Positions 1 through 64,000 of a stretch of DNA of 64,000 bases are shown here, piece after piece. The position numbers were made by a program, and so were the translations under genes. The notes beneath the pieces were generated by a model, which did no database searches, was not told where the DNA came from, and saw nothing but the letters and a program-made list of their open reading frames with translations. Each line of letters opens with the position of its first letter. Positions within the stretch are counted from its first letter, which is position 1. Source of the stretch: an uncultured Elusimicrobia bacterium (GTDB lineage Bacteria > Elusimicrobiota > Elusimicrobia > UBA1565 > UBA9628); the NCBI GenBank assembly GCA_964358485.1, contig CAYHPY010000001.1, positions 17,382-81,381 of the forward strand. Reading direction: 5' to 3'.

Positions 1-6
1 CCGGAG

Positions 7-1455
7 ATGTTGATCGGAGTGGTCGGCATGATGGAGCAAAGCCTGGCCCGACTGCGGGCCGCGTCCTTGCCGGCCTCCGGGGGCGCTTGCGTGGAGGATT
101 ACACTCGGAAGGGATTTGATTCCTTCCTGGCCCAGGCCGAGCTCATCCCCTCCTTGTCGGGCCCGGCACGCGAGGCGGCCGCGCGGGCGCGGGAGCGCCT
201 GGCGGCGGTTCCGCCGCCGAATGCGGCCACGGCCCCGACCCCCGCCCCGGCCAAGGGCTTCTGGTCCCTGGTCCCCGCCCATTTTCTCGGGGTGCTCAAC
301 GACAACGCGCTCAAGACCTTGGTCGCGGTCTGGGTGACCGGAACCTTGGCCAAAACCTCGGCGGCGCTTTTCATGAGCCTGGCCACGGGCGCGCTGGTCC
401 TGCCCTATTTGCTGTTCTCGGTGGCCGCCGGACGCCTGTCGGATCGCGTCCACAAGGGGAAAATGGTCATCGCTCTGAAGGCCGCCGAGGTGGCGTTGGC
501 GGCGTTGGCGGTCGGGGGTCTGGCCCTGGGCAATCCGTGGATCCTCCTTGGGCTGTTGTTTCTCATGGGGACCCATAGCGCCTTCATCAGTCCGACCAAA
601 TACAGCCTTTTGCCGTCGATGGTGGCGCCCGAGCGGCTCACCAAGGCCAACGGCGTCATGGAAATGGCGAGCTTTCTGTCCTTGATGGGAGGCACGGCCG
701 CCGGCGGCCTGCTCTACTGGCTTTTCCCGGGCGCCTTGCCGGCCGCGGGGCTGTTTTTCGTCGCCGTCGCGCTTTTGGGGCTGTGGCCGAGCCTGGGGCT
801 GGCCAAAGTCGGAGCCCCGTCGCAGTCGCCCGCGCCCGAGGCGTCGGCGCCCAAGGGCCCTCCTATGTCCCGGCCCCTTTATTTGGCGGCGGCGGGACTG
901 GCCTTTTTCTGGTTCGTTTCCTCCATGCTGCAGATGAACATTTTTATGTTCGCCGAGCATGTCCTGCGCAGTTCCTCCGCGGCGGCCACCGCGCTCCTGA
1001 TGGCCTTGGGCGTGGCCACGGGCGCGGGGTCCTACGTGGCGGGCCTTCTTTCCGAGAAGTTCGAGAAGCGGGGGCTCGTCCTTGGGGCCGTGGGCGTGGC
1101 CTTGGCCCTGCTGGACCTAAGCCTCTTCGGGGGCGGGTCCTTAATCCGCGCGGTCGTCGACTTGGTCATCCTCGGATTTAGCGGGGGCTTTTTCTACATT
1201 CCGCTCAACACCTACCTCCAAAAAGGAAGCCCCGAGGCCGTCCGCGGGCGCAACATCGGCATCGCCAACGCCCTGGGATTCGGGGCGGTGCTGCTGAGCG
1301 CGGGGGCGTTCTGGGCCTTGAGTTCGGGCTTCGGCCTGGACCCCTCCGGGGTGTTTCTGGTCAATGCCGGCTTGGCCGCGGCCGTGGCCGGGGGGTTGGT
1401 CTGGAAATTAAGGAAGGTCTTCCAGGCGAAGGTCGTGGACTTCTTTAAGGTCTAG
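7..1455 (+). CDS. MFS transporter, lysophospholipid transporter LplT-like. It carries an ~85-aa N-terminal extension and the ORF may continue upstream of the window edge.
   Basis: The translation has 10-12 hydrophobic helices. The segment KGFWSLVPAHFLGVLNDNALKTLV matches the LplT/MFS N-terminus (AQFLSAFGDNAL in E. coli LplT). The frame has no stop before position 1. Confidence 0.6.
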   Translation: MLIGVVGMMEQSLARLRAASLPASGGACVEDYTRKGFDSFLAQAELIPSLSGPAREAAARARERLAAVPPPNAATAPTPAPAKGFWSLVPAHFLGVLNDNALKTLVAVWVTGTLAKTSAALFMSLATGALVLPYLLFSVAAGRLSDRVHKGKMVIALKAAEVALAALAVGGLALGNPWILLGLLFLMGTHSAFISPTKYSLLPSMVAPERLTKANGVMEMASFLSLMGGTAAGGLLYWLFPGALPAAGLFFVAVALLGLWPSLGLAKVGAPSQSPAPEASAPKGPPMSRPLYLAAAGLAFFWFVSSMLQMNIFMFAEHVLRSSSAAATALLMALGVATGAGSYVAGLLSEKFEKRGLVLGAVGVALALLDLSLFGGGSLIRAVVDLVILGFSGGFFYIPLNTYLQKGSPEAVRGRNIGIANALGFGAVLLSAGAFWALSSGFGLDPSGVFLVNAGLAAAVAGGLVWKLRKVFQAKVVDFFKV

Positions 1456-1461
1456 TCCGAA

Positions 1462-2007
1462 CTACTCGGCTTCGACGACCCAGGGGAGGCCGATCTCGTT
1501 TTCGAGATCATGCTCCGGCAGGGTGAAGGGGTGGGAGGGAGCGATCTGCTCGGGGATGGAGATTTCCTGGCCGGGGACCGCCACGGGCTCCGGGGTCTTG
1601 CCCCCTTTGTTGTCGAACATCCGGTCCAGGGCCGCGAGCTCAATTCCCTTGGGGGATTGCAGGATGCGGCGGGCGGGGGGAAGGATGGACTTGGGCCGGG
1701 GGGACGGAAGCTCCCGGGGGGTGGTGACCGGGGCGTTGGGGGCCGGAATCCGCGCGACCCAGCCGGCCTCGCCGGCGGAAGGGGCGGCGGCCACGACCGG
1801 GGCCAAAACAATGGGGATGGAGGAGCGGTTGAAATTGGGGGCCGGAAGCTGGATGCGGGGATTTCCGATGGAGACGATGGGCAGGGGCACTCCGGGCAGG
1901 ATCCGGGGGGTCAGGGGAAAGCGCTCGACCGCGGTGATGCGGACGACGCCCGCCGCGGAGGCGGTGGCCGGGATCGCGACGATCAGGGCCAGGAGCGTTT
2001 TCTTCAT
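1462..2007 (-). CDS. Secreted Pro-rich hypothetical protein.
   Basis: The ORF begins internally at MAMKKTLLALIVAIPATASAAG, which is a signal peptide. The remainder is low-complexity and Pro-rich. Confidence 0.45.
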   Translation of the reverse strand: MKKTLLALIVAIPATASAAGVVRITAVERFPLTPRILPGVPLPIVSIGNPRIQLPAPNFNRSSIPIVLAPVVAAAPSAGEAGWVARIPAPNAPVTTPRELPSPRPKSILPPARRILQSPKGIELAALDRMFDNKGGKTPEPVAVPGQEISIPEQIAPSHPFTLPEHDLENEIGLPWVVEAE

Positions 2008-2087
2008 GGCCATAGGATAGCGTTTGCGGGGAAAATGCCCTATGAGACTCGTCAACGGGCCTTATTGATCCAGGCCGTTGATCTGGA

Positions 2088-2534
2088 TCAACCTTTTTGG
2101 GTGTCCACCCAGAGGGTCACGGGGCCGTCGTTGACCGACTCCACGGCCATGTGGGCCCCGAATTCCCCGGTCCGGACCGCGACCCCCGCCTCTTCCAAGA
2201 GTGCTGCGAAGCGCAGGTAGAGGGGCTGCGCCTCGGATGGGGCCGCCGCCGAAGTGAAATCCGGGCGCCGTCCCTGCCAGGGATCGCCGAACAGCGTGAA
2301 TTGTGAGATCACCAGGGCCTGGCCTTTTTCGTCCAAAAGGGAGCGGTCGAATTTCCCCGCGGCATTGGAAAATATCCTGAGATTTAAAACCTTTTCCGAG
2401 AGCCGCCGGGCCGCCTCCTCGGTGTCTCCTTTGCCGACCCCCAGCAGGATCAGCAGGCCCGGCCCGATGGCTCGGCGCGTGCCGTCCGCAAGCAGAACCG
2501 AGGCCGAGGAAACGCGTTGGACCAGGGCTCTCAT
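2088..2534 (-). CDS. dtd: D-aminoacyl-tRNA deacylase.
   Basis: 148 aa. The sequence MRALVQRVSSASV...GPGLLILLGVGKGDT...LRIF...SLLD..GQALVISQFTL is the typical Dtd signature and length. Confidence 0.85.
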   Translation of the reverse strand: MRALVQRVSSASVLLADGTRRAIGPGLLILLGVGKGDTEEAARRLSEKVLNLRIFSNAAGKFDRSLLDEKGQALVISQFTLFGDPWQGRRPDFTSAAAPSEAQPLYLRFAALLEEAGVAVRTGEFGAHMAVESVNDGPVTLWVDTQKG

Positions 2535-2542
2535 TTTTTACA

Positions 2543-3106
2543 TCATTCCGGGATTCTGAGGTTGTCGAGGAGCGCCCGGAAAACCGGCTCGGACCGGGGA
2601 TGGCTGGAAACCGCGGCGGCGTGGACGACGGCCAGAAAGCCCGATTTCAGGGGAATGAGAACGGTGTCTTCCTTCTCCTCGGTCGTTTTCGTGGAATGGG
2701 GAACCGGGCGCTTGCGGACGGCGCTAAATCGCAGGGTTTTGCGCCCATTCCAATCCGCCTCTTGGGGGGCTTGGCTGGCGCCGCCGGAGGCGGCCTGGGC
2801 GGCGGCGTAATCCCGGGGCGTCGCGTAATGGGAGCCGGGGCCGAATTGGTAAATCGAGATCGAGGCCGAAAATGGTTTCTCCCCGTCCGGAGGGCCGAAG
2901 AAGGAGACTTTTTGAGCCCCGCCCTGGGTTTCCAGCACCCGCCACGCCGCCGGAATCTCGCAGGAGAAAGCCCCGCCGGGTTCCTGGTAAACCGCGGTCT
3001 TGGGCCCGCCCTTGGCGGGCGCTTGGTCCGAGGGTTCTTTTCCCATGCAGCCTCCCAACGCCAGGATCGCGGCCAAGGCCGCCGTAGCGCCGTAGCGGGC
3101 GTTCAT
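2543..3106 (-). CDS. Lipoprotein, hypothetical.
   Basis: Signal peptide with a lipobox-like LALGGC motif. It overlaps the upstream gene by 4 bp, consistent with an operon. Confidence 0.5.
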   Translation of the reverse strand: MNARYGATAALAAILALGGCMGKEPSDQAPAKGGPKTAVYQEPGGAFSCEIPAAWRVLETQGGAQKVSFFGPPDGEKPFSASISIYQFGPGSHYATPRDYAAAQAASGGASQAPQEADWNGRKTLRFSAVRKRPVPHSTKTTEEKEDTVLIPLKSGFLAVVHAAAVSSHPRSEPVFRALLDNLRIPE

Positions 3107-4770
3107 TTGGACCCCCGCTTGCCGCCCGTCTTTTCGTAATAGGCGGCAAGCGCCGCTTCGGCTTCCTGCAAGGTTTTAAGCGGAATCTTGTTGGGTTTGG
3201 CTTTCTGCTCCGCGAGCCAAGCGGCCAGCTTGTCCGCGCTCCGGGCCAAGGCCCGCGCGTCCCCGGCGGCGCTTCGGGCTTGGAAGGCTTCCAGGAAACG
3301 CCCCTGCCGGTCGAGGGCCTCGCCCATTTTGGAAAAGCCCTCGCGGCGCATGACCGGGTACGCGGATTGGTGGAAAGATTCCATCGCCGCCATTTGGGCC
3401 GAGGCCTCCGTCCGGATTTCCCGGGAGCCCAGTTCGTAGCCGCGAAGTTTCAGCCAGCCCGAGACGCGGGCGTAGAGTCCCTCGCCCATCAGGCGCCGGG
3501 CCAGGCCGATCCGCGTGTCCTGGATCTCTTCGGCCTTTTTCAGGTTGCCGGCGAACTGCGGCCAGGAATCCATGTATTGCCGGGTGATGGCTTCCCGCCA
3601 GCGGTCGAAATCGCCCAGAAGTTCGAGGTAGCCGCCGAACCAGGGTTCCTCCATGGTCTTGTCCGGGTCCTTGAGGAGCTTGGCGTGGATGTATTTATTC
3701 TGCATGAGGAAGGCCTCATGCTCGAACTCAAGAGCCATCACGCCGGGAGCGTTTCCCCGGACCTCTTCGACCATTAGGCCCCGGCGTTTGTCCTGCCACG
3801 CGTGAGTGAGCTCGTGAAAAAATTCCACGTCGTATTTTTGAAGCAGGGTTTCCCGGGCCTTCGGGTGATCCAGAAGATAGCGCGCCAGCTTGCCCGAGTC
3901 CTGAAGTTCCGCGCGCGTGGCCTCGCGCCGGTCCCTTGGTACCGACTCAAGCAGGCCTTCCAATACATATTCATGATTGGCCACGATGGAGCGATTTTCC
4001 GGATTGTAATGCGCCCCGGCCTGGGGGTCGATCTTCAAGACCAAAACCGGGGGTAGGACGATCTTCCCGGTTTTATCCCGGAAACCCTCCAGGACGGGGG
4101 CCGCCGCGGGGGTCCGGGCGTAGAATTCGGCCAGGTCGGCCGAGAGGGTTTCTCCCAGCCTGCGTTCCGTTTCGTTGAAGTAAACGGCCGGACGATTGGG
4201 CTCGTTCCAGCCCCCGGCCTGGACGGGAAGGGAAGCTTTGAGGCGGTCGGACAAAGTCGCCTGGCCGTCGAAGTAGCGGGTGGAGTCGGCATAGGCGCGC
4301 TCGGCCGAATCGCGGGCTCCGGCGAAATCGCGGTCGAGGTTTTCCAGGGCCTTGCGGAAATTGGCGGGCAGGGCGTCTCCTTCCGTGGATAAAAGCGCGT
4401 CCAATTCCCTCTTGTCGGCGGGAGACAATTGGCCGGCTCCCGACTTTTTGGAAAGAAGGTGATGGGCCCGTTCCAGGGCGTTGTGGCGCCGGCCCAGGAG
4501 AAGTTCTTCCAGGACCTCGGCCATTTTCCTTTCGGAAATCGGTTTTTTGGTTTCCGGAGAGAGCACCGCCCCGGTCGCTTCCTCGAAACGATACCCCATT
4601 CCAAGAATGGTGTCCCGGTCCCCGGCCTGAAGCGGCTTGCCCCTGAAATCATACTGCCGCTCGGCTTCGGCGGCCGCCGGGGCGGCCGCGGGGCCGGGGG
4701 CCGCCCGCAGGGGCAGGGGGGCCAAAGCCCAAAACAGGGCCAAAAGAGGGAGGGGGAGGCGCATCCTCAT
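3103..4770 (-). CDS. Secreted protein with a putative HExxH zinc-metallopeptidase motif.
   Basis: N-terminal signal peptide MRMRLPLPLLALFWALAPLPLRAAPG. An internal HELTH motif is followed by acidic residues about 20 aa downstream (gluzincin-like arrangement). No further family assignment is possible by eye. Confidence 0.45.
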   Translation of the reverse strand: MRMRLPLPLLALFWALAPLPLRAAPGPAAAPAAAEAERQYDFRGKPLQAGDRDTILGMGYRFEEATGAVLSPETKKPISERKMAEVLEELLLGRRHNALERAHHLLSKKSGAGQLSPADKRELDALLSTEGDALPANFRKALENLDRDFAGARDSAERAYADSTRYFDGQATLSDRLKASLPVQAGGWNEPNRPAVYFNETERRLGETLSADLAEFYARTPAAAPVLEGFRDKTGKIVLPPVLVLKIDPQAGAHYNPENRSIVANHEYVLEGLLESVPRDRREATRAELQDSGKLARYLLDHPKARETLLQKYDVEFFHELTHAWQDKRRGLMVEEVRGNAPGVMALEFEHEAFLMQNKYIHAKLLKDPDKTMEEPWFGGYLELLGDFDRWREAITRQYMDSWPQFAGNLKKAEEIQDTRIGLARRLMGEGLYARVSGWLKLRGYELGSREIRTEASAQMAAMESFHQSAYPVMRREGFSKMGEALDRQGRFLEAFQARSAAGDARALARSADKLAAWLAEQKAKPNKIPLKTLQEAEAALAAYYEKTGGKRGSK

Positions 4771-4841
4771 TAAGGATAGGGGGACATCCCGGTTTTGTCA
4801 ACGGCATTGATGCCGGTCCGTCCCAGGCCGAGCGCTCGCGC

Positions 4842-6629
4842 CTAAAACCGGCCGCCCAGGGCGGCGGTGATCCGGGCGTCCTGGTCATCCATGCTGTAGT
4901 TGTAGATCAGGCCCAAGGGGATGGGGGCGCGCCAGAAGCGGTACCAGAAGCCCAGGCCGAAGCCGCGCTTGTTGCGGCGCTCGTCGCCGTCCAGGGCCAG
5001 GCCTCCCTCGGCGAAGGCCACGCCCTCCCAGATGCCGCGTTGCGTGATGCGGAAGGGGTGGGAGTAATGAATGCCCGCGCCCGCCACGGAGTGGCCGCGG
5101 AATTCCCGGGCGTAGCCGCCGTCCAGGACCTCGGAGGTCGAGAGCAGTTGCGAGGGAGGAAGGCCCCAGCCCCTCCCCCCGGCGAAATTGAAGGTCAGCT
5201 TTTGGCGCCGTCCCCAGGAGACCACCGCGGCGGCCTTGGCGTGGACGGCTCGGTAGAAAAAGTCCGAGCCGGTCGAGGCGTTGGCGTGGACATAGCGAAC
5301 CGAGCCCCGGCCCGAATACCGGGGCGCCGTCAGGGGTTTTATTCTTTCCTCGAGGTCGGCCATGCCGAAACCAAGGATCGCTCCCAGGTCGGCTCCCCCC
5401 GCGGGGGCGGAGCGATATCCCCCGCCATAGCGAAGGGAAAGCTCGATCCGGCTTTGGCGTCCCGCGTCGGGCGGGGGCACGCCGCTCTGAGAAGAATAAC
5501 GCACCTGGTAGTATTCCCAGTTGGCCGCGACGGCGAGGTTTCCGATCGCGGGAATTCCCAGGTCCAGGGAGCCCCGCTTCTCATATTTTCCGTAGCCGCC
5601 GCCGATGGGTCCGAATTTCGCCTTGGTTTCGGCCGCGCCACCGAGATCGTCGGAGGTCGTGAACCCTCCGTCGAGGAAATATTTTTCCGAGAAATCGCGC
5701 TTGTCGTAGGAAATCTCCCCCGACCAACCCTCCCAGGTTCCCCCGACGGCGGTCCGCGCCCCGTTGCGTCCGGCCATGCCCATCGCGAAAAAGGATTCCG
5801 CCTGCCGGAGCGCGTTTCGGCCCGCCACGAAGATCCCGCCGCTGCTGCCGCCGTTGCCCGAGGCGAAAAAAGGGAAAGGGATCAGGTACCAGCCGTCGCG
5901 AAGGAAAACGTCCACGTCGGCTTCCCCGGGTCCCGCGGGCGAAGAGGAGACGACGACTTTCTTGAACAACTGCATGCGGTACAAGGCCTCGCGGGCCCGC
6001 AGGAGTCCGTCCTCCGGCAGGGGGCCGCCTTCCCTGAAGGGAAGTTTTCGCCGCAGCAGCTCTTCCTCCGTCCGATTGCCGTGAAAGCGGATGGCGCGCA
6101 CGCGGGCCGACAGGGCTCCCGGTTGCGGGAGGGCGGCGGGCCTGGAGAGGCCTTCTTCCAGCCGGCTGCGGGCCAAATCCGCCGCGAGCCCGATTTTTGT
6201 TTCCGGGCCGGGCTCGGAGCCTCCCGCTTCCTCGAAAGTGCGGATCGCCTGGGCGAACTTGGAGCGGCGCATCTGACATACCCCCAGGCCGTGGAGCAGG
6301 CGGGCCCGGAGCTCGCCCTTGAGGCCGAGGGAACCCGCCAGGGCCAAGCCTTTTTTGAAGGATTCCTCGGCGCGTTCGTATTCCCGTTGGGCGAGATTGG
6401 CGCGGCCCAGGGCTTCCTGCACGGCGGCTTGGGCCTCGCCGTCGGACCCGGCCAGGCGCTCGGCGGCCCGCAATTCCTGGAATGCGGCGCCCATCCGGTC
6501 CTCTCTTAGGAATAGATCGGCGTTTTGGAGATGGGTTTGAAGCGCGGGGACCGGGGCGGTTTCGAGGCGCTTGGGGAGGGCGCAAGCGGATCCCAGGAGC
6601 AGCGCCGCCGCCAAAGCCGGACCCCTCAA
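4842..6629 (-). CDS. Omp85/BamA-family outer-membrane protein with an N-terminal TPR region and a POTRA domain.
   Basis: Signal peptide, then TPR-like helices. A POTRA-like segment follows (IRFHGNRTEEELLRRKLPFREGGPLPEDGLL...LFKKVVV). The C-terminus is Gly/aromatic-rich beta-barrel sequence ending in a terminal F (…ALGGRF). Confidence 0.65.
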   Translation of the reverse strand: MRGPALAAALLLGSACALPKRLETAPVPALQTHLQNADLFLREDRMGAAFQELRAAERLAGSDGEAQAAVQEALGRANLAQREYERAEESFKKGLALAGSLGLKGELRARLLHGLGVCQMRRSKFAQAIRTFEEAGGSEPGPETKIGLAADLARSRLEEGLSRPAALPQPGALSARVRAIRFHGNRTEEELLRRKLPFREGGPLPEDGLLRAREALYRMQLFKKVVVSSSPAGPGEADVDVFLRDGWYLIPFPFFASGNGGSSGGIFVAGRNALRQAESFFAMGMAGRNGARTAVGGTWEGWSGEISYDKRDFSEKYFLDGGFTTSDDLGGAAETKAKFGPIGGGYGKYEKRGSLDLGIPAIGNLAVAANWEYYQVRYSSQSGVPPPDAGRQSRIELSLRYGGGYRSAPAGGADLGAILGFGMADLEERIKPLTAPRYSGRGSVRYVHANASTGSDFFYRAVHAKAAAVVSWGRRQKLTFNFAGGRGWGLPPSQLLSTSEVLDGGYAREFRGHSVAGAGIHYSHPFRITQRGIWEGVAFAEGGLALDGDERRNKRGFGLGFWYRFWRAPIPLGLIYNYSMDDQDARITAALGGRF

Positions 6630-7440
6630 CGGGTCAGCTCTTGGAACCGCGGATTATCCTTGAGGTTTTCGAAGTCCGGGTTCTTGCGGGCCTTGGCTTT
6701 CAGGGACTTGTCCCGGCGCAGGGCCTGGGCCAGTTCCTCCATGGATTCCTCCAGGGAGCCGCTCAGGCTGAGCATGGCGGCGTGGCGGTAGCGGGCCGGG
6801 GGAAACTCGGGGGCCAGCTCGGCGGCGGTCTTGGCCTCCATAAGGGCGGCCGGGGAATCGCCGCGCTCGAAAAGGAGGACGGAGTTGGCCGCGTGGGCTT
6901 GGGCGCGGACCTTTCGGATGGAGGGATCCTTGATTCGCGTCAGGATGTATTGGAAATACGGCCGGGGCGACTCCTTGAAACGGTAGACGAGCAGGGCGCA
7001 GGTGGCCAGGGGAGAATAGTGGATTTCGGAGAGCTTGAAGGTGGGGGGCGGCCAACCCGTGGCGGCGGCCGCGGAAAGGGAGGCGGTGCTCAGGAGCACG
7101 TCCTCCAGGGGTTGGCGCTCCTCCAGGGACAGAAGCTTTTCGACGGTCCCGGGACGATTGTAGTCGTGCTTGGCGAGGTAGGCCCGGGCGTTTTTGGCGT
7201 CGGCCTCCTCGTATGTGTAGAGTCCGTCCCGGGTCATCAGCCAGTGAATCTCCGGTTGGCTTTCCCCGGGGGCCAGGGACAGGCTCCCGATCAAGGTGAC
7301 GATCGGGTCGGGCATTTTGACCGTCGCGGGGTCGGGATAGCCGAAATGGGCGACCCCGACCGAACAGCCCTGATTCCAACCGACGACTTCGAGCTTCTCC
7401 TGGAAAACATGCTGAGCGACGCCCTCCGGGCGGAGGGTTA
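6626..7440 (-). CDS. Hypothetical protein, upstream partner of the Omp85-family gene. The start is uncertain and probably non-ATG.
   Basis: About 230 aa of the C-terminus are well-behaved (KAFLLILTL...MPDPIVTLIG...TPR-like tail). It overlaps the downstream gene by 4 bp. The upstream part of the ORF is Arg/Pro-rich GC-artefact translation. Confidence 0.4.
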
Positions 7441-7713
7441 GGATCAGGAGAAACGCTTTGAGGCTAGTCCCGATTAAGGACGGCCAATTCCCGCGCCATG
7501 CGCTTGCGGCCGGCGCAGTCGCGGAGCTGGTACTCCCTTTGAAGTTCGGAGAGCCATTCCCGAAGGATGCAGGACGCGGCGTTTTCGAGCGGATCGGACG
7601 CGGCCTTGCGGGCCGCGCGGGGTTGGGTGATTGTTTGCATACCACATACAAATAGCCCCCGCGGGCCGGGCGCGCCTGGGTCCTTGGGCCCAGGCCTAAA
7701 TAGGTCTTAAGTC

Positions 7714-9843
7714 CTATGCCAGGTCGATCCAATTCCATTGTTTTTGGTAGAGCGTCAGAAGGCGCTCGCGGAGATTTAGGTGATCTGCGGCCAACAGGCG
7801 TTCGTCGGCCTTGAGCAGTTCCTCGGCGTCTTCCCGGGCTTGGGCCAACAACTGGGCATCGCGGGAGAGGTCGGCCACCTTGAGGGCCAGATCCCCGTGT
7901 TGGGCCGTGCCCAGAAACTCCCCGGGGCCGCGGAGCTTCAAGTCCTCCTCTCCGATCCGGAAGCCGTCGGAGGAGGCGACCAGGGTCTCCAAGCGGCGGC
8001 GGGCCTCCGGGGTCTGCGGCTGGGCCACCAGAAAGCATTTGGAGGCGGCGCTCCCCCGCCCGATCCGGCCCCGGAGTTGATGGAGGCTCGACATGCCGAA
8101 GCGGTCGGCGTTTTGGATGACCATGACCGTGGCGTTGGGCACGTCGATGCCGACCTCGATGACCGGTGTCGCCACCAGGACGTCCCATCGGCCCTCGGAA
8201 AATTCGCGCATCACCTGCGCCTTCTTCTTTCCGGGCATCGCCCCATGGATGAGCGCCACTCGCAATTGCGAGAGCGGGCCGGATTTGAGGCGTTCGTACT
8301 CGGCTTTGGCCGATTGCAGGTCAAGGCGGCTGGATTCCTCGATGATGGGGTAGACGACGAAGGCTTGCCGCCCCGCGGCCACCTCGGCTTTCATGTGCTC
8401 CAAGGCTTCCGATTCCGGGGCGTGGAAGGTTTCCGCCGTCGTTTTCCCGGGGGGCATTTCATCGAGGATGGATGAGTCGAGGTCTCCGTAAAGCACCAGG
8501 GCCAAGGTCCGGGGGATGGGGGTGGCGGTCATGATGAGCAGGTCCAGGATCGAGCCCTTTTGCCGGAGGGTGGTGCGCTGGCGGACGCCGAAGCGGTGCT
8601 GTTCGTCGATCACGGCCAGGCGCAGGCGGGGGAAATGAACATCCTCCTCCAAAAGGGCGTGGGTGCCGACGAGGATGTCCACCTCCCCCTTGCGCAGGCG
8701 GGCCAGGACGCCGTCGCGCTCTTTTTTCGAGAGCCGGGAGGTCAGCATCTCCACGCGGACCGGGAGGTCCTTGAGGAATTTTTTCATGGTCCCGAAATGC
8801 TGGTCGGCCAGGATTTCGGTGGGGGCCATATAGGCTCCCTGGAAGCCGTTTTCCACCGCCAAAAGCAGGGCCGCGATCGCGACCACCGTTTTTCCCGAGC
8901 CGACGTCCCCCTGGAGCAGGCGGGTCATGGGGTGGGGCCGTTTCATGTCCTCGAAAATTTCGTTGATGACGCGCTTTTGAGCCCCGGTCAATTCAAACCC
9001 CAGATGGGCTCGAAAGGGGGTGAGTAGGTGCCGGCGGATTTCGTAGGTGAAATTCTTCCCGGTTCCGGAGGCTTGGCGGCGTTTTAGAATCCAGGCCAGC
9101 TCCAAAAGCAGGAGTTCCTCGTAAGCCAGCCGGCTTCGGGAGGCGGCCAGCTCCGCCGCCGAGCCGGGGAAGTGCGTGCCCCGCAGGGCCTGGGACAAAG
9201 CCAGAAGGCCCCTTTTTTTGACCAAGGAAAAAGGAAGGATTTCCCGGACCTGATCGGCCCCGGTTTCCAGGGCTTGGAAGGCCAGCTCCCGGAGCAGGCG
9301 GGGGGTGATGCCTTCGGTCGCCGGATACACGGGGACCAGCCGGCCCACGTGGAGGACCGCGCGCGGATCGTCGATCCGGTACTGCTCCTCGGCCCGGATT
9401 TCGCGGATTCCGAGCAGGCTCGGCTCGGCGCGGCCCACCACCCAGAGGTCGGCCCCCATGACCACTTCGGTCTTCAGGGAGCCGAAGACGTCGTAGCGGA
9501 AGCTCAGGTGCTTGAACCAAATGGCCGTGACCTTGTCCCCGCCGAGGGTCAGGAGTTCGGCGCGGAGCATCGCCAGCCGCGGGCTGGCCCGGATGATCCG
9601 GGCCTTGAGCACCCGGGCGCGCAGGACCACCAGGCCTCCGGTCGGACGGTCCAGGGGGGTTTCTTTTCGATCCTGCCAGTCCCGGGGCAGGTAATAAAGG
9701 AGGTCCTCCAGGGTCTCCAGGCCCAGGCGGGCGAGCTGGACGGCCCGCTTGGGGCCCACGCCCTTGAGGCTTTCGATGGGGGCGCGCAAACCGGGTCCTG
9801 AAGCTCCCGCGTTGGAAACCTCGCCCGGTTTTGATATAATCAT
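7714..9843 (-). CDS. recG: ATP-dependent DNA helicase RecG.
   Basis: N-terminal wedge region LKGVGPKRAVQLARLGLETLEDLLYYLPRDWQDR. Helicase motifs are present: GDVGSGKT (Walker A), DEQHRFGV and QLRGRIGRG. The start was chosen at MIISKPGE; the ORF extends further upstream into rpmB. Confidence 0.9.
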   Translation of the reverse strand: MIISKPGEVSNAGASGPGLRAPIESLKGVGPKRAVQLARLGLETLEDLLYYLPRDWQDRKETPLDRPTGGLVVLRARVLKARIIRASPRLAMLRAELLTLGGDKVTAIWFKHLSFRYDVFGSLKTEVVMGADLWVVGRAEPSLLGIREIRAEEQYRIDDPRAVLHVGRLVPVYPATEGITPRLLRELAFQALETGADQVREILPFSLVKKRGLLALSQALRGTHFPGSAAELAASRSRLAYEELLLLELAWILKRRQASGTGKNFTYEIRRHLLTPFRAHLGFELTGAQKRVINEIFEDMKRPHPMTRLLQGDVGSGKTVVAIAALLLAVENGFQGAYMAPTEILADQHFGTMKKFLKDLPVRVEMLTSRLSKKERDGVLARLRKGEVDILVGTHALLEEDVHFPRLRLAVIDEQHRFGVRQRTTLRQKGSILDLLIMTATPIPRTLALVLYGDLDSSILDEMPPGKTTAETFHAPESEALEHMKAEVAAGRQAFVVYPIIEESSRLDLQSAKAEYERLKSGPLSQLRVALIHGAMPGKKKAQVMREFSEGRWDVLVATPVIEVGIDVPNATVMVIQNADRFGMSSLHQLRGRIGRGSAASKCFLVAQPQTPEARRRLETLVASSDGFRIGEEDLKLRGPGEFLGTAQHGDLALKVADLSRDAQLLAQAREDAEELLKADERLLAADHLNLRERLLTLYQKQWNWIDLA
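9812..9840 (+). promoter_or_regulatory. Near-consensus sigma70 promoter for rpmB.
   Basis: TTGGAA at 9812-9817, a 17-nt spacer, then TATAAT at 9835-9840. A GGGAG Shine-Dalgarno lies 8 nt before the rpmB ATG at 9865. Confidence 0.6.
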
Positions 9844-9864
9844 GCCGGATTTAGGGAGAATTTC

Positions 9865-10059
9865 ATGGCTTTTCGATGCTCTGTTTGCGCCAAAGGACCC
9901 GTTTCTGGCTTCAGCTACAGCCATTCCAACCGTGCCACGAAGCGGATTTTCCGGCCCAATCTCCAGAAGCAGAAGGTCGCTTCGGGAGGCCGGACCCGGA
10001 CGGCGTACGTCTGCACCGGCTGCATCCGCTCCGGTAAGGCCGTCCGTCCCGCTCGCTGA
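9865..10059 (+). CDS. rpmB: 50S ribosomal protein L28.
   Basis: 64 aa. MAFRCSVCAKGPVSGFSYSHSNRATKRIFRPNLQKQK matches the L28 signature (C.V.GK.P..G...SH.N..TKR.F.PNLQ). Confidence 0.9.
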   Translation: MAFRCSVCAKGPVSGFSYSHSNRATKRIFRPNLQKQKVASGGRTRTAYVCTGCIRSGKAVRPAR

Positions 10060-10079
10060 CCCGGTTCCTGCCGGGCTCG

Positions 10080-11717
10080 ATGGTATCAAATTACGGTCCC
10101 AAGGACCGGTGGCTCCTTTTCATCGCCGCCCTCCTCGTTCTTCCTCCTTTCGTCCTTCCTCTTTATAATCCGGACCTGTTCTGGCATCTGTCCTGCGCCC
10201 GCTGGATTCTGGAACACGCGGCCTTTCCCCGGGAGGACTTTTTGTCCTTCACCAAAAGCGGCCATCCCTGGGCGGATTTCGAGTGGCTGTCTCAGTTGGT
10301 TTTCTACGGCGCGCATCGGGCCGGCGGCTTGGGCGCGTTGTGGGCGCTCAAAAATCTCCTTCTTGGATTAAGCCTTTTTTTAACCGTTAAAACCCTGGAC
10401 CTTCACGGAATCCGGGGCCCGCTCAAAGCGGCGGCCATCGCGGCCTGGGGCGCCGTAAACATGGCCCACGCCGACATCCGGCCTGACCTGATTTCCAAGG
10501 CGATTTTTTCCGGCCTATTCTATTTCCTGGAGCGGGAGCGCCTGGGGCGGGGCCGCTTTCCCGGCGGTTGGTTCGGCCTGCCGGCGGTTTTCGCCCTTTG
10601 GGCCAATTTCCACGCCGCCTATCCCATGGGCCTGGCCCTGCTTTTTTTCTACGCCCTGGGAGACGTCGCGGAGGGCCGGCGCAAGGCGGCTCTGGGGCGC
10701 GCCGGCCTGACGGCGCTTTGCGCTTTGGCCACGGCCGCCAATCCCTACGGCTTGGGCGCCCACGAGGTTCTGCGCCGGCATTGGGCCGAACGGGAATTGG
10801 TCGCCCGCTTCATCCAAGAATGGGGACCGACGACTTTCACCAAGGCCGGGCACATCCCCTTCTGGCCGATGCTCGCCGTGGTTCTGGCGTTGCTGGCTTG
10901 CGGAGGAGCCCCGACCGGGGCGGCGTTGGGCGTTCTTTATTTCGGCTATTCGGCCGTCCAGCATACCCGGCTCGGCTCCTACTTCACGGTTCTGGCCGTT
11001 CCCGTGGCCGCGGCGCAGGCGGTCCGGCTCTGCTCCCCGGAGAAGGCGCGGCTCGCCTTTTTGGGCGTGGTCCTGCTTCTGGGCGTGTATTACCCCTGGG
11101 CCTTGGGCCGCCTTTCCCTGGGAAAAATTTTCGACGGGGTCTTCGTCCCCATGGGGGCGGCGGAGTTCATGGACCGCGAGCGGGAAACGGTGTCCCGCCT
11201 GCGGGTCTATAATTCCTGGGAGTGGGGCGGGTATCTGGGTTGGAGGCTGTCCCCCTGGCACAAGGTTTTCGGCGACGGGCGCTACATCTTCCATCAACAG
11301 CTCCCCGAGGTCCAGGAGTCGGTCTCCTCTCCCGAGAACGGCCGCCGGTTTCTGGAGCGCTACGACCTCGGCGCCGCCGTGGTCCGCAACATTGGCTCGG
11401 CGGTCCGGACGGTCAAGGGCTACCCGGACGGCTCGGAAAAGGTTTTCTGGCGTCCTTGGTACCTGTCCTATTTTCCCAAGGAAAAATGGGCTCTGGCCTA
11501 TTGGGACCGGCAGGCCCTGTTCTTCGTCCGCCGGGACCGCGTCCCCGCCGGCTGGCTGTCGGCCCGGGAGTACCGCTATGTCCGCCCCGGCGACGACGCC
11601 GCCTTCGAGGAAGCCCTGCGCCTCAAGGAAATCCCGCTCGACGCCGTCGACCGCGAACGCGCCCGCCACGACCGCGATCTCCAAGATTACGCCTGGATGG
11701 ATTCTAGATTAAAATAG
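10080..11717 (+). CDS. Polytopic membrane protein, YfhO-like GT-C-fold glycosyltransferase candidate. It is a paralog of the genes at 43768 and 45746.
   Basis: Many transmembrane helices. The N-terminal motif NPDLFWHLSCARWILEHAAFP...WLSQLVFY parallels the motifs in the two tandem paralogs downstream of pilQ. Confidence 0.4.
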   Translation: MVSNYGPKDRWLLFIAALLVLPPFVLPLYNPDLFWHLSCARWILEHAAFPREDFLSFTKSGHPWADFEWLSQLVFYGAHRAGGLGALWALKNLLLGLSLFLTVKTLDLHGIRGPLKAAAIAAWGAVNMAHADIRPDLISKAIFSGLFYFLERERLGRGRFPGGWFGLPAVFALWANFHAAYPMGLALLFFYALGDVAEGRRKAALGRAGLTALCALATAANPYGLGAHEVLRRHWAERELVARFIQEWGPTTFTKAGHIPFWPMLAVVLALLACGGAPTGAALGVLYFGYSAVQHTRLGSYFTVLAVPVAAAQAVRLCSPEKARLAFLGVVLLLGVYYPWALGRLSLGKIFDGVFVPMGAAEFMDRERETVSRLRVYNSWEWGGYLGWRLSPWHKVFGDGRYIFHQQLPEVQESVSSPENGRRFLERYDLGAAVVRNIGSAVRTVKGYPDGSEKVFWRPWYLSYFPKEKWALAYWDRQALFFVRRDRVPAGWLSAREYRYVRPGDDAAFEEALRLKEIPLDAVDRERARHDRDLQDYAWMDSRLK

Positions 11718-11775
11718 GGACAGCCACCATTTTTACTTGGTAAAAATGGTCGCTGTCCCTATTTTGGTTCTGTAG
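11717..11775. terminator. Bidirectional rho-independent terminator between convergent genes.
   Basis: AAAATAGGGACAGCCACCATTTTTAC-TTG-GTAAAAATGGTCGCTGTCCCTATTTT. This is a 22-bp inverted repeat with one mismatch, AT-rich against a ~70% GC background, with A/T runs on both sides. Confidence 0.65.
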
Positions 11776-12264
11776 TTACTCCCCTTTCCCGCTCTCGGCG
11801 TCGAGCAGTTCCAGCCGTAGTTTCACCAGCTTGTCCCGGTTTTTCTTGCCCGAGGCCAGTTTTTTCTCCAGGACCGGCAGGCGTTCGCGGAGCTTCTGAA
11901 GGCGGGTTTCCATATGCTTGAGGCGCATATCCATTTCGGCGCCGATGGCTTTTTCAAGCTCGGTCCGCAGGGACTTGCGCTCATCTGAAGTCTTGGCCTC
12001 CAGGTAGCGGCGCCGAACCTCCCGGGTCTTGGTCCGAAGCTCCCGGCGCTCCTTCATGGCCTTTCGGACCTCGCCGCCGCCTTTTCCCCCGCCCAGAAAT
12101 TCCCGGAATTTCCCGCGACGGCCCCCCCTGGCCCAGCCCCGGGCTCCTTCCCCGCCGCCCCGCTCCTCGATGGCGGACTCGTCGGAGTCCACCGGCTCTG
12201 CCAGAACCGGCCGTGCCGCCGCCGCCGAGAACGCCCACACCGCCGCCAGAATCCATGGTTTCAT
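11776..12264 (-). CDS. Periplasmic coiled-coil protein, possibly a CpxP/Spy/ZraP-like stress protein.
   Basis: Signal peptide MKPWILAAVWAFSAAAARPVLA, followed by a highly charged, helical, Arg/Lys/Glu-rich sequence. It overlaps the anti-sigma gene by 4 bp. Confidence 0.45.
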   Translation of the reverse strand: MKPWILAAVWAFSAAAARPVLAEPVDSDESAIEERGGGEGARGWARGGRRGKFREFLGGGKGGGEVRKAMKERRELRTKTREVRRRYLEAKTSDERKSLRTELEKAIGAEMDMRLKHMETRLQKLRERLPVLEKKLASGKKNRDKLVKLRLELLDAESGKGE

Positions 12265-12725
12265 AGGTCACCCCCCGTGACAGTTTCCGACAAATCGAGT
12301 TCAACATCCGAAATCAGTTCCTCGAGTTCCTCCAGATCCGTTTCAATCCGGGACAACTCATCGCGGTCCTCGGAGGCCGACGCCGAAGGCGCGGGGCCCG
12401 CCGTCGGCCCGGGGCGCTGGCGCCCCACCATGAGAAGCAAGGTCGCCAAAGCCAGCCCTAGCCCCGCGGGAATCCAGTTCCAGGGCAGAAAGGGTTGCGG
12501 GCGGGTCTCCGGGGCCAAAATGTGAGAGCGCGTTTTTCGGACCAAGTCCGGGTTCGGGTCCTCCATGACCGACTTGGCCGCCGCGGACGACGCTTCAAGC
12601 GCCCCGGCGAAGGACCGGCAGGCGGCGCACCCGGCCAAGTGTCCGGCCAGTTCCGTGCTTTCGCGGTCCGCCAATTCCCCGGCCGCGCGCAGGAGCAGGG
12701 CGTTCTCGAAATTTTCGTGGTTCAT
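12261..12725 (-). CDS. Anti-sigma factor, zf-HC2/ChrR-like, with a single transmembrane helix.
   Basis: HLAGCAACR zinc-finger motif near the N-terminus and one TM helix (GLGLALATLLLMVG). It is translationally coupled to the upstream ECF sigma gene. Confidence 0.7.
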   Translation of the reverse strand: MNHENFENALLLRAAGELADRESTELAGHLAGCAACRSFAGALEASSAAAKSVMEDPNPDLVRKTRSHILAPETRPQPFLPWNWIPAGLGLALATLLLMVGRQRPGPTAGPAPSASASEDRDELSRIETDLEELEELISDVELDLSETVTGGDL

Positions 12726-13243
12726 GGTTTTTCCAGGATCCGGCGGAGCTTGGCAACCGCGTAGTGCATCCGTCCCAGGGCGGTGTTGAGGGGAATGCCG
12801 AGCGCGCCGGAAATCTCCTTAAAGGAAAGGCCCCCGTGTTCCCGCAGCAGGAACACCTCGCGCTGGTCCAAGGGCAGGGAATCGATGGCGGCCATGATCC
12901 TGGCGTTGGTCTCGCCGGATTCCAATTCGGCTTCGGGCCGGGGGTCTTTGCCCGGGAGGGTTTCGGCCCAAGAGGCGCCCTCCTCCGCGCTTTGGTCCAA
13001 GGAGACCTCGGGGCGCGCGCGGCGCAGGTGGTCGAGGGCCAGGCGGCGGGCGATGGTGAACAGCCAGGCCGCCGGGCGCTGCCGGTCCTCGTAGGTTTTC
13101 GCGGCTCCCAGGGCTTTCACGAACACCTCCTGAAACAGGTCGTCGGCGGCCGAGTCCCCGGCCATGCGGCGCAGAAAGCTGTGGAGGGGCCCTTTAAACT
13201 CTTCCAGCCAGCGGGCAAGCTCATCGGGTTTGACCCCCAACAT
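12722..13243 (-). CDS. ECF-family RNA polymerase sigma factor (sigma-24).
   Basis: Sigma-70 region 2 (DDLFQEVFVKALGAAKTYEDRQRPAAWLFTIARRLALDHLRR) and region 4 helix-turn-helix (LPLDQREVFLLREHGGLSFKEISGALGIPLNTALGRMHYAVAKLR). Confidence 0.85.
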   Translation of the reverse strand: MLGVKPDELARWLEEFKGPLHSFLRRMAGDSAADDLFQEVFVKALGAAKTYEDRQRPAAWLFTIARRLALDHLRRARPEVSLDQSAEEGASWAETLPGKDPRPEAELESGETNARIMAAIDSLPLDQREVFLLREHGGLSFKEISGALGIPLNTALGRMHYAVAKLRRILEKP

Positions 13244-13370
13244 GTTCTCCTTACCAGGTATAACGGATTGGCGCCCCTTTTATTGTGTCCGGGCGGGCGT
13301 CTAAATTCTATGAATTCGATCTTCCCTTTCGTGGAATGAATCCGTGAGGCAATTCCTCGTTTTCCCGCAA

Positions 13371-13379
13371 GGGGGGGGG
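13371..13379. repeat. G9 homopolymer tract in the divergent promoter region.
   Basis: A GGGGGGGGG run lies about 115 bp upstream of the 13494 ATG and about 130 bp upstream of the ECF sigma start on the other strand. Confidence 0.8.
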
Positions 13380-13493
13380 AATTTTCACCGGAAAAGCTGC
13401 CCGGCGGGATATTTTTGATTTACGCGACGATCGCCGGTTTTCGCCGCCGTTGCCGAAACTGGCTTTCGGCGGATATTGTATGATGGCCCCAAT

Positions 13494-14201
13494 ATGAAAC
13501 TTTCCTTGATCGCCGCCTTATTGTCGGCCGCGGCTCCGGTTTTCGCGGCGGCTCCGGCCGTTCCCGTTACCTCCGCCCCGGCGGGGACCTATTCCACGGT
13601 GTTCGCCAATGTCTACGTGAAGGTTTACGGCTTCAAGGGAAGCCTGCTCCTCAACGGGGTGGAAAACTGCCCTTTCGCCGACCAAGGGGGGCTCCCCGCC
13701 AAGACCGCCACCAGCGTAGTCTGCAATTCGATGAAACACAAGCTCCTCAAGGGGGAGAATGTTTTAAAGGCGAGCTTCGAGAAGGTGCCCCTCGGTTCCC
13801 TCAAAACCAACCCCGGCACCGGGCAGCCCCCGCAGGAAACGCCCTTGCTCAAGATCGAACTGGCCGATGAAGGGGATCGGGCCTTTCGGGAGTGGAATTT
13901 TTCGGCGGACGCTTCCCCCAAGGAAATCCGTTTTCAATTCCCGATCGCCGAACCCGGGGCCCGGGCCTCCAGGGATGCGCCTTTTCCCAAGGGGACCAAG
14001 CCCGTCAAGGTCAAGCCCAAGGCGGGAACGCCTCCCGAGCCCGACTACAAGTTGGAGCGGCTGGAGAATTTCTGCGGAAACGAAATCGGTTTGCTCTGTA
14101 AATCTAAAAAGAGCAAGGTCAAGGCGTTGGCGGCGTGCCTGAAAGACCACTGGGACAGCCTTCTGCCCGCCTGCCGGAACGCCCTGCGCGCCGCGGATTA
14201 A
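13494..14201 (+). CDS. Secreted Cys-containing hypothetical protein.
   Basis: Signal peptide MKLSLIAALLSAAAPVFAAAP. The mature part contains 6 Cys and a Lys-rich C-terminal half. Confidence 0.5.
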   Translation: MKLSLIAALLSAAAPVFAAAPAVPVTSAPAGTYSTVFANVYVKVYGFKGSLLLNGVENCPFADQGGLPAKTATSVVCNSMKHKLLKGENVLKASFEKVPLGSLKTNPGTGQPPQETPLLKIELADEGDRAFREWNFSADASPKEIRFQFPIAEPGARASRDAPFPKGTKPVKVKPKAGTPPEPDYKLERLENFCGNEIGLLCKSKKSKVKALAACLKDHWDSLLPACRNALRAAD

Positions 14202-14833
14202 AGGGAAGAGCGGACCCAGGCCTCGACCGAGGCCGACTCGGCCGGGGTGGGCAAAGCGCCGGCGGGCAGTTTCCCGAGAGTCAGGGGCGGGAGGGTCTCC
14301 AGGCTCCGAGCCCCGTCCGCCCAGGGGGCCGGAAATCCCGCCGGATCGGCCAAGGCCCGTTCCGCCCAATGCGCGCCGAAATAGGTGACGGCCAAATCCC
14401 CCAGGTCAAAGGCGTTTCCCGCGGACGCCGAGTCCCGCCGTTCCTTCTCGTAGCCGGTCGAAAGCGCCTCCTCCAGCCCGAAGAAAGCCGAGATCCAGCC
14501 GCCGTAGATGAAGTGCAGGCCCCAATCCTCGCGGCCCAGGAGCTTGGGGCGCCCGCCGCGCTCGGTCCAAAGCATGAGGCCGCCGAACTGGGCCTTGAAG
14601 GCGAGGGCGGGACCTGGAGCGCCCGCGGAGCGGGCGCAGATAGCCTGGAAAATTTCAGAAAATTCCTTCCCTTGAGATGAGAGCTCGCCGGCCAGCGCCG
14701 CGACCGCCTCGGCCTCCCGCTCGATCTCCCCCGGTTCCTCGGCCGTTCTTACGGCGGCGGCCGTAAACGGCGGGGGCGCCTTGGGAGGGGTTCCCCCGAG
14801 GAGCAGGGCCAGGGCCAGCAGGCTAGGCGACAA
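14198..14833 (-). CDS. Secreted hypothetical protein.
   Basis: Signal peptide MSPSLLALALLLGG. It converges on the previous gene with a 4-bp overlap. Confidence 0.4.
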   Translation of the reverse strand: MSPSLLALALLLGGTPPKAPPPFTAAAVRTAEEPGEIEREAEAVAALAGELSSQGKEFSEIFQAICARSAGAPGPALAFKAQFGGLMLWTERGGRPKLLGREDWGLHFIYGGWISAFFGLEEALSTGYEKERRDSASAGNAFDLGDLAVTYFGAHWAERALADPAGFPAPWADGARSLETLPPLTLGKLPAGALPTPAESASVEAWVRSSL

Positions 14834-16265
14834 TGCCTTTCTCCCGAAGGTAGTTGCGGATCTTGGAGCGCGCGCGGGCGGTCTTGACCACCAGGAGCCA
14901 GTCCTTTTTCGGAACCGAGCCCTTCTTGGTCAGAATCACGCAGATGTCGCCCGATTTGAGCTGGTAGTCGAGCTTGACCATCTTATTATTGACCTTGGCG
15001 CCCACGCAGGTCATGCCGATCTCGGTGTGCACGGCGAAGGCGAAATCCAGGGGCGTGGCGCCGGCGGCGAAGGCCTTGACCTCTCCCGCCGGGGTGAAGA
15101 CGAAGACCTGGTTGAGCTCCAGATCCGTCTTGAGGCTGTCCAAAAACTCCCGCGGGCTTTTGAGGTCCTGGAGCCACTCGATCCATTGCCTCAGCCAGTT
15201 GAGCTTCTCCTCCATGTGCGCGTCCCGGGCGTGCTCGCCGGTCTTGTAGCGCCAATGGGCCGCGATGCCGTACTCCGCGGTGCGGTGCATCTCCTCGGTG
15301 CGGATTTGGATCTCGACGAGCTCTCCCCCGGGGCCCATGACGGTCGTGTGCAGGCTGCGGTAGAGGTTCATCTTGGGGATGGCGATGTAGTCGGTGAAGG
15401 ACCCGGCCACCGGCTTGAAATAGGTATGGACGATGCCCAGGAGGGCGTAGCAGTCGGCCACCGTGTCGGTGATGATGCGCACGCCCAGGGCGTCCTGGAT
15501 TTCCTCGAAGGGTTTGTCCTGCCGCTGCATCTTCTGGTAGATGGAATTGAGGCTCTTGGAGCGCGAGAGGATGCGGTGGGAGATTTTCGAAGTGCCCAGG
15601 GCCTTCTCGACTCCTTCCTTGAATTTCGCCAGCGTGATCTCCCTCGCGGAAAGCATGGCGGTGACCTTGGAGTTGAGGGTCTCGTATTCCTCCGGGTGCA
15701 GGTACATGAAGGCCAGGTCTTCCAGCTCCCCCTTGAGGCGGAACATGCCCAGGCGATGGGCCAGGGGGGCGTACAGGGAAATGGTCTCGTGGGCGATGCG
15801 CAGCTGCTTGTCCCGGTTGAGGTAGTTGAGGGTCTTCATGTTGTGCAGGCGGTCGGCCAGCTTGATGATGATGACCCGGATGTCCTGGGCGGTGGCCAGG
15901 AGCATGTTGCGCCAGTTCTCGGCCTGGGCGTCGTCGTGGGAGGAGAATTGGAGGCTGTCGAGCTTGGTCATGCCGACCACCAACTTGGAAATTTCGTCGC
16001 CGAATTCGCTGCGCAGAAGCTCGGCGGTGGTGGGGGTATCCTCGATGACGTCGTGCAGGAGCCCGGCGCAGACCGTGGGAAGATCCATCTTCCAGTCTAT
16101 CAAAGAGGAAGCGACCGCGTCGCAGTGGACGAAGTAGTGCTCCCCGGAGGCTCGCTCCTGATCGGCGTGGGCCTTCAGGGAATAGTCGTAGGCTTTCTCC
16201 AGGATCGCCGTGTCCACGTGCGGGGCGTAGGCCTCGAACCGTTTGATGAGCTCTTCTTTTTCCAT
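14823..16265 (-). CDS. Bifunctional (p)ppGpp synthetase/hydrolase Rel/SpoT homolog. Short form: HD, synthetase and TGS domains only, with no C-terminal regulatory domains.
   Basis: HD domain (HYFVHCDAVASSLIDWKMDLPTVCAGLLHDVIEDT). Synthetase domain (RSKSLNSIYQKMQR...GVRIITDT...YRSLHTTVMGPGGELVEIQIRT). TGS domain (VFVFTPAGEVKAFAAGATPLDFAFAVHTEIG). The ORF ends at KTARARSKIRNYLREKGIVA, immediately after TGS. Confidence 0.85.
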   Translation of the reverse strand: MEKEELIKRFEAYAPHVDTAILEKAYDYSLKAHADQERASGEHYFVHCDAVASSLIDWKMDLPTVCAGLLHDVIEDTPTTAELLRSEFGDEISKLVVGMTKLDSLQFSSHDDAQAENWRNMLLATAQDIRVIIIKLADRLHNMKTLNYLNRDKQLRIAHETISLYAPLAHRLGMFRLKGELEDLAFMYLHPEEYETLNSKVTAMLSAREITLAKFKEGVEKALGTSKISHRILSRSKSLNSIYQKMQRQDKPFEEIQDALGVRIITDTVADCYALLGIVHTYFKPVAGSFTDYIAIPKMNLYRSLHTTVMGPGGELVEIQIRTEEMHRTAEYGIAAHWRYKTGEHARDAHMEEKLNWLRQWIEWLQDLKSPREFLDSLKTDLELNQVFVFTPAGEVKAFAAGATPLDFAFAVHTEIGMTCVGAKVNNKMVKLDYQLKSGDICVILTKKGSVPKKDWLLVVKTARARSKIRNYLREKGIVA

Positions 16266-16978
16266 TAGAAGCGGTGCAGGGCCGCCATGCCCAGTAGACC
16301 CAAACCGAAATACGCCAGGCCGCTCTTATCCTCGGCCTTATGCAGGCGCGGAACCAGGTCGGCGGCGCCGATGTAGATGAAGGAGCCCCCGGCAAACCCC
16401 AGCAGGGCGGCTGCGGCCCGGGGGGAACCCGCGGTCGAGCCCAGCGCGTTGAAGGCGGCCCCCGCCGGAGTGGCCGCGGCGACCAGGGTCAAGGAGATGA
16501 GACTCCGCGCCGGGCTCATCCCGGCTTGGGTAAACAACGAGGTCAGCGTGAAACCGTCGGCCAGCTTGTGCAGGGCCAGGGCGATTCCCACCGCGATGCC
16601 CGCCGGGACGCCGGCCGAGAAAGAAACGCCCAGGTTGAAACCGTCGATGAAGGAGTGGATCGTCAAGGCCGAAAACGCCGCCCAGCCCAGGTAGTGGACC
16701 CGGCATTGCTCCAGGTACTCGGGGCAGGAATCAAGCATCGCGAAACTGCCCATGGTAAACAACAGCACGAACGCCGCCACCGCCCCCCAGCCCGCCAAAG
16801 ACGGATCCTGGTTCCAGGCCTCCGGCAGAACCTCGGTGAAGGCCACGCCGATCAGGATTCCGGCGCGCAAGGAAAAAAGCCGCCACATCCCCGGCCGGGA
16901 AAGCATGTTCTTGATCAGCGGGGCCGTGCCTCCGGCGAAGGTCATCGCGACGGCCAAGATCGTGAAAGTGAGAAGCAT
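16265..16978 (-). CDS. ZIP-family zinc/metal transporter (ZupT-like).
   Basis: Eight TM helices with HSFIDGFNLG and LALHKLADGF metal-binding-type motifs. The start was chosen at MLLTF, downstream of the lpxB stop. Confidence 0.75.
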   Translation of the reverse strand: MLLTFTILAVAMTFAGGTAPLIKNMLSRPGMWRLFSLRAGILIGVAFTEVLPEAWNQDPSLAGWGAVAAFVLLFTMGSFAMLDSCPEYLEQCRVHYLGWAAFSALTIHSFIDGFNLGVSFSAGVPAGIAVGIALALHKLADGFTLTSLFTQAGMSPARSLISLTLVAAATPAGAAFNALGSTAGSPRAAAALLGFAGGSFIYIGAADLVPRLHKAEDKSGLAYFGLGLLGMAALHRF

Positions 16979-16991
16979 GGGCTTGCCTATA

Positions 16992-18101
16992 TTATAGAAG
17001 AATCCCGCTGTCCTGAAGGATTTCGGCCGCGGCCCTTCCGGCACCGCCGGGGGACCCCAGGCGCGAGCGGATTTCCAGGAGCTCCCGCCGGACGGCCGAC
17101 CAGGCCGCGGGATCCCCCAGGATCGGGGCCACCGCGGCGGCGATTTTTTCCGGCTTGGCGTCGCGCTGGATAAGCTCGGGCGCCAGCCGCTTTCCGGCCA
17201 GGAGATTGGCCATGGCGATGTAGGGGACCTTGATCAGAGTCCGGGCGATGGCGTAGGTGGGCCAGGAGAGCTTGTAGACCACGGCCATGGGCACCCCCAG
17301 CAGGGCGTTTTCCAAAGTGGCCGTGCCGGAGGAGCTGATGGCGAAATCCAATGAGGAGCGCAGGGCGTAATCGCGCTCCCGGACCACGGGCAGGGGGACG
17401 CCTCCGGGGCCATTATAAGCGGAATCGGGCAGGGACGCCGCCGCAAAGAGGCGCGCCCGGGCGCCGGGAAAGCGTTTTTTTAACAGATCGAAAGTTTTCA
17501 GGAACACCGGAAGGTGGCGGCGCACCTCGGAGGCGCGCGAGCCCGGCAGCAGGCCGATCAAGGGCTTGTCCGACGGGGCGTCCCGGGGCGGGGCGGGGGG
17601 CATAAGGTCCAAGAGCGGGTGGCCCACATAGAGGCAGTCCACGCCCGCCTCCCGGTAGAGCTTTTCCTCGAACGGAAAGATCACCAGCATCTTGCGGACT
17701 AGTTTTTTTAGAACCTGAATGCGCCCCGGGCGGCTGGCCCAGACCTGGGGGCTGACGTAGTAGTAGGCGGGGACTTTGGCCGCCGCCGCGAAGGACAGCA
17801 CCCGGCGGTTGAAGCCGTAGTAGTCGATGCAGACCAGGGCCGAGACCTTGCGTTCCTTCATGAACCGTCCCAATCGGAATCCCAGGCGGGTGAAAAAGGG
17901 CAGGGCCGCCAGGGGCTCCAGAAAACCGGTCATGCCTCTTGTCGCCAAGTCCTCCAGGAATTCGTGGGCCTCGGCCTTCATTAAGGGGCCGCCGACGGCC
18001 GCGATCCGCGCGGAGGGTTCGCGCGCCTTGAGTTCGCGGATCAAGTTGGCGCCGTGGAGATCGCCCGAGGGGTCGCCGGCGACGAGGAGGATGGTCCGCA
18101 T
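16992..18101 (-). CDS. lpxB: Lipid-A-disaccharide synthase.
   Basis: MRTILLVAGDPSGDLHGANLIRELK... matches the typical LpxB N-terminus. Length is 369 aa. Confidence 0.85.
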   Translation of the reverse strand: MRTILLVAGDPSGDLHGANLIRELKAREPSARIAAVGGPLMKAEAHEFLEDLATRGMTGFLEPLAALPFFTRLGFRLGRFMKERKVSALVCIDYYGFNRRVLSFAAAAKVPAYYYVSPQVWASRPGRIQVLKKLVRKMLVIFPFEEKLYREAGVDCLYVGHPLLDLMPPAPPRDAPSDKPLIGLLPGSRASEVRRHLPVFLKTFDLLKKRFPGARARLFAAASLPDSAYNGPGGVPLPVVRERDYALRSSLDFAISSSGTATLENALLGVPMAVVYKLSWPTYAIARTLIKVPYIAMANLLAGKRLAPELIQRDAKPEKIAAAVAPILGDPAAWSAVRRELLEIRSRLGSPGGAGRAAAEILQDSGILL

Positions 18102-18266
18102 GGGAGGAAGGCTATTTTAGGAAATTTGGGGGGGCTGCCCCATACCATGAAATCTCGGACACTGGATCCGAATATTCATGGTGGCAATGGCTCCCCGCCG
18201 ACTGCGCCCAGACAATCCCGGCCCCAGAACTGGCATTTGTCCGCTTTCGGAGCTATCCTATTCCGA

Positions 18267-18986
18267 ATGCCGAAGCCTTCCGGCGGCCGCCCCATCCCCG
18301 TCCGCGCGGTCCGCGCCGTCATCGGGTTCGGCCAGGAAATTTTTTACGGGATGATTTTCCAATCCCGAGCCTGCGGGGCCGTGCCGGTGGAATGCGGGCG
18401 GCCTTTCCTGGTCGTGGCCAACCACGCCAGCCATTTGGACGGAGGCCTGATCAAGCACGCCATGGGCCCGGCGGGACACGGCCTGGGGTTTATGGCGGCC
18501 AAGGATTATTTCTTCGGCTCCCGCTTGGGGCGCTTCGTCTTTTCGAATTTCACCAATCTCATTCCCATGAGCCGGGGGCGGGATTTCGCCGAGTCTGCGC
18601 GGGCGGCGGGGACGGCCTTTAAAGCGGGCCGGAGCGTGGCCATTTTCCCGGAGGGAACCCGCTCCACGACGGGAGAGATATCTCCTTTCAAGCCCGCGGC
18701 GGGCTTTTTGACAATTAAAAACGAGGTGGATGTACTTCCAGTCTACATTTCCGGGGTCTTCGAGGCCCTTCCCAAGGGAGCCTTGATTCCCAAAGGCCGG
18801 GATTTGGCCGCCCATTTCGGGGAGCCGCTGGTTTTTTCGGAACTCAAGCGCCGCATCGGCGATTTGCCCGACAAGGAGGCTTATCACGCGGCGACGGCGG
18901 TCATGGAAGCGGAGGTCCGGCGCTTGGAGGCCGAGCACGCCAAGAACTGCCGGGCCCGCCAGGCCGGCCGCCCTAATAGCCCCTGA
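18267..18986 (+). CDS. 1-acyl-sn-glycerol-3-phosphate acyltransferase family protein (PlsC-like).
   Basis: HxxxxD motif (VVANHASHLDG) and FPEGTRS motif. The start is uncertain; an alternative start lies near 18147. Confidence 0.7.
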   Translation: MPKPSGGRPIPVRAVRAVIGFGQEIFYGMIFQSRACGAVPVECGRPFLVVANHASHLDGGLIKHAMGPAGHGLGFMAAKDYFFGSRLGRFVFSNFTNLIPMSRGRDFAESARAAGTAFKAGRSVAIFPEGTRSTTGEISPFKPAAGFLTIKNEVDVLPVYISGVFEALPKGALIPKGRDLAAHFGEPLVFSELKRRIGDLPDKEAYHAATAVMEAEVRRLEAEHAKNCRARQAGRPNSP

Positions 18987-19017
18987 AGATGGCCGGCACA
19001 GCGGGGCTGCCGCCCCG

Positions 19018-19779
19018 TTAGGTTCGTTTGAAGGCGAAGGGGCCGAAGGCCTGCATGACCGGCATGAGCTCCACGCGGTTGATGTTGACGTGGCGCGGGA
19101 GGGTGGCGGCCCAGAAGATGGCCTCGGCCACGTCCTCGGCGTTCAAGGGCTTGAGCCCGGCGTAGGGCTGGGCGGCCTTGGCCGCGTCGCCCTTGAAGCG
19201 CACCAGGGAAAATTCCGTCTCGGCCAGGCCCGCGGCGATGTCGGTGACCCGGACGTTGGCGCCGAGCAGGTCCGCCCGCAGGTTGAGGGCGAATTGCTTG
19301 ACGAAGGCCTTGGTGGCCCCGTAGGCGTTGCCCCCCGGGTACGGGTGGTCGGCGGCAACCGAACCTAAAAGGATGACATGGCCCTCGTCGCGCTCGACCA
19401 TGCCGGGCAGGAAGGTCCGGACCGTGTAGAGCATGCCGGTGATATTGGTGGCCACCATCTCCTCCCAATCCTCCAGGCGGGCCTTGGGGGCGGGTTCCAG
19501 GCCCAGGGCCAGCCCGGCGCTGGCGATGATGATGTTCACGCCGTCAAAGGGGGGCTTGAGGCTCCTGGCCAGAGCTTCCACGGCCTTGCGGTCGCGGACG
19601 TCCAGAACCGCGGTCAGGCAGGCCTTGCCGAGTTCTTTCTTAAGGGCGGCCAGGCGGTCGGCCCGGCGTCCGGTCGCGATCACCCGGGCGCCGGCCTTGG
19701 CAAATCTGCGGCAGGCGGCGGCGCCGAAGCCCGAGGTGGCTCCGGTCACGAGGACGGTCAGGGTCTTGGGATCAGTCAT
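19018..19779 (-). CDS. SDR-family NAD(P)-dependent oxidoreductase.
   Basis: TGATSGFG Rossmann motif, the NIIIASAG motif, and the YxxxK catalytic motif (YGATKAF). Confidence 0.8.
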   Translation of the reverse strand: MTDPKTLTVLVTGATSGFGAAACRRFAKAGARVIATGRRADRLAALKKELGKACLTAVLDVRDRKAVEALARSLKPPFDGVNIIIASAGLALGLEPAPKARLEDWEEMVATNITGMLYTVRTFLPGMVERDEGHVILLGSVAADHPYPGGNAYGATKAFVKQFALNLRADLLGANVRVTDIAAGLAETEFSLVRFKGDAAKAAQPYAGLKPLNAEDVAEAIFWAATLPRHVNINRVELMPVMQAFGPFAFKRT

Positions 19780-19825
19780 GGAAGTCAAGCAAGTCAAGCA
19801 TGTCAACCACCGGCACCGTTAGCCG

Positions 19826-20872
19826 TTAGGTGTTTTTGAGGATGTCCTTGCCGACGGATTTGGCGATGGTGCCCAGGTCGCGCGCCCAGTCGGGGATGAG
19901 GGGGCGGGTTCCTTGGTAGTTGGACACCTCGTAGCGCTCGAGCTCGTCGGAAATTTGGAGGGCGAGCTTGAGGGCCTCGATGCCGTGCTCGCCGCTGGGC
20001 CAGGGCTTGCGGTTGTGGCGGACGCAGTCCAAAAAGTGGATGTGCTCGCTTTTGAGGGGCTCGGTCTGGGAGAGCTTGGGGCGGATGATCTCGACGTCCC
20101 GGAGGCTCTTGATCACCGGGGATTTGCGCTTGTAGATCTTGAGCGCGGTGTTGGCGTAGTCGAGCGAAATGTAGGAGTCCTTTTGGAAGACCCGGAGCTT
20201 GCGGCATTTCTCCAGGGAGATGCGGCTGGCGGTCAGGTCGGCGATGCAGCCCGTCTTGAAGCGGACGCGGACGTTGGCGATGTCCTCGTGGGGCGAAAGC
20301 AGATTGGCCCCCACGGCCTCCAGGCTTTCGACCTCCGAGCCGACCAAGGTCAGCAGGATGTCCAGGTCGTGGATCATGAGGTCCAGGACGACGCCGATGT
20401 GCGACATCCGGGGATCGTAGGGCCCCAGGCGCTCCACGGTGATAAATCGCGGGTTGCGGATGTGGGGGATGGCCTCCAGGACCGCGGGGTTGAAGCGTTC
20501 CACGTGACCAACCTGCAAAACCGCGCCCCGGGCCTCGGCCATGGCCAGGAGCTGTTTGGCCTCCTCCACCGAGGCGGCCAGGGGTTTTTCGATGAGGCAG
20601 TGGATGCCCTTGTCCAGGGCGGCCAGGCCGACCTCCAGGTGCAGGGGCGTGGGCACCGCGATCACCAGCGCGTCGATCTTGCCCAGGATTTCCTTGTAGT
20701 CCCGGCAGGCGATGGTGTTGGCCTTCCAGGCGGCGAGCTGGGCCCGCCAGATATTGGTGTCGCAGACCGCGACCAGTTCCGCGTCGGCGATCTTTCCCAG
20801 GATGCGGGCGTGGTGGGCGCCGATCTTGCCGGCCCCGACGACCGCGATCTTGATGCGGGACGGTTTGCTCAT
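19826..20872 (-). CDS. Gfo/Idh/MocA-family oxidoreductase in the lipid A cluster.
   Basis: N-terminal Rossmann fold IKIAVVGAGKIGAHHAR and the conserved EKP motif (CLIEKPLA). The start overlaps the lpxI stop (ATGA). Confidence 0.75.
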   Translation of the reverse strand: MSKPSRIKIAVVGAGKIGAHHARILGKIADAELVAVCDTNIWRAQLAAWKANTIACRDYKEILGKIDALVIAVPTPLHLEVGLAALDKGIHCLIEKPLAASVEEAKQLLAMAEARGAVLQVGHVERFNPAVLEAIPHIRNPRFITVERLGPYDPRMSHIGVVLDLMIHDLDILLTLVGSEVESLEAVGANLLSPHEDIANVRVRFKTGCIADLTASRISLEKCRKLRVFQKDSYISLDYANTALKIYKRKSPVIKSLRDVEIIRPKLSQTEPLKSEHIHFLDCVRHNRKPWPSGEHGIEALKLALQISDELERYEVSNYQGTRPLIPDWARDLGTIAKSVGKDILKNT

Positions 20873-21621
20873 GGGAGGTCCTTGAGGCCGATGATGGCCA
20901 TGCCCTGGGCGTCGGCCTGCCGGAGGAACTCGTCCTTGTTGAAGATCATGGTTTTTCCGGCTTCGAGGGCTAAAGCCGAGACTTTAGTCTCGGCAAACAC
21001 TTTTAAGGAGTCCATGCCAAGGACGGGGATGTCGAAACGGAGGTCTTGATTCGGTTTCGCCACTTTAACGACTACCAGGAACGGATCTTTGCCGAAGGAA
21101 CGGGCTAACGAGCTTGCCCGCCTGACGGCGGAATCAGTCCCCTCCATGGCTTCCACGGCGATGACCGCGCCTTCCCGGACCACCACGGTCTGTCCGATGT
21201 CGAACCCCGCCACGGCCTTGGCGGCCCGCCAGCCGAGGCGGATGTCGGCCAGCTCCGCGGCGTCGGGGGCGCGCTTGGTGAGGGGGCCTTCCTGGGCCAT
21301 CAAGTGAGAAAGATAGGTGACCGAGGACAGGAGTTCAATTCCGTCCTTGGCGAACTCGTCGGCGACGGCCTTGAGGATGGTGTCGGTGCGCTTGTCGGCG
21401 AGTTTGGCCAGGATCTTGACCGTTCGCAGGTCCGGGATGATTCCGCCGAAGACCGAAGCGTGCTGGACCTTGCCGGCCATCACGGCCTGGGCCACCCCGG
21501 CGGCCTTGAAGGCCTGGATGGGCTTGTCGATCTGCCCGAGCTTGAAGTAGTGGACCTTGGACACCAGCTTTTCCAGGGCCTGGTCGGTGACCCCGGTCAG
21601 GGCCACGGCCACCACCTCCAC
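20869..21621 (-). CDS. lpxI: UDP-2,3-diacylglucosamine hydrolase LpxI (DUF1009). The ORF-track start is GTG at 21621, but the true start is probably near 21690-21702.
   Basis: DIGQTVVVREGAVIAVEAMEGTDSAVRR and RFDIPVLGMDSL resemble the LpxI core. The conserved N-terminal motif IVGLIAGSGSFPLLFAEEARRAG is encoded in-frame upstream of the GTG, at 21622-21696. Confidence 0.75.
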   Translation of the reverse strand: MEVVAVALTGVTDQALEKLVSKVHYFKLGQIDKPIQAFKAAGVAQAVMAGKVQHASVFGGIIPDLRTVKILAKLADKRTDTILKAVADEFAKDGIELLSSVTYLSHLMAQEGPLTKRAPDAAELADIRLGWRAAKAVAGFDIGQTVVVREGAVIAVEAMEGTDSAVRRASSLARSFGKDPFLVVVKVAKPNQDLRFDIPVLGMDSLKVFAETKVSALALEAGKTMIFNKDEFLRQADAQGMAIIGLKDLP

Positions 21622-21698
21622 CCCGGCCCGGCGGGCCTCTTCCGCGAACAGCAGGGGGAAGGAGCCCGAGCCGGCGATGAGCCCGACGATTTTTCGGT

Positions 21699-22502
21699 CT
21701 ATAGCGTGACTTCCTCTTCGGCTTGGACGCCGGTGGCCGGCCGCGTGATGCCTCTCTTGGACCCGTCGATCATGCGGACCATGTCCTGGACTTCGGTCAC
21801 GCCCGAGGCGCGGACCTCGGCCAGGGCCTCGTCCCAGGGGCGGCCGCTCAAAAACAGGGTGCGGTAGGCCTCGCGGATGGCGGAGACCGAATCTCGGTGC
21901 AGGCCCGCGCGGCGCATGCCCACGAGGTTGAGGCCCCGCAGCGTGGCGCGGTCGCCCTGGGCGTTGCAGAAAGACGGGACGTCCTTGGCCACCATGGAGC
22001 CGGCGCCCAGCATGCAGAAGCGCCCGATCTTGACGTATTGGTGGACGCCGACAAATCCCCCGAAGACGCAGCCGTCGCCGACCTCGACGTGGCCGGCCAG
22101 CGCCACGCAGTTGGCCAGGATGACCTGGTTTCCCAGTTGGCAGTCGTGGGCCACGTGGGAGCAGGTCATGAAGAGGCAGTCGTTGCCGATCTTGGTCTCC
22201 CCGAAGGCGGCGGTGCCGCGGTTGAGGGTGGCGCCTTCGCGCACCTTGTTGCGGTCGCCCATCACCAGCAGGGTCTTCTCCCCGGCGTATTTGAGGTCCT
22301 GCGGGGCCACGCCGATGTAGGAGGCGTCGGAGATGATATTGTCCTTGCCCATGTGGACGAATTCCAGGACCGCGTGGGCGCCGATGACGGTTCCGGCCCC
22401 GACGACCACGTCCTCCCGGATGACGGTGTAGGGGCCGACCTTGACGGAGGGGTCGAGTTTGGCCGACGGATCAATGATTGCGGTCGGGTGGATGTTATTC
22501 AT
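21699..22502 (-). CDS. lpxA: UDP-N-acetylglucosamine O-acyltransferase.
   Basis: Left-handed beta-helix hexapeptide repeats. MNNIHPTAIIDPSAKLDPSVKVGPYTVIREDVVVG is the typical LpxA N-terminus. Confidence 0.9.
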   Translation of the reverse strand: MNNIHPTAIIDPSAKLDPSVKVGPYTVIREDVVVGAGTVIGAHAVLEFVHMGKDNIISDASYIGVAPQDLKYAGEKTLLVMGDRNKVREGATLNRGTAAFGETKIGNDCLFMTCSHVAHDCQLGNQVILANCVALAGHVEVGDGCVFGGFVGVHQYVKIGRFCMLGAGSMVAKDVPSFCNAQGDRATLRGLNLVGMRRAGLHRDSVSAIREAYRTLFLSGRPWDEALAEVRASGVTEVQDMVRMIDGSKRGITRPATGVQAEEEVTL

Positions 22503-22545
22503 AAAAAATCCTCGAAAGAAATTAACGGGAACGAAACGAGAGAGT

Positions 22546-22572
22546 CCAGGCTGCCGTTACGCGGCAGCCTGG
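22546..22572 (-). other. Perfect 11-bp stem / 5-nt loop hairpin spanning the fabZ stop codon, lying between fabZ and lpxA.
   Basis: CCAGGCTGCCG-TTACG-CGGCAGCCTGG. On the mRNA the loop contains the fabZ UAA stop. No U-run follows the hairpin. Confidence 0.6.
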
Positions 22573-23060
22573 GCTTTGTCCACCAACGCAAAGGTCATTT
22601 CGGCCTCGGCGGCCATTTTCCCGTCGACGAAGGCTTCGCCGCGGAACTTGCCGGCACGGCCCAGGCGCAGGACCTCGATGTGGAGCTTGAGCACCATGCC
22701 CGGCAGGACCGGGGCGCGGAACTTCGCCTCGCTGATGCCCATGAATAGGGCCAGCTTGCCCGCCGCGGCCGAGCCCCCGCCTTTGGAGAGGAGCATGACG
22801 CAGGCGGCCTGGGCCAGGGCCTCGATGATGAGGACGCCGGGCATGATGGGCTGTTCGGGGAAGTGGCCGTTGAAGAAGGGCTCGTTGATGGTGACCATCT
22901 TGGTGCCGATCGCGCGTTTGTCCTCTTCCATGACTTCCACCTTGTCCACCAGCAGAAACGGGTAGCGGTGGGGGATGGCCTTGCGGATGCCGTTGATGTC
23001 GACGACGCGGACGGGCTGGGCGGCCGGGGACGGGGTGTTGGGAGCGGTTTCCGTGGTCAT
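22557..23060 (-). CDS. fabZ: 3-hydroxyacyl-ACP dehydratase.
   Basis: IPHRYPFLLVDKV...EPFFNGHFPEQPIMPGVLIIEALAQ is the hotdog-fold FabZ signature. The start was chosen at MTTET. Confidence 0.9.
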   Translation of the reverse strand: MTTETAPNTPSPAAQPVRVVDINGIRKAIPHRYPFLLVDKVEVMEEDKRAIGTKMVTINEPFFNGHFPEQPIMPGVLIIEALAQAACVMLLSKGGGSAAAGKLALFMGISEAKFRAPVLPGMVLKLHIEVLRLGRAGKFRGEAFVDGKMAAEAEMTFALVDKAQAAA

Positions 23061-23079
23061 GTGTTCCTCCGTGGGTCGG

Positions 23080-23955
23080 TTATTTGGCGGCGGCCGCGGT
23101 CTTGCGCAGCTTGGCCGCCGCGTCGTTGAGCCGTTTGGCGAATTCAATGTTGTGCGCGTGGCCCGGGCACTCGGCCTCGATGCGCATGTTGAACAGCGGG
23201 CGCCCGATCAAGGTGAGGTCTCCCAATAGGTCCAGCATCTTGTGCCGGACGAACTCGTCCGGGAATCTCAGTCCCTCGGTGTTGGTCAGGAATTTGTCCG
23301 TGGCGATGACGATGGCGTTGTTCAAGGAGCCGCCTTGGGCCAGTCCCTGGGATTTGAGGTAGGCAACCTCGTGCTCGAAGCAGAAGGTCCGGGCCGTGGC
23401 CAGCTCCCGGGCGTAGTTGTCGGTGTCGATCTTGGCCGTGAGCGTGGACTTAGGCATCATCGGATGGTCGTGGATAAGGGTGGCCGAAATCTCCAGGCCC
23501 TCGGCCGGGATCGCGCGGTACTTGGACTTGCCGTCCTCGTAGCGGACCTCGCCCGCGAATTGCAGGATGCGTTTGGGGGCGTACGGGAAGGTTTGCAGGC
23601 CCGCCTTGAGCAGGGCCTGCAGAAAGGGCATGGAGGACCCGTCCATGATGGGCGGCTCGTTGGCCGTGACCAGGATGTCGACGTTGTCGATGCCCAGCCC
23701 GGTGCAGGCCGAGAGGACGTGCTCGACGGTGTGGACCTTGGCCTCGTTGAGTCCCAAATTGGTGCCGCGCACGGTGGCGACCACGAACTGCAGGCGCGCC
23801 GGGATCATCGGCGAACCGGGAAGGTCGGTCCGGAAAAAACGGATTCCGGTGTTGGCCGGGGCGGGGCGGAAGGTGAGCTTGGACAGGTTGCCGGTGTGCA
23901 GGCCGATGCCCTCCAGGGTGATTTCGGACTGGATGCTGGTCTGGGGAACGTTCAT
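23080..23955 (-). CDS. lpxC: UDP-3-O-acyl-N-acetylglucosamine deacetylase.
   Basis: LEGIGLHTGNLSKLTFRPAPANTGIRF...KVHTVEHVLSA...HKMLDLLGDL are LpxC motifs. Confidence 0.9.
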   Translation of the reverse strand: MNVPQTSIQSEITLEGIGLHTGNLSKLTFRPAPANTGIRFFRTDLPGSPMIPARLQFVVATVRGTNLGLNEAKVHTVEHVLSACTGLGIDNVDILVTANEPPIMDGSSMPFLQALLKAGLQTFPYAPKRILQFAGEVRYEDGKSKYRAIPAEGLEISATLIHDHPMMPKSTLTAKIDTDNYARELATARTFCFEHEVAYLKSQGLAQGGSLNNAIVIATDKFLTNTEGLRFPDEFVRHKMLDLLGDLTLIGRPLFNMRIEAECPGHAHNIEFAKRLNDAAAKLRKTAAAAK

Positions 23956-23959
23956 GGAG

Positions 23960-25036
23960 CTACTCCCGCCGGTCTCCGGCCGCCGCCTTGGGCGCGCCGA
24001 GGCCGAGCTTTTTTTTGATCTCCTTGACCGAATCGAACAAGTCGGGAAGCCGGCTGTAGAGGGCCTGGAGCTTCATGGCCTCCCGGTGGGGGCGGGACGG
24101 GGAGCCGAAGATCATGGCGCCCTTCTCGACGTCGCCCATCACCCCGGTCTGCGCGAGCACGATGGCCCCGTCGCCGATCTTGAGGTGGCCGATGAGCCCG
24201 GCTTGGCCCGCCAGGATCACGCGGTCGCCGATCTCGGTCGAGCCGGAGACTCCGACCTGGGACACGATGAGGCAGTCCTTGCCGGTTTTGACGTTGTGGG
24301 CCAGCATGACCAGATTGTCGATCTTGGTGCCCGCGCCGACCACGGTGGAGCCGACGGTGGCCCGGTCGATGGTCACGTTGGAGCCGATTTCGACGTCGTC
24401 CTCGATGACGACGTTGCCCAATTGGGGGATTTTCCGGTGGCGTCCGGTCTTCTTGTCGGTGGAAAATCCGTAGCCGTCGCCCCCGATGACCGCCCCGGGC
24501 TGGACGATGACGCGGTCCCCCAGGACGCAGTCCTCGCGCACGACGACACGCGGGTGGAGGAGGCAGTCCTTCCCGATCCGGGCGCCGGCCCCGATGAAGC
24601 ACAGGGCCTCGATCCGGGCCCCGGCTTCCACGACCGCGCCTTTTTCGATAACGGTGAACGCCCCGATCGAGGCGTCCGGGGCCACCTGGGCTTCCGCGTG
24701 GATTTCGGCCTTGGGATGGCGCGCGCGGGGGGGCTTGGGCCGGGCGTCGTTGATGAGGTTGAGGACCTGGGAGAATGCGTACTGGGGATCCTCCACGAAG
24801 ATTCGGTTGGCCGCGCCGCAGGGAAGGTCCTTGTTGGCGGTCGGGAGGATGAGGCAGCCCGCCTTGGAGGCCGCCGCGGCCCCCGTGTATTTCTGGTTGC
24901 CCAGGAAGGAGGCGTCCTTGGGCCCGGCTTCCGCCAGGCCCGCGGCGCCCTCGAGCGGATAGGAGGGATCTCCCGACAGTTCCCCGCCCACGATCCCGGC
25001 CAGTTCTCCCACCGTCAATCGGATTTTCATGGTCAT
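23960..25036 (-). CDS. lpxD: UDP-3-O-(3-hydroxyacyl)glucosamine N-acyltransferase.
   Basis: The N-terminal domain is followed by extensive hexapeptide repeats. Length is 358 aa. The gene sits between skp and lpxC. Confidence 0.85.
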
Positions 25037-25950
25037 GATCCCTTGAGCGATTTTAGGACCTTCTCGGTCAGGTCCACGGCCTCGTGGCCGAAGAGGATGG
25101 CTCCCTTGTCCACCACGACGCTGATGCCTTCCCGTCGCGCGGTCTCCTGGACCGCCTTGTGAATTTTCCCCAGCAGGATCTCGGTGCGCCGGCTTTCCAG
25201 GTCCATGAGGTTCTTCTCGGCGGCCGCTTGATGCTCTTTAAAATCCCGTTCCCGGGTCTCAAGCTCCCGGGTTTTGACGGCCAGTTTCTCGGCGAGTTCG
25301 GCCAGGGCTCCGGCATGGGCGGCGGGGGCGGGGGGCGGCGGGGGAACGGGCGCGGGAACCGGGGCGGGGGCGACGGCGGGGGTGGAGGTTTGGACCTCGG
25401 TAGTGATCACGACGCCGGAGGCGGCCGGGGCGGCCAGGCCCGGAAGGGCTGCGACGGCGGTCCGGGTGGAGAGCAGGGCGTCCAGGGCCGCCTGGTCGGA
25501 GCCGCCCTTGGTGGACACGGTCAAGCCTTCCTGGGCGAGGAGCGCGGCGGCGGCCGAGAGGGTTTCCTTGGAAGCGGCGCCGATGGCGGCCGCGGGGGCC
25601 GGAGTTTCGGTGGGGGGCGCCGCGGGCGCGGGACTGGGCGGGGCGACAGGCGGGGGCGGCGCCAGATTTTTAAGCGCCTCCTGCTCGGCCCGTAGGCGAG
25701 AGATTTCGTTTTTGAGCTTGAGAATCTCAGCTTTCCGCAGGCCGACCTGTTCCTCGGCTTGGCGGATGACCTCCTCGAAATGCTCCTTGGCCCGCAGGGT
25801 CTCCGGAAAAAGCCGGTATACCCTGCGCATGTCCACGAAGCCGATGTTGCCCCGCTGGGCCCTGTTCTCCTCCAACGATAGTTCTATGGCGGGCGATTGG
25901 CGCGTTAGCGCCAAGAGCACGCCGAGAACTATCATTGCTGTATTTTTCAT
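25033..25950 (-). CDS. skp: Skp/OmpH-family periplasmic chaperone carrying a ~120-aa Pro/Ala-rich insertion.
   Basis: Signal peptide. OmpH-like coiled-coil N- and C-terminal segments (…[11 protein letters not shown]… and …[27 protein letters not shown]). The central region is [16 protein letters not shown]…[15 protein letters not shown] low-complexity sequence. Confidence 0.7.
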
Positions 25951-25977
25951 CCGTTGTCGAACTTTTTGTTCAGCTGT

Positions 25978-28512
25978 TTAAAATAGATTCCCCAACCCGA
26001 AGTTGATCTGGTAAAGCCTCTCTCCCGGCCGGTGGTTGAGGCCGTAGCCGTAGTCCAGGCGGATCGGAAACGCGGGGGTCGTGAAGCGCAGGCCGATGCC
26101 GACGTTGGTCTTGAGATCCCGCATGCCGGTGCCGATCCGCATTTTGATGTCCTGAGGCCGGTCCCATGCCGAGCCCATGTCGAAGAAGGCCACCAATTTG
26201 ACGATGCTTCGCCGCCGCTCGCGCGCCAAGGGGAATCCGAATTCGACGTTGAGGACCTCGGAAACCTTGCCGCCGGAGGGAAACCCCACCTCTCCGGACG
26301 CCGCGTAGCCCCGCAGGGAGTCCTGTCCGCCCACGAAGAAGCGCTCGTTGACCGGCACCACCTTTGTCGGGCCGAACGGGGTGATGTAGGAAAGGCGGTT
26401 GAGCATCGCCAGCACGAAAGGGTAGTCCGCGATGGAGAAGACCGTGTGGTAGATCGAGTTGTTGAGGGACGGCTTGAAGAAATGGATGTGGCCCCCGACC
26501 GGCCCGCCGGAGAATTGGGCGCCCAGGGAGTGCCGGCTGCCGCGGGTCGTGTCCCAGATGTTGTCCCGGGTGTCCCGGGCCATGGCCGCGCCCACGACCG
26601 ACTGCACCTGGGTCCCCTCGGAAAGGATTCCCCGGAAGAGGTCTTGGACGCTGTCGATGGTGATTTGCCGGTAGGTGTAGGCCAGGTCCAGGTGGTACTT
26701 GTCGGCTTGGAACCGCGGCCCGAGGTTGATCGAGCCGCCGCGCTGTTTGAGGGTGTAGGCCGAGAGCGAGGTCTGGAAAGGCTGAATCCGCCGGTTGTTG
26801 AAGACCTCCAGGCCGAGGCTCGTGGATTTGTCCGACTTCCAGGGGGTCCAGGAATAGGCGTCCAGCCAGGGCATGTAATAGGAGACGGTGAAGTCCTGAA
26901 CCCGGCCGCCGAACTGCCACTGGACGTTGCTGCGGTGCGCCACGCCCCAGAGATTCATGTGGGCCAAGGAAAGCGTTCCGATGAAGCCGTCCACCGAGGA
27001 GAAGGCCGCCCCGGCCGTCAGCAGGCCCGGCTTGCCTTCCACCACGTCGAAGATCACGTCCACCTTTTCCGGGTCCGGGCGGGGCTGGAGGTCCACCCCC
27101 ACGTCATCGATGAACCCCAGGTTCATGATCCGCTCGCGGCTGCGCCGGATGCGGGAGGCCGAGAAGGCCTCGCCCGGCTTGACGATCAATTCGCGCTTGA
27201 GGACCCGGGTCTTAGTGGCCTTGTTGCCCTCCAAGTCCACGTGGTCGATGTAGACGATGTTGCCTTCCGTGACCTTGTACTCCACGTCCATGAGGTCGGT
27301 CTTGGGGTTGAGGGTCTTGTTCGGCTTGACCCGGGCGTGGAGGCGTCCTTTCTCGGCGTAGAGCTCCTGCACGCCGCGGACGGTCTCTTCGTAGCGCTCC
27401 TGGTTGAAGATCTTGCCCCGGCGGTACTCGATGGCCTTGGCCAGCTCGGTCGAGGTGTAGATGATGTTGCCCGAGAAGGAACTGTCGCCGAACTTGTACT
27501 GCCGCCCCTCGGTCAGCGGGATGACGATGGTGATCTCGGTCTTGTCCGGGTTGTAGGTCCAGGCGGCCGAGCCCACGGACACGTCCAGGTAGCCGTTGTT
27601 GAGGTAGAAGGTCTCGATTTTTTTGACGTCCTCGGGCAGTTCCTTTTCCAAAAAGACCTTTTTCCGGCGGTTTTTCATCTGCTTGAGGACCTTCTTGGGC
27701 TTGAAGGATTTGACCGTCTCGATGCGGATTTCCTTGATCTTGGATTTGGGGCCCTCGACGATGGTGTAGATGACGTCGGCCATCATGGTGGAGGTGTCCA
27801 GGTCCACGCGCGAGCTGACCGTGGCCTCCAGGAAGCCCTTGTCCTTGTATTTCTCGAGAATCTTGTCCTCGTCCTCCCGCAGCTTGATGGAATCGACGGG
27901 GTCCTTGGCTTTGATGGTGGCCGCGTCGCCCAGGGTGCCTTTGCCGACCTTCTTGTTGCCTTCGAAAATGATCTTCCGGGCCAGGGGTTTTTCCTTGACG
28001 ATGAAGGTGAGCAGAATCTGGTGTTCGGCCCCGGCCACCTTCCGGAAATTCTCCGGGATGGGCTTGTCGGTCAGGGTCACGTCGGCCTGGACGCGCTCGA
28101 AGTTTCCCAGGCCGTAGATGGACTGGATGTCGCGGTCCAGGTCGGGCTTGTCGTAAAGATCGCCCTTTTTGGCCTTGACCTGGGAGCGAACTACCGTGAA
28201 TTTGACGTTCTTGTTGCCCTGGACGGCGATTTCGCCCAGCACCCAGGGGCGGGGGACCTCGGGGGACTCAAGGGCGGCGGCCGTGGAGACCGCGACCGCG
28301 GCGGTGGAAAGGTTCACCCCGGAGGCGGCGGAGGAGGAGACCCAAACCGCGGTTTGCGTGGAAATCGCGGTAAAAGTCGAGATCGCGGGGATGCCGGGGA
28401 GGGTGATGGTGGAGACTTGGGGCGGCGTTACGGCGGTGCCGGTGGACGCCGCCGGCACGGCCGGTTGGGACCAGGCCGCCGCCGCCAGGAGAATCCGCAT
28501 GGCAAGTATCAT
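25978..28512 (-). CDS. bamA: Outer-membrane protein assembly factor BamA.
   Basis: 844 aa. Multiple POTRA repeats and a C-terminal Omp85 beta-barrel (…RLDYGYGLNHRPGERLYQINFGLGNLF ends in a terminal F). Canonical position upstream of skp-lpxD. Confidence 0.9.
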   Translation of the reverse strand: MILAMRILLAAAAWSQPAVPAASTGTAVTPPQVSTITLPGIPAISTFTAISTQTAVWVSSSAASGVNLSTAAVAVSTAAALESPEVPRPWVLGEIAVQGNKNVKFTVVRSQVKAKKGDLYDKPDLDRDIQSIYGLGNFERVQADVTLTDKPIPENFRKVAGAEHQILLTFIVKEKPLARKIIFEGNKKVGKGTLGDAATIKAKDPVDSIKLREDEDKILEKYKDKGFLEATVSSRVDLDTSTMMADVIYTIVEGPKSKIKEIRIETVKSFKPKKVLKQMKNRRKKVFLEKELPEDVKKIETFYLNNGYLDVSVGSAAWTYNPDKTEITIVIPLTEGRQYKFGDSSFSGNIIYTSTELAKAIEYRRGKIFNQERYEETVRGVQELYAEKGRLHARVKPNKTLNPKTDLMDVEYKVTEGNIVYIDHVDLEGNKATKTRVLKRELIVKPGEAFSASRIRRSRERIMNLGFIDDVGVDLQPRPDPEKVDVIFDVVEGKPGLLTAGAAFSSVDGFIGTLSLAHMNLWGVAHRSNVQWQFGGRVQDFTVSYYMPWLDAYSWTPWKSDKSTSLGLEVFNNRRIQPFQTSLSAYTLKQRGGSINLGPRFQADKYHLDLAYTYRQITIDSVQDLFRGILSEGTQVQSVVGAAMARDTRDNIWDTTRGSRHSLGAQFSGGPVGGHIHFFKPSLNNSIYHTVFSIADYPFVLAMLNRLSYITPFGPTKVVPVNERFFVGGQDSLRGYAASGEVGFPSGGKVSEVLNVEFGFPLARERRRSIVKLVAFFDMGSAWDRPQDIKMRIGTGMRDLKTNVGIGLRFTTPAFPIRLDYGYGLNHRPGERLYQINFGLGNLF

Positions 28513-28571
28513 CTCCGGGCGTCCCGGAGATGCCTAAAATCCGTGGAAAAAGTCACGCCGTCAGAGTATAC

Positions 28572-28608
28572 TAAAAAGGAAGGGCCCCAAGCGGGGCCCT
28601 TCCTTTTT
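28572..28608. terminator. Bidirectional intrinsic terminator ending the inositol operon.
   Basis: AAAAAGGAAGGGCCCC-AAGC-GGGGCCCTTCCTTTTT. A 13-bp GC-rich stem flanked by A5 and T5 runs, located 43 bp past the MIPS stop. Confidence 0.8.
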
Positions 28609-28650
28609 GCCTCTCTTGTTCCGTTTTCTCTATTGTTTTTCTGTATTTTT

Positions 28651-30084
28651 TTATTTCGGCGTCAGCCGTTTCCCCGGCTTGTTGGCCGGTTTCAGGGCTT
28701 TCTTCGGCGGCGTCGCCGGCTCCGGGGTCCCCAACTCCGGGTCGTAGTAATCCAAGCCGGAATGGTCCAGCACTTCCTCGCCCATCAACAGGCGCAGGGT
28801 GTTCTTGAGCTTCAAGTGCTGGATGAACAGGTCGTGCTCGGGCTGAAGGTCCGGGCGGCATTGGGGGGACTTGAAGTAGAAGGACAGCCACTCCTGGATG
28901 CCCTTGAGGCCCGCCCGCTTGGCCAGGTCCATGAAGAGCACCAGGTCCAGGACGATCGGCGCGGCCAGAATCGAGTCCCGGCAGAGGAAGTTGATCTTGA
29001 CCTGCATGGGGTACCCCAGCCAGCCCGCGATGTCGATGTTGTCCCAGCCTTCCTTGGCGTCGCCGCGGGGGGGGTAATAGTCGATGCGGACCTTGTGGTG
29101 GTACTTGCCGTAGAGCTCCGGATACAGGGCGGGCTCCAGGATGGTGTCCAACACCGACATCTTGCTGAGTTCCTTGGTTTTGAAGGAGCCCGGGTCGTCG
29201 AGGACCTCGCCGTCCCGGTTGCCCAAAATGTTCGTCGAGTACCAGCCGCGCAGGGCCAGCATCCGGGCCTTGAGCATGGGGGCGATGGTGGTCTTCATCA
29301 GAGTCTGGCCGGTCTTGAAGTCCTTGCCGCCGATGGGGGCGCCGGTCTTTTCGGCCAATTCGACCAGGGCCGGGACGTCGCCGCTCAAGTTGGGGGCTCC
29401 GTTGGCGTAGGGGATGCCCTGGGAGACCGCGGCGTAGGCGTAGATCATGGATGGGGGGATGTCCGGGGAGTCGGCTTTCATCGCCGCTTCCAGGCCCGCC
29501 AGGGACTCGTGGGCCGGGGAGTCCTTGGGCAGGACTTCCGTGGACCCGCACCAGACCATGACCAAGCGGTCCACGCCGGTCCGCTTTTTAAAGCTTTGGA
29601 TGTCGGCGATCACCTGCTGGGCCAGCTCCCAGCGCGTGGCTTTTTTCTTGGCGTTGGTGGCCTTGAGGTTCTTGATGTAGGCCGGATCAAAGACCGCCGT
29701 CATGGGCTTGATCTGCTCGAGCGCCGCCTTGACCGGCTCGATCTGGGTCCGTTCCAGCACGCCGCACTTGAGCGCCGCTTCCCACATGTTGTCGGGGAAC
29801 AGGTCCCAGCCCCCGAACACCAGGTCCTTGAGGCCCGCCAAGGGCACGAAATCCTTGATGAGGGGGTGTCGGTCCTCATAGCGCTTGCCCAGGCGGATGG
29901 TCTGCAGTTGGGTGACCGAGCCGATGGGCGTGCCCAGGCCGCGCCGGCAGAGCTCGACGCCGGCGATGAAGGTGCTGGTGACGGCGCCCATGCCGGGAAG
30001 CAGGACTCCGAGTTTTCCGCGCGCGGGAAGAATCCGTTGGGGTTTTGCGCCCGAGCCGCCGTTTCCGGTTTTCATGATTTTCAA
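28651..30084 (-). CDS. myo-inositol-1-phosphate synthase family protein (inositol-3-phosphate synthase) with a Lys/Pro-rich C-terminal tail.
   Basis: The Rossmann N-terminus (GVLLPGMGAVTSTFIAG) and overall architecture resemble bacterial and archaeal MIPS (Ino1). The C-terminal ~35 aa are TPEPATPPKKALKPANKPGKRLTPK. Confidence 0.65.
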   Translation of the reverse strand: MKIMKTGNGGSGAKPQRILPARGKLGVLLPGMGAVTSTFIAGVELCRRGLGTPIGSVTQLQTIRLGKRYEDRHPLIKDFVPLAGLKDLVFGGWDLFPDNMWEAALKCGVLERTQIEPVKAALEQIKPMTAVFDPAYIKNLKATNAKKKATRWELAQQVIADIQSFKKRTGVDRLVMVWCGSTEVLPKDSPAHESLAGLEAAMKADSPDIPPSMIYAYAAVSQGIPYANGAPNLSGDVPALVELAEKTGAPIGGKDFKTGQTLMKTTIAPMLKARMLALRGWYSTNILGNRDGEVLDDPGSFKTKELSKMSVLDTILEPALYPELYGKYHHKVRIDYYPPRGDAKEGWDNIDIAGWLGYPMQVKINFLCRDSILAAPIVLDLVLFMDLAKRAGLKGIQEWLSFYFKSPQCRPDLQPEHDLFIQHLKLKNTLRLLMGEEVLDHSGLDYYDPELGTPEPATPPKKALKPANKPGKRLTPK

Positions 30085-30088
30085 CCTC

Positions 30089-31243
30089 TCAAGTCGTTTG
30101 GGATTGGCTCACGGCGGAGGACGACTGCCCGCGAGGAAGCAGGGTCACCGCCAGGAACAGGGGGGCGCCGATGGCGCCCGCCCATAAGAAATAGTAGGTC
30201 CAGCCGAAACCGGCCATGACCAGCAAAAGGTAGATGAAATCCCGCTGGGCCAGAAATTGCTCGATTTTTTGGATCAGGGAGTCCGCGTTTTCCTCCGGGT
30301 CGGGCAGGCCCTCGCGGCGCGCGCGCAGGCTGGACAGCTTCCGGGCGTAGGCCCGGGCCGCCGACCCGATGATTCCGGCCCCCGCGGCCAGGCCCAGAAC
30401 CAGGGCGGCGGGGCGGCTTCCGGCCCGGATAAATCCCAGGGCCAGGCAGGCGAACAGCGAGATGTGGACAAGGTTGTCTCCCCAGAAGTCGATGTCGGCG
30501 CCGAAATCGGATTCCTGGAAGCGGATTCGGGCCAGCTCGCCGTCGCAGCCGTCCAGGACGGAGTGCAGCCAGACGAGCGCGGCCCCGACCATTCCCGCCG
30601 CCGCCCCCGGGGCCAGAAAGCAGAAGGTTCCGAGAAGGCCGATGATGGAGCTTAGGACCGTCATTTGATTGGGGCTGACCGGGCGGTCGATGATCGCGCG
30701 GGTGAAGGCCAGGGAGATGTAGCGGTCAAAATTGCGGGCCATGAAGCCGTCCTGGGATTTAAATCCCAGGGATAACAGCCAATCCTGCACCGGGCCTTCG
30801 TCCATCGGCAGTTGGAGCAGGACGGTCGAGCCGTCCGGGAGCGGCTGTTTGCGAAACGCGGCGGCATCCTCGGTCCGGAAGGGGATCACCTGGATCACCG
30901 AGACGTCGGAGGCGTCGTGGAGGGAGACATGGACCGGGTAGCCGGCGCCGGCGACGTAGCGCAGGGTTTCCTCACGGATGAAATAGTCCCCGGAGATGGC
31001 CAGGTAGGGGGGCTCGAAGCTCAGTTCCTCATCGCCCCGGCGCGCGGCCCAATTGACCTCGAGGCCCGCGGGCGGGCGCAAGGCGGCGAGGCGTTCCTCC
31101 GAGGGCCGCCGGCCCGCGATCCAGACCCTTTTGAGCCCGGCGCGCTTGAGGGTGTGGAGCTGGCGCTCCAGGACCGAGAGTCCGGCCGTCCGCTCGAAGG
31201 GCAGCTTCTCCCGGTTGACCCAGATGACCGCGTTTTCGATCAT
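30089..31243 (-). CDS. CDP-alcohol phosphatidyltransferase with an N-terminal degenerate nucleotidyltransferase-like domain (DIPPS or PIP-synthase-like).
   Basis: CDP-OH phosphotransferase signature DGCDGELAR(x8)G(x3)D... within a six-TM C-terminal half. The soluble N-terminal half (MIENAVIWVNRE…) is NTP-transferase-like but lacks the G-x-G-x-R loop. The start ATG overlaps the upstream stop (ATGA). Confidence 0.7.
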   Translation of the reverse strand: MIENAVIWVNREKLPFERTAGLSVLERQLHTLKRAGLKRVWIAGRRPSEERLAALRPPAGLEVNWAARRGDEELSFEPPYLAISGDYFIREETLRYVAGAGYPVHVSLHDASDVSVIQVIPFRTEDAAAFRKQPLPDGSTVLLQLPMDEGPVQDWLLSLGFKSQDGFMARNFDRYISLAFTRAIIDRPVSPNQMTVLSSIIGLLGTFCFLAPGAAAGMVGAALVWLHSVLDGCDGELARIRFQESDFGADIDFWGDNLVHISLFACLALGFIRAGSRPAALVLGLAAGAGIIGSAARAYARKLSSLRARREGLPDPEENADSLIQKIEQFLAQRDFIYLLLVMAGFGWTYYFLWAGAIGAPLFLAVTLLPRGQSSSAVSQSQTT

Positions 31244-32259
31244 CGCAGGGCCGCCACCGCCGGACGGCTCCGGGTCGCCGGGGCGTAGATCTTGCGAAGG
31301 GCCGAAACGCAAAAACGAGCTTCCTTCAAGTTCTCGAAACGCCTGCGGGGCTGGGAAAGTTCGGCGTGAAAATCCGCCAGCATGGCGGCCAGCCACTCCG
31401 GGTGGGCCGAGCCCGCGGAGATTTTTTCCGGGAAGTCGAACCGCTCTTGCCGGCCGTCCCGCCGGAGGATGAGATGGTCGTCCCGGAGCTCCAGGACTCC
31501 CTTGCGCCCCTCGATGAGGCCCCCATTGGAGCGCTCGGCGGCGCGCCAAGTCAGCCGGAGCAGGGCCGAGGCGGAGGGAAACTTCAGCAGGACCGTGGCC
31601 TCCTCCTCCACGGCGTCGGGCCCGGGCCGGCGAAGATCGGCGGAAATTCCGACGGGGTCCTCGCCGATCAGGCGGAAGATCTGGTAGAGGGCATGCCAGC
31701 CGTGGTCGACCGCGATGCCCCCTCCGGAGAGCGCGGCTTGGGCGCGCCAGGAGCCCGGGTTGGCCTGTCCGGCGGGCTGGGTGCGCAGGGTGTGGAGCTC
31801 GACGTGGGAGATTTTCCCCAAGGCGCCGCCTTGGACGAGCTCGGCGGCCTTGAGCCAGAGCGGGGAGAACGCCCAGTTGTGGACGGTGAAGACCGTTTTG
31901 CCCCGGCGCCGGGCCGAGGCCTCGATTTTCTCCAAGTCGGGGAGTCCGAGGGCCAGGGGTTTTTCGCAGAGCACGTGAAGGCCGCGGCTGAGCGCCTGGA
32001 GGACCAGGGGGGCGTGGGAGGAGGGAGGGGTGGCGATGACGACGAAATCCAGGGCGGACTCGGAACGGAAAAGGGAAGCCCCGTCGGGATAGAAACGAGC
32101 CTTGGGGAGAAGAATGCGGGCCCGGTCCAAACGGGAGGCAACGGAATCGGCAACGGAATCCAAACGGAAATGGACATTCCCGGCAAAGCCGGGAACGTGG
32201 GCCATCTCCACCACCTGCCCAAAGCCGATGAGGCCGCCGCGCCAGATTCTGTCAGCCAT
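31240..32259 (-). CDS. Gfo/Idh/MocA-family oxidoreductase, candidate inositol or inosose dehydrogenase.
   Basis: Rossmann fold GLIGFGQV… and the EKP motif (LCEKPLA). The family includes IolG myo-inositol 2-dehydrogenase. Overlaps the next gene at both ends. Confidence 0.7.
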   Translation of the reverse strand: MADRIWRGGLIGFGQVVEMAHVPGFAGNVHFRLDSVADSVASRLDRARILLPKARFYPDGASLFRSESALDFVVIATPPSSHAPLVLQALSRGLHVLCEKPLALGLPDLEKIEASARRRGKTVFTVHNWAFSPLWLKAAELVQGGALGKISHVELHTLRTQPAGQANPGSWRAQAALSGGGIAVDHGWHALYQIFRLIGEDPVGISADLRRPGPDAVEEEATVLLKFPSASALLRLTWRAAERSNGGLIEGRKGVLELRDDHLILRRDGRQERFDFPEKISAGSAHPEWLAAMLADFHAELSQPRRRFENLKEARFCVSALRKIYAPATRSRPAVAALR

Positions 32260-33586
32260 GCCGCTTGTAGACCGCCATTAGGGATTCTTCCAGGATGTCG
32301 GCCCCGCGCATCGCTTCATCATGCGTGATGACCAGCGGGGGGTTGATCCGCAGGGAGGCGTTATAGGCCATGGTGACCAATCCTCGGGACAGCGCGGTCT
32401 CGAAGATTTCCCGGCAGATCGGCGCGGGCAGGGGCTCCTTGGTCTTGGGGTTCTTGACCAGTTCGACGCCGATGAGCAGCCCTTTGCCGCGGACGTCGCC
32501 GATCCAGGGAAGGCGGCCCGCCATGGCCTGCAGGCGCTTGAGAAGCGCGGCGCCGACCTTGCGGGAATTCTCGACCAGTTTTTCGGAGAGGATGATCGAC
32601 AGGGCCGCGTCGCAGGCCGCCGAGGCCAGGGGATTGCCGCCGTAGCTCGACGAGGACCCCGAGGGGGCGGCCCAGGGCAGGGAGCTGGCGGTCTCGGTGG
32701 AGGCGATGACGCCCGACACCGGAAAGCCCCCGGCGATGCCCTTGCCGACCGTCATGATGTCGGGAACGACCCCGTCGTGCTCGCAGGCAAACATGGCCCC
32801 GGTCCGGCCGAAGCCCGTGATCATCTCGTCGGCGATCAGCAGGGCCTCCTGCTCGCGGCAAAGGTCCTTGAGGCTTTTTAGAAATCCCGCCGGAGGGATG
32901 ACGTTTCCCGCCGTCCCTTGAATCGGCTCGACGATGATCGCGGCCAGGGCCCCGGAGGTCGCGCGGCGCAGGGTTTGCCGGAGGAAATCCAGGCAGTGGC
33001 CCGCGCAGTCATGCTCGCCGGAGGCTCCGAAGGGGCAGCGGTAGGGATTGGGATAAGGGGAGAGGTAAACCCCGGGCATGAGCGGCCCCAGGCCGTGCTT
33101 GAAGGCGTCGCCCAGCAGGCCCAGCACGCCGCCCGTCTTGCCGTGGAAGCCTCCCCAGAAGGAGACGACCTCGAATTTCTTGGTCCGGCTCTTGGCCAGG
33201 CGCAGGGCCGCCTCGACGGCTTCGGCCCCGGAGGAATAAAGCTGAATCCGGTTCAGGTCCCCGGGGGTGACCTTTGCCAGGTTCTTGACGAAGGAAAGCC
33301 GGGCCTTGGTCGTGAAGCTTCCCACCGTCAAGCGCGCGGCCTGCTCGGCCAAGCGCCGGGCGTACTCGGGGTGGCCGTGGCCGACTGAGGCCACGCAGAT
33401 GCCCGCCACGAAATCCAGGTACTCGCGCCCGTCCTCATCCTTGAGGACGCAGCCGCGGCCGCTCTCCATGGCCAGTTTGGAGTACAGGGCGATCGATTGC
33501 AGGCCCGGGGCCAGGTAATCCTGTTCCTCCTCGAAGAGGGCCAGGGATTTGGGTCCCGCGGAAAAGGCCGCCGCCGAGCGCTTCAT
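32252..33586 (-). CDS. Class-III (ornithine/GABA-type) PLP-dependent aminotransferase.
   Basis: LIADEMITGFGRTGAMFACEHDGVVPDIMTVGKGIAGGFPVSGV carries the PLP-lysine motif typical of aminotransferase class III. Confidence 0.8.
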   Translation of the reverse strand: MKRSAAAFSAGPKSLALFEEEQDYLAPGLQSIALYSKLAMESGRGCVLKDEDGREYLDFVAGICVASVGHGHPEYARRLAEQAARLTVGSFTTKARLSFVKNLAKVTPGDLNRIQLYSSGAEAVEAALRLAKSRTKKFEVVSFWGGFHGKTGGVLGLLGDAFKHGLGPLMPGVYLSPYPNPYRCPFGASGEHDCAGHCLDFLRQTLRRATSGALAAIIVEPIQGTAGNVIPPAGFLKSLKDLCREQEALLIADEMITGFGRTGAMFACEHDGVVPDIMTVGKGIAGGFPVSGVIASTETASSLPWAAPSGSSSSYGGNPLASAACDAALSIILSEKLVENSRKVGAALLKRLQAMAGRLPWIGDVRGKGLLIGVELVKNPKTKEPLPAPICREIFETALSRGLVTMAYNASLRINPPLVITHDEAMRGADILEESLMAVYKRHG

Positions 33587-34449
33587 CGCGTGTCCGCCAG
33601 TTCCCCGCGGAGCAGGCGCAGGCGGGAGCTCAGCTTCCAGGCGATCTGCCGGCAGGCCTCCCCGCGGACCTTGGCGAAGCTAGGCCAGGAGTTGACGTCG
33701 ATCAAGGTGACGGTTCCCGAGGGGGAGACGATGGCGTCCCCGCCGAAAATCTCCAGGCCCAGGGCCGCCGCGCCCTTGGCGGCCAGCGCCGCCAGGTGGT
33801 CGATGACAAACGGGATTCGTCGGGCAGTTTCCGGATCGTGGTAGAACCAGGTGAACCACTGGCCCGGACCGACGCCGTAGAACTTGATCAGGTCCCCGTC
33901 GAGATGCTGCTGGAGCACCAGATGGGCGATTTCCCGCTGGGCGAAGTCCGCGCGGATCATTTCCGCCTCGGCGGCGTCGCGCGCGAAAACCACGTCGTGG
34001 CTGCAGGTGTTGTGGACGTCGCCGCGTTTGACCCAGAAGCCGGAGGGCGCCTGGAAGGCCGTCGGGGCCAGGGGGCCCGGGATGGAGGCGGGCAGGATCT
34101 GCGTCGGCGGGAAGGTGATGGTCCGGTCCTTCGAGAACGCGTCGACCATCCGGGTCCGGTAGCAGGAGAGGACCGCGTCGGGAGGATTGAGCACCAGCGG
34201 GCCGCCTTGCGCGGGGGACGGCAACGCCTTGAGCCGCATCAGGCGGGAGTAGGACTCGCACATGGGGACGATGAGATCCCAACCGTTGAGGTCCGCGGAG
34301 TCGGCCTCTTCGGGGGTCAGCAGTTCCGTGCGGATGCGCAAGCCGTCCAGCTCGCCCATGACCGCCCGCAGGATCAGGGCGTCGTCATCCTCGCGGGCCG
34401 GCGAGTTGGTCAGCTCCCGGTATATTCCCAACGCCTTCAAGCTTTCCAT
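33583..34449 (-). CDS. ATP-grasp protein, inositol-phosphate kinase (ITPK1)-like.
   Basis: ATP-grasp hallmarks: FWVKRGDVH, LVLQQHLDGDLIKFY and IFGGDAIVSPSGTVTLIDVNSWPSF. The last resembles the ITPK1 DVNxFPG motif. Confidence 0.5.
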   Translation of the reverse strand: MESLKALGIYRELTNSPAREDDDALILRAVMGELDGLRIRTELLTPEEADSADLNGWDLIVPMCESYSRLMRLKALPSPAQGGPLVLNPPDAVLSCYRTRMVDAFSKDRTITFPPTQILPASIPGPLAPTAFQAPSGFWVKRGDVHNTCSHDVVFARDAAEAEMIRADFAQREIAHLVLQQHLDGDLIKFYGVGPGQWFTWFYHDPETARRIPFVIDHLAALAAKGAAALGLEIFGGDAIVSPSGTVTLIDVNSWPSFAKVRGEACRQIAWKLSSRLRLLRGELADTR

Positions 34450-35144
34450 GTCCCCTCCGACTGCTTCAGAAATTCCTCGGCCGCCGCCAAATCCTCGGGG
34501 CGGTCCACGTCGATGGTTTTGCCCAGGTCCACGCCGGCCACGGGGGCGCCCTCCGCGATCAGGCTCCCCAGGTAGGAGCGCAGGTTCGGGTAGGCCGCGG
34601 CCGCCGGCAGGCGGCGGGCCAGTTCCGGGTCCAACCGATAGAGGCCGGCCGTCGCGAATTTTTTCCCCTGGGCGTTTTCGCCCAGGGCCGAGATCCGGCC
34701 ATTTTCGTCGAGGTCGGCCCATAGGGGTTTCTCGTCGTTGATATAACTGCTGACCCCGAGGGCATTTGTATAACGCCCGGGGTCGATCATTCGTTCCAGG
34801 GCGGCGGGGGGCAGGAGGCAATCGACGGTGGAGATGACAAACGGCTCATCGCCCAATTCGGCCAAAGTTCCGGCGACGAGCCGGAAGCTCTCCCAAGACG
34901 ATTTCGTGTCCGCCTTTAAAAAGATAAGTTCCGTACCCCTAAATTCCGTTTCCAGAAATTTTTTCACCGCCGTTCCTCTGCTGTTTATTAGGACCACGAT
35001 CTTTTTCATGCCCGCCGCCAAAAGCCCCCGCACGACCCAGCCGATCAGCGGAACGCCCGCCACCGGGACCAAAGGTTTGGGCAGGCCGGGATGAGCCCCG
35101 GCCAGGCGGACTCCGTCTCCGGCGGCGATGATCCCCGCGTTCAC
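34437..35144 (-). CDS. Sugar-phosphate or inositol-phosphate nucleotidyltransferase (NTP_transferase family). Uses a GTG start.
   Basis: Canonical motif IIAAGDGVRLAGAHPGLPKPLVPVAGVPLIGWVVRGL. The GTG start overlaps the HAD stop (GTGA). Confidence 0.75.
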   Translation of the reverse strand: MNAGIIAAGDGVRLAGAHPGLPKPLVPVAGVPLIGWVVRGLLAAGMKKIVVLINSRGTAVKKFLETEFRGTELIFLKADTKSSWESFRLVAGTLAELGDEPFVISTVDCLLPPAALERMIDPGRYTNALGVSSYINDEKPLWADLDENGRISALGENAQGKKFATAGLYRLDPELARRLPAAAAYPNLRSYLGSLIAEGAPVAGVDLGKTIDVDRPEDLAAAEEFLKQSEGTWKA

Positions 35145-35824
35145 GCCGCCTCCGAGAGCCGGGGCTCCAGCTCCGACAGGGTGGAAATCCTCCACCCCTG
35201 GCGGCAGCAGGAGGGCCCGCCGTTTCGGGCCAGCAGGGCGTGGCGCAGCCCCAGGTTTTCGGCCCCGCGCATGTCCCGCGGGATGGAGTCTCCCACCATC
35301 ACGCAGTCCCCGGGCCGAAGTCCCAGGGCTTCGATGGCGAAGCGGAAAAGGCGGGCATCCGGTTTTTCCACGCCCACCGCGCCGGAATCGGCGACCACGT
35401 CGAACAAATCGCGCAGGCCTTCGGCCGCCAGAACGCTTTCCAGGTTTCCGTAGAAATTGGAGACGATCCCGAGGCGAAAGCGGGCCGCCAAGCGCTCCAG
35501 GACGGGGCGGTTTAGGGCGAAATTCGCCCGGCATTCCTTGAGAAATTCATCCACCACCAGGCGTTCCAGATTCGACTCTCCGCCCCGGCCGCGGCCGAGG
35601 CCTTCCAAGACGCAGCGGACTTGGAGGGAGAGGGTTTCGCGTAGGCCCAGGTTCTTGAGGGGGAAGCGACGCGAGAGATTGTCGTCCGAGGCGTAGAAAG
35701 CCTTGTCGAAGTCGGCCCGGTCCCGGACCACCCCGCTTTCCTTATAGATGCGAAAGAATCGGTCCCCCCAGGCGGCGCCCCGGGAATCGAGGGTTCCTCC
35801 AAAATCGAAAAGAATGGATTTCAT
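35141..35824 (-). CDS. HAD-superfamily phosphatase.
   Basis: Motif I LFDFGGTLD (DxDxT-type), motif III K, and motif IV MVGDSIPRD. It is the first gene of the operon. Confidence 0.75.
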   Translation of the reverse strand: MKSILFDFGGTLDSRGAAWGDRFFRIYKESGVVRDRADFDKAFYASDDNLSRRFPLKNLGLRETLSLQVRCVLEGLGRGRGGESNLERLVVDEFLKECRANFALNRPVLERLAARFRLGIVSNFYGNLESVLAAEGLRDLFDVVADSGAVGVEKPDARLFRFAIEALGLRPGDCVMVGDSIPRDMRGAENLGLRHALLARNGGPSCCRQGWRISTLSELEPRLSEAA

Positions 35825-35901
35825 GGTCGGGGGCAATCGCTGATTTTACCAATCCTGGCGCCGACCGTCCAGTCGCTGTTTGGACGGGAATTTGTCTGGG
35901 C

Positions 35902-35930
35902 CTTGACAAACCGGCCAGGACCTGTTATTA
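35902..35930 (+). promoter_or_regulatory. Near-consensus sigma70 promoter upstream of pilM.
   Basis: TTGACA, a 17-nt spacer, then TATTAA. It lies about 110 bp upstream of the pilM ATG, in the divergent region shared with the inositol operon. Confidence 0.55.
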
Positions 35931-36039
35931 ATAGAGGAAATAAGGCACAACCGGGCGCGAGCCCGGGTTCGTGGTGCCGACGCGCCGAGTCGATCCGTCC
36001 CTGATTGGGCGGGTCTCGGCGCTTTTTTTGTGAGATAAA

Positions 36040-37200
36040 ATGCCAGGGAAACTGGACGCGATAAAGGCAAAGCTGGGCTCGGTGCCCGGCATGGATAAAT
36101 TGGGGGCCCTCTTCTGGGGGCCGACCGATGTTCTTGCCATCGATGTGGGAAGCTACTCCGTGAAGGCCGCTTTGATCGTCACCGAGGCCGGCAAACCCAA
36201 GCTCAAGGCCTGGGGTTACCTTCCCTTGGATCTGAAAGCCGACGCGACCCCCGAGGAGCGCAAGACCAAAACCGTCAACGCGCTTCGGGCGTTTATGATC
36301 CAGAAAAACGTCACCGTCAAGGACGTCTCGACGGCGCTGTCCGGAAACTCGGTCATCGTGCGCTACGTCAAATTCCCCAGGCTGACCCGCGGAGAGCTCG
36401 CGGCGACCATCGCCACCGAGGCGGAGCCTTTCATCCCATTCGACATCAACGACGTCCAGCTGGGCTTTCACATCCTCAACGACACCTTGGTCGAGGAAGG
36501 CCAGAAAAAGATGGAGACGGTCCTGGTCGCGGCGAAAAAAGACCTGGTCAGCCAGCGGATCGAGGTGCTTCAGGCCGCGGGCCTCAACCCCGCGGTCATC
36601 GACGTGGACTCCTTCGCCCTGGAGAACGTCTACGAGAAGGTCCGCGATCCCAAGGGAGAGACCGGCTCGACCCTCTACTTGAACATCGGCCACATGGTCA
36701 CCAATCTTTCCATCATCGAGGCGGGCGTGACCCGCGTGGTGCGCGACATTTTCATCTCGGGAAACACCCTGACCAAGGCGATCATGAAGGCTCTTCAGGT
36801 CGACGCGGCCAAGGCCGAGGAGCTCAAGAAAGCCAACGGGATCATCGTCGACCCCGCCGAGAAGGAGAAGGCCTTGGCCGCCAACCAGCGGGAGGCGCTC
36901 GGGGTGTCTCAAGCCGTGGCGACCGTGGCCAAGGATCTGGTCGGCGAGGTGACCCGCTCGGTGGACTTCTATCTTTCCCAGGGGGCGGAGCGCTCCATCG
37001 GCCGGATCGTCCTGGCCGGCGGCAGCGCCCGGCTCAAGAATCTGACCAAACATCTGTCCGGCGAGCTCAAGGTCCCCGTGACGGTGCTCGATCCCTTCGC
37101 GTTTTTTTCCGAGCAGCCGGTCGGCTTGCCGGAAGAGCAGAAGTCCTCGTTCGGCGTGGCGATCGGCTTGGCCCTGCGGCGCAACAAGGATTGGCTCTAA
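36040..37200 (+). CDS. pilM: Type IV pilus assembly protein PilM (actin-like ATPase).
   Basis: VLAIDVGSYSVKAALI…TVLDPFAFF and the overall PilM/FtsA-like fold. First gene of pilMNOPQ. Confidence 0.85.
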   Translation: MPGKLDAIKAKLGSVPGMDKLGALFWGPTDVLAIDVGSYSVKAALIVTEAGKPKLKAWGYLPLDLKADATPEERKTKTVNALRAFMIQKNVTVKDVSTALSGNSVIVRYVKFPRLTRGELAATIATEAEPFIPFDINDVQLGFHILNDTLVEEGQKKMETVLVAAKKDLVSQRIEVLQAAGLNPAVIDVDSFALENVYEKVRDPKGETGSTLYLNIGHMVTNLSIIEAGVTRVVRDIFISGNTLTKAIMKALQVDAAKAEELKKANGIIVDPAEKEKALAANQREALGVSQAVATVAKDLVGEVTRSVDFYLSQGAERSIGRIVLAGGSARLKNLTKHLSGELKVPVTVLDPFAFFSEQPVGLPEEQKSSFGVAIGLALRRNKDWL

Positions 37201-37201
37201 A

Positions 37202-37762
37202 ATGTCGATAAAAATAAACCTTGTTCCCACGGAACTGCTGGCCAAGGCGGCCCAGCGCCAGCAGGTCATCCAATTCGGCATGGTTTCGGTCGTGGTCGTC
37301 ATGCTGATCGCCGGCGTCTCCTTTATGCATTTTATGAAGGCCAAAAAGCTGGAGGGCGAGTTGGCCGTGCAGGAGGCCGAGCTCAAGCGGCTGGCGGCCA
37401 TCGTCGCGAAGGTGGAGGAGTTGGAAAAGGCCGTGGCGGAGGTCCGAGCCAAGCTCGGGGTGGTGACCGATCTCCTCAAGACCCGGCCGTTGTATCCATT
37501 TTTCATGTCCGATTTCGCGAAATCGGTTCCCGCGAGCGTGACGGTCAAGAGCCTCGACACGGTCGGGCAAGCCAACAGCGTCCTGAAGCTCAGCATCATC
37601 GCCGAATCCCGGACTTCCGAGGACATCGCCGGCTGGATCCGGGCGATGGAAGAGTCGGGGCGGTTCAGCGAAGTTCAGCTGACCGGCTCCGTCAACGTGA
37701 CCGAGGTCGATGGGAGGATTTACGCTTTCACCATGACGAGCATGTACTCTCCCAAACTCTGA
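37202..37762 (+). CDS. pilN: Type IV pilus assembly protein PilN.
   Basis: INLVPTELL N-terminus, a single TM helix, then a coiled coil. Position in the operon. Confidence 0.8.
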   Translation: MSIKINLVPTELLAKAAQRQQVIQFGMVSVVVVMLIAGVSFMHFMKAKKLEGELAVQEAELKRLAAIVAKVEELEKAVAEVRAKLGVVTDLLKTRPLYPFFMSDFAKSVPASVTVKSLDTVGQANSVLKLSIIAESRTSEDIAGWIRAMEESGRFSEVQLTGSVNVTEVDGRIYAFTMTSMYSPKL

Positions 37763-38307
37763 TGGCGATAAAACTGACCAATAAACAAAAGCAGTACCTG
37801 GTGGCCGGGGTCATCATGACCGGGGCCTTCGGCTTCGTCTATTTTAAATTCTTCTGGCTTCCGATCTCCCAGAAGATCAAGGAGACCCAGGACAAGATCG
37901 AGGCCACGACGGCTAAAATCCAAAAGGCCCACGCCAAAGCCGCTCAGCTTTCTCGGGTGGAAGCCGATTTGGCCATGCTCAATGAGCAGGCCGCCGAGGC
38001 GGAACGGCGCCTTCCCAAGACCCGGTCGGTGCCGGAGATCCTGGTGACGGCGACGGCTCTGGCCCAAAAGCACAACGTGGCCATCAATATTTTCACGTTG
38101 GGCGGCCAGGCGGGAAAAACTTATTTTTACGAGCTCTTCTATCCGTTGAGTTTGCGCGGCTCCTTCCACAACATCGGGCGTTTCCTGGCCGCGATCTCCT
38201 TGGAGCAGCGGATCTTCAACGTCACCAACGTGCGTTACGGCACCCCGAACGAAAAGGGCGAATTGCAGGTGACCCTGACCTTGGTTTCCTACCAATATAA
38301 AGGATGA
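37762..38307 (+). CDS. pilO: Type IV pilus assembly protein PilO.
   Basis: N-terminal TM helix followed by a coiled coil. Synteny between pilN and pilP. Confidence 0.75.
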   Translation: MAIKLTNKQKQYLVAGVIMTGAFGFVYFKFFWLPISQKIKETQDKIEATTAKIQKAHAKAAQLSRVEADLAMLNEQAAEAERRLPKTRSVPEILVTATALAQKHNVAINIFTLGGQAGKTYFYELFYPLSLRGSFHNIGRFLAAISLEQRIFNVTNVRYGTPNEKGELQVTLTLVSYQYKG

Positions 38308-38894
38308 TCATCCTCGGCGTTGGGACTTGGCGGCTTTCCGGCGGCTTGGCCGCGGGGTTGGTCTTTGCCGCCTCCTCATCCTTCGCAAGCCCGGCCGCGA
38401 CTCCCGCGACGGCGGTCGCGGCCTCCACCACGACCGCCCAATCGGTTTCTTCGATCTATACCGCCGATCATTCCCGGGACCCCTTCATCCGGCCGGTCGC
38501 GGTGAGCCAGTCCGGCTCGGCGGCGGCCGCCGCGGCGGCGGCGGGAGGGGAACCTCCGGAAGCTCCGGAGTTCAGCATCCACGCCTTGAATCTGCGCGCC
38601 ATCATGAAGGATTCCTCCGCGGAATTCGCCTTGTTCTCGGATCCAAATTCCGGCGGGACTTTCATTTTTCGCAAAGGCCGGCTTTACGATCCCAAGAACA
38701 AGCCGGTCGACGGCGTCAAGGGAAGTATTAAAATCAAGCAGAAAACCGTGACGCTCCAGACGGAAGACGAAGACGTTCAGGTCTTCCGCCTGGGAGAAGA
38801 CAAGGATGAGCCGGGGGGCAAGCCCGCGGACAAGCCGGCGGCCGCCGCCGCTCCCGCTCCTCCGACAAGCGCCGCTTCCGGTGGACGGGAATAA
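38304..38894 (+). CDS. pilP: Type IV pilus assembly protein PilP-like.
   Basis: Signal/lipoprotein-like N-terminus, an RDPF motif, and a beta-domain. Synteny before pilQ. Confidence 0.65.
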   Translation: MIILGVGTWRLSGGLAAGLVFAASSSFASPAATPATAVAASTTTAQSVSSIYTADHSRDPFIRPVAVSQSGSAAAAAAAAGGEPPEAPEFSIHALNLRAIMKDSSAEFALFSDPNSGGTFIFRKGRLYDPKNKPVDGVKGSIKIKQKTVTLQTEDEDVQVFRLGEDKDEPGGKPADKPAAAAAPAPPTSAASGGRE

Positions 38895-38933
38895 GCGCGA
38901 TGCTAAATATATTGCCCGAGAGGGGATGAAGCC

Positions 38934-41147
38934 ATGATTCGAGAGCTCCTCAGACGATCGCTCGCCGCGCTGCTCGCCGCCCTGCTTTGCGTGCCCCATG
39001 GGCTTGTCGGATCCGCCCTCGCGGCGGAGACGGCCGGAAAAACCGAAAAGGCCGCCGCGGTTCCCGCTCTCACGCCCGCCGTGGCCTCTTCGACGGCGAC
39101 CGCCGCCGCGCCTGCTTCGGCCCCGACTCCGGTGGCCAAGGCCAAGCCCAAACCGAAACCCGCGCCCAAGCCCGCTCCGGCGGCGGCTTCGGTCCTCCAG
39201 GGCGTCGAACTGGGGGAGGACACGGTCCGCCTAAAGCTTTCCTCCCCGGCACGGTATCGGAGCTCGATTTCGTCCAATCCCCCGCGCCTGGTTCTGGATT
39301 TGATCGACACGGATCACCGCCTCGGAGTCCCGTCTGTCGCGGGGCGGGGAAAAGTCCTGCTGCGCCTACGGTCCTCCCAATTGTCCCCCGGGCCCAAGGC
39401 GGTCACGCGGGTCGCCCTGGATTTGAACGGGCAGGCCAACTACAAGGTTTCCGCCGATGGAAACGATTTGGTCGTCGCCCTGATCGGGGCCGAGGCTCCC
39501 GTCGCGGCGGCGCCCGTTCCCGCGGCGGAGCCCGCTCCCGTGACGGCGGCGCCCGCTCCCGTGGCGGCGGCGGCGCCGGTCATTGCGGCCGTCCCGGTCG
39601 TGACGGAGAAAACCGTTCCCGCTCCCCGTCCCAAAGTGAAAGTTCCCCCGGCGGCCCCCGCTCCGGTGGCGGCGGCCGTTCCCGAAATGGAGCCCGGTTC
39701 CATGGGCGTCGAAATTTCCGCTGAGCTCGGGGCCATGGCGGCCAAGGGTGAAGCCGTCGCCTCCTCCTCCGCGGAGCCCGGCCCGATGCTGACTTCCAGC
39801 GGGGGGGAACTTCCTCCGGGACTTCAAAGCGCCCGCCGGGTCGTTCGCGGGGATATGATCAGCCGCCTTCCCCGCGACCGGGTGGATTTGGAGTTCGACA
39901 ACACCGACGTCAAGGACATCATTAAACTGCTCTCGGCCAAGGCCAAGATCAACATGATCCACGGCCCCGACGTGACGGGAACCTTGACCCTCCACCTTCA
40001 GGACGTTCCGTTCCACGAGGCTTTCCGGACGATCCTCTCCATGATGGGCCTGACCACGACCCAGGTGGGGGACAATATCCTTCGGATCCTCACCCCATCG
40101 TCGTTGGACAAGATTCAGTCCGCGTCGGGGGGCGGGGCCAGCAAGGTGGTCCTTCTCCACTACGGCAAGGCCTCCGACATCGCCGAGGCGTTGCAGGCCG
40201 CCAAGACGGCCGAGGGACGCAAGTCCGGCATGGTCAAGCCCAATGAACTTCTCAACGCCCTGATTCTGACCGACACTCCCGAGGGAATGGCGGCCACGGA
40301 ACGCCTGATCGCCGAGCTCGACGTCAAACCCCAGCAGATCCTCATCGAGACCAAGCTCGTCGAGATCACCCTGGGCCGGGACATCCACTACGGCATCCAG
40401 TGGGATTATTTCGAGGTCGATCCGGGCCGGGCCTTGGGAAAAAACGGGCTCACGACCTTCGGTTCGGACGTGGGCGCCGCCTCGCCCGCCCTGCCGTTTA
40501 ATGAGGGCACGAGTTTGGCCCAGCAGAAGCCTCCCACGGCCGGCCAGGGAAGCCGTGGGACGGGGGTTAATCTCCCCGCCAACTCGGTCCTGGGCGCCTT
40601 CACTTTGGGGCGCGTGACCAATAACTTCTACGTCAACGCGGCGATCACGGCGGCGGCCAGCCAGGGCAAGGCCAAGGTCCTCTCCGATCCGAAAATCGCC
40701 ACCCTCAACAACAAGAAGGCGGAGTTCAACATCATCACTTCCTTCCCCTACAACGAGGCCACGGTGGCTTCGGGCGGCGGCGTCAACAACAACACGAAAT
40801 TCCTGGAGGTCGGCATCAAGCTGAGGGTGACTCCCACTCTCAACGCCGACGGGCGCGTGACCCTGGACATCGAACCCGAGGTTTCCAAGCCCGCGTCGGG
40901 CGCCGTGGCCGCCGGAGCCGCTCCCCCGGTGGACAAGCGCTACGCCAAGACCTGGGTGATCGTCAAGGACGGGGAAACCATCGTTCTGGGCGGCCTGATC
41001 AGCGACAACGTGGTCAACACCGTGGCCAAGATTCCGTTGTTCGGGGACCTGCCGTTGATCGGTTGGCTCTTCAAGAAGAAGTCGGTGACCCGCTCCCGCG
41101 GAGAACTGCTGATCTTCGTCACCCCCAAACTGCTCAACGACGCGTAA
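38934..41147 (+). CDS. pilQ: Type IV pilus secretin PilQ with an AMIN domain and a Pro/Ala-rich repeat linker.
   Basis: C-terminal secretin signature GGLISDNVVNTVAKIPLFGDLPLIGWLFKKKSVTRSRGELLIFVTPKLL. N-terminal AMIN-like region. Intragenic tandem APAPV(T/A)AA repeats at about 39480-39610. Confidence 0.9.
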   Translation: MIRELLRRSLAALLAALLCVPHGLVGSALAAETAGKTEKAAAVPALTPAVASSTATAAAPASAPTPVAKAKPKPKPAPKPAPAAASVLQGVELGEDTVRLKLSSPARYRSSISSNPPRLVLDLIDTDHRLGVPSVAGRGKVLLRLRSSQLSPGPKAVTRVALDLNGQANYKVSADGNDLVVALIGAEAPVAAAPVPAAEPAPVTAAPAPVAAAAPVIAAVPVVTEKTVPAPRPKVKVPPAAPAPVAAAVPEMEPGSMGVEISAELGAMAAKGEAVASSSAEPGPMLTSSGGELPPGLQSARRVVRGDMISRLPRDRVDLEFDNTDVKDIIKLLSAKAKINMIHGPDVTGTLTLHLQDVPFHEAFRTILSMMGLTTTQVGDNILRILTPSSLDKIQSASGGGASKVVLLHYGKASDIAEALQAAKTAEGRKSGMVKPNELLNALILTDTPEGMAATERLIAELDVKPQQILIETKLVEITLGRDIHYGIQWDYFEVDPGRALGKNGLTTFGSDVGAASPALPFNEGTSLAQQKPPTAGQGSRGTGVNLPANSVLGAFTLGRVTNNFYVNAAITAAASQGKAKVLSDPKIATLNNKKAEFNIITSFPYNEATVASGGGVNNNTKFLEVGIKLRVTPTLNADGRVTLDIEPEVSKPASGAVAAGAAPPVDKRYAKTWVIVKDGETIVLGGLISDNVVNTVAKIPLFGDLPLIGWLFKKKSVTRSRGELLIFVTPKLLNDA

Positions 41148-41156
41148 GAGCGGGGG

Positions 41157-42506
41157 ATGCTGCCGCTGCTGGTCTGTCTGCTGGTGGCGGCCGGGCCCGC
41201 GTTGTCGGCCGCTTTTCCGGAGCGCGCGCCGGTCCTTCTGCTGCAGGCCGGGGCCGGGGGATTGTTTCTGTGGATGACCGGCCGCGTCGGGGCCGGCTAT
41301 GTTCCCCTGCCCTCCGGGCGCGTCCTGGCTTGGTCGGCGGCCCTGCTCCTGCTAGGCACCCTTTCCGCGCGGCTGAGCCCGCTCTGGTCCCAAACCGCCG
41401 TTTTCTGGCGCCCGATGACGGCCGGCATCCTGATCGTGCTGGCCATGGCCGGCGTCTCCAAGGGCCAACGCGGCTGGATCGACGAATTTTTGAGGGCCTC
41501 GGGCTGGGTCCTGATGGCGGTGGTCTTTTATCAAAGGTTTTCGGAGGGCACGGTCCGGCCGATGGGGCTATTCCTTTCGACGCAAGCCCTCGCGGCGTCG
41601 ATCCTGCTCCTTCTTCCCCTGGCGGTTCAACGGGAGGATTGGATTCTGACCGGGGGCTTATCGCTCGCCCTGTGCTGGAGCGGCGGGCCCGGCGCGTGGC
41701 TCGGCCTGGCCGCGGCCTTGGCCGTCGTTCGGGCCTGCGGGGTGGCGGGGTACTGGAGCGGCCTTGGGATCGGCTTGGTCGGACTGGTCGTCATTTACGG
41801 AAAATTCCAATCTCCGGAGGTGGTCGATCGCTGGCACTGGTGGGTCGCGGCCTGGAAGCTGGCCTGGGCCAAGCCGTGGCTCGGCTGGGGTCCCGGCGGC
41901 TTCGGGTCGGCCTCGGTGGTATTCCTTCATGATGGCTCGCCGGTCTCGGCCGACCCCTGGAACCTTCCATTGAGGCTGGCGGCGGAATACGGCTGGCCCT
42001 TCGCGCTCCTTTGGGGAGCGGGCATCCTTCATTGCCTTCGAATCGGCGGCCCGCATAAGAGCTTCGGCGCGATCGCCGTGCTGGTGCAGTCCTTGTGGGA
42101 GCCGGGGCTGGCGGCTCCGGCAAACTGGTGGCTTTTTTCCTATTTCGCCGGCTCCGCCCTTTCGGAAAGCGCTTACGGCTGGAACGTGGCGGCTCGCTAC
42201 AAGCTGCCCGGTTGCGTTTTCGCCGCGGGTCTGGGTTGGGCGCTGGTTCATGAATTAGGGAGGCCTCCTGCCCTTTCCGCCCCCGAATCCAGACGCGCCG
42301 CCGCGGAACTCGCCGGGGGTTCGGGCGCCGCCGTCCCGAGAGAACGAATCCTGGAGGCCGTCGCCTTCCTCGAGGAGTCCGCCGAGCGGGACCCGTTCGA
42401 CTCCGCGACCCGGGCGCAGCTGCAGCGCCTTTACGGGCGTTTGGGCTTGGAGGATCTCGCCCGGGCCCAGGCCGCCGAGGCCGCGGCGCTTCGGAGGCGC
42501 CCGTGA
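41157..42506 (+). CDS. O-antigen ligase / O-oligosaccharyltransferase (Wzy_C, PglL-like) family membrane protein with a C-terminal TPR-like tail.
   Basis: Polytopic membrane protein. A periplasmic loop region (…ILTGGLSLALCWSGGPGAWLG…) resembles that of Wzy_C/WaaL-family proteins. Starts 10 bp after pilQ. Confidence 0.5.
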   Translation: MLPLLVCLLVAAGPALSAAFPERAPVLLLQAGAGGLFLWMTGRVGAGYVPLPSGRVLAWSAALLLLGTLSARLSPLWSQTAVFWRPMTAGILIVLAMAGVSKGQRGWIDEFLRASGWVLMAVVFYQRFSEGTVRPMGLFLSTQALAASILLLLPLAVQREDWILTGGLSLALCWSGGPGAWLGLAAALAVVRACGVAGYWSGLGIGLVGLVVIYGKFQSPEVVDRWHWWVAAWKLAWAKPWLGWGPGGFGSASVVFLHDGSPVSADPWNLPLRLAAEYGWPFALLWGAGILHCLRIGGPHKSFGAIAVLVQSLWEPGLAAPANWWLFSYFAGSALSESAYGWNVAARYKLPGCVFAAGLGWALVHELGRPPALSAPESRRAAAELAGGSGAAVPRERILEAVAFLEESAERDPFDSATRAQLQRLYGRLGLEDLARAQAAEAAALRRRP

Positions 42507-43771
42507 TCGCCCAATCCACGCGGGCTTGGGGTCTGTTGTCCTTGGCCGGTTGGGCGGCCGCCGTTTCGGCGGCCGGGTTCTCCTCCGGCTGGACGGCCGC
42601 CGGCTTGATCCTGTGGCTTTGGGTCGCGTTGTATCCCTCGGACCTCATCCGGCCCCGAGGCCTGGGGGCGTGGACGCTCTGGGTGTCGTGGGGCGCGTTT
42701 TCGGCCGTTATCGGCCCCGAGCCGCTGCTCGGGGCCGCCCCTGTCTGGGGAAAGGCGACCGGAGTCCTGATTTTTTCGCTGGCCTATTCCTGGTGGGGCC
42801 GTCCCCACCGGCGGGTCTGGCTGTTCGGGGTGTGGGCCGCCGCCGCCGTTTTCGGGACCCGGGGCCTGGTGTTGGGCGCGTGGAACGAGGGGGCCGTGGG
42901 GTTTTTGGCCGCGGCCGCCGGAAGCCTCCTTTTCGTCCGCGCCTCCTCGATTCTGGAGGGGGGCTGGCGGGCCGCGGTTTGGATCCTGCGGATCCTTTTC
43001 GTGCTGACGGTCGCAGCGGGACTGCGCGGTTCTCCCCGCTCCTCGGTGATCGAGGCGTCCGGCCCGGGTTGGAGCGCCGCGCCCTTGGCGTTGGAGCGCC
43101 CGGCCTCCGGCTTCGGTCCGGGCCGGATCGAGGCTGCCCTGAGAAGCGCGGGTTGGGAGGGGTCGGGCCCTTCCCTCTCCGAGTGGGTTTTTTCGTCGGT
43201 CGAGACGGGGCTTCCAGGAGGCCTGCTCCTGCTGATCGCGACGCTTTATGTTCTTCTTCCCCCGGCTTACGGGGACCGTCCGCGGGAATGGGAGCGGCAG
43301 GCTTGCGCCGGCGCGGTGGGCGGATTGGCCGCGGCCTCCCTCTTCCAGGGTCTCTTCGGCCGTCCGGAGTCGGTCCTTCTGTGGTTCACGGCGCTGGCAT
43401 GCGGAGCCCCCGGCGCGGAGGAAGAGGAAACCCGCCCTTTCCGGATTTCCCCGGCCGCGGCTTGGGCGGCGGTGGCGGCCTGCCTGGCGGCGCCCATCCC
43501 CCGCTTGGCCTTGAGCGCGGGCCTGCGTGCCGGAGCCTCGGACTTCGGGCTGGCCGCCGCGGCCTTGGTGTCTCCGTTGGGCCCTGAGGTGCTGGCCCGA
43601 CGCGCCGAGGCGGACTTGTCGTTGCGGCCCCCTCAGGTGGGCCGGGCCTTGGCCCGGTACCGCCGGGCCGCGCGCATTAATCCGGGAGCCGTCGAATTTG
43701 AAAGGCGCGCCGCTGAGATTTCCCGGGTCGTCTCGGAATTGGGCCCCCCCGTTCCCCGGGGGCGGCCGTGA
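42503..43771 (+). CDS. Second O-antigen-ligase-like polytopic membrane protein, paralog of the preceding gene.
   Basis: Similar topology and a similar TPR-like C-terminus. 4-bp overlap with the preceding gene. Confidence 0.4.
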   Translation: MIAQSTRAWGLLSLAGWAAAVSAAGFSSGWTAAGLILWLWVALYPSDLIRPRGLGAWTLWVSWGAFSAVIGPEPLLGAAPVWGKATGVLIFSLAYSWWGRPHRRVWLFGVWAAAAVFGTRGLVLGAWNEGAVGFLAAAAGSLLFVRASSILEGGWRAAVWILRILFVLTVAAGLRGSPRSSVIEASGPGWSAAPLALERPASGFGPGRIEAALRSAGWEGSGPSLSEWVFSSVETGLPGGLLLLIATLYVLLPPAYGDRPREWERQACAGAVGGLAAASLFQGLFGRPESVLLWFTALACGAPGAEEEETRPFRISPAAAWAAVAACLAAPIPRLALSAGLRAGASDFGLAAAALVSPLGPEVLARRAEADLSLRPPQVGRALARYRRAARINPGAVEFERRAAEISRVVSELGPPVPRGRP

Positions 43772-45756
43772 ACCAGGAGGGGCGCGTTCGGACGGCCGGG
43801 TTTTCGCCGGAAGGAGCGGCGGCGGCGATCTTCGCCGTCCTGTTCGCGATCCTGTTTTTTCCGGTCTGGCTTCGGGGCCTGAGTTTTTTTTGGGGGGACC
43901 TGACCTACATCCATCATCCCTGGCGGGCCCTGCCCGCCCAGTTGATCCAATCCGGGCGCGCGCCGCTTTGGAATCCGTACCTCTACTTCGGCATGCCGAT
44001 GGCGGCGCAAATGCAGGGGAGTCTGTATTATCCGGGGACGGTGCCGTTTTTTCTCTTCGGATTTTCGACCGCGACCGCCGTTTTCCAAGCGGCGCATTAC
44101 TGGCTCGCGGCCTGGCTGATGTTCCTCTGGCTCAAGCGCTCCGCGGGATTTTCCGGCGCCGCCTCCCTGGGGGGCGCGGCCCTGTTCGGCCTCTGCGGTT
44201 TCATGTCCAGCCGCCTTCCCTTCCTAAACCATTTGGCGACCCTGAGCCTGCTTCCGGCCCTTCTAATTTTTTTCCGCCGGCCGGCCCTGCTCGGCCTGAC
44301 CTTGGCCATGGCGTTTTTGTGCGGCTATCCGCCTTTTCTGATCGGAGGAGCCGCGGCGGTTTGGGCGACGCTCGCCGCCGCGGGCCACGCGGATTTTTCC
44401 TCGAAACAGGCGTTGGCGGCCGGATTGGCCCGGTGGGCGGGGGCCGCTCTGCTGGCCATGGCCTTGTCGGCTTGTCTTCTTCTTCCCGCCGCGGAGCTGA
44501 CGGCCCTCTGCCGCCGCGCCTCCGGCATAGCCCTGGAAGAGGTTTTGGAATTCGGTTTTCGGCCGGGCGACTTGTTTCAATGGATCGCGCCCTGGCTGGT
44601 TTCGGGAAAGTTCGATCCGGCGGTGGAGTGGTGGAAGGCGGCCTACCTGGGGGTGGCCGGACTTACCGCCGTCGGAGCCGGCTTGGCGGGCTTGCCGCGG
44701 CGGCGGGCCCTCGGCTTCGGCGTCCTCTTGGCCGCGACCTTGCTCCTGATCCTGGGAAATTCTAACCCCCTCTCCTTGGCCGCCTGGACTGACCTTCCGG
44801 GCCTGCGCATGGTCCGCTATCCGGGGAATATGGCCTACCTGGCTCTGCCCGCCCTGGCGCTTCTGGCGGCCCGGGGATTCTCGCGTAAAGGCTGGGGGAT
44901 TCTCGCCTTGGCGGCGGCCGCGGAATTGACTGTTTACGGCCTGGGGACCTCGCCCGCGGCGCCGAGGGAACTTTTTACCTCCGGAGGACCTCTGGTGAGG
45001 CGGCTTCAGAGTGATTTGGGGGGAGCCCGCTACCTGCTGTCGCCCCTGGCTTTGGAGACCCATCAGGGTTCCAACCTCCTGGATTGGAAGCACCGTCTGT
45101 ACGGGCTGACCAACGCTCCCTTCCGGATCGCGGCGGGCGGCAATTTCGGCGAGCCCTTGGTGCCCCGGACGACTTACGACGCCATGGATTTTATTTACCG
45201 CCAGCCTGGGGCCGCCAAGGCCGCGCGCCACCTGTCCTGGGCCGGAATCCGTTTTCTATTGAGCCCCAAGCCGCCCCCGGAAGGGGCGCTCATTCATGAG
45301 GGGAGCGTTCTTTGGGAGGTGGGACGGGTTCCGGGAGAGGTGTCCTTGGCCTACCTATTGACTCCCGAAGCGGGCGAGAGCCTTCCCGCGGGCCTGCCCG
45401 AAGCCGCCCCCCGGCTCGGGCCGGGCCTTGGATTTGAAAGAACCCGGGAAGACCGTTTCGAGGTTCGGGCCCCGGCCGGAGCCGCTCCGGGCTGGGCCTA
45501 TGTGGCCGAGCCCCGGTACCCCGGCTGGAGGACCTTCCTGGAAACCTCCGCCGGAGTTTCCGAGGCGGAAAGCCTTCCGGCCCTTGGGGCGTTTCAACGC
45601 TTCCAGGTTCCCGGGGGGCCCTGGCGGTTGATTTTTCGCTACGAGCCCCCGACTTTCCGCTGGGGCGCGGCGCTGACGGCGGGCGCCCTCTTGGGGCTGG
45701 CGCTATATTGGTATAATTGCGGCCGAAATCGCTCCCGCCTCCAAGATGCGCAATAG
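43768..45756 (+). CDS. YfhO-like GT-C membrane glycosyltransferase candidate, paralog A.
   Basis: N-terminal motif FWGDLTYIHHPWRALPAQLIQSGRAPLWNPYLYFGMPMAAQMQGSLYYP. More than 10 TM helices plus a large C-terminal soluble domain. Confidence 0.45.
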   Translation: MNQEGRVRTAGFSPEGAAAAIFAVLFAILFFPVWLRGLSFFWGDLTYIHHPWRALPAQLIQSGRAPLWNPYLYFGMPMAAQMQGSLYYPGTVPFFLFGFSTATAVFQAAHYWLAAWLMFLWLKRSAGFSGAASLGGAALFGLCGFMSSRLPFLNHLATLSLLPALLIFFRRPALLGLTLAMAFLCGYPPFLIGGAAAVWATLAAAGHADFSSKQALAAGLARWAGAALLAMALSACLLLPAAELTALCRRASGIALEEVLEFGFRPGDLFQWIAPWLVSGKFDPAVEWWKAAYLGVAGLTAVGAGLAGLPRRRALGFGVLLAATLLLILGNSNPLSLAAWTDLPGLRMVRYPGNMAYLALPALALLAARGFSRKGWGILALAAAAELTVYGLGTSPAAPRELFTSGGPLVRRLQSDLGGARYLLSPLALETHQGSNLLDWKHRLYGLTNAPFRIAAGGNFGEPLVPRTTYDAMDFIYRQPGAAKAARHLSWAGIRFLLSPKPPPEGALIHEGSVLWEVGRVPGEVSLAYLLTPEAGESLPAGLPEAAPRLGPGLGFERTREDRFEVRAPAGAAPGWAYVAEPRYPGWRTFLETSAGVSEAESLPALGAFQRFQVPGGPWRLIFRYEPPTFRWGAALTAGALLGLALYWYNCGRNRSRLQDAQ

Positions 45757-47584
45757 AGATTTCATCCTGCTCGGCGTGCTTTTCCTCGTCTTGCTCGCGC
45801 TCACGGCGCCGGCCTGGCTTTCGCCCGGGCGGGCGCTCTGGAATTTCGGGGACCTCTACGTCTACCATTATCCCCTGCGGCACTTGGCCGTTTCCTCGCT
45901 TGAGGCCGGGCGGCTCCCTTTTTGGAATCCCTACATTTTCGGGGGCCTGCCGCTGGCCGCCAATCCCCAGGCGGTTCTGTTTTACCCCGTCTCCATTCTG
46001 GGAAGCCTCCTTCCGTTGACCTTGGCGTTCTCCTGGGATTATCTGTTCCACCTGGCCTGGGGCGCGCTGGGCACGGCCCTTCTGGGCCGGGCCAACGGCC
46101 TGGCCCCCTGGGCCGCGGCCGCGTTGGCGGCGATGTTTTCGCTCAGCCCCTTTCTGATTTACCGGGTCACCGAGGGCATTCCCACCCTGCTGGCGTCCTT
46201 GTCCTGGACACCGTGGTGCTGGCTGGCTCTTCAGTCGGGACGGCCGGGATTTTTAGCCGGGGTCTGGGCCATGCAGTTTTTGTCCGGCCATCCCCAATTC
46301 ATGGTCCTCAACGCCCTGGGCATGGCCCTCTGGGCGGCGACCCGGCCCCGGAATCTTCTTCGAATGGCCCTGGAGGGAGCGGGGGTGTTCGCCCTAGCCT
46401 GCGTTCAATGGCCGGCCACTTCGGAGTTCCTGCGCCATTCCGTCCGGAAAAGCTGGTCGGCGGTCTTCACCACCGCCTATTCGATTTCCTGGAGGGAGCT
46501 GGCGACCTGGGTTCATCCCGACGCATGGGGAAATCCGGTCGCGGGAACTTACGGAGACGTTCCCTCGGTGTTCTTCGAGACCTCGGGCGTCTTCGTCTCA
46601 ATCGCGGGCCTGGCCTTGGCGGTCCTGGGGATTTGGAAGGGAAAACGAACCCTGCCTCTGGTCCTGGCGGGGGCGGGCCTGTTTCTGGCGGCGGGTGGAA
46701 GAAACCCGCTTTACCGCGCGGCCTTGGCGGCCACGCCCCTTGGGTTTTTGCGGACCCCGTCCCGCGCGCTTCTGCTGGTTCTCTGGGGATTGATCGTGGC
46801 CGCGGGCTCCGGTTCCAAGGCCCTGGTTCGGGTCCCGGCCGCGGCCAAGGCTCTGGTCCTGACCCTGCTGGTCCTGGAATTGGCCCATTGGGACGCGCGG
46901 TTTTTAAGGGCGGAGGACGCGGCCCCCTATCTGGCGGCCAAGCCGGCGGTGGCCGAGGCCGTCGGCGGCCGCCCGTTTCGGGTCCTGACCGACCCCGAAC
47001 TGGCCAACCCCAACAAGACCATTCTCTATCGCGCGATGAACGTCAACGGCTACGAGGCCTTTTACCTCGGGACTTTCCCGGCCTACGCGGCGCGAAGCGA
47101 GGGGACGGCGGCGGCCGATCCCAGCCGTTCCTATCTCCGCCGTCCCGAAACTCCGGAGATGCGGCGGGCGGGCGTCGCGGTTCACATCGGACCGAGCGGC
47201 GCGCTTCGGCCGGTGGACGGCGCCCTGCCCTTGGCGTACTTCCAGGATTGGCGCGGGGCGCTTAAGCCCGGGGTCCGGGTGGAGGTGGAACGGCCGGAGC
47301 TTTGGCGGGTGCGCGGCTCGGCCCCTTCGGGCGCCGAGCGCTTGGTTTTGGCCCAGCCTTTTTACCCCGGCTGGAAAGCCTGGCTGGGGGGTATTCCGGT
47401 TTCCTTGGAGCCCTGGGACGGGTTTTGGCAGGCCGTCGACCTGCGCCGGGTCCTGCCTGGAGGCGGGGAGTTCGAGCTCGATTTCCGCTTTGAGCCGAGC
47501 GGCTGGGCGGGCTGGGCGCTGCTGGGGGCCTTCTCCTGGCTGGCGTGGTTCGCGTTCATGGCGCGGGGGGCCGCGGCATGGTGA
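45746..47584 (+). CDS. YfhO-like GT-C membrane glycosyltransferase candidate, paralog B.
   Basis: NFGDLYVYHYPLRHLAVSSLEAGRLPFWNPYIFGGLPLAANPQAVLFYP is collinear with paralog A and with the gene at 10080. Confidence 0.45.
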   Translation: MRNRDFILLGVLFLVLLALTAPAWLSPGRALWNFGDLYVYHYPLRHLAVSSLEAGRLPFWNPYIFGGLPLAANPQAVLFYPVSILGSLLPLTLAFSWDYLFHLAWGALGTALLGRANGLAPWAAAALAAMFSLSPFLIYRVTEGIPTLLASLSWTPWCWLALQSGRPGFLAGVWAMQFLSGHPQFMVLNALGMALWAATRPRNLLRMALEGAGVFALACVQWPATSEFLRHSVRKSWSAVFTTAYSISWRELATWVHPDAWGNPVAGTYGDVPSVFFETSGVFVSIAGLALAVLGIWKGKRTLPLVLAGAGLFLAAGGRNPLYRAALAATPLGFLRTPSRALLLVLWGLIVAAGSGSKALVRVPAAAKALVLTLLVLELAHWDARFLRAEDAAPYLAAKPAVAEAVGGRPFRVLTDPELANPNKTILYRAMNVNGYEAFYLGTFPAYAARSEGTAAADPSRSYLRRPETPEMRRAGVAVHIGPSGALRPVDGALPLAYFQDWRGALKPGVRVEVERPELWRVRGSAPSGAERLVLAQPFYPGWKAWLGGIPVSLEPWDGFWQAVDLRRVLPGGGEFELDFRFEPSGWAGWALLGAFSWLAWFAFMARGAAAW

Positions 47585-48582
47585 AAAAGACCCTTTCCAT
47601 CGCGGCCGGGCTTTTCTTCACGGGTATTTTCCTTTACATGGCGGTGCGCAACGTGGATTGGCGGGAACTCAAGGAGATCCTGCTCCAGGTCCGCCTGGGG
47701 TGGCTTCCGTTGATGCTTCTGGTCGGCCTTTGGAGCCTGACCTTGCGGGCCGTCCGCTGGCGTGTGATCCTCTTTCGCCAGCCGGACATCCCCATCGGCT
47801 TGCTCTTCCGCCTGCAGTCGATCGGCCTGGCCGTAAACAACCTCCTGTTCATGCGGCTCGGGGAGTTGGCCCGGGCGGCGTTGGCGGCCCGCCAGCTTCG
47901 CCTGCCCTTGGCCACCATTCTGGGAACCGTGGCCGTGGAACGGATTCTGGACGTGACGGTTCTTTTGCTGCTTTTCAGCGCGGCGGCCGCTTTGGTTCCG
48001 GGCATGGTCCTCGACAGCGTGCGGGGCGGGGCGGGTTTGGTCCTGTGCGGCCTTTTCTCGGGCCTGGCCATGCTCTCCGCCGCCCAGGTGCGCATCCGTC
48101 CCGGGGGCGCCTGGCATGCCCGCCTCGGGTCCTGGCCGAGGATTCAATCCGCGGCCGGGGAGTTGGCCGCCGGAGGCGAGGTTCTGGCCATTCCTAAAAC
48201 GGCCCTCCTGGTCTGGTGCGTGAGCGTGGTCATTTGGATGTCGGACGCCGGTTTTTTCTGGCTGACGGCGAGGGCTTTGAACCTAGGGGAGGTGGTGGGC
48301 TATTTCCGCGCCATCCTCGTCTTGTCCTGGGCCGGCGCGGGCTCGGCCTTGCCCGCCGCTCCCGGCGCCATCGGCACCTTCGAGGCCATGGTGAAGATGA
48401 TCATGGTCAAGCTCGGCGCTCCCGCTTCAGAAGCCTTGGCTTTCGCTTTGTTCAGTCACGCCGTGGCGCTGATTTTCAACACCTTGCTCGGCCTGTTTTT
48501 TCTTTACCGCCTCGGCCTCACGCTCACCGGCTTGCAGGCCTCCCTTGAGAAAGCGGGACCCCCTCCCGCGGCGGGCCGATGA
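47578..48582 (+). CDS. Flippase-like / LPG-synthase-TM-domain (UPF0104) membrane protein.
   Basis: Eight TM helices. The sequence VRNVDWRELKEIL…WRVIL… is typical of this family, which often accompanies glycosyltransferases. Confidence 0.45.
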   Translation: MVKKTLSIAAGLFFTGIFLYMAVRNVDWRELKEILLQVRLGWLPLMLLVGLWSLTLRAVRWRVILFRQPDIPIGLLFRLQSIGLAVNNLLFMRLGELARAALAARQLRLPLATILGTVAVERILDVTVLLLLFSAAAALVPGMVLDSVRGGAGLVLCGLFSGLAMLSAAQVRIRPGGAWHARLGSWPRIQSAAGELAAGGEVLAIPKTALLVWCVSVVIWMSDAGFFWLTARALNLGEVVGYFRAILVLSWAGAGSALPAAPGAIGTFEAMVKMIMVKLGAPASEALAFALFSHAVALIFNTLLGLFFLYRLGLTLTGLQASLEKAGPPPAAGR

Positions 48583-49586
48583 AGCGGTCCCTGCTTTCTT
48601 TATTGGCGTCCCCTTGTTGCGGAGCCGATCTCCGGGAAGATCCTTCCGGGGTCGCCGACCCCATTGAAGAAGGAACCCTCCGCTGCGTTTCCTGCGGCCG
48701 GAGCTACCCGGTCCGGGACGGCATTCCCCGCCTTCTTCCTCCGTCCCAATCCGACGCCCGCGTCGCCAAGACCCGGGAAAGCTTCGCGTGGGAATGGAGC
48801 CGCTACCCCGGGGCCTTGGACGAGGACCAGCCCGTTTTTTTGGAGGAGGTTCAGCTTCCCCCGGCCGAGTTCAAGGGCAAGCGGGTCCTGGACGCCGGCT
48901 GCGGCATGGGCCGCTACAGCCTGGTGGCCATGAGCTTCGGCGCGGAGGTGGTGGCCTTCGACCTTTCCGACGCCCTCAACCGCATGGCCGAGCCCCAGCG
49001 GCAGTGGCCGGGCCTGCATGTGGTCCAGGGGGACCTCCTTCGTCTGCCCTTCAAGCCCGGGATTTTCGACATCGTCTACAGCCACGGCGTGCTCCACCAC
49101 ACCCCCAGCACGCGCGCCGCCTTCAAGGGCGTTGTCCGCCTGCTCAAATCCGGCGGGCGGCTCAGCGTGTGGCTTTACGGCAAGGCCGGCCGGTACGGCG
49201 AATTCTCGACCAATCCCCTGCGCCCCGGGCGGGAGTGGGTGGGAAAACACCGTTTCCTGGCTTGGCTGGTGGTCGGCGCCCGCCACTGGGTCAGCGACAT
49301 CCTCCGATTTTTCACCGTCCCCTTGCCGCTTTCCTTCACCTACGCCCTCTCCTACCCGTTGGCGTTCATCGGGGGACTGCCCGGGTTGAAATACCTGACC
49401 TTCTCGGCTCATCCGGATTTCCGGGTCCGCGTCCACGAGAATTTCGATTGGCTCTCGCCGCCGTTCCAGTATCATCACACCAAGGAGGAGCTGTGCTCCT
49501 GGTGCGGGGAGGAGGGCGTCGAGGTCCAAAAGATCCTCCCGCACGGCCTGGTCCCCAAGCCCGGAATCCTCGGGCGCAAAAAATGA
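48579..49586 (+). CDS. Class I SAM-dependent methyltransferase with an N-terminal Trm112-like zinc-ribbon.
   Basis: N-terminal CCGADL…CVSCGRSYPVRDGIPRLLP. SAM motif I VLDAGCGMGRY. Acidic loop FDLSD. Confidence 0.7.
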   Translation: MKRSLLSLLASPCCGADLREDPSGVADPIEEGTLRCVSCGRSYPVRDGIPRLLPPSQSDARVAKTRESFAWEWSRYPGALDEDQPVFLEEVQLPPAEFKGKRVLDAGCGMGRYSLVAMSFGAEVVAFDLSDALNRMAEPQRQWPGLHVVQGDLLRLPFKPGIFDIVYSHGVLHHTPSTRAAFKGVVRLLKSGGRLSVWLYGKAGRYGEFSTNPLRPGREWVGKHRFLAWLVVGARHWVSDILRFFTVPLPLSFTYALSYPLAFIGGLPGLKYLTFSAHPDFRVRVHENFDWLSPPFQYHHTKEELCSWCGEEGVEVQKILPHGLVPKPGILGRKK

Positions 49587-50710
49587 GCCCGGTTTCCGTC
49601 GTGATGGTGAGCGCCAGCTTCCACCCTCATGTCGGCGGCGCCGAGAAGCAGGCGCTGGAGCTCTCCACGGCCCTGGCGCGCCAAGGCCATAAGGTCCGGG
49701 TTCTCACGCGGCGCCTTCCGGGGTTGGCCGCGCAGGAAGAGATCTCCGGCATCGCCGTCCGCCGACTTTGGGCGCCCGGCGTGGGCGTGCTCAACGCCCT
49801 GGGCTTTATGCTCTCCCTGCTCGTAGAGTTGTTTCGGAGCCCCGGCTCCTATGACGCGATCCATGTCCACCTCGCCGGCTCCCCGGCCCTCTCCGCGGCC
49901 CTGGCGGGACGGCTTTTGGGCAAACGCGTGGTGGTCAAGCTCGGCGGGGGCCGCGGCATCGGGGAGTTGGCCGCTTCCTCCCGCTCTTTCAGCGGACGCC
50001 TGAAGCTCAAGGCCCTGTCCTGGCTGGGGCCGAAATTGGCGGCGGTGACCCAGGACTTGGCCGACGAGGCGCGCGAGTTCGGCTTCACGGGGGACATCGT
50101 CGTCCAGCCCAACGGGGTGGACCTTTCCCGGTATCGCCCTTCCACCCCTGAGGAAAAACAGGCCATCCGCCGGCGTCTCGGCTGGCCCGAAGGCCCCTGC
50201 TTCCTTTATGTCGGGCGGCTTTCCCCGGAAAAGCGCCTCTTGCCGTTTTTGGAAGCCTGGTCCGCCGTGTTCGAGGGAACTCCCGCCTTCGCCGTGCTCT
50301 ACGGGGACGGGCCCGAGAAGGAAGGCCTGTTGGCCCTGGCCGTCGGCCTGGGGCCCGCCCGGGTGCGGGTCTACCCGTCCATGGCGGAGATCGAGCAGGC
50401 CTACCGGGCCGCCGATATTTTCTTTTTGCCCTCGGTCTCCGAGGGCCTGTCCAACGCGCTTTTGGAGGCCATGGCCTCGGGGTTGGGGATCATCGCCAGC
50501 CGGGTGGGCGGTTCGCGGGTGGTTCTGGAAGAGGGAAAGACCGGCCTGCTCTTTGAGCCGGAGAATTCGACCGAACTCAAGGACAAGCTCGCTCTTTTGA
50601 AGGCCTCCCCGGGCCTGGCCGGAGCGCTCGGAACGAAGGCTTCGGCCGCCGCCAAGATTTTCGGGATCGACGAGGTCGCGGCCCGGTATGCCGGAATTTA
50701 CGGCGGCTAA
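49583..50710 (+). CDS. GT4-family glycosyltransferase.
   Basis: HPHVGGAEKQALELSTALARQGHKV N-terminal domain. C-terminal E-x7-E region (…SVSEGLSNALLEAMASGLGIIAS…). Confidence 0.8.
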   Translation: MSPVSVVMVSASFHPHVGGAEKQALELSTALARQGHKVRVLTRRLPGLAAQEEISGIAVRRLWAPGVGVLNALGFMLSLLVELFRSPGSYDAIHVHLAGSPALSAALAGRLLGKRVVVKLGGGRGIGELAASSRSFSGRLKLKALSWLGPKLAAVTQDLADEAREFGFTGDIVVQPNGVDLSRYRPSTPEEKQAIRRRLGWPEGPCFLYVGRLSPEKRLLPFLEAWSAVFEGTPAFAVLYGDGPEKEGLLALAVGLGPARVRVYPSMAEIEQAYRAADIFFLPSVSEGLSNALLEAMASGLGIIASRVGGSRVVLEEGKTGLLFEPENSTELKDKLALLKASPGLAGALGTKASAAAKIFGIDEVAARYAGIYGG

Positions 50711-51791
50711 GGTGCCCGGCCCCAACCTCCTGGTCGTGATGGGCACCCGCCCCGAGGTCATCAAGCTCTTTCCGGTGATCCGGGCTTTGCGCCGGAGAGG
50801 CGCGCGCGCGAGGCTCTGCGTCACCGCCCAGCATCGGGGGCTATTGGACGGGATGCTCCGGGAGTTCGGCCTGAAGGCCGATTTCGACCTTGATTTGATG
50901 CGTTCCGGACAGCGTCCGTCGGAACTATTGCCCAAGGTGATCGCGGGGGTCGATAAAGTCCTGGCGTCGGGGCGCCCCGACCTGGTCCTGGTGCAGGGCG
51001 ACACCACCTCGGCCTTCGGGGCGTGCCTGGCGGCGTTTTACCGGGGGATCTCCGTCGGGCACGTGGAGGCGGGCCTGCGGACCCATGACTTCTCCGATCC
51101 TTTTCCCGAGGAAGCCAACCGGGTTTTCGTGGACCGGCTCTCGACTTTGTTGTTCGCGCCGACGGCCCTGGCCCGCGCCAATCTTCTGAGGGAAGGAATT
51201 CCGGCTCGGAAAATCCTGGTGACGGGAAATACCGGCGTGGACGCCTTGGAGTGGGCATTGGAGCGCGCGCCGAAAATCCCGACTCCGGGCTTCGGGGCCG
51301 GTCCGCTGGCGGTCATGACCCTGCACCGGCAGGAAAATTTCGGGGCGCCTTTGGAGCGGATTTTCGCAGGGGTTCGGCGGGCGGCGGAGCTATGCCCGGA
51401 GTTGACCTGGGTGTTCCCGGTCCATCCCAATCCCCGCGTGCGCGCCGCCGCGCGCAGGCTCCGCCATCCCCGGGTGCGGCTGACGGCGCCGCTGGGGCAT
51501 TCGCAATTTGGCGCCCTCTTGAAGCGCGCGGCCTTCATCCTGACCGATTCGGGGGGGATTCAGGAGGAGGCCCCGACCTTGGGCAAGCCGGTCCTGGTGG
51601 CCCGTGAAAAGACGGAGCGGCCGGAATTGCTCAAGGGCTGGGGGGTGCTGGTGGGCTCCTCCACGGAAAAAATCGCCCGGGAGGCGGTGCGCCTGGTCCG
51701 CCGCCCCCCGAAACCGCCCCGAGGTCCCAATCCTTTCGGGGATGGGCGCGCCGGCGAGCGGATCGCCGCGGCCGTCCTCGAGCGCTTTTGA
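50688..51791 (+). CDS. wecB: UDP-N-acetylglucosamine 2-epimerase (non-hydrolysing). The start is uncertain.
   Basis: GTRPEVIKLFPV…HVEAGLRT…DRLSTLLFAPT…TGNTGVDAL motifs. An alternative start lies at 50739. Confidence 0.85.
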   Translation: MPEFTAAKVPGPNLLVVMGTRPEVIKLFPVIRALRRRGARARLCVTAQHRGLLDGMLREFGLKADFDLDLMRSGQRPSELLPKVIAGVDKVLASGRPDLVLVQGDTTSAFGACLAAFYRGISVGHVEAGLRTHDFSDPFPEEANRVFVDRLSTLLFAPTALARANLLREGIPARKILVTGNTGVDALEWALERAPKIPTPGFGAGPLAVMTLHRQENFGAPLERIFAGVRRAAELCPELTWVFPVHPNPRVRAAARRLRHPRVRLTAPLGHSQFGALLKRAAFILTDSGGIQEEAPTLGKPVLVAREKTERPELLKGWGVLVGSSTEKIAREAVRLVRRPPKPPRGPNPFGDGRAGERIAAAVLERF

Positions 51792-51837
51792 GGTCCGCGG
51801 TCAGGGCTCCGCGGTCATTGTTGTATAATTCTGCCGC

Positions 51838-52731
51838 GTGAAAACGGTCTCCGTGCCTTGCCTTTGCGGGTCCCAGGAAAATTCCGTGGTTTACGATCGT
51901 CCTTACGACGACCGGTCCGCGGGGGATTTCCTGGCGACGACCGACCGCTTCGACAATTACGGACGGGTGGTCCGCTGCTCCTCCTGCGGCTTGGTCTTCT
52001 CCAATCCGCGTCCCCATTCCTCCGAGATCGCCAAGGGCTACGCCGAGAGCGAGGACCAGGAGTACCTGCAGGAATCCTCCAATCGTTCGATCAACGCGCA
52101 CATCAGCCTGGCCACCATCCGGCGCTTCAAGCCCGCGGGCAAGCTCCTGGAAATCGGTTCCGCCGCGGGTTACTTCCTCAACGCGGCCCGCACCGATTTC
52201 GAGGTGACCGGGGTGGAGCCCAGCCGCTGGGCCGCGGCCGAGGCCAAGCGGCGCTTCGGGGTGGAGGTCAAGGTGGGGGGGTTTCTCGAGGCGGCCCTTC
52301 CCGACGCCTCCTTCGACGTGGTGGCGGCGGTGGACGTCATTGAGCACCTGGAGGATCCCGTGGCGTTCATCCGGGAATGCCGGCGGGTCCTGAAGCCGGG
52401 GGGCGTGCTTTATTTGATGACTCCCGACATCGAGAGTCTCTCGGCGCGCCTGCTGGGCGGCTCCTGGTGGGGCCTGCGGCCGGTCCATATTTACTACTTT
52501 AGCCGCCGGACCTTGGGCGACCTTCTTAAACGGGAAGGCCTGGAGGTGGAGTTGGTCCGTTCCTTCGGGAGGATTTTCTCCCTGGGCTATTGGGCCAGCC
52601 GCCTCAAGAACTATCCATCTTATTTGACCCGTCCGATTTTGGCGGTGATATCCGCGCTCGGCCTGGAGGACAAGATTTTCTACCTCAACACCCGGGATTC
52701 CCTCGAACTGATCGCGCGCCGGCCGTCATGA
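51838..52731 (+). CDS. Class I SAM-dependent methyltransferase with N-terminal Cys pairs.
   Basis: CLCG…CSSCG zinc-ribbon-like N-terminus. SAM-binding LLEIGSAAGYF. Acidic motif VDVIEHLEDP. Confidence 0.7.
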   Translation: MKTVSVPCLCGSQENSVVYDRPYDDRSAGDFLATTDRFDNYGRVVRCSSCGLVFSNPRPHSSEIAKGYAESEDQEYLQESSNRSINAHISLATIRRFKPAGKLLEIGSAAGYFLNAARTDFEVTGVEPSRWAAAEAKRRFGVEVKVGGFLEAALPDASFDVVAAVDVIEHLEDPVAFIRECRRVLKPGGVLYLMTPDIESLSARLLGGSWWGLRPVHIYYFSRRTLGDLLKREGLEVELVRSFGRIFSLGYWASRLKNYPSYLTRPILAVISALGLEDKIFYLNTRDSLELIARRPS

Positions 52732-53969
52732 ATTTCCGCGCCCGCTTGGCCGCGGTCGCGCTCCTGGCGTTGGCGGTTCGGGGCGCGTACATCCTCTCCC
52801 ATTCCCGCGGCGAGGGGGAACTGGTCGGCGACGCCCACCAATACCACCATTTCGCGGTCAATTTGGTCGAGAAAAGCTCCTACGAGGACGCTTTCGGCGA
52901 CCGGCTGTTCCGGATTCCAGGCTATCCCGTTTTTTTGGCCGGGATTTACGCCGTCGGGGGCCCGCGGGTGGCGGCGGTTCAGTTGGTCCAGGCCGTTTTG
53001 GGGGCCTTGGCCTGTCTCTGCCTTTTTTTGACCGCCCGCAAGCTTTGGGGGGAGCCCTGGGATCTCTTGTGCGGAGGCGGCGCCGCCTTTTATCTGGGGT
53101 TGATTGAACCCTGCGCCCGGGTCCTGAGTGAATCCCTGGGCTCGTCCCTGGCCGCCTATTTTCTCTGGGCCTGGTTTTGCCTGGAGGGGGGGGCCGCCGT
53201 GCGCGCGGGGGTTTCGGCCTTGCTCCTGGCGGCCTTGAGCCTGGTCCGTCCGGACTTCGGCCCGTCGGCGGCGGCTTTGGCCCTGGCGTCGCCCCGGCTG
53301 GATCCGCAAATGCGCGGGCGCCATGTCCTCATTTGGGTCGCCGCGGCCTTCCTGGTCTTCTCTCCATGGATCATCCGCAATCAGCGGGTCTTCGGGCGCT
53401 TCATACCGGGCTCGACCCAGGGCGAGGCCGGGATCTACTACGGGTTGGCTTTCCCGCTTGCGGCCCTGGGGGATTTGGGCAAGGTCGAGTATTTGCCGAC
53501 GGGCGTGCCGGAGTTGGAACAGCGCCAATATTATCTCAAGGAATTTCGCGCGCTTTGGGCGGCGACGCCCGCGCTGAAAATCGCTCGGGCGTACGCGTTC
53601 AATATCGCCTCGGTTTTTTACCCGTTTCTGCCCGCTTACGATTGGACCTACGCCTTTTGGGTTCCGTTTTGGCTTTGGGCCTGCTGGCGGCTCAGGGGCC
53701 GGCCCGTCACGAAGGCGGCCTTGTGCCTCATTCTTCCGTACCTGGCCGTGCATTTGGTCACCGGCGGGCCGGTTTCGCGCTACCGGGAGCCCATCGCGGG
53801 GGCCTTGCTCCTGCTGGGGGTTTCGGGGCTGAGGGATTTAGCCCAACGCTGGGAAGGCGGATTTCAAAAACGGGTGAATCTTTGGCTGGGCTTCAACTTC
53901 CTGGCCTATCTTTTTTCGCCGACCTTCCGGAGCGCGGCGTTGACCCTTAAGCGGATCGTCCTCGGCTGA
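52728..53969 (+). CDS. GT39/GT83-like (ArnT/PMT-type) GT-C membrane glycosyltransferase.
   Basis: HSRGEGELVGDAHQYHHFAVNL N-terminal loop and YPVFLAG, typical of dolichyl-phosphate-mannose-protein mannosyltransferase / ArnT-like enzymes. Confidence 0.55.
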   Translation: MNFRARLAAVALLALAVRGAYILSHSRGEGELVGDAHQYHHFAVNLVEKSSYEDAFGDRLFRIPGYPVFLAGIYAVGGPRVAAVQLVQAVLGALACLCLFLTARKLWGEPWDLLCGGGAAFYLGLIEPCARVLSESLGSSLAAYFLWAWFCLEGGAAVRAGVSALLLAALSLVRPDFGPSAAALALASPRLDPQMRGRHVLIWVAAAFLVFSPWIIRNQRVFGRFIPGSTQGEAGIYYGLAFPLAALGDLGKVEYLPTGVPELEQRQYYLKEFRALWAATPALKIARAYAFNIASVFYPFLPAYDWTYAFWVPFWLWACWRLRGRPVTKAALCLILPYLAVHLVTGGPVSRYREPIAGALLLLGVSGLRDLAQRWEGGFQKRVNLWLGFNFLAYLFSPTFRSAALTLKRIVLG

Positions 53970-55473
53970 GCTTGGCTCTGGACCAATCCCGCAGAATCCG
54001 GCGGTCGTTTTCTTCCATAACCGCGTAGCCCGCGCCCCAATAAAGCGCCAGCCCGGCGCCGCCGAAGCAGAGCAGGCCGGCCCAGCCCTGGACTTGGCCG
54101 TGGAACGCCAAAGAAACCGCCGCCAGGACCAAGGCGGAGAGAAACGGCCTGCGGCAGCCCTGATCGAGGAACTCGGCCCAGGTGAGTCCGAGGTGGCGGC
54201 GATGGACGAAAGTCAGGAAAACCGGCACCACCAGCCATTCGGCGGCCAAGAGGCCCGCCGCGGCTCCCAGAATCCCCCACCGGGGGATGACCAGGGGCCA
54301 GAGGAGGAGCACGACCAGGGCCTTGGCGCCCATCAGATAGGCCGAAAGCTCGGGAAAGCCCCGGCCGATGGCCGCGCTGTTGGGGAGATAGGTGGCCAGG
54401 TAGGCCAGGTTGGCCAGGACCAGGAGGCGGAAGGGCCAGGTGCTGGCGGCGCTGAAGTCCGCGCCGAGCCACAGGGTCATGAACTGCGGGGCCAGCGCGA
54501 AGGACAGCACCGAAATGGGGAGGATCAGGAAAAGGGAGAGCTCCGTGCCCTTGAGATACAGGCGGCGCAGGCGCTCCTCCTCCCCGCGGCCGTGGAGTTC
54601 GGTCAAGAGGGGGAAGGCCGCCGCGGTAACGGCCCCGCAGAGCATGTTGAATTTCTGGGCCAAGGTGGAGGAGACCGCGTAGAAACCGATTTGGGAGAGC
54701 GGCAAGAGCGAGCCGATGAAGACGCGGTCGCCTTGGAAGGTGACGATCCACATGAGATAGGAGGCCAGGCTTTTCCCGGAAAAGCGGATGAACTCGCGGT
54801 TTTCCCGGGGGTCGGGCCGGGACTTTTGGAGGAGGGTGTCGCGGACCAGCCAAAGCCCCGCGGCGGCCAGGGCGGCGTGGGAAAAAAGGAAGGAGGCGGC
54901 CACCGCGCGGATGCCGTGTCCCAGGGATAACAGCGCCAGCGCGCAGAGGGAGACCGCCAGGGATTGCAAAGTGGTCAGCAGGTTCCAGGCCTTGAAGCGC
55001 TGGGTTCCGTAAAGCACGTTGAGGGCGAATTGGAGGGCGAAATACGGGGCGGCCGAGGCGGCCACGAAGGCGAAAACGGAGGACGCCTTGGGGGCCAGCT
55101 CCGGGGAAATTTTCAGGAAACTGCCGGAGATCCACGCCCGCGCGCTCCAGAGGAGGGCGCCGCCGATGAGGGCCATCGCCAGCTCGAAGGCCAAAGTCCG
55201 GCGCAGGAGGCCGCCCAGGGGGCCCCCGGGGCCGCAGCCCAGGTGCTGGGCGCAGAATTTCTGGACGGCCACCACGGTTCCGAAATTAAGGACCATCAGA
55301 TAGCCGGCCAAGGTCCACATCAAAGTATAGAGGCCGTAGCCGTCGGAGCCCAGGCGGGCGACCAAATACGGGGTGATGAGCAGGTTGGCGGCCAGGACCG
55401 CGCCTTGCCCCAGCAGGTTCCATTGAACCCCTTCCAGCACGCGGGGGCCGACGGGGGGAGCCTTGGAGGTCAT
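53947..55473 (-). CDS. Wzx-like polysaccharide flippase (MOP/PST family).
   Basis: About 12-14 TM helices. WNLLGQGAVLAANLLITPYLVARLGSDGYGLYTLMWTLAGYLMVLNFG is typical of PST-family flippases. Confidence 0.7.
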   Translation of the reverse strand: MTSKAPPVGPRVLEGVQWNLLGQGAVLAANLLITPYLVARLGSDGYGLYTLMWTLAGYLMVLNFGTVVAVQKFCAQHLGCGPGGPLGGLLRRTLAFELAMALIGGALLWSARAWISGSFLKISPELAPKASSVFAFVAASAAPYFALQFALNVLYGTQRFKAWNLLTTLQSLAVSLCALALLSLGHGIRAVAASFLFSHAALAAAGLWLVRDTLLQKSRPDPRENREFIRFSGKSLASYLMWIVTFQGDRVFIGSLLPLSQIGFYAVSSTLAQKFNMLCGAVTAAAFPLLTELHGRGEEERLRRLYLKGTELSLFLILPISVLSFALAPQFMTLWLGADFSAASTWPFRLLVLANLAYLATYLPNSAAIGRGFPELSAYLMGAKALVVLLLWPLVIPRWGILGAAAGLLAAEWLVVPVFLTFVHRRHLGLTWAEFLDQGCRRPFLSALVLAAVSLAFHGQVQGWAGLLCFGGAGLALYWGAGYAVMEENDRRILRDWSRAKLSRGRSA

Positions 55474-55544
55474 CTCCCGACAATATCCCAAGTTGCCCCC
55501 CCGGCCGTCAACCGTGCTTTTGCTATCATGTCGTCGAGGACCTC

Positions 55545-56687
55545 ATGAGGATCGCCATCGAGATGGCCCTGACCGCGGGCGGCAAGCGCGGCGGAGACGT
55601 GTACGCGGACAATCTGGTCCGCGGCCTGGCCTCCGTGGACCCACTCAACGAGTATTTCCTCTTCGGCTACGCTTTTAAGGACCATGCCCGCAGGGAGAGC
55701 TCCATCCCCTGCCCCGATCGTCCCAATATCCGCCGGCTGATCAAGCGCTGGCCCCAGGGCCTGGTGGACCGGTTGGAGTGGGGGATGGAGCTTCCGGTCA
55801 TCGAGATGTACATGCGCCGGGAGGGCATGGACCTCTATCATTGCGCCGGACCGCGCCTGCCGCACCTCTCGCGGGTGCGGTCGGTGGCCACCTTTCACGA
55901 CCTCATCCCCTTCGCCCATCCGGAGTTCATGCCCGCCGCGGCCGTCGCCCATTGGCAGGCCTGCGAGCGCCACGCCGCCGCGACCGCCACCCGGCTCATC
56001 GCCTCCTCCACGGCGACCAAGCGGGATTTGATGGAGCACCTGGGGGTTCCGGAGTCCAAGATCAGCATGATCCTTTTGGGAGTGGACCGGGAGATCTTTC
56101 ATGGGATTCTGGACATGGAGGCCCTGGCGGGCGCCCGGAGGCGCTACGCGGTCCCGGACCATTTTTTGATTTCGGCGGGGCCCTTCGAGCCGCGGCGCAA
56201 TTGGGAGGCGATCCTGAGAGCGGCGTCCATCCTCCGGTCGCGCGGGCGGGATTTGGGCGTGGTCCTGACGGGGGGCGTCGTCGAGACGGCGGCGGGCAAG
56301 CTCAAAAGCCTGGCCGCCGAGCTGAAGGTTCCCCTGGTTCTGACCGGCTATGTTCCGATCAAGGATTTGGCCCTCCTTTATAACCTGGCCGAGGCCTTCG
56401 TCTATCCCTCTTTTTACGATGGGTTCAACCTCCCTTTGATCGAGGCCATGGCTTGCGGCTTGCCGGCCGTGGTGACGGCGGTCGGCGCTCTGCCCGAGAT
56501 CGCGGGGGGCGCCGCGAGCTTGGCGGCTTCCCCGGAGGCCGAGTCCGTGGCCGAGGCGCTTGCCCCGGTTTTGACCCCGGAGGAGCGGGACTCGTTCCGC
56601 GCGCGGGGCCTGGCCCGGGCCGCGGAATTGACCTGGGAGAAAACCGCGGCTGCCACCGTGAAAGTCTACGAAGAGGCGTGCCGATGA
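55545..56687 (+). CDS. GT4-family glycosyltransferase.
   Basis: C-terminal FVYPSFYDGFNLPLIEAMACGLPAVVT (E-x7-E motif region). Confidence 0.8.
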   Translation: MRIAIEMALTAGGKRGGDVYADNLVRGLASVDPLNEYFLFGYAFKDHARRESSIPCPDRPNIRRLIKRWPQGLVDRLEWGMELPVIEMYMRREGMDLYHCAGPRLPHLSRVRSVATFHDLIPFAHPEFMPAAAVAHWQACERHAAATATRLIASSTATKRDLMEHLGVPESKISMILLGVDREIFHGILDMEALAGARRRYAVPDHFLISAGPFEPRRNWEAILRAASILRSRGRDLGVVLTGGVVETAAGKLKSLAAELKVPLVLTGYVPIKDLALLYNLAEAFVYPSFYDGFNLPLIEAMACGLPAVVTAVGALPEIAGGAASLAASPEAESVAEALAPVLTPEERDSFRARGLARAAELTWEKTAAATVKVYEEACR

Positions 56688-57934
56688 GCGCCGCCCCCGC
56701 CGCGCCTTCCTTGGCCGCGCCCGAATCCATCGCCATCGGTTCTCCGTTAAAACGGGCGTTCTACGCCCTGGAAGCGATTCTCTTGAGGTTGGCCGGCCCC
56801 GCGGCGGAGGATGGGCGGCCGCCGACGCGTTGGGTCGTCTTTGGGCACGCCGCCGTGGGAGACACCTTGTTCCTCCTGCCCGCCTGGACGCGCTTGCGCC
56901 GGGCCTATCCCAAGGCGCACATCGCCTATGTTTCCAACCCCAGCCCGATCTCCCGGGAGCTCATCCCCGCGACGGGGCTCTTCGACGAGATCCTGGAGAT
57001 CGAATTGCGCGACGATTGGTCCTGGCGCCGCTCGGCCAACGAGCGGATTCAAAAAGGCCGCTACGACGCCGCGCTCTTCAGCCTATCGGCGGTCGTCCCC
57101 TATTTCCAGCCGGCCTTGGCGGGCATCCCCCTGCGGGCCGGGTTTCACATGGACGCGGTGCCGCCTGGGGCCGGATTTTTTTGGCGCATGAAAAGAGCCC
57201 TGGTGACCGGGGAGCTTTCGCGGCGGCTTTTGTTCAACCGGGCGGCCGTGGTGGGGGGAGAAGCCGAGAACGCCGTGGCCCGCAATCTTCGCCTGATGGG
57301 GGCGCTGGGCCTGCCCCAATCCTCCCCGGAGTCCGTTCCTTTTCCGGTCACAGACGCGGCCAAGCGCTACGCCTTCCAAGCCTTGGAGCCCCTGCGGACG
57401 GGCAAGCTGGTCGCCATCCATCCGGGCTCGGCCTCCAATCCCTACTTCAAGATCTGGCCTCCCGAGAAGCTTGGCCGGCTCTGCCGGCGCCTCATCGAGG
57501 AAGCCAAGGTCTCCTGCGTCCTGGTCGGCGGCGCCGAGGACATGCCCAACGCCGCCGCCGTCTGCGCCGCCGCGGGCCGCGAAATCCCCTCCTTCGTGGG
57601 GCGCTGCGGCCTGCTGGAGACTTTCGCCCTGATCTCGGAGTGCGACCTCTTCATCGGCTCCGACACCGGCCTGGCCAAGGCCGCCATCGCCCAGGGCGTG
57701 CCCAGCGCCACCCTCTGGGGCCCCACCGATCCGGTGGAGCTCGGCGCCTGGAAAAACCCCCACCGCCACCTGGATCTTCGCTCCGGCATCAGTTGCAGCC
57801 CCTGCGTCCGCCTGGGCATGCCCTACCCCAAAACCCCCGGCGGCCTCGACTACCGCACCTGCTCCCACCACGACTGCCTCAACAAGCTTCCCGAACCCGA
57901 CCTCTGGTGCCAGGTATCCACTTTCTTAACTTAG
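56684..57934 (+). CDS. GT9-family glycosyltransferase (heptosyltransferase-like). Its last 9 codons are encoded by a duplicated terminal repeat of the adjacent mobile element.
   Basis: Typical GT9 sequence: VAIHPGSASNPYFKIWPPEKLGRLCRRL…CVLVGGAEDMP…DLFIGSDTGLAKAAIAQGVPSATLWGPT. Confidence 0.75.
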   Translation: MSAAPAAPSLAAPESIAIGSPLKRAFYALEAILLRLAGPAAEDGRPPTRWVVFGHAAVGDTLFLLPAWTRLRRAYPKAHIAYVSNPSPISRELIPATGLFDEILEIELRDDWSWRRSANERIQKGRYDAALFSLSAVVPYFQPALAGIPLRAGFHMDAVPPGAGFFWRMKRALVTGELSRRLLFNRAAVVGGEAENAVARNLRLMGALGLPQSSPESVPFPVTDAAKRYAFQALEPLRTGKLVAIHPGSASNPYFKIWPPEKLGRLCRRLIEEAKVSCVLVGGAEDMPNAAAVCAAAGREIPSFVGRCGLLETFALISECDLFIGSDTGLAKAAIAQGVPSATLWGPTDPVELGAWKNPHRHLDLRSGISCSPCVRLGMPYPKTPGGLDYRTCSHHDCLNKLPEPDLWCQVSTFLT

Positions 57935-58848
57935 TGGTGCCAGGTATCCACTTTCTTACCTTTCTTCGTTTAGGGCTTTTGAAATCGTCGTAGGGGTCAG
58001 GCCCATGTGTCGGGCGATTGCAATCGGGGGATGGCCGACACGGAATGCTTCCAGGATGAATTTCCTCTTTGCGGAAACGGCTATGCGCGTTTTTATGGCG
58101 CTCCGAAAAACGTCCTTTGAAATCCCTGTCGAGGTCGATATTTTAATTTCAATTTCTCCAAAGGATGTCTTGTCTTGTCTGATAATGGGGGCCGGTTGGA
58201 ATATGGATGCCGCTGGAAGTTCTTCTAATTTTTTTCCAATTCCATCAAGGATGAACCGGAGATAGCCGCCGCCTTCGGCGGGATATTCGGCGCGCAGCAT
58301 CCCGGCCAATAAAGCCGGATCAATGAGTTTGATTTCGGTTTCTTCAAAGTATTCACGGTGGCCCGAATAGGGCCAGGCGCCGGGATTGGAAACGAGTCCT
58401 GCCCTTACCGGATTCAGGTGAATGTACCGGACGAGTTCCCGAAAATATTGATCTCTAAGACAGGGAAGCGCTTTGTAGCGATCCTGAAAAACATGGCCTG
58501 TTCTTCCGATATTCCAATTGAGGTACTTCGCATAGCGCCCCAAGAGAAGGTGCATTATCGTGGGAAGGGGGGTGTCCACGATTTCAAGCAGAAGGTGGAA
58601 ATGGTTGGGCATCAGACAATATGCGTGGAGTTTAAAAGGTCTAAAGCCCTTTATTTTCCTAAGCAATTCGATGAATTTTAGCCAGTCTTCCCTTTCAAAG
58701 AAAATTCTTTCTCGATGATTTCCACGTGCGATGACATGGAATATGGCTCCAGGATAATAGGTTCGAGGGCGGCGTCCCATACCCTTATATACGAGTGAGC
58801 AGGCTATTTTGTTCCACCCAAATGTTAAGAAAGTGGATACCTGGCACC
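57905..58848. mobile_element. REPtron/IS200-like element: a Y1 (HUH) transposase (RAYT) flanked by 25-bp inverted repeats, with the left repeat duplicated in tandem.
   Basis: GGTGCCAGGTATCCACTTTCTTAAC at 57905-57930 and again at 57935-57960. Its reverse complement GTTAAGAAAGTGGATACCTGGCACC is at 58824-58848. The interior is distinctly AT-richer than the flanks. Confidence 0.7.
57956..58780 (-). CDS. IS200/IS605-family Y1 transposase (REP-associated tyrosine transposase-like) with a C-terminal DnaA-C-like helix-turn-helix.
   Basis: HUH motif LMPNHFHLL and catalytic Tyr region RYIHLNPVRAGL. The C-terminal ~90 aa resemble a DnaA domain IV-type HTH. Confidence 0.8.
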   Translation of the reverse strand: MGRRPRTYYPGAIFHVIARGNHRERIFFEREDWLKFIELLRKIKGFRPFKLHAYCLMPNHFHLLLEIVDTPLPTIMHLLLGRYAKYLNWNIGRTGHVFQDRYKALPCLRDQYFRELVRYIHLNPVRAGLVSNPGAWPYSGHREYFEETEIKLIDPALLAGMLRAEYPAEGGGYLRFILDGIGKKLEELPAASIFQPAPIIRQDKTSFGEIEIKISTSTGISKDVFRSAIKTRIAVSAKRKFILEAFRVGHPPIAIARHMGLTPTTISKALNEER

Positions 58849-58868
58849 GGAAATCTTAGAATACTGAC

Positions 58869-59705
58869 ATGGGTCTTCGAGGGTGGGGGGTGCCGGCGCT
58901 GATGCTTTTTTCATGCGCCTGCGCGGACCTTCCGATTTCGCTTCCGACCAATATCCAAACCGGGACGGGGATGACGCAGGCGGATTTGAATCCCGCCGTT
59001 CCGGACGTGGCGACCGACGCGATGATCTCCGGGACGCTCATCAGCCTCATGGAGCGCAAGGACAAGCTCAAGTTGGACTTGCGAGAGGCGGAAGGGACTC
59101 CGCTGTGGGATATCCTCAAGCTGGGATCTCCGATCGGCTACTCCTTGAGGAACCGCTTCCTCAACATCGGGGTGCCGATCTCCGAGGGTTTGGCGCGCAA
59201 CTCGGACCCGGTGTTTCGGGAAAAGCTCATCGAGATGGCCCGTTGGGACAAGGAGGAGGTCCGCGCCGCCGCCTTGGTGGCCCTGGCCAATATCCATGAG
59301 CCCGCCCACTATGACATCTTCCGCGAGGCCATCGCCCATCTGGACCCCGCCGTGCGTTTCGGGGCCATGGAGGGCCTGCTCAACTGGGGGCACAAGGAGC
59401 GCGCGATTCCGCTATTGGCCGCCGCCTCCGAGCGGGACCCCGAGCCGATTTTGCGCGTCTACGCCGCCGCGGCCTTGGCCCGCTTCAAGGATCCTCGGGG
59501 CCTGGAGAAGCTCAGGTTCTTTCTAGACGACGGGAGCTGGCTGGTCCGGGCCATGGCGGGGCGCTACCTGGGCGATTACGGCAAGGTTGAGGATTATAAA
59601 ATCCTTTTGGCGCGCATCGGCCGGGAGCAGTCCAACGATTTCGTGGTGGCCGAGTACTGCATCGCCGCGCTCAAGCTTTTCGGCAAGAAATCGGAGGGGG
59701 GATGA
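58869..59705 (+). CDS. HEAT-repeat (PBS-lyase-type) lipoprotein or secreted protein.
   Basis: Signal peptide with Cys. Repeated LxxLxDxDxxVRxxAxxAL HEAT-like units. Confidence 0.6.
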   Translation: MGLRGWGVPALMLFSCACADLPISLPTNIQTGTGMTQADLNPAVPDVATDAMISGTLISLMERKDKLKLDLREAEGTPLWDILKLGSPIGYSLRNRFLNIGVPISEGLARNSDPVFREKLIEMARWDKEEVRAAALVALANIHEPAHYDIFREAIAHLDPAVRFGAMEGLLNWGHKERAIPLLAAASERDPEPILRVYAAAALARFKDPRGLEKLRFFLDDGSWLVRAMAGRYLGDYGKVEDYKILLARIGREQSNDFVVAEYCIAALKLFGKKSEGG

Positions 59706-60520
59706 GAAAAACTGTCCTGCCCGCCCTCCTGCTGATGGCCGCCGCGGCCGGCCCGGCGCGTTCCCAGCAGGCCTTGATCGAGCTCGAGGACCTGATCATC
59801 ACCGCGCCGATGGACAAGCTTCCCAGGGGGACCGTGCTGGACCCTCAGCTCACCCAGCATCTGCTTCGCCTTCTCCAACAGCGCGCCGACGCCCGGCCCG
59901 ACACCGAGGAATCCCTGGACGCCTCCGTCGGAAACCTCATCCGCCTGGCCACCGCCACCGGCTATAAGCTCAAGACCCGCTACACCGAGCTGGGCTTTCT
60001 GCTCACCGAGGGCCTGGCCGGGACTCGGGACTTCCAGCTCGCCAACGAGCTGGAGCGCGTCGCCAAGCTCGGCCAGAACGTCCAAACCCGCGCGGCGGCC
60101 ATGGTGGCCCTGGCCTATACCCGGGACATGCGCTATCTCAACCTCTTCCAAGGGGCCCTGATCGACATGAACACCACCGTCCGTTTCGGGGCGGTGGAAT
60201 CCCTGCTCCTCTTGGACAACCCCGCGGTGAAATTCCTGGTCGCCAACGTCGCCCGCGACGACCGCTCGGTCCCCCTGCGCCTCTACGCGGCGGCGGGCCT
60301 GTGGCGCATGGGCGACCCCTACGGCAAGGACGTGCTCCTGCGCTATTACCAGGACCGCGATTGGCTCACGCGCGGCCTGGCCGCCCGCTACCTCGGCGAG
60401 CTGGGCGGCGCCGAGGAATACCGCAAGCTCATGCAGCAGCTGGCCTCGGAACAGCATCCTTCAGTTAAGGTGGAGCTGTGCTCGGCCCTTCTGCGACTCC
60501 AAAAATTCAAGGACAACTAA
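59702..60520 (+). CDS. HEAT-repeat secreted protein, paralog of the preceding gene.
   Basis: Signal peptide MRKTVLPALLLMAAAAGPARS. HEAT-like repeats (…DMNTTVRFGAVESLLLL…). 4-bp overlap with the preceding gene. Confidence 0.6.
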   Translation: MRKTVLPALLLMAAAAGPARSQQALIELEDLIITAPMDKLPRGTVLDPQLTQHLLRLLQQRADARPDTEESLDASVGNLIRLATATGYKLKTRYTELGFLLTEGLAGTRDFQLANELERVAKLGQNVQTRAAAMVALAYTRDMRYLNLFQGALIDMNTTVRFGAVESLLLLDNPAVKFLVANVARDDRSVPLRLYAAAGLWRMGDPYGKDVLLRYYQDRDWLTRGLAARYLGELGGAEEYRKLMQQLASEQHPSVKVELCSALLRLQKFKDN

Positions 60521-60521
60521 C

Positions 60522-61166
60522 ATGAACCTATCGTTTTTAAACGTCGTGGCCCTCTCCGGCGGTGATTGGGTGATCTACGGCCTGCTCCTGTGCTCGGTGG
60601 TGGCTGTTGCCATCATCATTGAGCGCGGCGTCCTGCTGGCCAAGGAGGGCCGCAAGTTCCGGTCCCTGCGCACGGCCATGCTCAAGGACCTGGGCTCGGA
60701 CATGGCCACTTTGGAAAAAACCATTCACCGCCACGAGGGCGCCGCGGGGCGCATCCTGCGCGCGGGCCTGACCCAGGCCCAGCACGGGACCGCCGGGGTG
60801 GAAGACCTGCTGGCCTCGGCCTCGCTGGAGGAGAAGATCAAGCTCGAGCGCCGTCTGGTGGCGCTGGGGACCTTGGGCAATAACGCTCCCTTTATCGGGC
60901 TCTTCGGCACGGTGCTGGGCGTCATCAAGGCCTTCCACGACCTATCCCAGGCCAGCGCGGGCCCGGAGGTCGTCATGCGCGGCCTCTCCGAGGCTTTGAT
61001 CGCCACCGCCGTCGGCCTCTTCGTGGCCATCCCGTGCGTGGTGGGCTACAACTATTACCAGAAAAAGGTCCGCGACCTCTTCGCGGGGACCGAGTCCCTC
61101 GGCCGGCTGATGCTGGCCCAGGTCCGCACCCAGGGGCTCAAGCGCCGGAGCACGGATGCAGGCTGA
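60522..61166 (+). CDS. exbB: MotA/TolQ/ExbB-family proton-channel protein.
   Basis: Three TM helices. LGTLGNNAPFIGLFGTVLGVIKAF signature. Confidence 0.85.
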   Translation: MNLSFLNVVALSGGDWVIYGLLLCSVVAVAIIIERGVLLAKEGRKFRSLRTAMLKDLGSDMATLEKTIHRHEGAAGRILRAGLTQAQHGTAGVEDLLASASLEEKIKLERRLVALGTLGNNAPFIGLFGTVLGVIKAFHDLSQASAGPEVVMRGLSEALIATAVGLFVAIPCVVGYNYYQKKVRDLFAGTESLGRLMLAQVRTQGLKRRSTDAG

Positions 61167-61557
61167 TTCCGGCGACGAAACCGCGATCACGGGGATCAAC
61201 GTCACCCCGCTGGTCGACATCATTTTGGTGGTGCTCATCATCTTCATGGCCACCGCGCCCATGATTCAAAAGCGCGCGGTCAAGGTGGACGTGCCCAAGG
61301 CCTCCCACCACGAGCGCACCGCCACCGAGGCCCTCCAGGTGGTCTTCAACGAGCGCCGGGAGCTGACGCTCGGCGGAAAGGCCGTTTCCCAAGAGGAATT
61401 GTCCCGCGCCCTGGCCCAGCGGGTGGCCTTCGAAAGCGGGGTCCACGTGACCTTGTCCGCCGACAAGGCCCTGCCCTACGGGGAAATCATGGGGGTCCTG
61501 GACGCGGTCCGCGGGGCCGGGGTCAAGAAGATCGGCCTGGAGGTCCGCGCCAAGTGA
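61156..61557 (+). CDS. exbD: ExbD/TolR-family protein.
   Basis: INVTPLVDIILVVLIIFM TM helix with the conserved Asp, plus a periplasmic domain. Confidence 0.85.
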   Translation: MQADSGDETAITGINVTPLVDIILVVLIIFMATAPMIQKRAVKVDVPKASHHERTATEALQVVFNERRELTLGGKAVSQEELSRALAQRVAFESGVHVTLSADKALPYGEIMGVLDAVRGAGVKKIGLEVRAK

Positions 61558-62312
61558 GCGAGGGGGGGCACGGCCTCTTCGAGAAATCCCTGGCCGCCTC
61601 CTTCGCTTTGCACGCCGGTTTTTTCCTGATCGGAGGCAAGCTGCCGATCGGCCCCTTGACCCAGCCGGTCCCGCCGGTGGAAATCGACCTGACCCAGCCT
61701 CCGGGCACCGGGCCCATGAAGCTGGCTGGCCTCAAGCGGATGACGCCCGGCGCCCGCCCCGGGCCGGCGCTCCCCATCCCCGAGCCGCTTCCCATCAAAG
61801 AGGAGAAGCCCCCCGAGATCAAACCCACCGCCCCGCCTCCCAGCGACTGGACCTTGCCCGGGCCCAAGACCCAGGAGACGGCCAATGCCGCCGACCCCGT
61901 CGCCACTCCCGGCGGAAGCATCGACGGCACCGGCACCGCTGTAAAGCCGGGCGGTTCCGGCGAGGGCTCCAACGAGGGCGTCCCGGGGGGAACCGGGACC
62001 GGCGCGGGGGGCGTGGTGGACGTCAATCCCAAGCTCCTCAACCGCGACGAGATCATCGCCAACCGCCGCCGGTTTTATCCCGAGAACGAGCGCCAGGCGG
62101 GGCGCGAGGCCACGGTGGTCGTGGTCCTCCACATCTCGGCCGACGGGGCCGTGACCTCGGTGGACATCGTCGGCACGGGGGGGATGTCTTTCGACCGCGC
62201 CGCGCGGGAGATCGCGCGCTTTATGAAGTTCTCCCCGGCGCGGGTCAAGGGCGGGGCGGTGGCGGTGAAGATTCGGCAGGCGATTCCCTTTAAACTCGAA
62301 GACGAAGAATAA
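61554..62312 (+). CDS. tonB: TonB-family energy transducer.
   Basis: N-terminal TM helix, a Pro-rich spacer, and the C-terminal TonB domain (…ATVVVVLHISADGAVTSVDIV…SPARVKGGAV…). Confidence 0.8.
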   Translation: MSEGGHGLFEKSLAASFALHAGFFLIGGKLPIGPLTQPVPPVEIDLTQPPGTGPMKLAGLKRMTPGARPGPALPIPEPLPIKEEKPPEIKPTAPPPSDWTLPGPKTQETANAADPVATPGGSIDGTGTAVKPGGSGEGSNEGVPGGTGTGAGGVVDVNPKLLNRDEIIANRRRFYPENERQAGREATVVVVLHISADGAVTSVDIVGTGGMSFDRAAREIARFMKFSPARVKGGAVAVKIRQAIPFKLEDEE

Positions 62313-62348
62313 AACGACGGAACAATCGAGGGCGGCCCTGCGGGCCGC

Positions 62349-63515
62349 TTAACGATGAAAAGCCTTCAGAACCAAGTGGATGGACTCGCCGTAGCGCCCC
62401 CGCTTGAGCGGGCTCAGGATGTGAAGGGGGTCTCCTTCCTCCGCGAATGCCACGCGGGCGATCTCCTTGAGTTCCTCGGTGGTGAGGATGACCACGGTCT
62501 CGACGCCCTCCGTGGCGGCCTGCGCCTTGCGCCAACGCCGCAGCTCCTCGAAAATTTTCCATTCCCGCGGGTCATGATGGACGGAGGCGGGGCGCCGTCC
62601 GGAGATGGGGTTTTCCTTTCCGTGGCGGACGGCGTCCAGAAGGGCTTCTCCATAGCGTTGGAGAAGATAGGGCGACATCCCCCGGATGGCGCGCAGGGCG
62701 GCGTGCTCGGCGGGCAAGGTCAGGGCGATCTTGAGCATGAGATCTTCCGGCATGATGCGGAAGGGGGCCTTGTCGCGGGACGCGGCCTCGTTTTCCCGCA
62801 ATAAATAGATCTCGCGCAGGCAGGAAAGCTGATCCGGAGCCAAATCCTTGCCCGAGGTCAGGCGCCAGTAGCCCTCGGGGTCGAAAGTCTTGGACACCGG
62901 CCGGATATTGGCCAGCTTGCCGAAGGCCTCCAAGGCGTCTTCCATGCGTCCCTTGGCCGTGAGGGATTCTTTTTGGATGTCGGAGAGCCTCAATAGGTAA
63001 TGGGTGTCGAGTTGGGCGTAGCGGATGTGGTCCGGGGTGAGCGGCCGCTTTCCCCAATCGGCGCGTTGCAGTTTTTTGGAGAGCTTCACCCCGAAATGCC
63101 GCTCGATGGCGGCCGCCAGCCCCAGTTCCTTGAACCCGAGGACCCGGGTGGCGATCATGGTGTCGAAAAGGTGGGTGAAGGAGAACCCGTAATCGCGCTT
63201 GAGGCACAGGACGTCGTATTCCCCGGCGTGGAAAATCTTCTCGACCGCGGGATCGGCCATCACGGGGCCCAGGGAGGAGAGGTCGGCGAAGGCCACCGGG
63301 TCGATGATGAAATCCTCCTTGGAAGTCGACATCTGAACCAGGCACACCCGCTCGCGGTAGGCGTAAAAGCTGTTGGACTCGATGTCGATGGCCACGCGCT
63401 TCTCGCGGGCCAGCTCGGCCGCGATCTCCTCCAGGTGTTCCCGGGCCGTGACGATGGTGGGAAGAGGAATGTCCTCAAAGCGCGGCGGTTGGGACGGGGG
63501 GATTTCAGTCGGCAT
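62349..63515 (-). CDS. rnd: Ribonuclease D.
   Basis: DEDDy 3'-5' exonuclease motifs: AIDIESNS, HAGEYDVLCL, YAQLDTHYLL. Followed by an HRDC-like domain. Confidence 0.85.
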   Translation of the reverse strand: MPTEIPPSQPPRFEDIPLPTIVTAREHLEEIAAELAREKRVAIDIESNSFYAYRERVCLVQMSTSKEDFIIDPVAFADLSSLGPVMADPAVEKIFHAGEYDVLCLKRDYGFSFTHLFDTMIATRVLGFKELGLAAAIERHFGVKLSKKLQRADWGKRPLTPDHIRYAQLDTHYLLRLSDIQKESLTAKGRMEDALEAFGKLANIRPVSKTFDPEGYWRLTSGKDLAPDQLSCLREIYLLRENEAASRDKAPFRIMPEDLMLKIALTLPAEHAALRAIRGMSPYLLQRYGEALLDAVRHGKENPISGRRPASVHHDPREWKIFEELRRWRKAQAATEGVETVVILTTEELKEIARVAFAEEGDPLHILSPLKRGRYGESIHLVLKAFHR

Positions 63516-64000
63516 AGAGTCGGCTGAGCTCCTGGGAGCGCTGGGTGGCCGTCACGATCGCGTCGATCAAGACGCTCCGAAGCCCCTTGGCTTCGAGCAT
63601 GTGAATGGCGTTGATGGCGGTGCCCCCGGGGGTGGTCACCTCGTCCTTGAGGATGGCGGGATGGCGCCCCGTCTCGATGACCAATTTGGCCGCTCCGAAC
63701 ACCGTCTGGGCCGCGAGTTTGGCCGCGACCGTCCGGGGGATGCCCATCTTGACCCCGCCGTCGATCATGGCCTCGATCACCATGAAGATGTAGACCGGCC
63801 CGGAGCCCGAAAGGCCGGTGACCGCGTCCATGGCCGATTCGGGCAAGGTCACCACCAAGCCGACGGACTTGAACAACGCCTCGGCCAGGGCCAAATCCTT
63901 CTCTCCGGCGTGGCGGCCGGCGGCGATGGCGGTGGCTCCGGCGTCCACCAGGGCCGGGGTGTTGGGCATGGCCCGCACCACGGGGCAGGCGGCGCGGAGC
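63505..64000 (-). CDS. proC: Pyrroline-5-carboxylate reductase. Only the C-terminal part is present; the N-terminus lies beyond the window end.
   Basis: …RAMPNTPALV…VTLPE…DAVTGLSGSGPAY…TPGGTT… resembles the ProC C-terminal region. The ORF runs off the 3' edge of the window. Confidence 0.8.
   Translation of the reverse strand, partial: LRAACPVVRAMPNTPALVDAGATAIAAGRHAGEKDLALAEALFKSVGLVVTLPESAMDAVTGLSGSGPVYIFMVIEAMIDGGVKMGIPRTVAAKLAAQTVFGAAKLVIETGRHPAILKDEVTTPGGTAINAIHMLEAKGLRSVLIDAIVTATQRSQELSRLYAD

Follow-up and report, generated by a model that had tools for sequence, protein, structure and literature searches.

A conserved fusion of pilMNOPQ with a block of glycan genes in Elusimicrobia, and its possible role in a lipid-anchored envelope glycan

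In Elusimicrobia, the pilus genes pilMNOPQ run straight into a set of glycan genes, and this fusion, apparently new to the literature, is real and conserved: the block pilMNOPQ-Wzy_C-GTC1-GTC2-UPF0104-(MT)-GT4 has been retained by 49-50 of the 53 species-level genomes of the group that have enough upstream sequence for the count. The locus described here comes from a groundwater Elusimicrobia genome, of which a 64-kb stretch (the window) was analysed. Our working proposal, to which we give somewhat less than even confidence, is that the glycan genes form a lipid-carrier-dependent module of the periplasmic face, co-transcribed with the pilus machinery and responsible for the assembly and decoration of an envelope glycan with a lipid anchor. 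This glycan would most likely belong to LPS, as core or O-chain, or to a similar glycolipid of the outer membrane.

Organisation and conservation of the locus

The pil genes lie on the + strand in the order pilM (36040-37200; PilM_2, E 2.7e-50), pilN (37202-37762; PilN, E 9.7e-9), pilO (37762-38307; PilO, E 1e-19), a pilP-like gene (38304-38894) and pilQ (38934-41147; Secretin, E 2.7e-47, plus Secretin_N and AMIN). The pilP-like product matches PilP weakly and below the cut-off (E 0.005) and GspC_delta at E 2.7e-5, and its gene keeps the same place across related loci. Upstream of pilM, a consensus match (TTGACA, 17 nt, TATTAA; 35903-35931, + strand) is a candidate promoter. The pilQ stop at 41147 and the next start at 41157 are separated by a 9-nt spacer (TAA-GAGCGGGGG-ATG), and a scan of this junction found neither a terminator-like nor a promoter-like site.

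An initial sequence-only reading of the window had described pilMNOPQ (36040-41147) as continuing directly into glycan genes, with ten tightly packed + strand genes after pilQ up to 53969, and this is indeed the arrangement, successive genes overlapping by 4-23 nt. The single larger spacing that it had noted, 46 nt between the WecB stop at 51791 and the second methyltransferase start at 51838, is also present; this sole true intergenic gap contains consensus matches to a hairpin followed by a TATAAT hexamer (51795-51829, + strand), which may mark a transcription-unit boundary. The physical coupling to the pilus operon is supported, and STRENGTHENED, and it is no quirk of the window genome.

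Among related loci, the gap between pilQ and the Wzy_C gene has a median of 7 nt, and the block is intact where the flanking genes differ. In locus L084, for example, it has other flanks and carries GT9 and GT2 genes between the two GT-C genes, as it does in L049. The junction is kept across proteins whose identity has fallen to 26-57% (26-49% for WzyC1, 38-57% for GTC1). There are two species (L045 and L055) in which the GT-C module stands apart from the pil genes. Furthermore, three Wzy_C proteins that are more remote (profile E 4.5e-6 to 4.9e-4) and encoded in other contexts do not adjoin pil genes, so that the pil linkage is specific to the Elusimicrobia family in the cases examined.

Proteins of the conserved block

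The first glycan gene (41157-42506, + strand) encodes WzyC1, a membrane protein of the Wzy_C/WaaL fold with a short TPR-like tail, which scores 33.0 bits against Wzy_C (Pfam cut-off 31.7 bits) and whose exact sequence recurs in several samples, on 6 contigs in all. In a PDB search its AlphaFold model (pLDDT 86) gave WaaL as the sole significant hit (7tpg, E 1e-5) and matched no PglL structure; the fold itself does not separate WaaL from PglL. At position 268 the window copy has Trp, whereas 47 of 50 relatives have the near-invariant His that is taken as catalytic. The adjacent gene (42503-43771, + strand), which had been read as a second protein of this kind, is a remote homolog detectable by hhalign (91%, E 9e-7, to the WzyC1 family); its product, WzyC2, gave no Pfam match and no BLAST similarity to WzyC1. 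It is a degenerate, lineage-specific paralog, restricted to the window (with L001), L022 and L086, that lacks the equivalents of both Arg225 and the His, and its ortholog in L086 matches Wzy_C at E 2.7e-4. The ligase step may consequently be impaired or changed in the window genome. As for the TPR tails attributed to both proteins, they belong to the family and have no Pfam TPR match in the window copies: the family profile ends in two TPR units, which an additional helix separates from the WaaL-like core, and 12 of 50 members match TPR_19.

Next come GTC1 (43768-45756, + strand), a YfhO-like GT-C protein that carries a beta-sandwich in its C-terminal part and closes with a TM helix, and its paralog GTC2 (45746-47584, + strand; BLASTP 30% identity over 356 aa, E 2e-16), both with a 'GDL' motif close to the N-terminus. 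The AlphaFold model of GTC1 (pLDDT 84) has the GT-C fold, with AftD as the best match (E 2.5e-9), then ArnT, STT3 and Pmt, and Asp44 is invariant in the 52 sequences of the family. The proposal of a tandem YfhO-like pair stands as regards the paralogy and the fold of GTC1; the resemblance of the window copy to YfhO is weak (E 0.047), and PF09586 (YfhO) is matched by 18 of the 52 family members (best E 1.3e-11), with no competing GT-C family. The gene at 10080, proposed as a third member, has to be withdrawn, as its product showed no BLAST similarity to the pair, an hhalign probability of 0.3%, and no match in Pfam or NCBIfam.

The rest of the block, all on the + strand, encodes a homolog of UPF0104 and the MprF flippase domain (47545-48582, with the likely ATG start at 47578; LPG_synthase_TM, E 8e-38; TIGR00374 flippase-like, E 3e-9), a class I SAM methyltransferase with a Trm112 zinc ribbon (48579-49586; Trm112p, E 7e-9; Methyltransf_11, E 1e-20), found in 38 of 48 related loci, and, as the last gene, GT4a (49583-50710; Glycos_transf_1 and Glyco_transf_4). 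The nearest solved relatives of GT4a are BshA, MshA, PimB and PimA (E 1e-19 to 1e-10), WaaG reaching just 1e-6. In deep lineages the block also contains a DPMS/ArnC-like GT2 and a GT9; the GT2, closest to dolichol-P-mannose synthase (E 1e-19) and ArnC, is so placed in at least 12 related species and is absent from the window.

Variable genes downstream of the block

The genes 3' of GT4a vary among related loci, a variability that resembles that of O-antigen-type loci. In the window they begin, on the + strand, with a WecB-type UDP-GlcNAc 2-epimerase (50688-51791; Epimerase_2, E 1.7e-96), shared by some related loci only, a second SAM methyltransferase (51838-52731; Methyltransf_23, E 2.8e-26) and TMx (52728-53969), a probable PMT_2/ArnT-like GT-C protein. 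The earlier GT39/ArnT-like assignment of the last one corresponds to sub-threshold PMT_2 matches (E 0.23, 0.0015 and 0.0023 in three orthologs) that cover the whole profile. The + strand run ends at 53969, because the Wzx-type flippase (53947-55491; Polysacc_synt_3, E 2.9e-17; Polysacc_synt, E 2e-14), correctly recognised as to family and listed next after the run, is encoded on the minus strand and reads towards the operon, in convergent orientation. Beyond it, a separate + strand pair (55545-57934) comprises GT4b (55545-56687; Glycos_transf_1, E 9e-22) and a heptosyltransferase-like GT9 (56684-57934; Glyco_transf_9, E 1.9e-21), whose likely ATG start at 56684 overlaps the GT4b stop and which scores 59 bits against the heptosyltransferase I and II models, under their cut-offs. 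The remaining family assignments of that reading, both within the run (UPF0104, Trm112 methyltransferase, GT4, WecB, second methyltransferase) and downstream (Wzx, second GT4, GT9), agree with the profile matches.

A model for the module and its alternatives

In the proposed scheme, GT4 (and GT9 where present) would glycosylate a lipid acceptor at the cytoplasmic face, with the methyltransferase modifying the sugar, while the DPMS/ArnC-like GT2 would put a monosaccharide on polyprenyl phosphate. The MprF-type UPF0104 protein would flip the lipid-linked sugar, or a glycolipid, to the periplasmic side of the inner membrane, and the two YfhO-like paralogs would pass that lipid-linked sugar to the acceptor in the periplasm. 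Finally, the WaaL-fold Wzy_C protein would ligate to the same acceptor an undecaprenyl-diphosphate-linked glycan, supplied by the variable genes (WecB, the second methyltransferase, the PMT_2-like GT-C, Wzx, GT4b and GT9) or by genes elsewhere; this ligase part may not apply to the window genome, where WzyC1 lacks the His. The link to the pilus would be one of co-expression, perhaps as an old fusion of two envelope functions or through a need of the pilus or its secretin for the surface glycan.

What would make LPS the target? About 15 kb upstream, at 17-28.5 kb of the window, lie lpxB, lpxI, lpxA, fabZ, lpxC, lpxD, skp and bamA, a set that implies lipid A synthesis in this organism and, with it, a requirement for core transferases and a ligase. 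GT9 is mainly an LPS heptosyltransferase family, with genes inside the block in deep lineages and one that closes the window locus. Together, the GT9 genes, the WaaL fold and the lpx cluster agree with LPS or a glycolipid as the target no less well than with a pilin. The same three-component scheme is known from ArnC/ArnT/ArnEF and from Rhizobium RgtA-E, which modify lipid A or core. Systems of GT2, flippase and YfhO GT-C decorate lipid-anchored polymers (PMC5836110, PMC8035078), and a GT4 paired with a UPF0104 protein synthesises a glycolipid and probably flips it as well (PMC12713373). Against this assignment, YfhO-family enzymes also O-glycosylate proteins (PMC12041528), GT4a resembles MshA, BshA and PimA/B more closely than it does WaaG, an enzyme of the LPS core, the TPR units of the Wzy_C family suggest a protein partner, and an LPS role leaves the pilMNOPQ fusion in so many species unexplained. 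Nor did the locus yield an initiating phosphoglycosyltransferase, a Wzz or a Kdo transferase.

On another reading, which covers the linkage alone, is compatible with either lipid-target explanation and deserves serious if limited credence, the linkage would be an old operon fusion without functional meaning, persisting because it does no harm. The fusion would then be comparable to the order pilMNOPQ-aroK-aroB of many proteobacteria, and such a reading is favoured by the absence from the module of any component with a known pilus function, by the separate GT-C modules of L045 and L055, and by L085, where a similar set (Wzy_C, GT-C, Wzx, MT, GT4, GT2) occurs in another context without pil genes. 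Nevertheless, the pilQ-Wzy_C junction is kept as well as the junctions within the pil genes, and it has outlasted both the sequence divergence of the block proteins and the turnover of both flanks.

Protein O-glycosylation tied to the pilus machine, to which we give a somewhat lower probability than to the lipid-anchored glycan, would have pilins, pilin-like or other periplasmic or surface proteins as targets, modified by the YfhO-like enzymes using polyprenyl-P-monosaccharides and/or by Wzy_C as a PglL-like oligosaccharyltransferase, with the TPR tail of Wzy_C tethering the enzymes either to PilMNOPQ or to their substrate. It can draw on the conservation, tightness and family specificity of the linkage, on the two TPR units beyond the WaaL-like core, and on characterised enzymes: PgfM1 and PgtC2, of the YfhO family, O-glycosylate Ser/Thr-rich protein regions (PMC12041528), and the GT-C enzyme TfpW glycosylates pilins (bioRxiv 10.1101/2020.04.19.049825). 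However, no prepilin-type gene was found in the window, and one was found nearby in only 1 of ~80 related loci. Characterised pilin-specific transferases (TfpO/PilO, TfpW) adjoin the pilin gene pilA rather than pilQ, and general PglL enzymes are unlinked, so the pilMNOPQ linkage does not match the pattern of pilin glycosylation that had been read into it; nor was a PglL_A domain found in any of 50 Wzy_C family members. The secretin is not an obvious conserved target either, since the PilQ linkers, which many species lack, are rich in Ala/Pro and poor in Ser/Thr (median ~10%). The GT9 genes within and beside the block, the window Wzy_C copies without the His, and the GT-C modules of L045 and L055 also speak against it.

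Finally, a phospholipid-anchored lipoglycan, possibly on an inositol lipid, like mycobacterial PIM/LM or glycosylated lipoteichoic acid, is improbable. Here GT4a would attach a sugar to a phospholipid or inositol head group, and once UPF0104 had flipped the product, the GT-C enzymes would lengthen it on the periplasmic side, as suggested by the closest relatives of GT4a, by a Pseudomonas aeruginosa GT4 and UPF0104 pair that makes a glycosyl-phospholipid (PMC12713373), and by the best-known YfhO substrate, a glycolipid-anchored polymer (PMC5836110). A divergent cluster directly 5' of pilM, which includes myo-inositol-1-phosphate synthase, an AF2299/IPCT-DIPPS-like CDP-alcohol phosphotransferase, an oxidoreductase, an aminotransferase and a HAD phosphatase, points the same way; L002 and L004 share its synteny, and 40 of 50 loci have the HAD gene upstream. 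Nonetheless, GT4 similarity at such a level is generic, 10 of 50 loci, and also L084, do not have the inositol cluster next to the block, and the GT9 genes and the WaaL fold indicate lipid A-core instead.

Conservation of the pil-glycan block

The pilus operon pilMNOPQ (36040-41147, +) and the glycan genes that follow it form part of a block that is conserved far beyond the window. A scan for the family of GTC1, the first of its two GT-C proteins, with one genome per species, yielded 78 loci (71 titled Elusimicrobia or Elusimicrobiota and seven titled "bacterium"), in which gene order was read by tblastn with the window proteins. The order pilM-N-O-P-Q, Wzy_C, GTC1, GTC2, UPF0104, (Trm112-methyltransferase), GT4 was found in practically every locus with enough flanking sequence: pilQ is followed by Wzy_C and GTC1 in 49 of the 53 loci having at least 4.2 kb upstream (a 50th, L021, has pilQ by tblastn), and GTC2, UPF0104 and GT4 lie downstream in 45 of 48. 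The gap between pilQ and Wzy_C has a median of 7 nt and is 30 nt or shorter in 51 of 60 cases, which is as tight as the junctions within the pil genes themselves. This linkage has been kept despite divergence of the proteins (26-49% identity for Wzy_C, 38-57% for GTC1), UPF0104-(MT)-GT4 being the most conserved sub-block.

Could a wider synteny be carrying the block along? Of 50 loci, 10 have something else in place of the HAD gene upstream of pilM. In a locus from a deep lineage (L084), both flanks differ and the whole series pilMNOPQ-Wzy_C-GTC1-GT9-GT2-GTC2-UPF0104-GT4 is preserved, with a spacing of 0 nt after pilQ; wider synteny alone is therefore not carrying it. The GT-C module is sited away from the pil genes in two species (loci L045 and L055), and more distant Wzy_C proteins in other genomic contexts (n=3) are not near pil genes.

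Proteins identical to those of the window recur in several metagenome assemblies from groundwater, some of them in records that bear the label Hainich H52, and the closest named relatives of the window proteins all come from Elusimicrobia metagenome-assembled genomes. Two contigs of one metagenome-assembled genome (DATLUA01; loci L031 and L038) each carry the whole block from pilM to GT4, which could reflect either a duplication or a strain mixture. A 1.2-Mb contig of a JGI metagenome (L085, 1-17644) has a more distant Wzy_C gene in another context, without pil genes, next to genes for two GT-C proteins (one of 1368 aa, AftD-type with CBM_AftD, and one of the PMT_2 family), for Wzx, an acyltransferase_3 and a methyltransferase, and for a GT2 and several GT4 proteins; this gene set is comparable to that of the window in combining Wzy_C with several GT-C enzymes.

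The pil operon and its junction with the glycan genes

The pil genes proposed in the sequence-only reading were recovered by Pfam in the order of the type IVa subcomplex (pilM, pilN and pilO, then pilP, then pilQ, which encodes a secretin carrying an AMIN domain); the PilP match is weak (E 0.005), yet its position is conserved across related loci. The stop of pilQ at 41147 is followed by a 9-nt spacer (GAGCGGGGG) and the ATG of the 449-aa Wzy_C protein WzyC1 (41157-42506, +). The tight packing reported for the ten plus-strand genes after pilQ (41157-53969) also holds, with overlaps of 4-23 nt and a sole gap of 46 nt, between wecB (50688-51791, +) and the gene for a second methyltransferase, MT2 (51838-52731, +).

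At the pilQ junction, a terminator scan of the region, which picks mostly T-rich membrane-protein codons within genes, revealed no terminator-like or promoter-like site. The one intergenic hairpin of the region lies in the gap ahead of MT2 (51795-51837); it is GC-rich, and a perfect TATAAT comes after it, at just 8 nt from the GTG start codon. This gap may be a transcription-unit boundary, its two elements possibly acting as terminator and as promoter for a leaderless or near-leaderless MT2 transcript. An Rfam scan of 35-59 kb returned no RNA family, and hence no riboswitch ahead of pilM. The prepilin motif G[FMYILVW][ST][LMI][IVLPT]E occurs nowhere in the 64-kb window and, among the related loci, in L027 only. 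PilQ itself was considered as a conserved Ser/Thr-rich glycosylation target and discarded: its linkers are Ala/Pro-rich, with about 10% Ser/Thr, and are absent in many species.

The Wzy_C proteins

WzyC1 belongs to the Wzy_C family as first proposed, although by a small excess in score (33.0 bits against a Pfam cut-off of 31.7). Low sequence complexity limited word-indexed homolog searches with it to 6 and then 30 proteins, and the family was built instead from the fetched loci (n=50); all 50 members match Wzy_C (PF04932), with a best E of 2.8e-14. The family profile ends with two TPR units, and TPR models are matched by 12 of the 50. PglL_A was absent from the best 25 of the 26 families matched by the 50 members, and Wzy_C_2 was matched weakly by one of them (E 0.0076). 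Sequence searches of the PDB with WzyC1 and GTC1 gave nothing useful, and a WzyC1-family profile found there a match confined to the TPR tail. A 1067-aa Wzy_C-GT-C fusion in the related locus L047 was dismissed as a long open frame in GC-rich DNA, its two matches lying in different frames.

The AlphaFold model of WzyC1 (pLDDT 86) matches a single solved structure at E <= 0.001, that of the O-antigen ligase WaaL (7tpg; E 1.1e-5, TM 0.50/0.54, 400 columns). The resemblance to WaaL and the waa core clusters extends to an invariant loop Arg and a GxGxG motif, to GT9 and GT4 genes nearby and to lipid A genes in the same window. Unlike them, the Elusimicrobia locus shows no Kdo transferase and no core kinase, its Wzy_C gene is fused to a pilus operon, and the Wzy_C family has an extra C-terminal helix and two TPR units. 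As this helix, placed before the tail, is one more than in the WaaL core, the tail of WzyC1 probably lies in the periplasm, according to the model.

Wzy_C-type proteins have a conserved Arg in a periplasmic loop, and a His that is essential in the ligases and transferases tested so far. The family conserves an invariant Arg (Arg225), the GxGxG motif and an 'LYAHQxFLETAAE' motif, and the near-invariant His at residue 268 (47 of 50 relatives) is taken as the putative catalytic one by motif position. WzyC1 of the window keeps Arg225 and, in contrast to WaaL, has Trp268 in place of the His; an 84%-identical relative has Arg there, and more distant members of the same sub-lineage retain the His. 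An assembly error does not account for Trp268, because the identical protein is found on six contigs from several samples. The second gene that had been called Wzy_C-like, WzyC2 (42503-43771, +), is indeed a remote homolog, but a degenerate one, with equivalents of neither the Arg nor the His; it is restricted to the sub-lineage of the window (the window, L022 and L086), all of which carries it. Given these substitutions in both proteins, ligase-type activity may have been lost or altered in the window genome.

The GT-C pair and its partners

GTC1 (43768-45756, +) and GTC2 (45746-47584, +) have no significant Pfam match of their own and are paralogs (30% identity over 356 aa, E 2e-16). The AlphaFold model of GTC1 (pLDDT 84) has a GT-C fold, with AftD as the best Foldseek match (E 2.5e-9), followed by ArnT, STT3 and Pmt1/2. 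Against YfhO (PF09586), GTC1 itself scores 12.5 bits (E 0.047, cut-off 28.5); 18 of its 52 orthologs match this family (best E 1.3e-11) and no rival GT-C family is matched, and GTC2 has no YfhO match. The acidic residue expected with this fold is Asp44 in GTC1, invariant in 52 sequences, with an equivalent 'GDL' in GTC2, so that both GT-C genes of the window retain it; the first extracytoplasmic loop of GTC1, which bears this residue, is modelled with low confidence.

The remaining members of the block had been assigned correctly: UPF0104/LPG_synthase_TM (47545-48582, +), a homolog of the MprF flippase domain and the candidate flippase of the window, the Trm112-methyltransferase (48579-49586, +) and GT4a (49583-50710, +), which is closest to the MshA, BshA and PimA/B clade. 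A 230-aa GT2 closest to dolichol-phosphate-mannose synthase (E 1e-19) and ArnC lies between GTC1 and GTC2 in at least 12 species, the deepest among them, with a GT9 beside it in deep lineages; tblastn found no GT2 in the window. Such a distribution makes it probable that the ancestral module was a full three-component set of GT2, candidate flippase and GT-C, whose GT2 appears to have been lost or moved in the window genome.

Sets of this kind are known from Gram-positive bacteria, where the GT2 CsbB/GtrB, the small flippase GtcA/GtrA and a YfhO GT-C decorate teichoic acids (PMC5836110, PMC8035078). The block shares with them a YfhO-like GT-C fold in which an Asp close to the N-terminus is conserved, the DPMS/ArnC-like GT2 of the related species and the adjoining candidate flippase gene. 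It differs from them in its host, a diderm making LPS, in its two tandem GT-C paralogs, in the type of the candidate flippase (MprF-type UPF0104, not GtrA/GtcA), in its union with a WaaL-fold protein and pilMNOPQ and, for the window, in the absence of the GT2. A YfhO-family GT-C pair (PgfM1, PgfM2) with a GT2 and an epimerase is also found in the streptococcal Pgf and GtrB/PgtC2 systems (PMC12041528); however, those hosts are monoderm, their targets are Ser/Thr-rich disordered regions, none of which was found in the adjacent PilQ, and in sequence there is next to no similarity with PgfM2 (E 0.16).

The variable tail

Beyond GT4a, the genes for WecB, MT2, a PMT_2-like GT-C protein (TMx, 52728-53969, +), Wzx (53947-55491, -), GT4b (55545-56687, +) and GT9 (56684-57934, +) each occur after GT4a in some loci only. 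Pfam agrees with the assignments of WecB, MT2, Wzx, GT4b and GT9; Wzx, which had been listed as following the ten genes, is encoded on the minus strand and converges on the operon. For the protein described as GT39/ArnT-like, TMx, the PMT_2 matches span the full profile and are all sub-threshold (12.1 bits, E 0.23, cut-off 26.1 bits; 19.2 and 18.6 bits, E 0.0015 and 0.0023, for two orthologs). Among the elements of a Wzx/Wzy-type O-antigen cluster, Wzx alone was found at 36-58 kb, with no WecA/WbaP-type gene and no Wzz. Directly after GT9, at the end of the glycan locus, there is an IS200-like Y1 transposase gene (57956-58780, -), around which a low-GC patch extends over 58-60 kb (57% G+C, compared with about 65% elsewhere and for the 64-kb window as a whole).

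The acceptor of the glycan and the meaning of the linkage

What is observed is that the operon is conserved and which folds its proteins have. This observation is well supported, and the function is hard to test directly because the lineage is mostly uncultivated.

Decoration by a GT2, a flippase and a GT-C enzyme also takes place in the Arn and Rgt systems. The acceptor that we rank first, tentatively and at somewhat less than an even chance, is a lipid-anchored one of the LPS type (LPS core or O-chain, or another glycolipid). This is argued for by the WaaL fold of WzyC1, the GT9 genes within and beside the block, the lipid A genes in the same window and the resemblance of the variable tail to O-antigen loci, as well as by two precedents, namely that sets of GT2, flippase and GT-C decorate lipid-anchored polymers (PMC5836110, PMC8035078) and that glycolipid operons pair a GT4 with UPF0104 (PMC12713373). 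The latter, gpgSDF and hexSDF, share with the block its most conserved part, UPF0104-(MT)-GT4, and differ from it in that the block lacks a deacetylase and adds GT-C and Wzy_C partners.

Does the pilus linkage then mean anything? Judged separately from the acceptor, a harmless old fusion is a possibility that we take seriously, with the balance leaning against it. It can be likened to the pilQ-aroK-aroB linkage of proteobacteria.

The genes for PglL, TfpO and TfpW adjoin a pilin gene or are unlinked, and the characterised pilin transferases adjoin pilA rather than pilQ. Glycosylation of a protein, which we hold to be somewhat unlikely, is favoured by the persistent fusion to pilMNOPQ and the TPR tail of the Wzy_C protein, and it has precedents in YfhO-family enzymes that O-glycosylate proteins (PMC12041528) and in TfpW, a GT-C pilin arabinosyltransferase (bioRxiv 10.1101/2020.04.19.049825). 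The block resembles PglL/TfpO (PilO) in its Wzy_C superfamily member, TfpW in its GT-C fold, and all of them in the association with type IV pilus genes. Nevertheless, its neighbour is pilQ, with pilin genes absent from the vicinity, a Ser/Thr-rich region is not conserved in PilQ and the PglL_A domain is missing from the best matches of the family, which weakens the pilin-specific form of this reading, the one proposed from the sequence at the outset.

In a more far-reaching reading, unlikely in our estimation, the Wzy_C-TPR protein would belong, together with the YfhO-like GT-C pair, to the Elusimicrobia pilus machine as an integral accessory. The TPR tail would dock them to PilP or PilQ, and pilins or another machine component would be glycosylated during their periplasmic passage, amounting to a phylum-wide, machine-coupled glycosylation by YfhO-type enzymes in a diderm. 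As a variant, the block and the neighbouring inositol-phosphate cluster would make a PIM-like, inositol-lipid-anchored lipoglycan needed by the pilus. On its own, a phospholipid- or inositol-lipid-anchored lipoglycan is quite improbable as the product; it is suggested by a GT4a near MshA, BshA and PimA/B and by an inositol-phosphate cluster adjoining pilM. These two features bring the locus close to both actinobacterial PIM/LM synthesis and gpgSDF/hexSDF; the GT-C and Wzy_C partners and the lack of a deacetylase set it apart from these systems.

Novelty and implications

The components belong to known kinds, and what is new is their conserved architecture, which in a phylum of diderms joins a pilus alignment/secretin operon to a WaaL-fold-TPR protein, tandem YfhO-like GT-C proteins, a flippase homolog of the MprF type and a GT4; no description of it was found in the literature searched. 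This block of 11-13 genes, conserved across the Elusimicrobia lineage, ties pilus alignment/secretin genes to glycan enzymes. It connects biogenesis of the pilus with glycosylation of the envelope in a concrete way that can be tested, in a diderm phylum that has received little study and is largely uncultivated. It would also extend to diderms the YfhO-type three-component glycosylation hitherto characterised in Gram-positive bacteria. Were the target a protein, it would represent a new route to pilus glycosylation; were it a lipid, the block would locate genes with a probable role in how Elusimicrobia assemble LPS or a lipoglycan, and would caution against inferring pilus function from synteny alone.

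Other genes of the window

A lipid A and outer-membrane biogenesis cluster (16992-28512, -) comprises lpxB, an SDR, a GFO-type oxidoreductase, lpxI, lpxA, fabZ, lpxC, lpxD, skp (OmpH) and bamA, with an acyltransferase gene at 18054-18986 (+); the lpx genes, skp and bamA indicate a diderm that makes lipid A. Directly upstream of pilM and divergent from it, a cluster of inositol-phosphate genes (28651-35836, -) encodes a myo-inositol-1-phosphate synthase, a 486-aa CDP-alcohol phosphotransferase closest to AF2299/IPCT-DIPPS, a GFO/IDH/MocA oxidoreductase, a class-III aminotransferase, a 412-aa unknown protein and a HAD phosphatase. It is syntenic in the related loci L002 and L004, where there is also a separate NTP-transferase gene, and, judging from its content, the product may be a compound or lipid containing inositol phosphate or amino-inositol phosphate.

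The third YfhO-like enzyme that had been proposed at 10080-11717 was ruled out, as this 545-aa predicted membrane protein, divergent from recG (7714-10089, -), has no similarity by BLAST, profile, Pfam or NCBIfam searches. At the other end of the window, genes for two HEAT-repeat proteins precede those for ExbB/TolQ, ExbD/TolR and a TonB_C protein (58869-62312, +).
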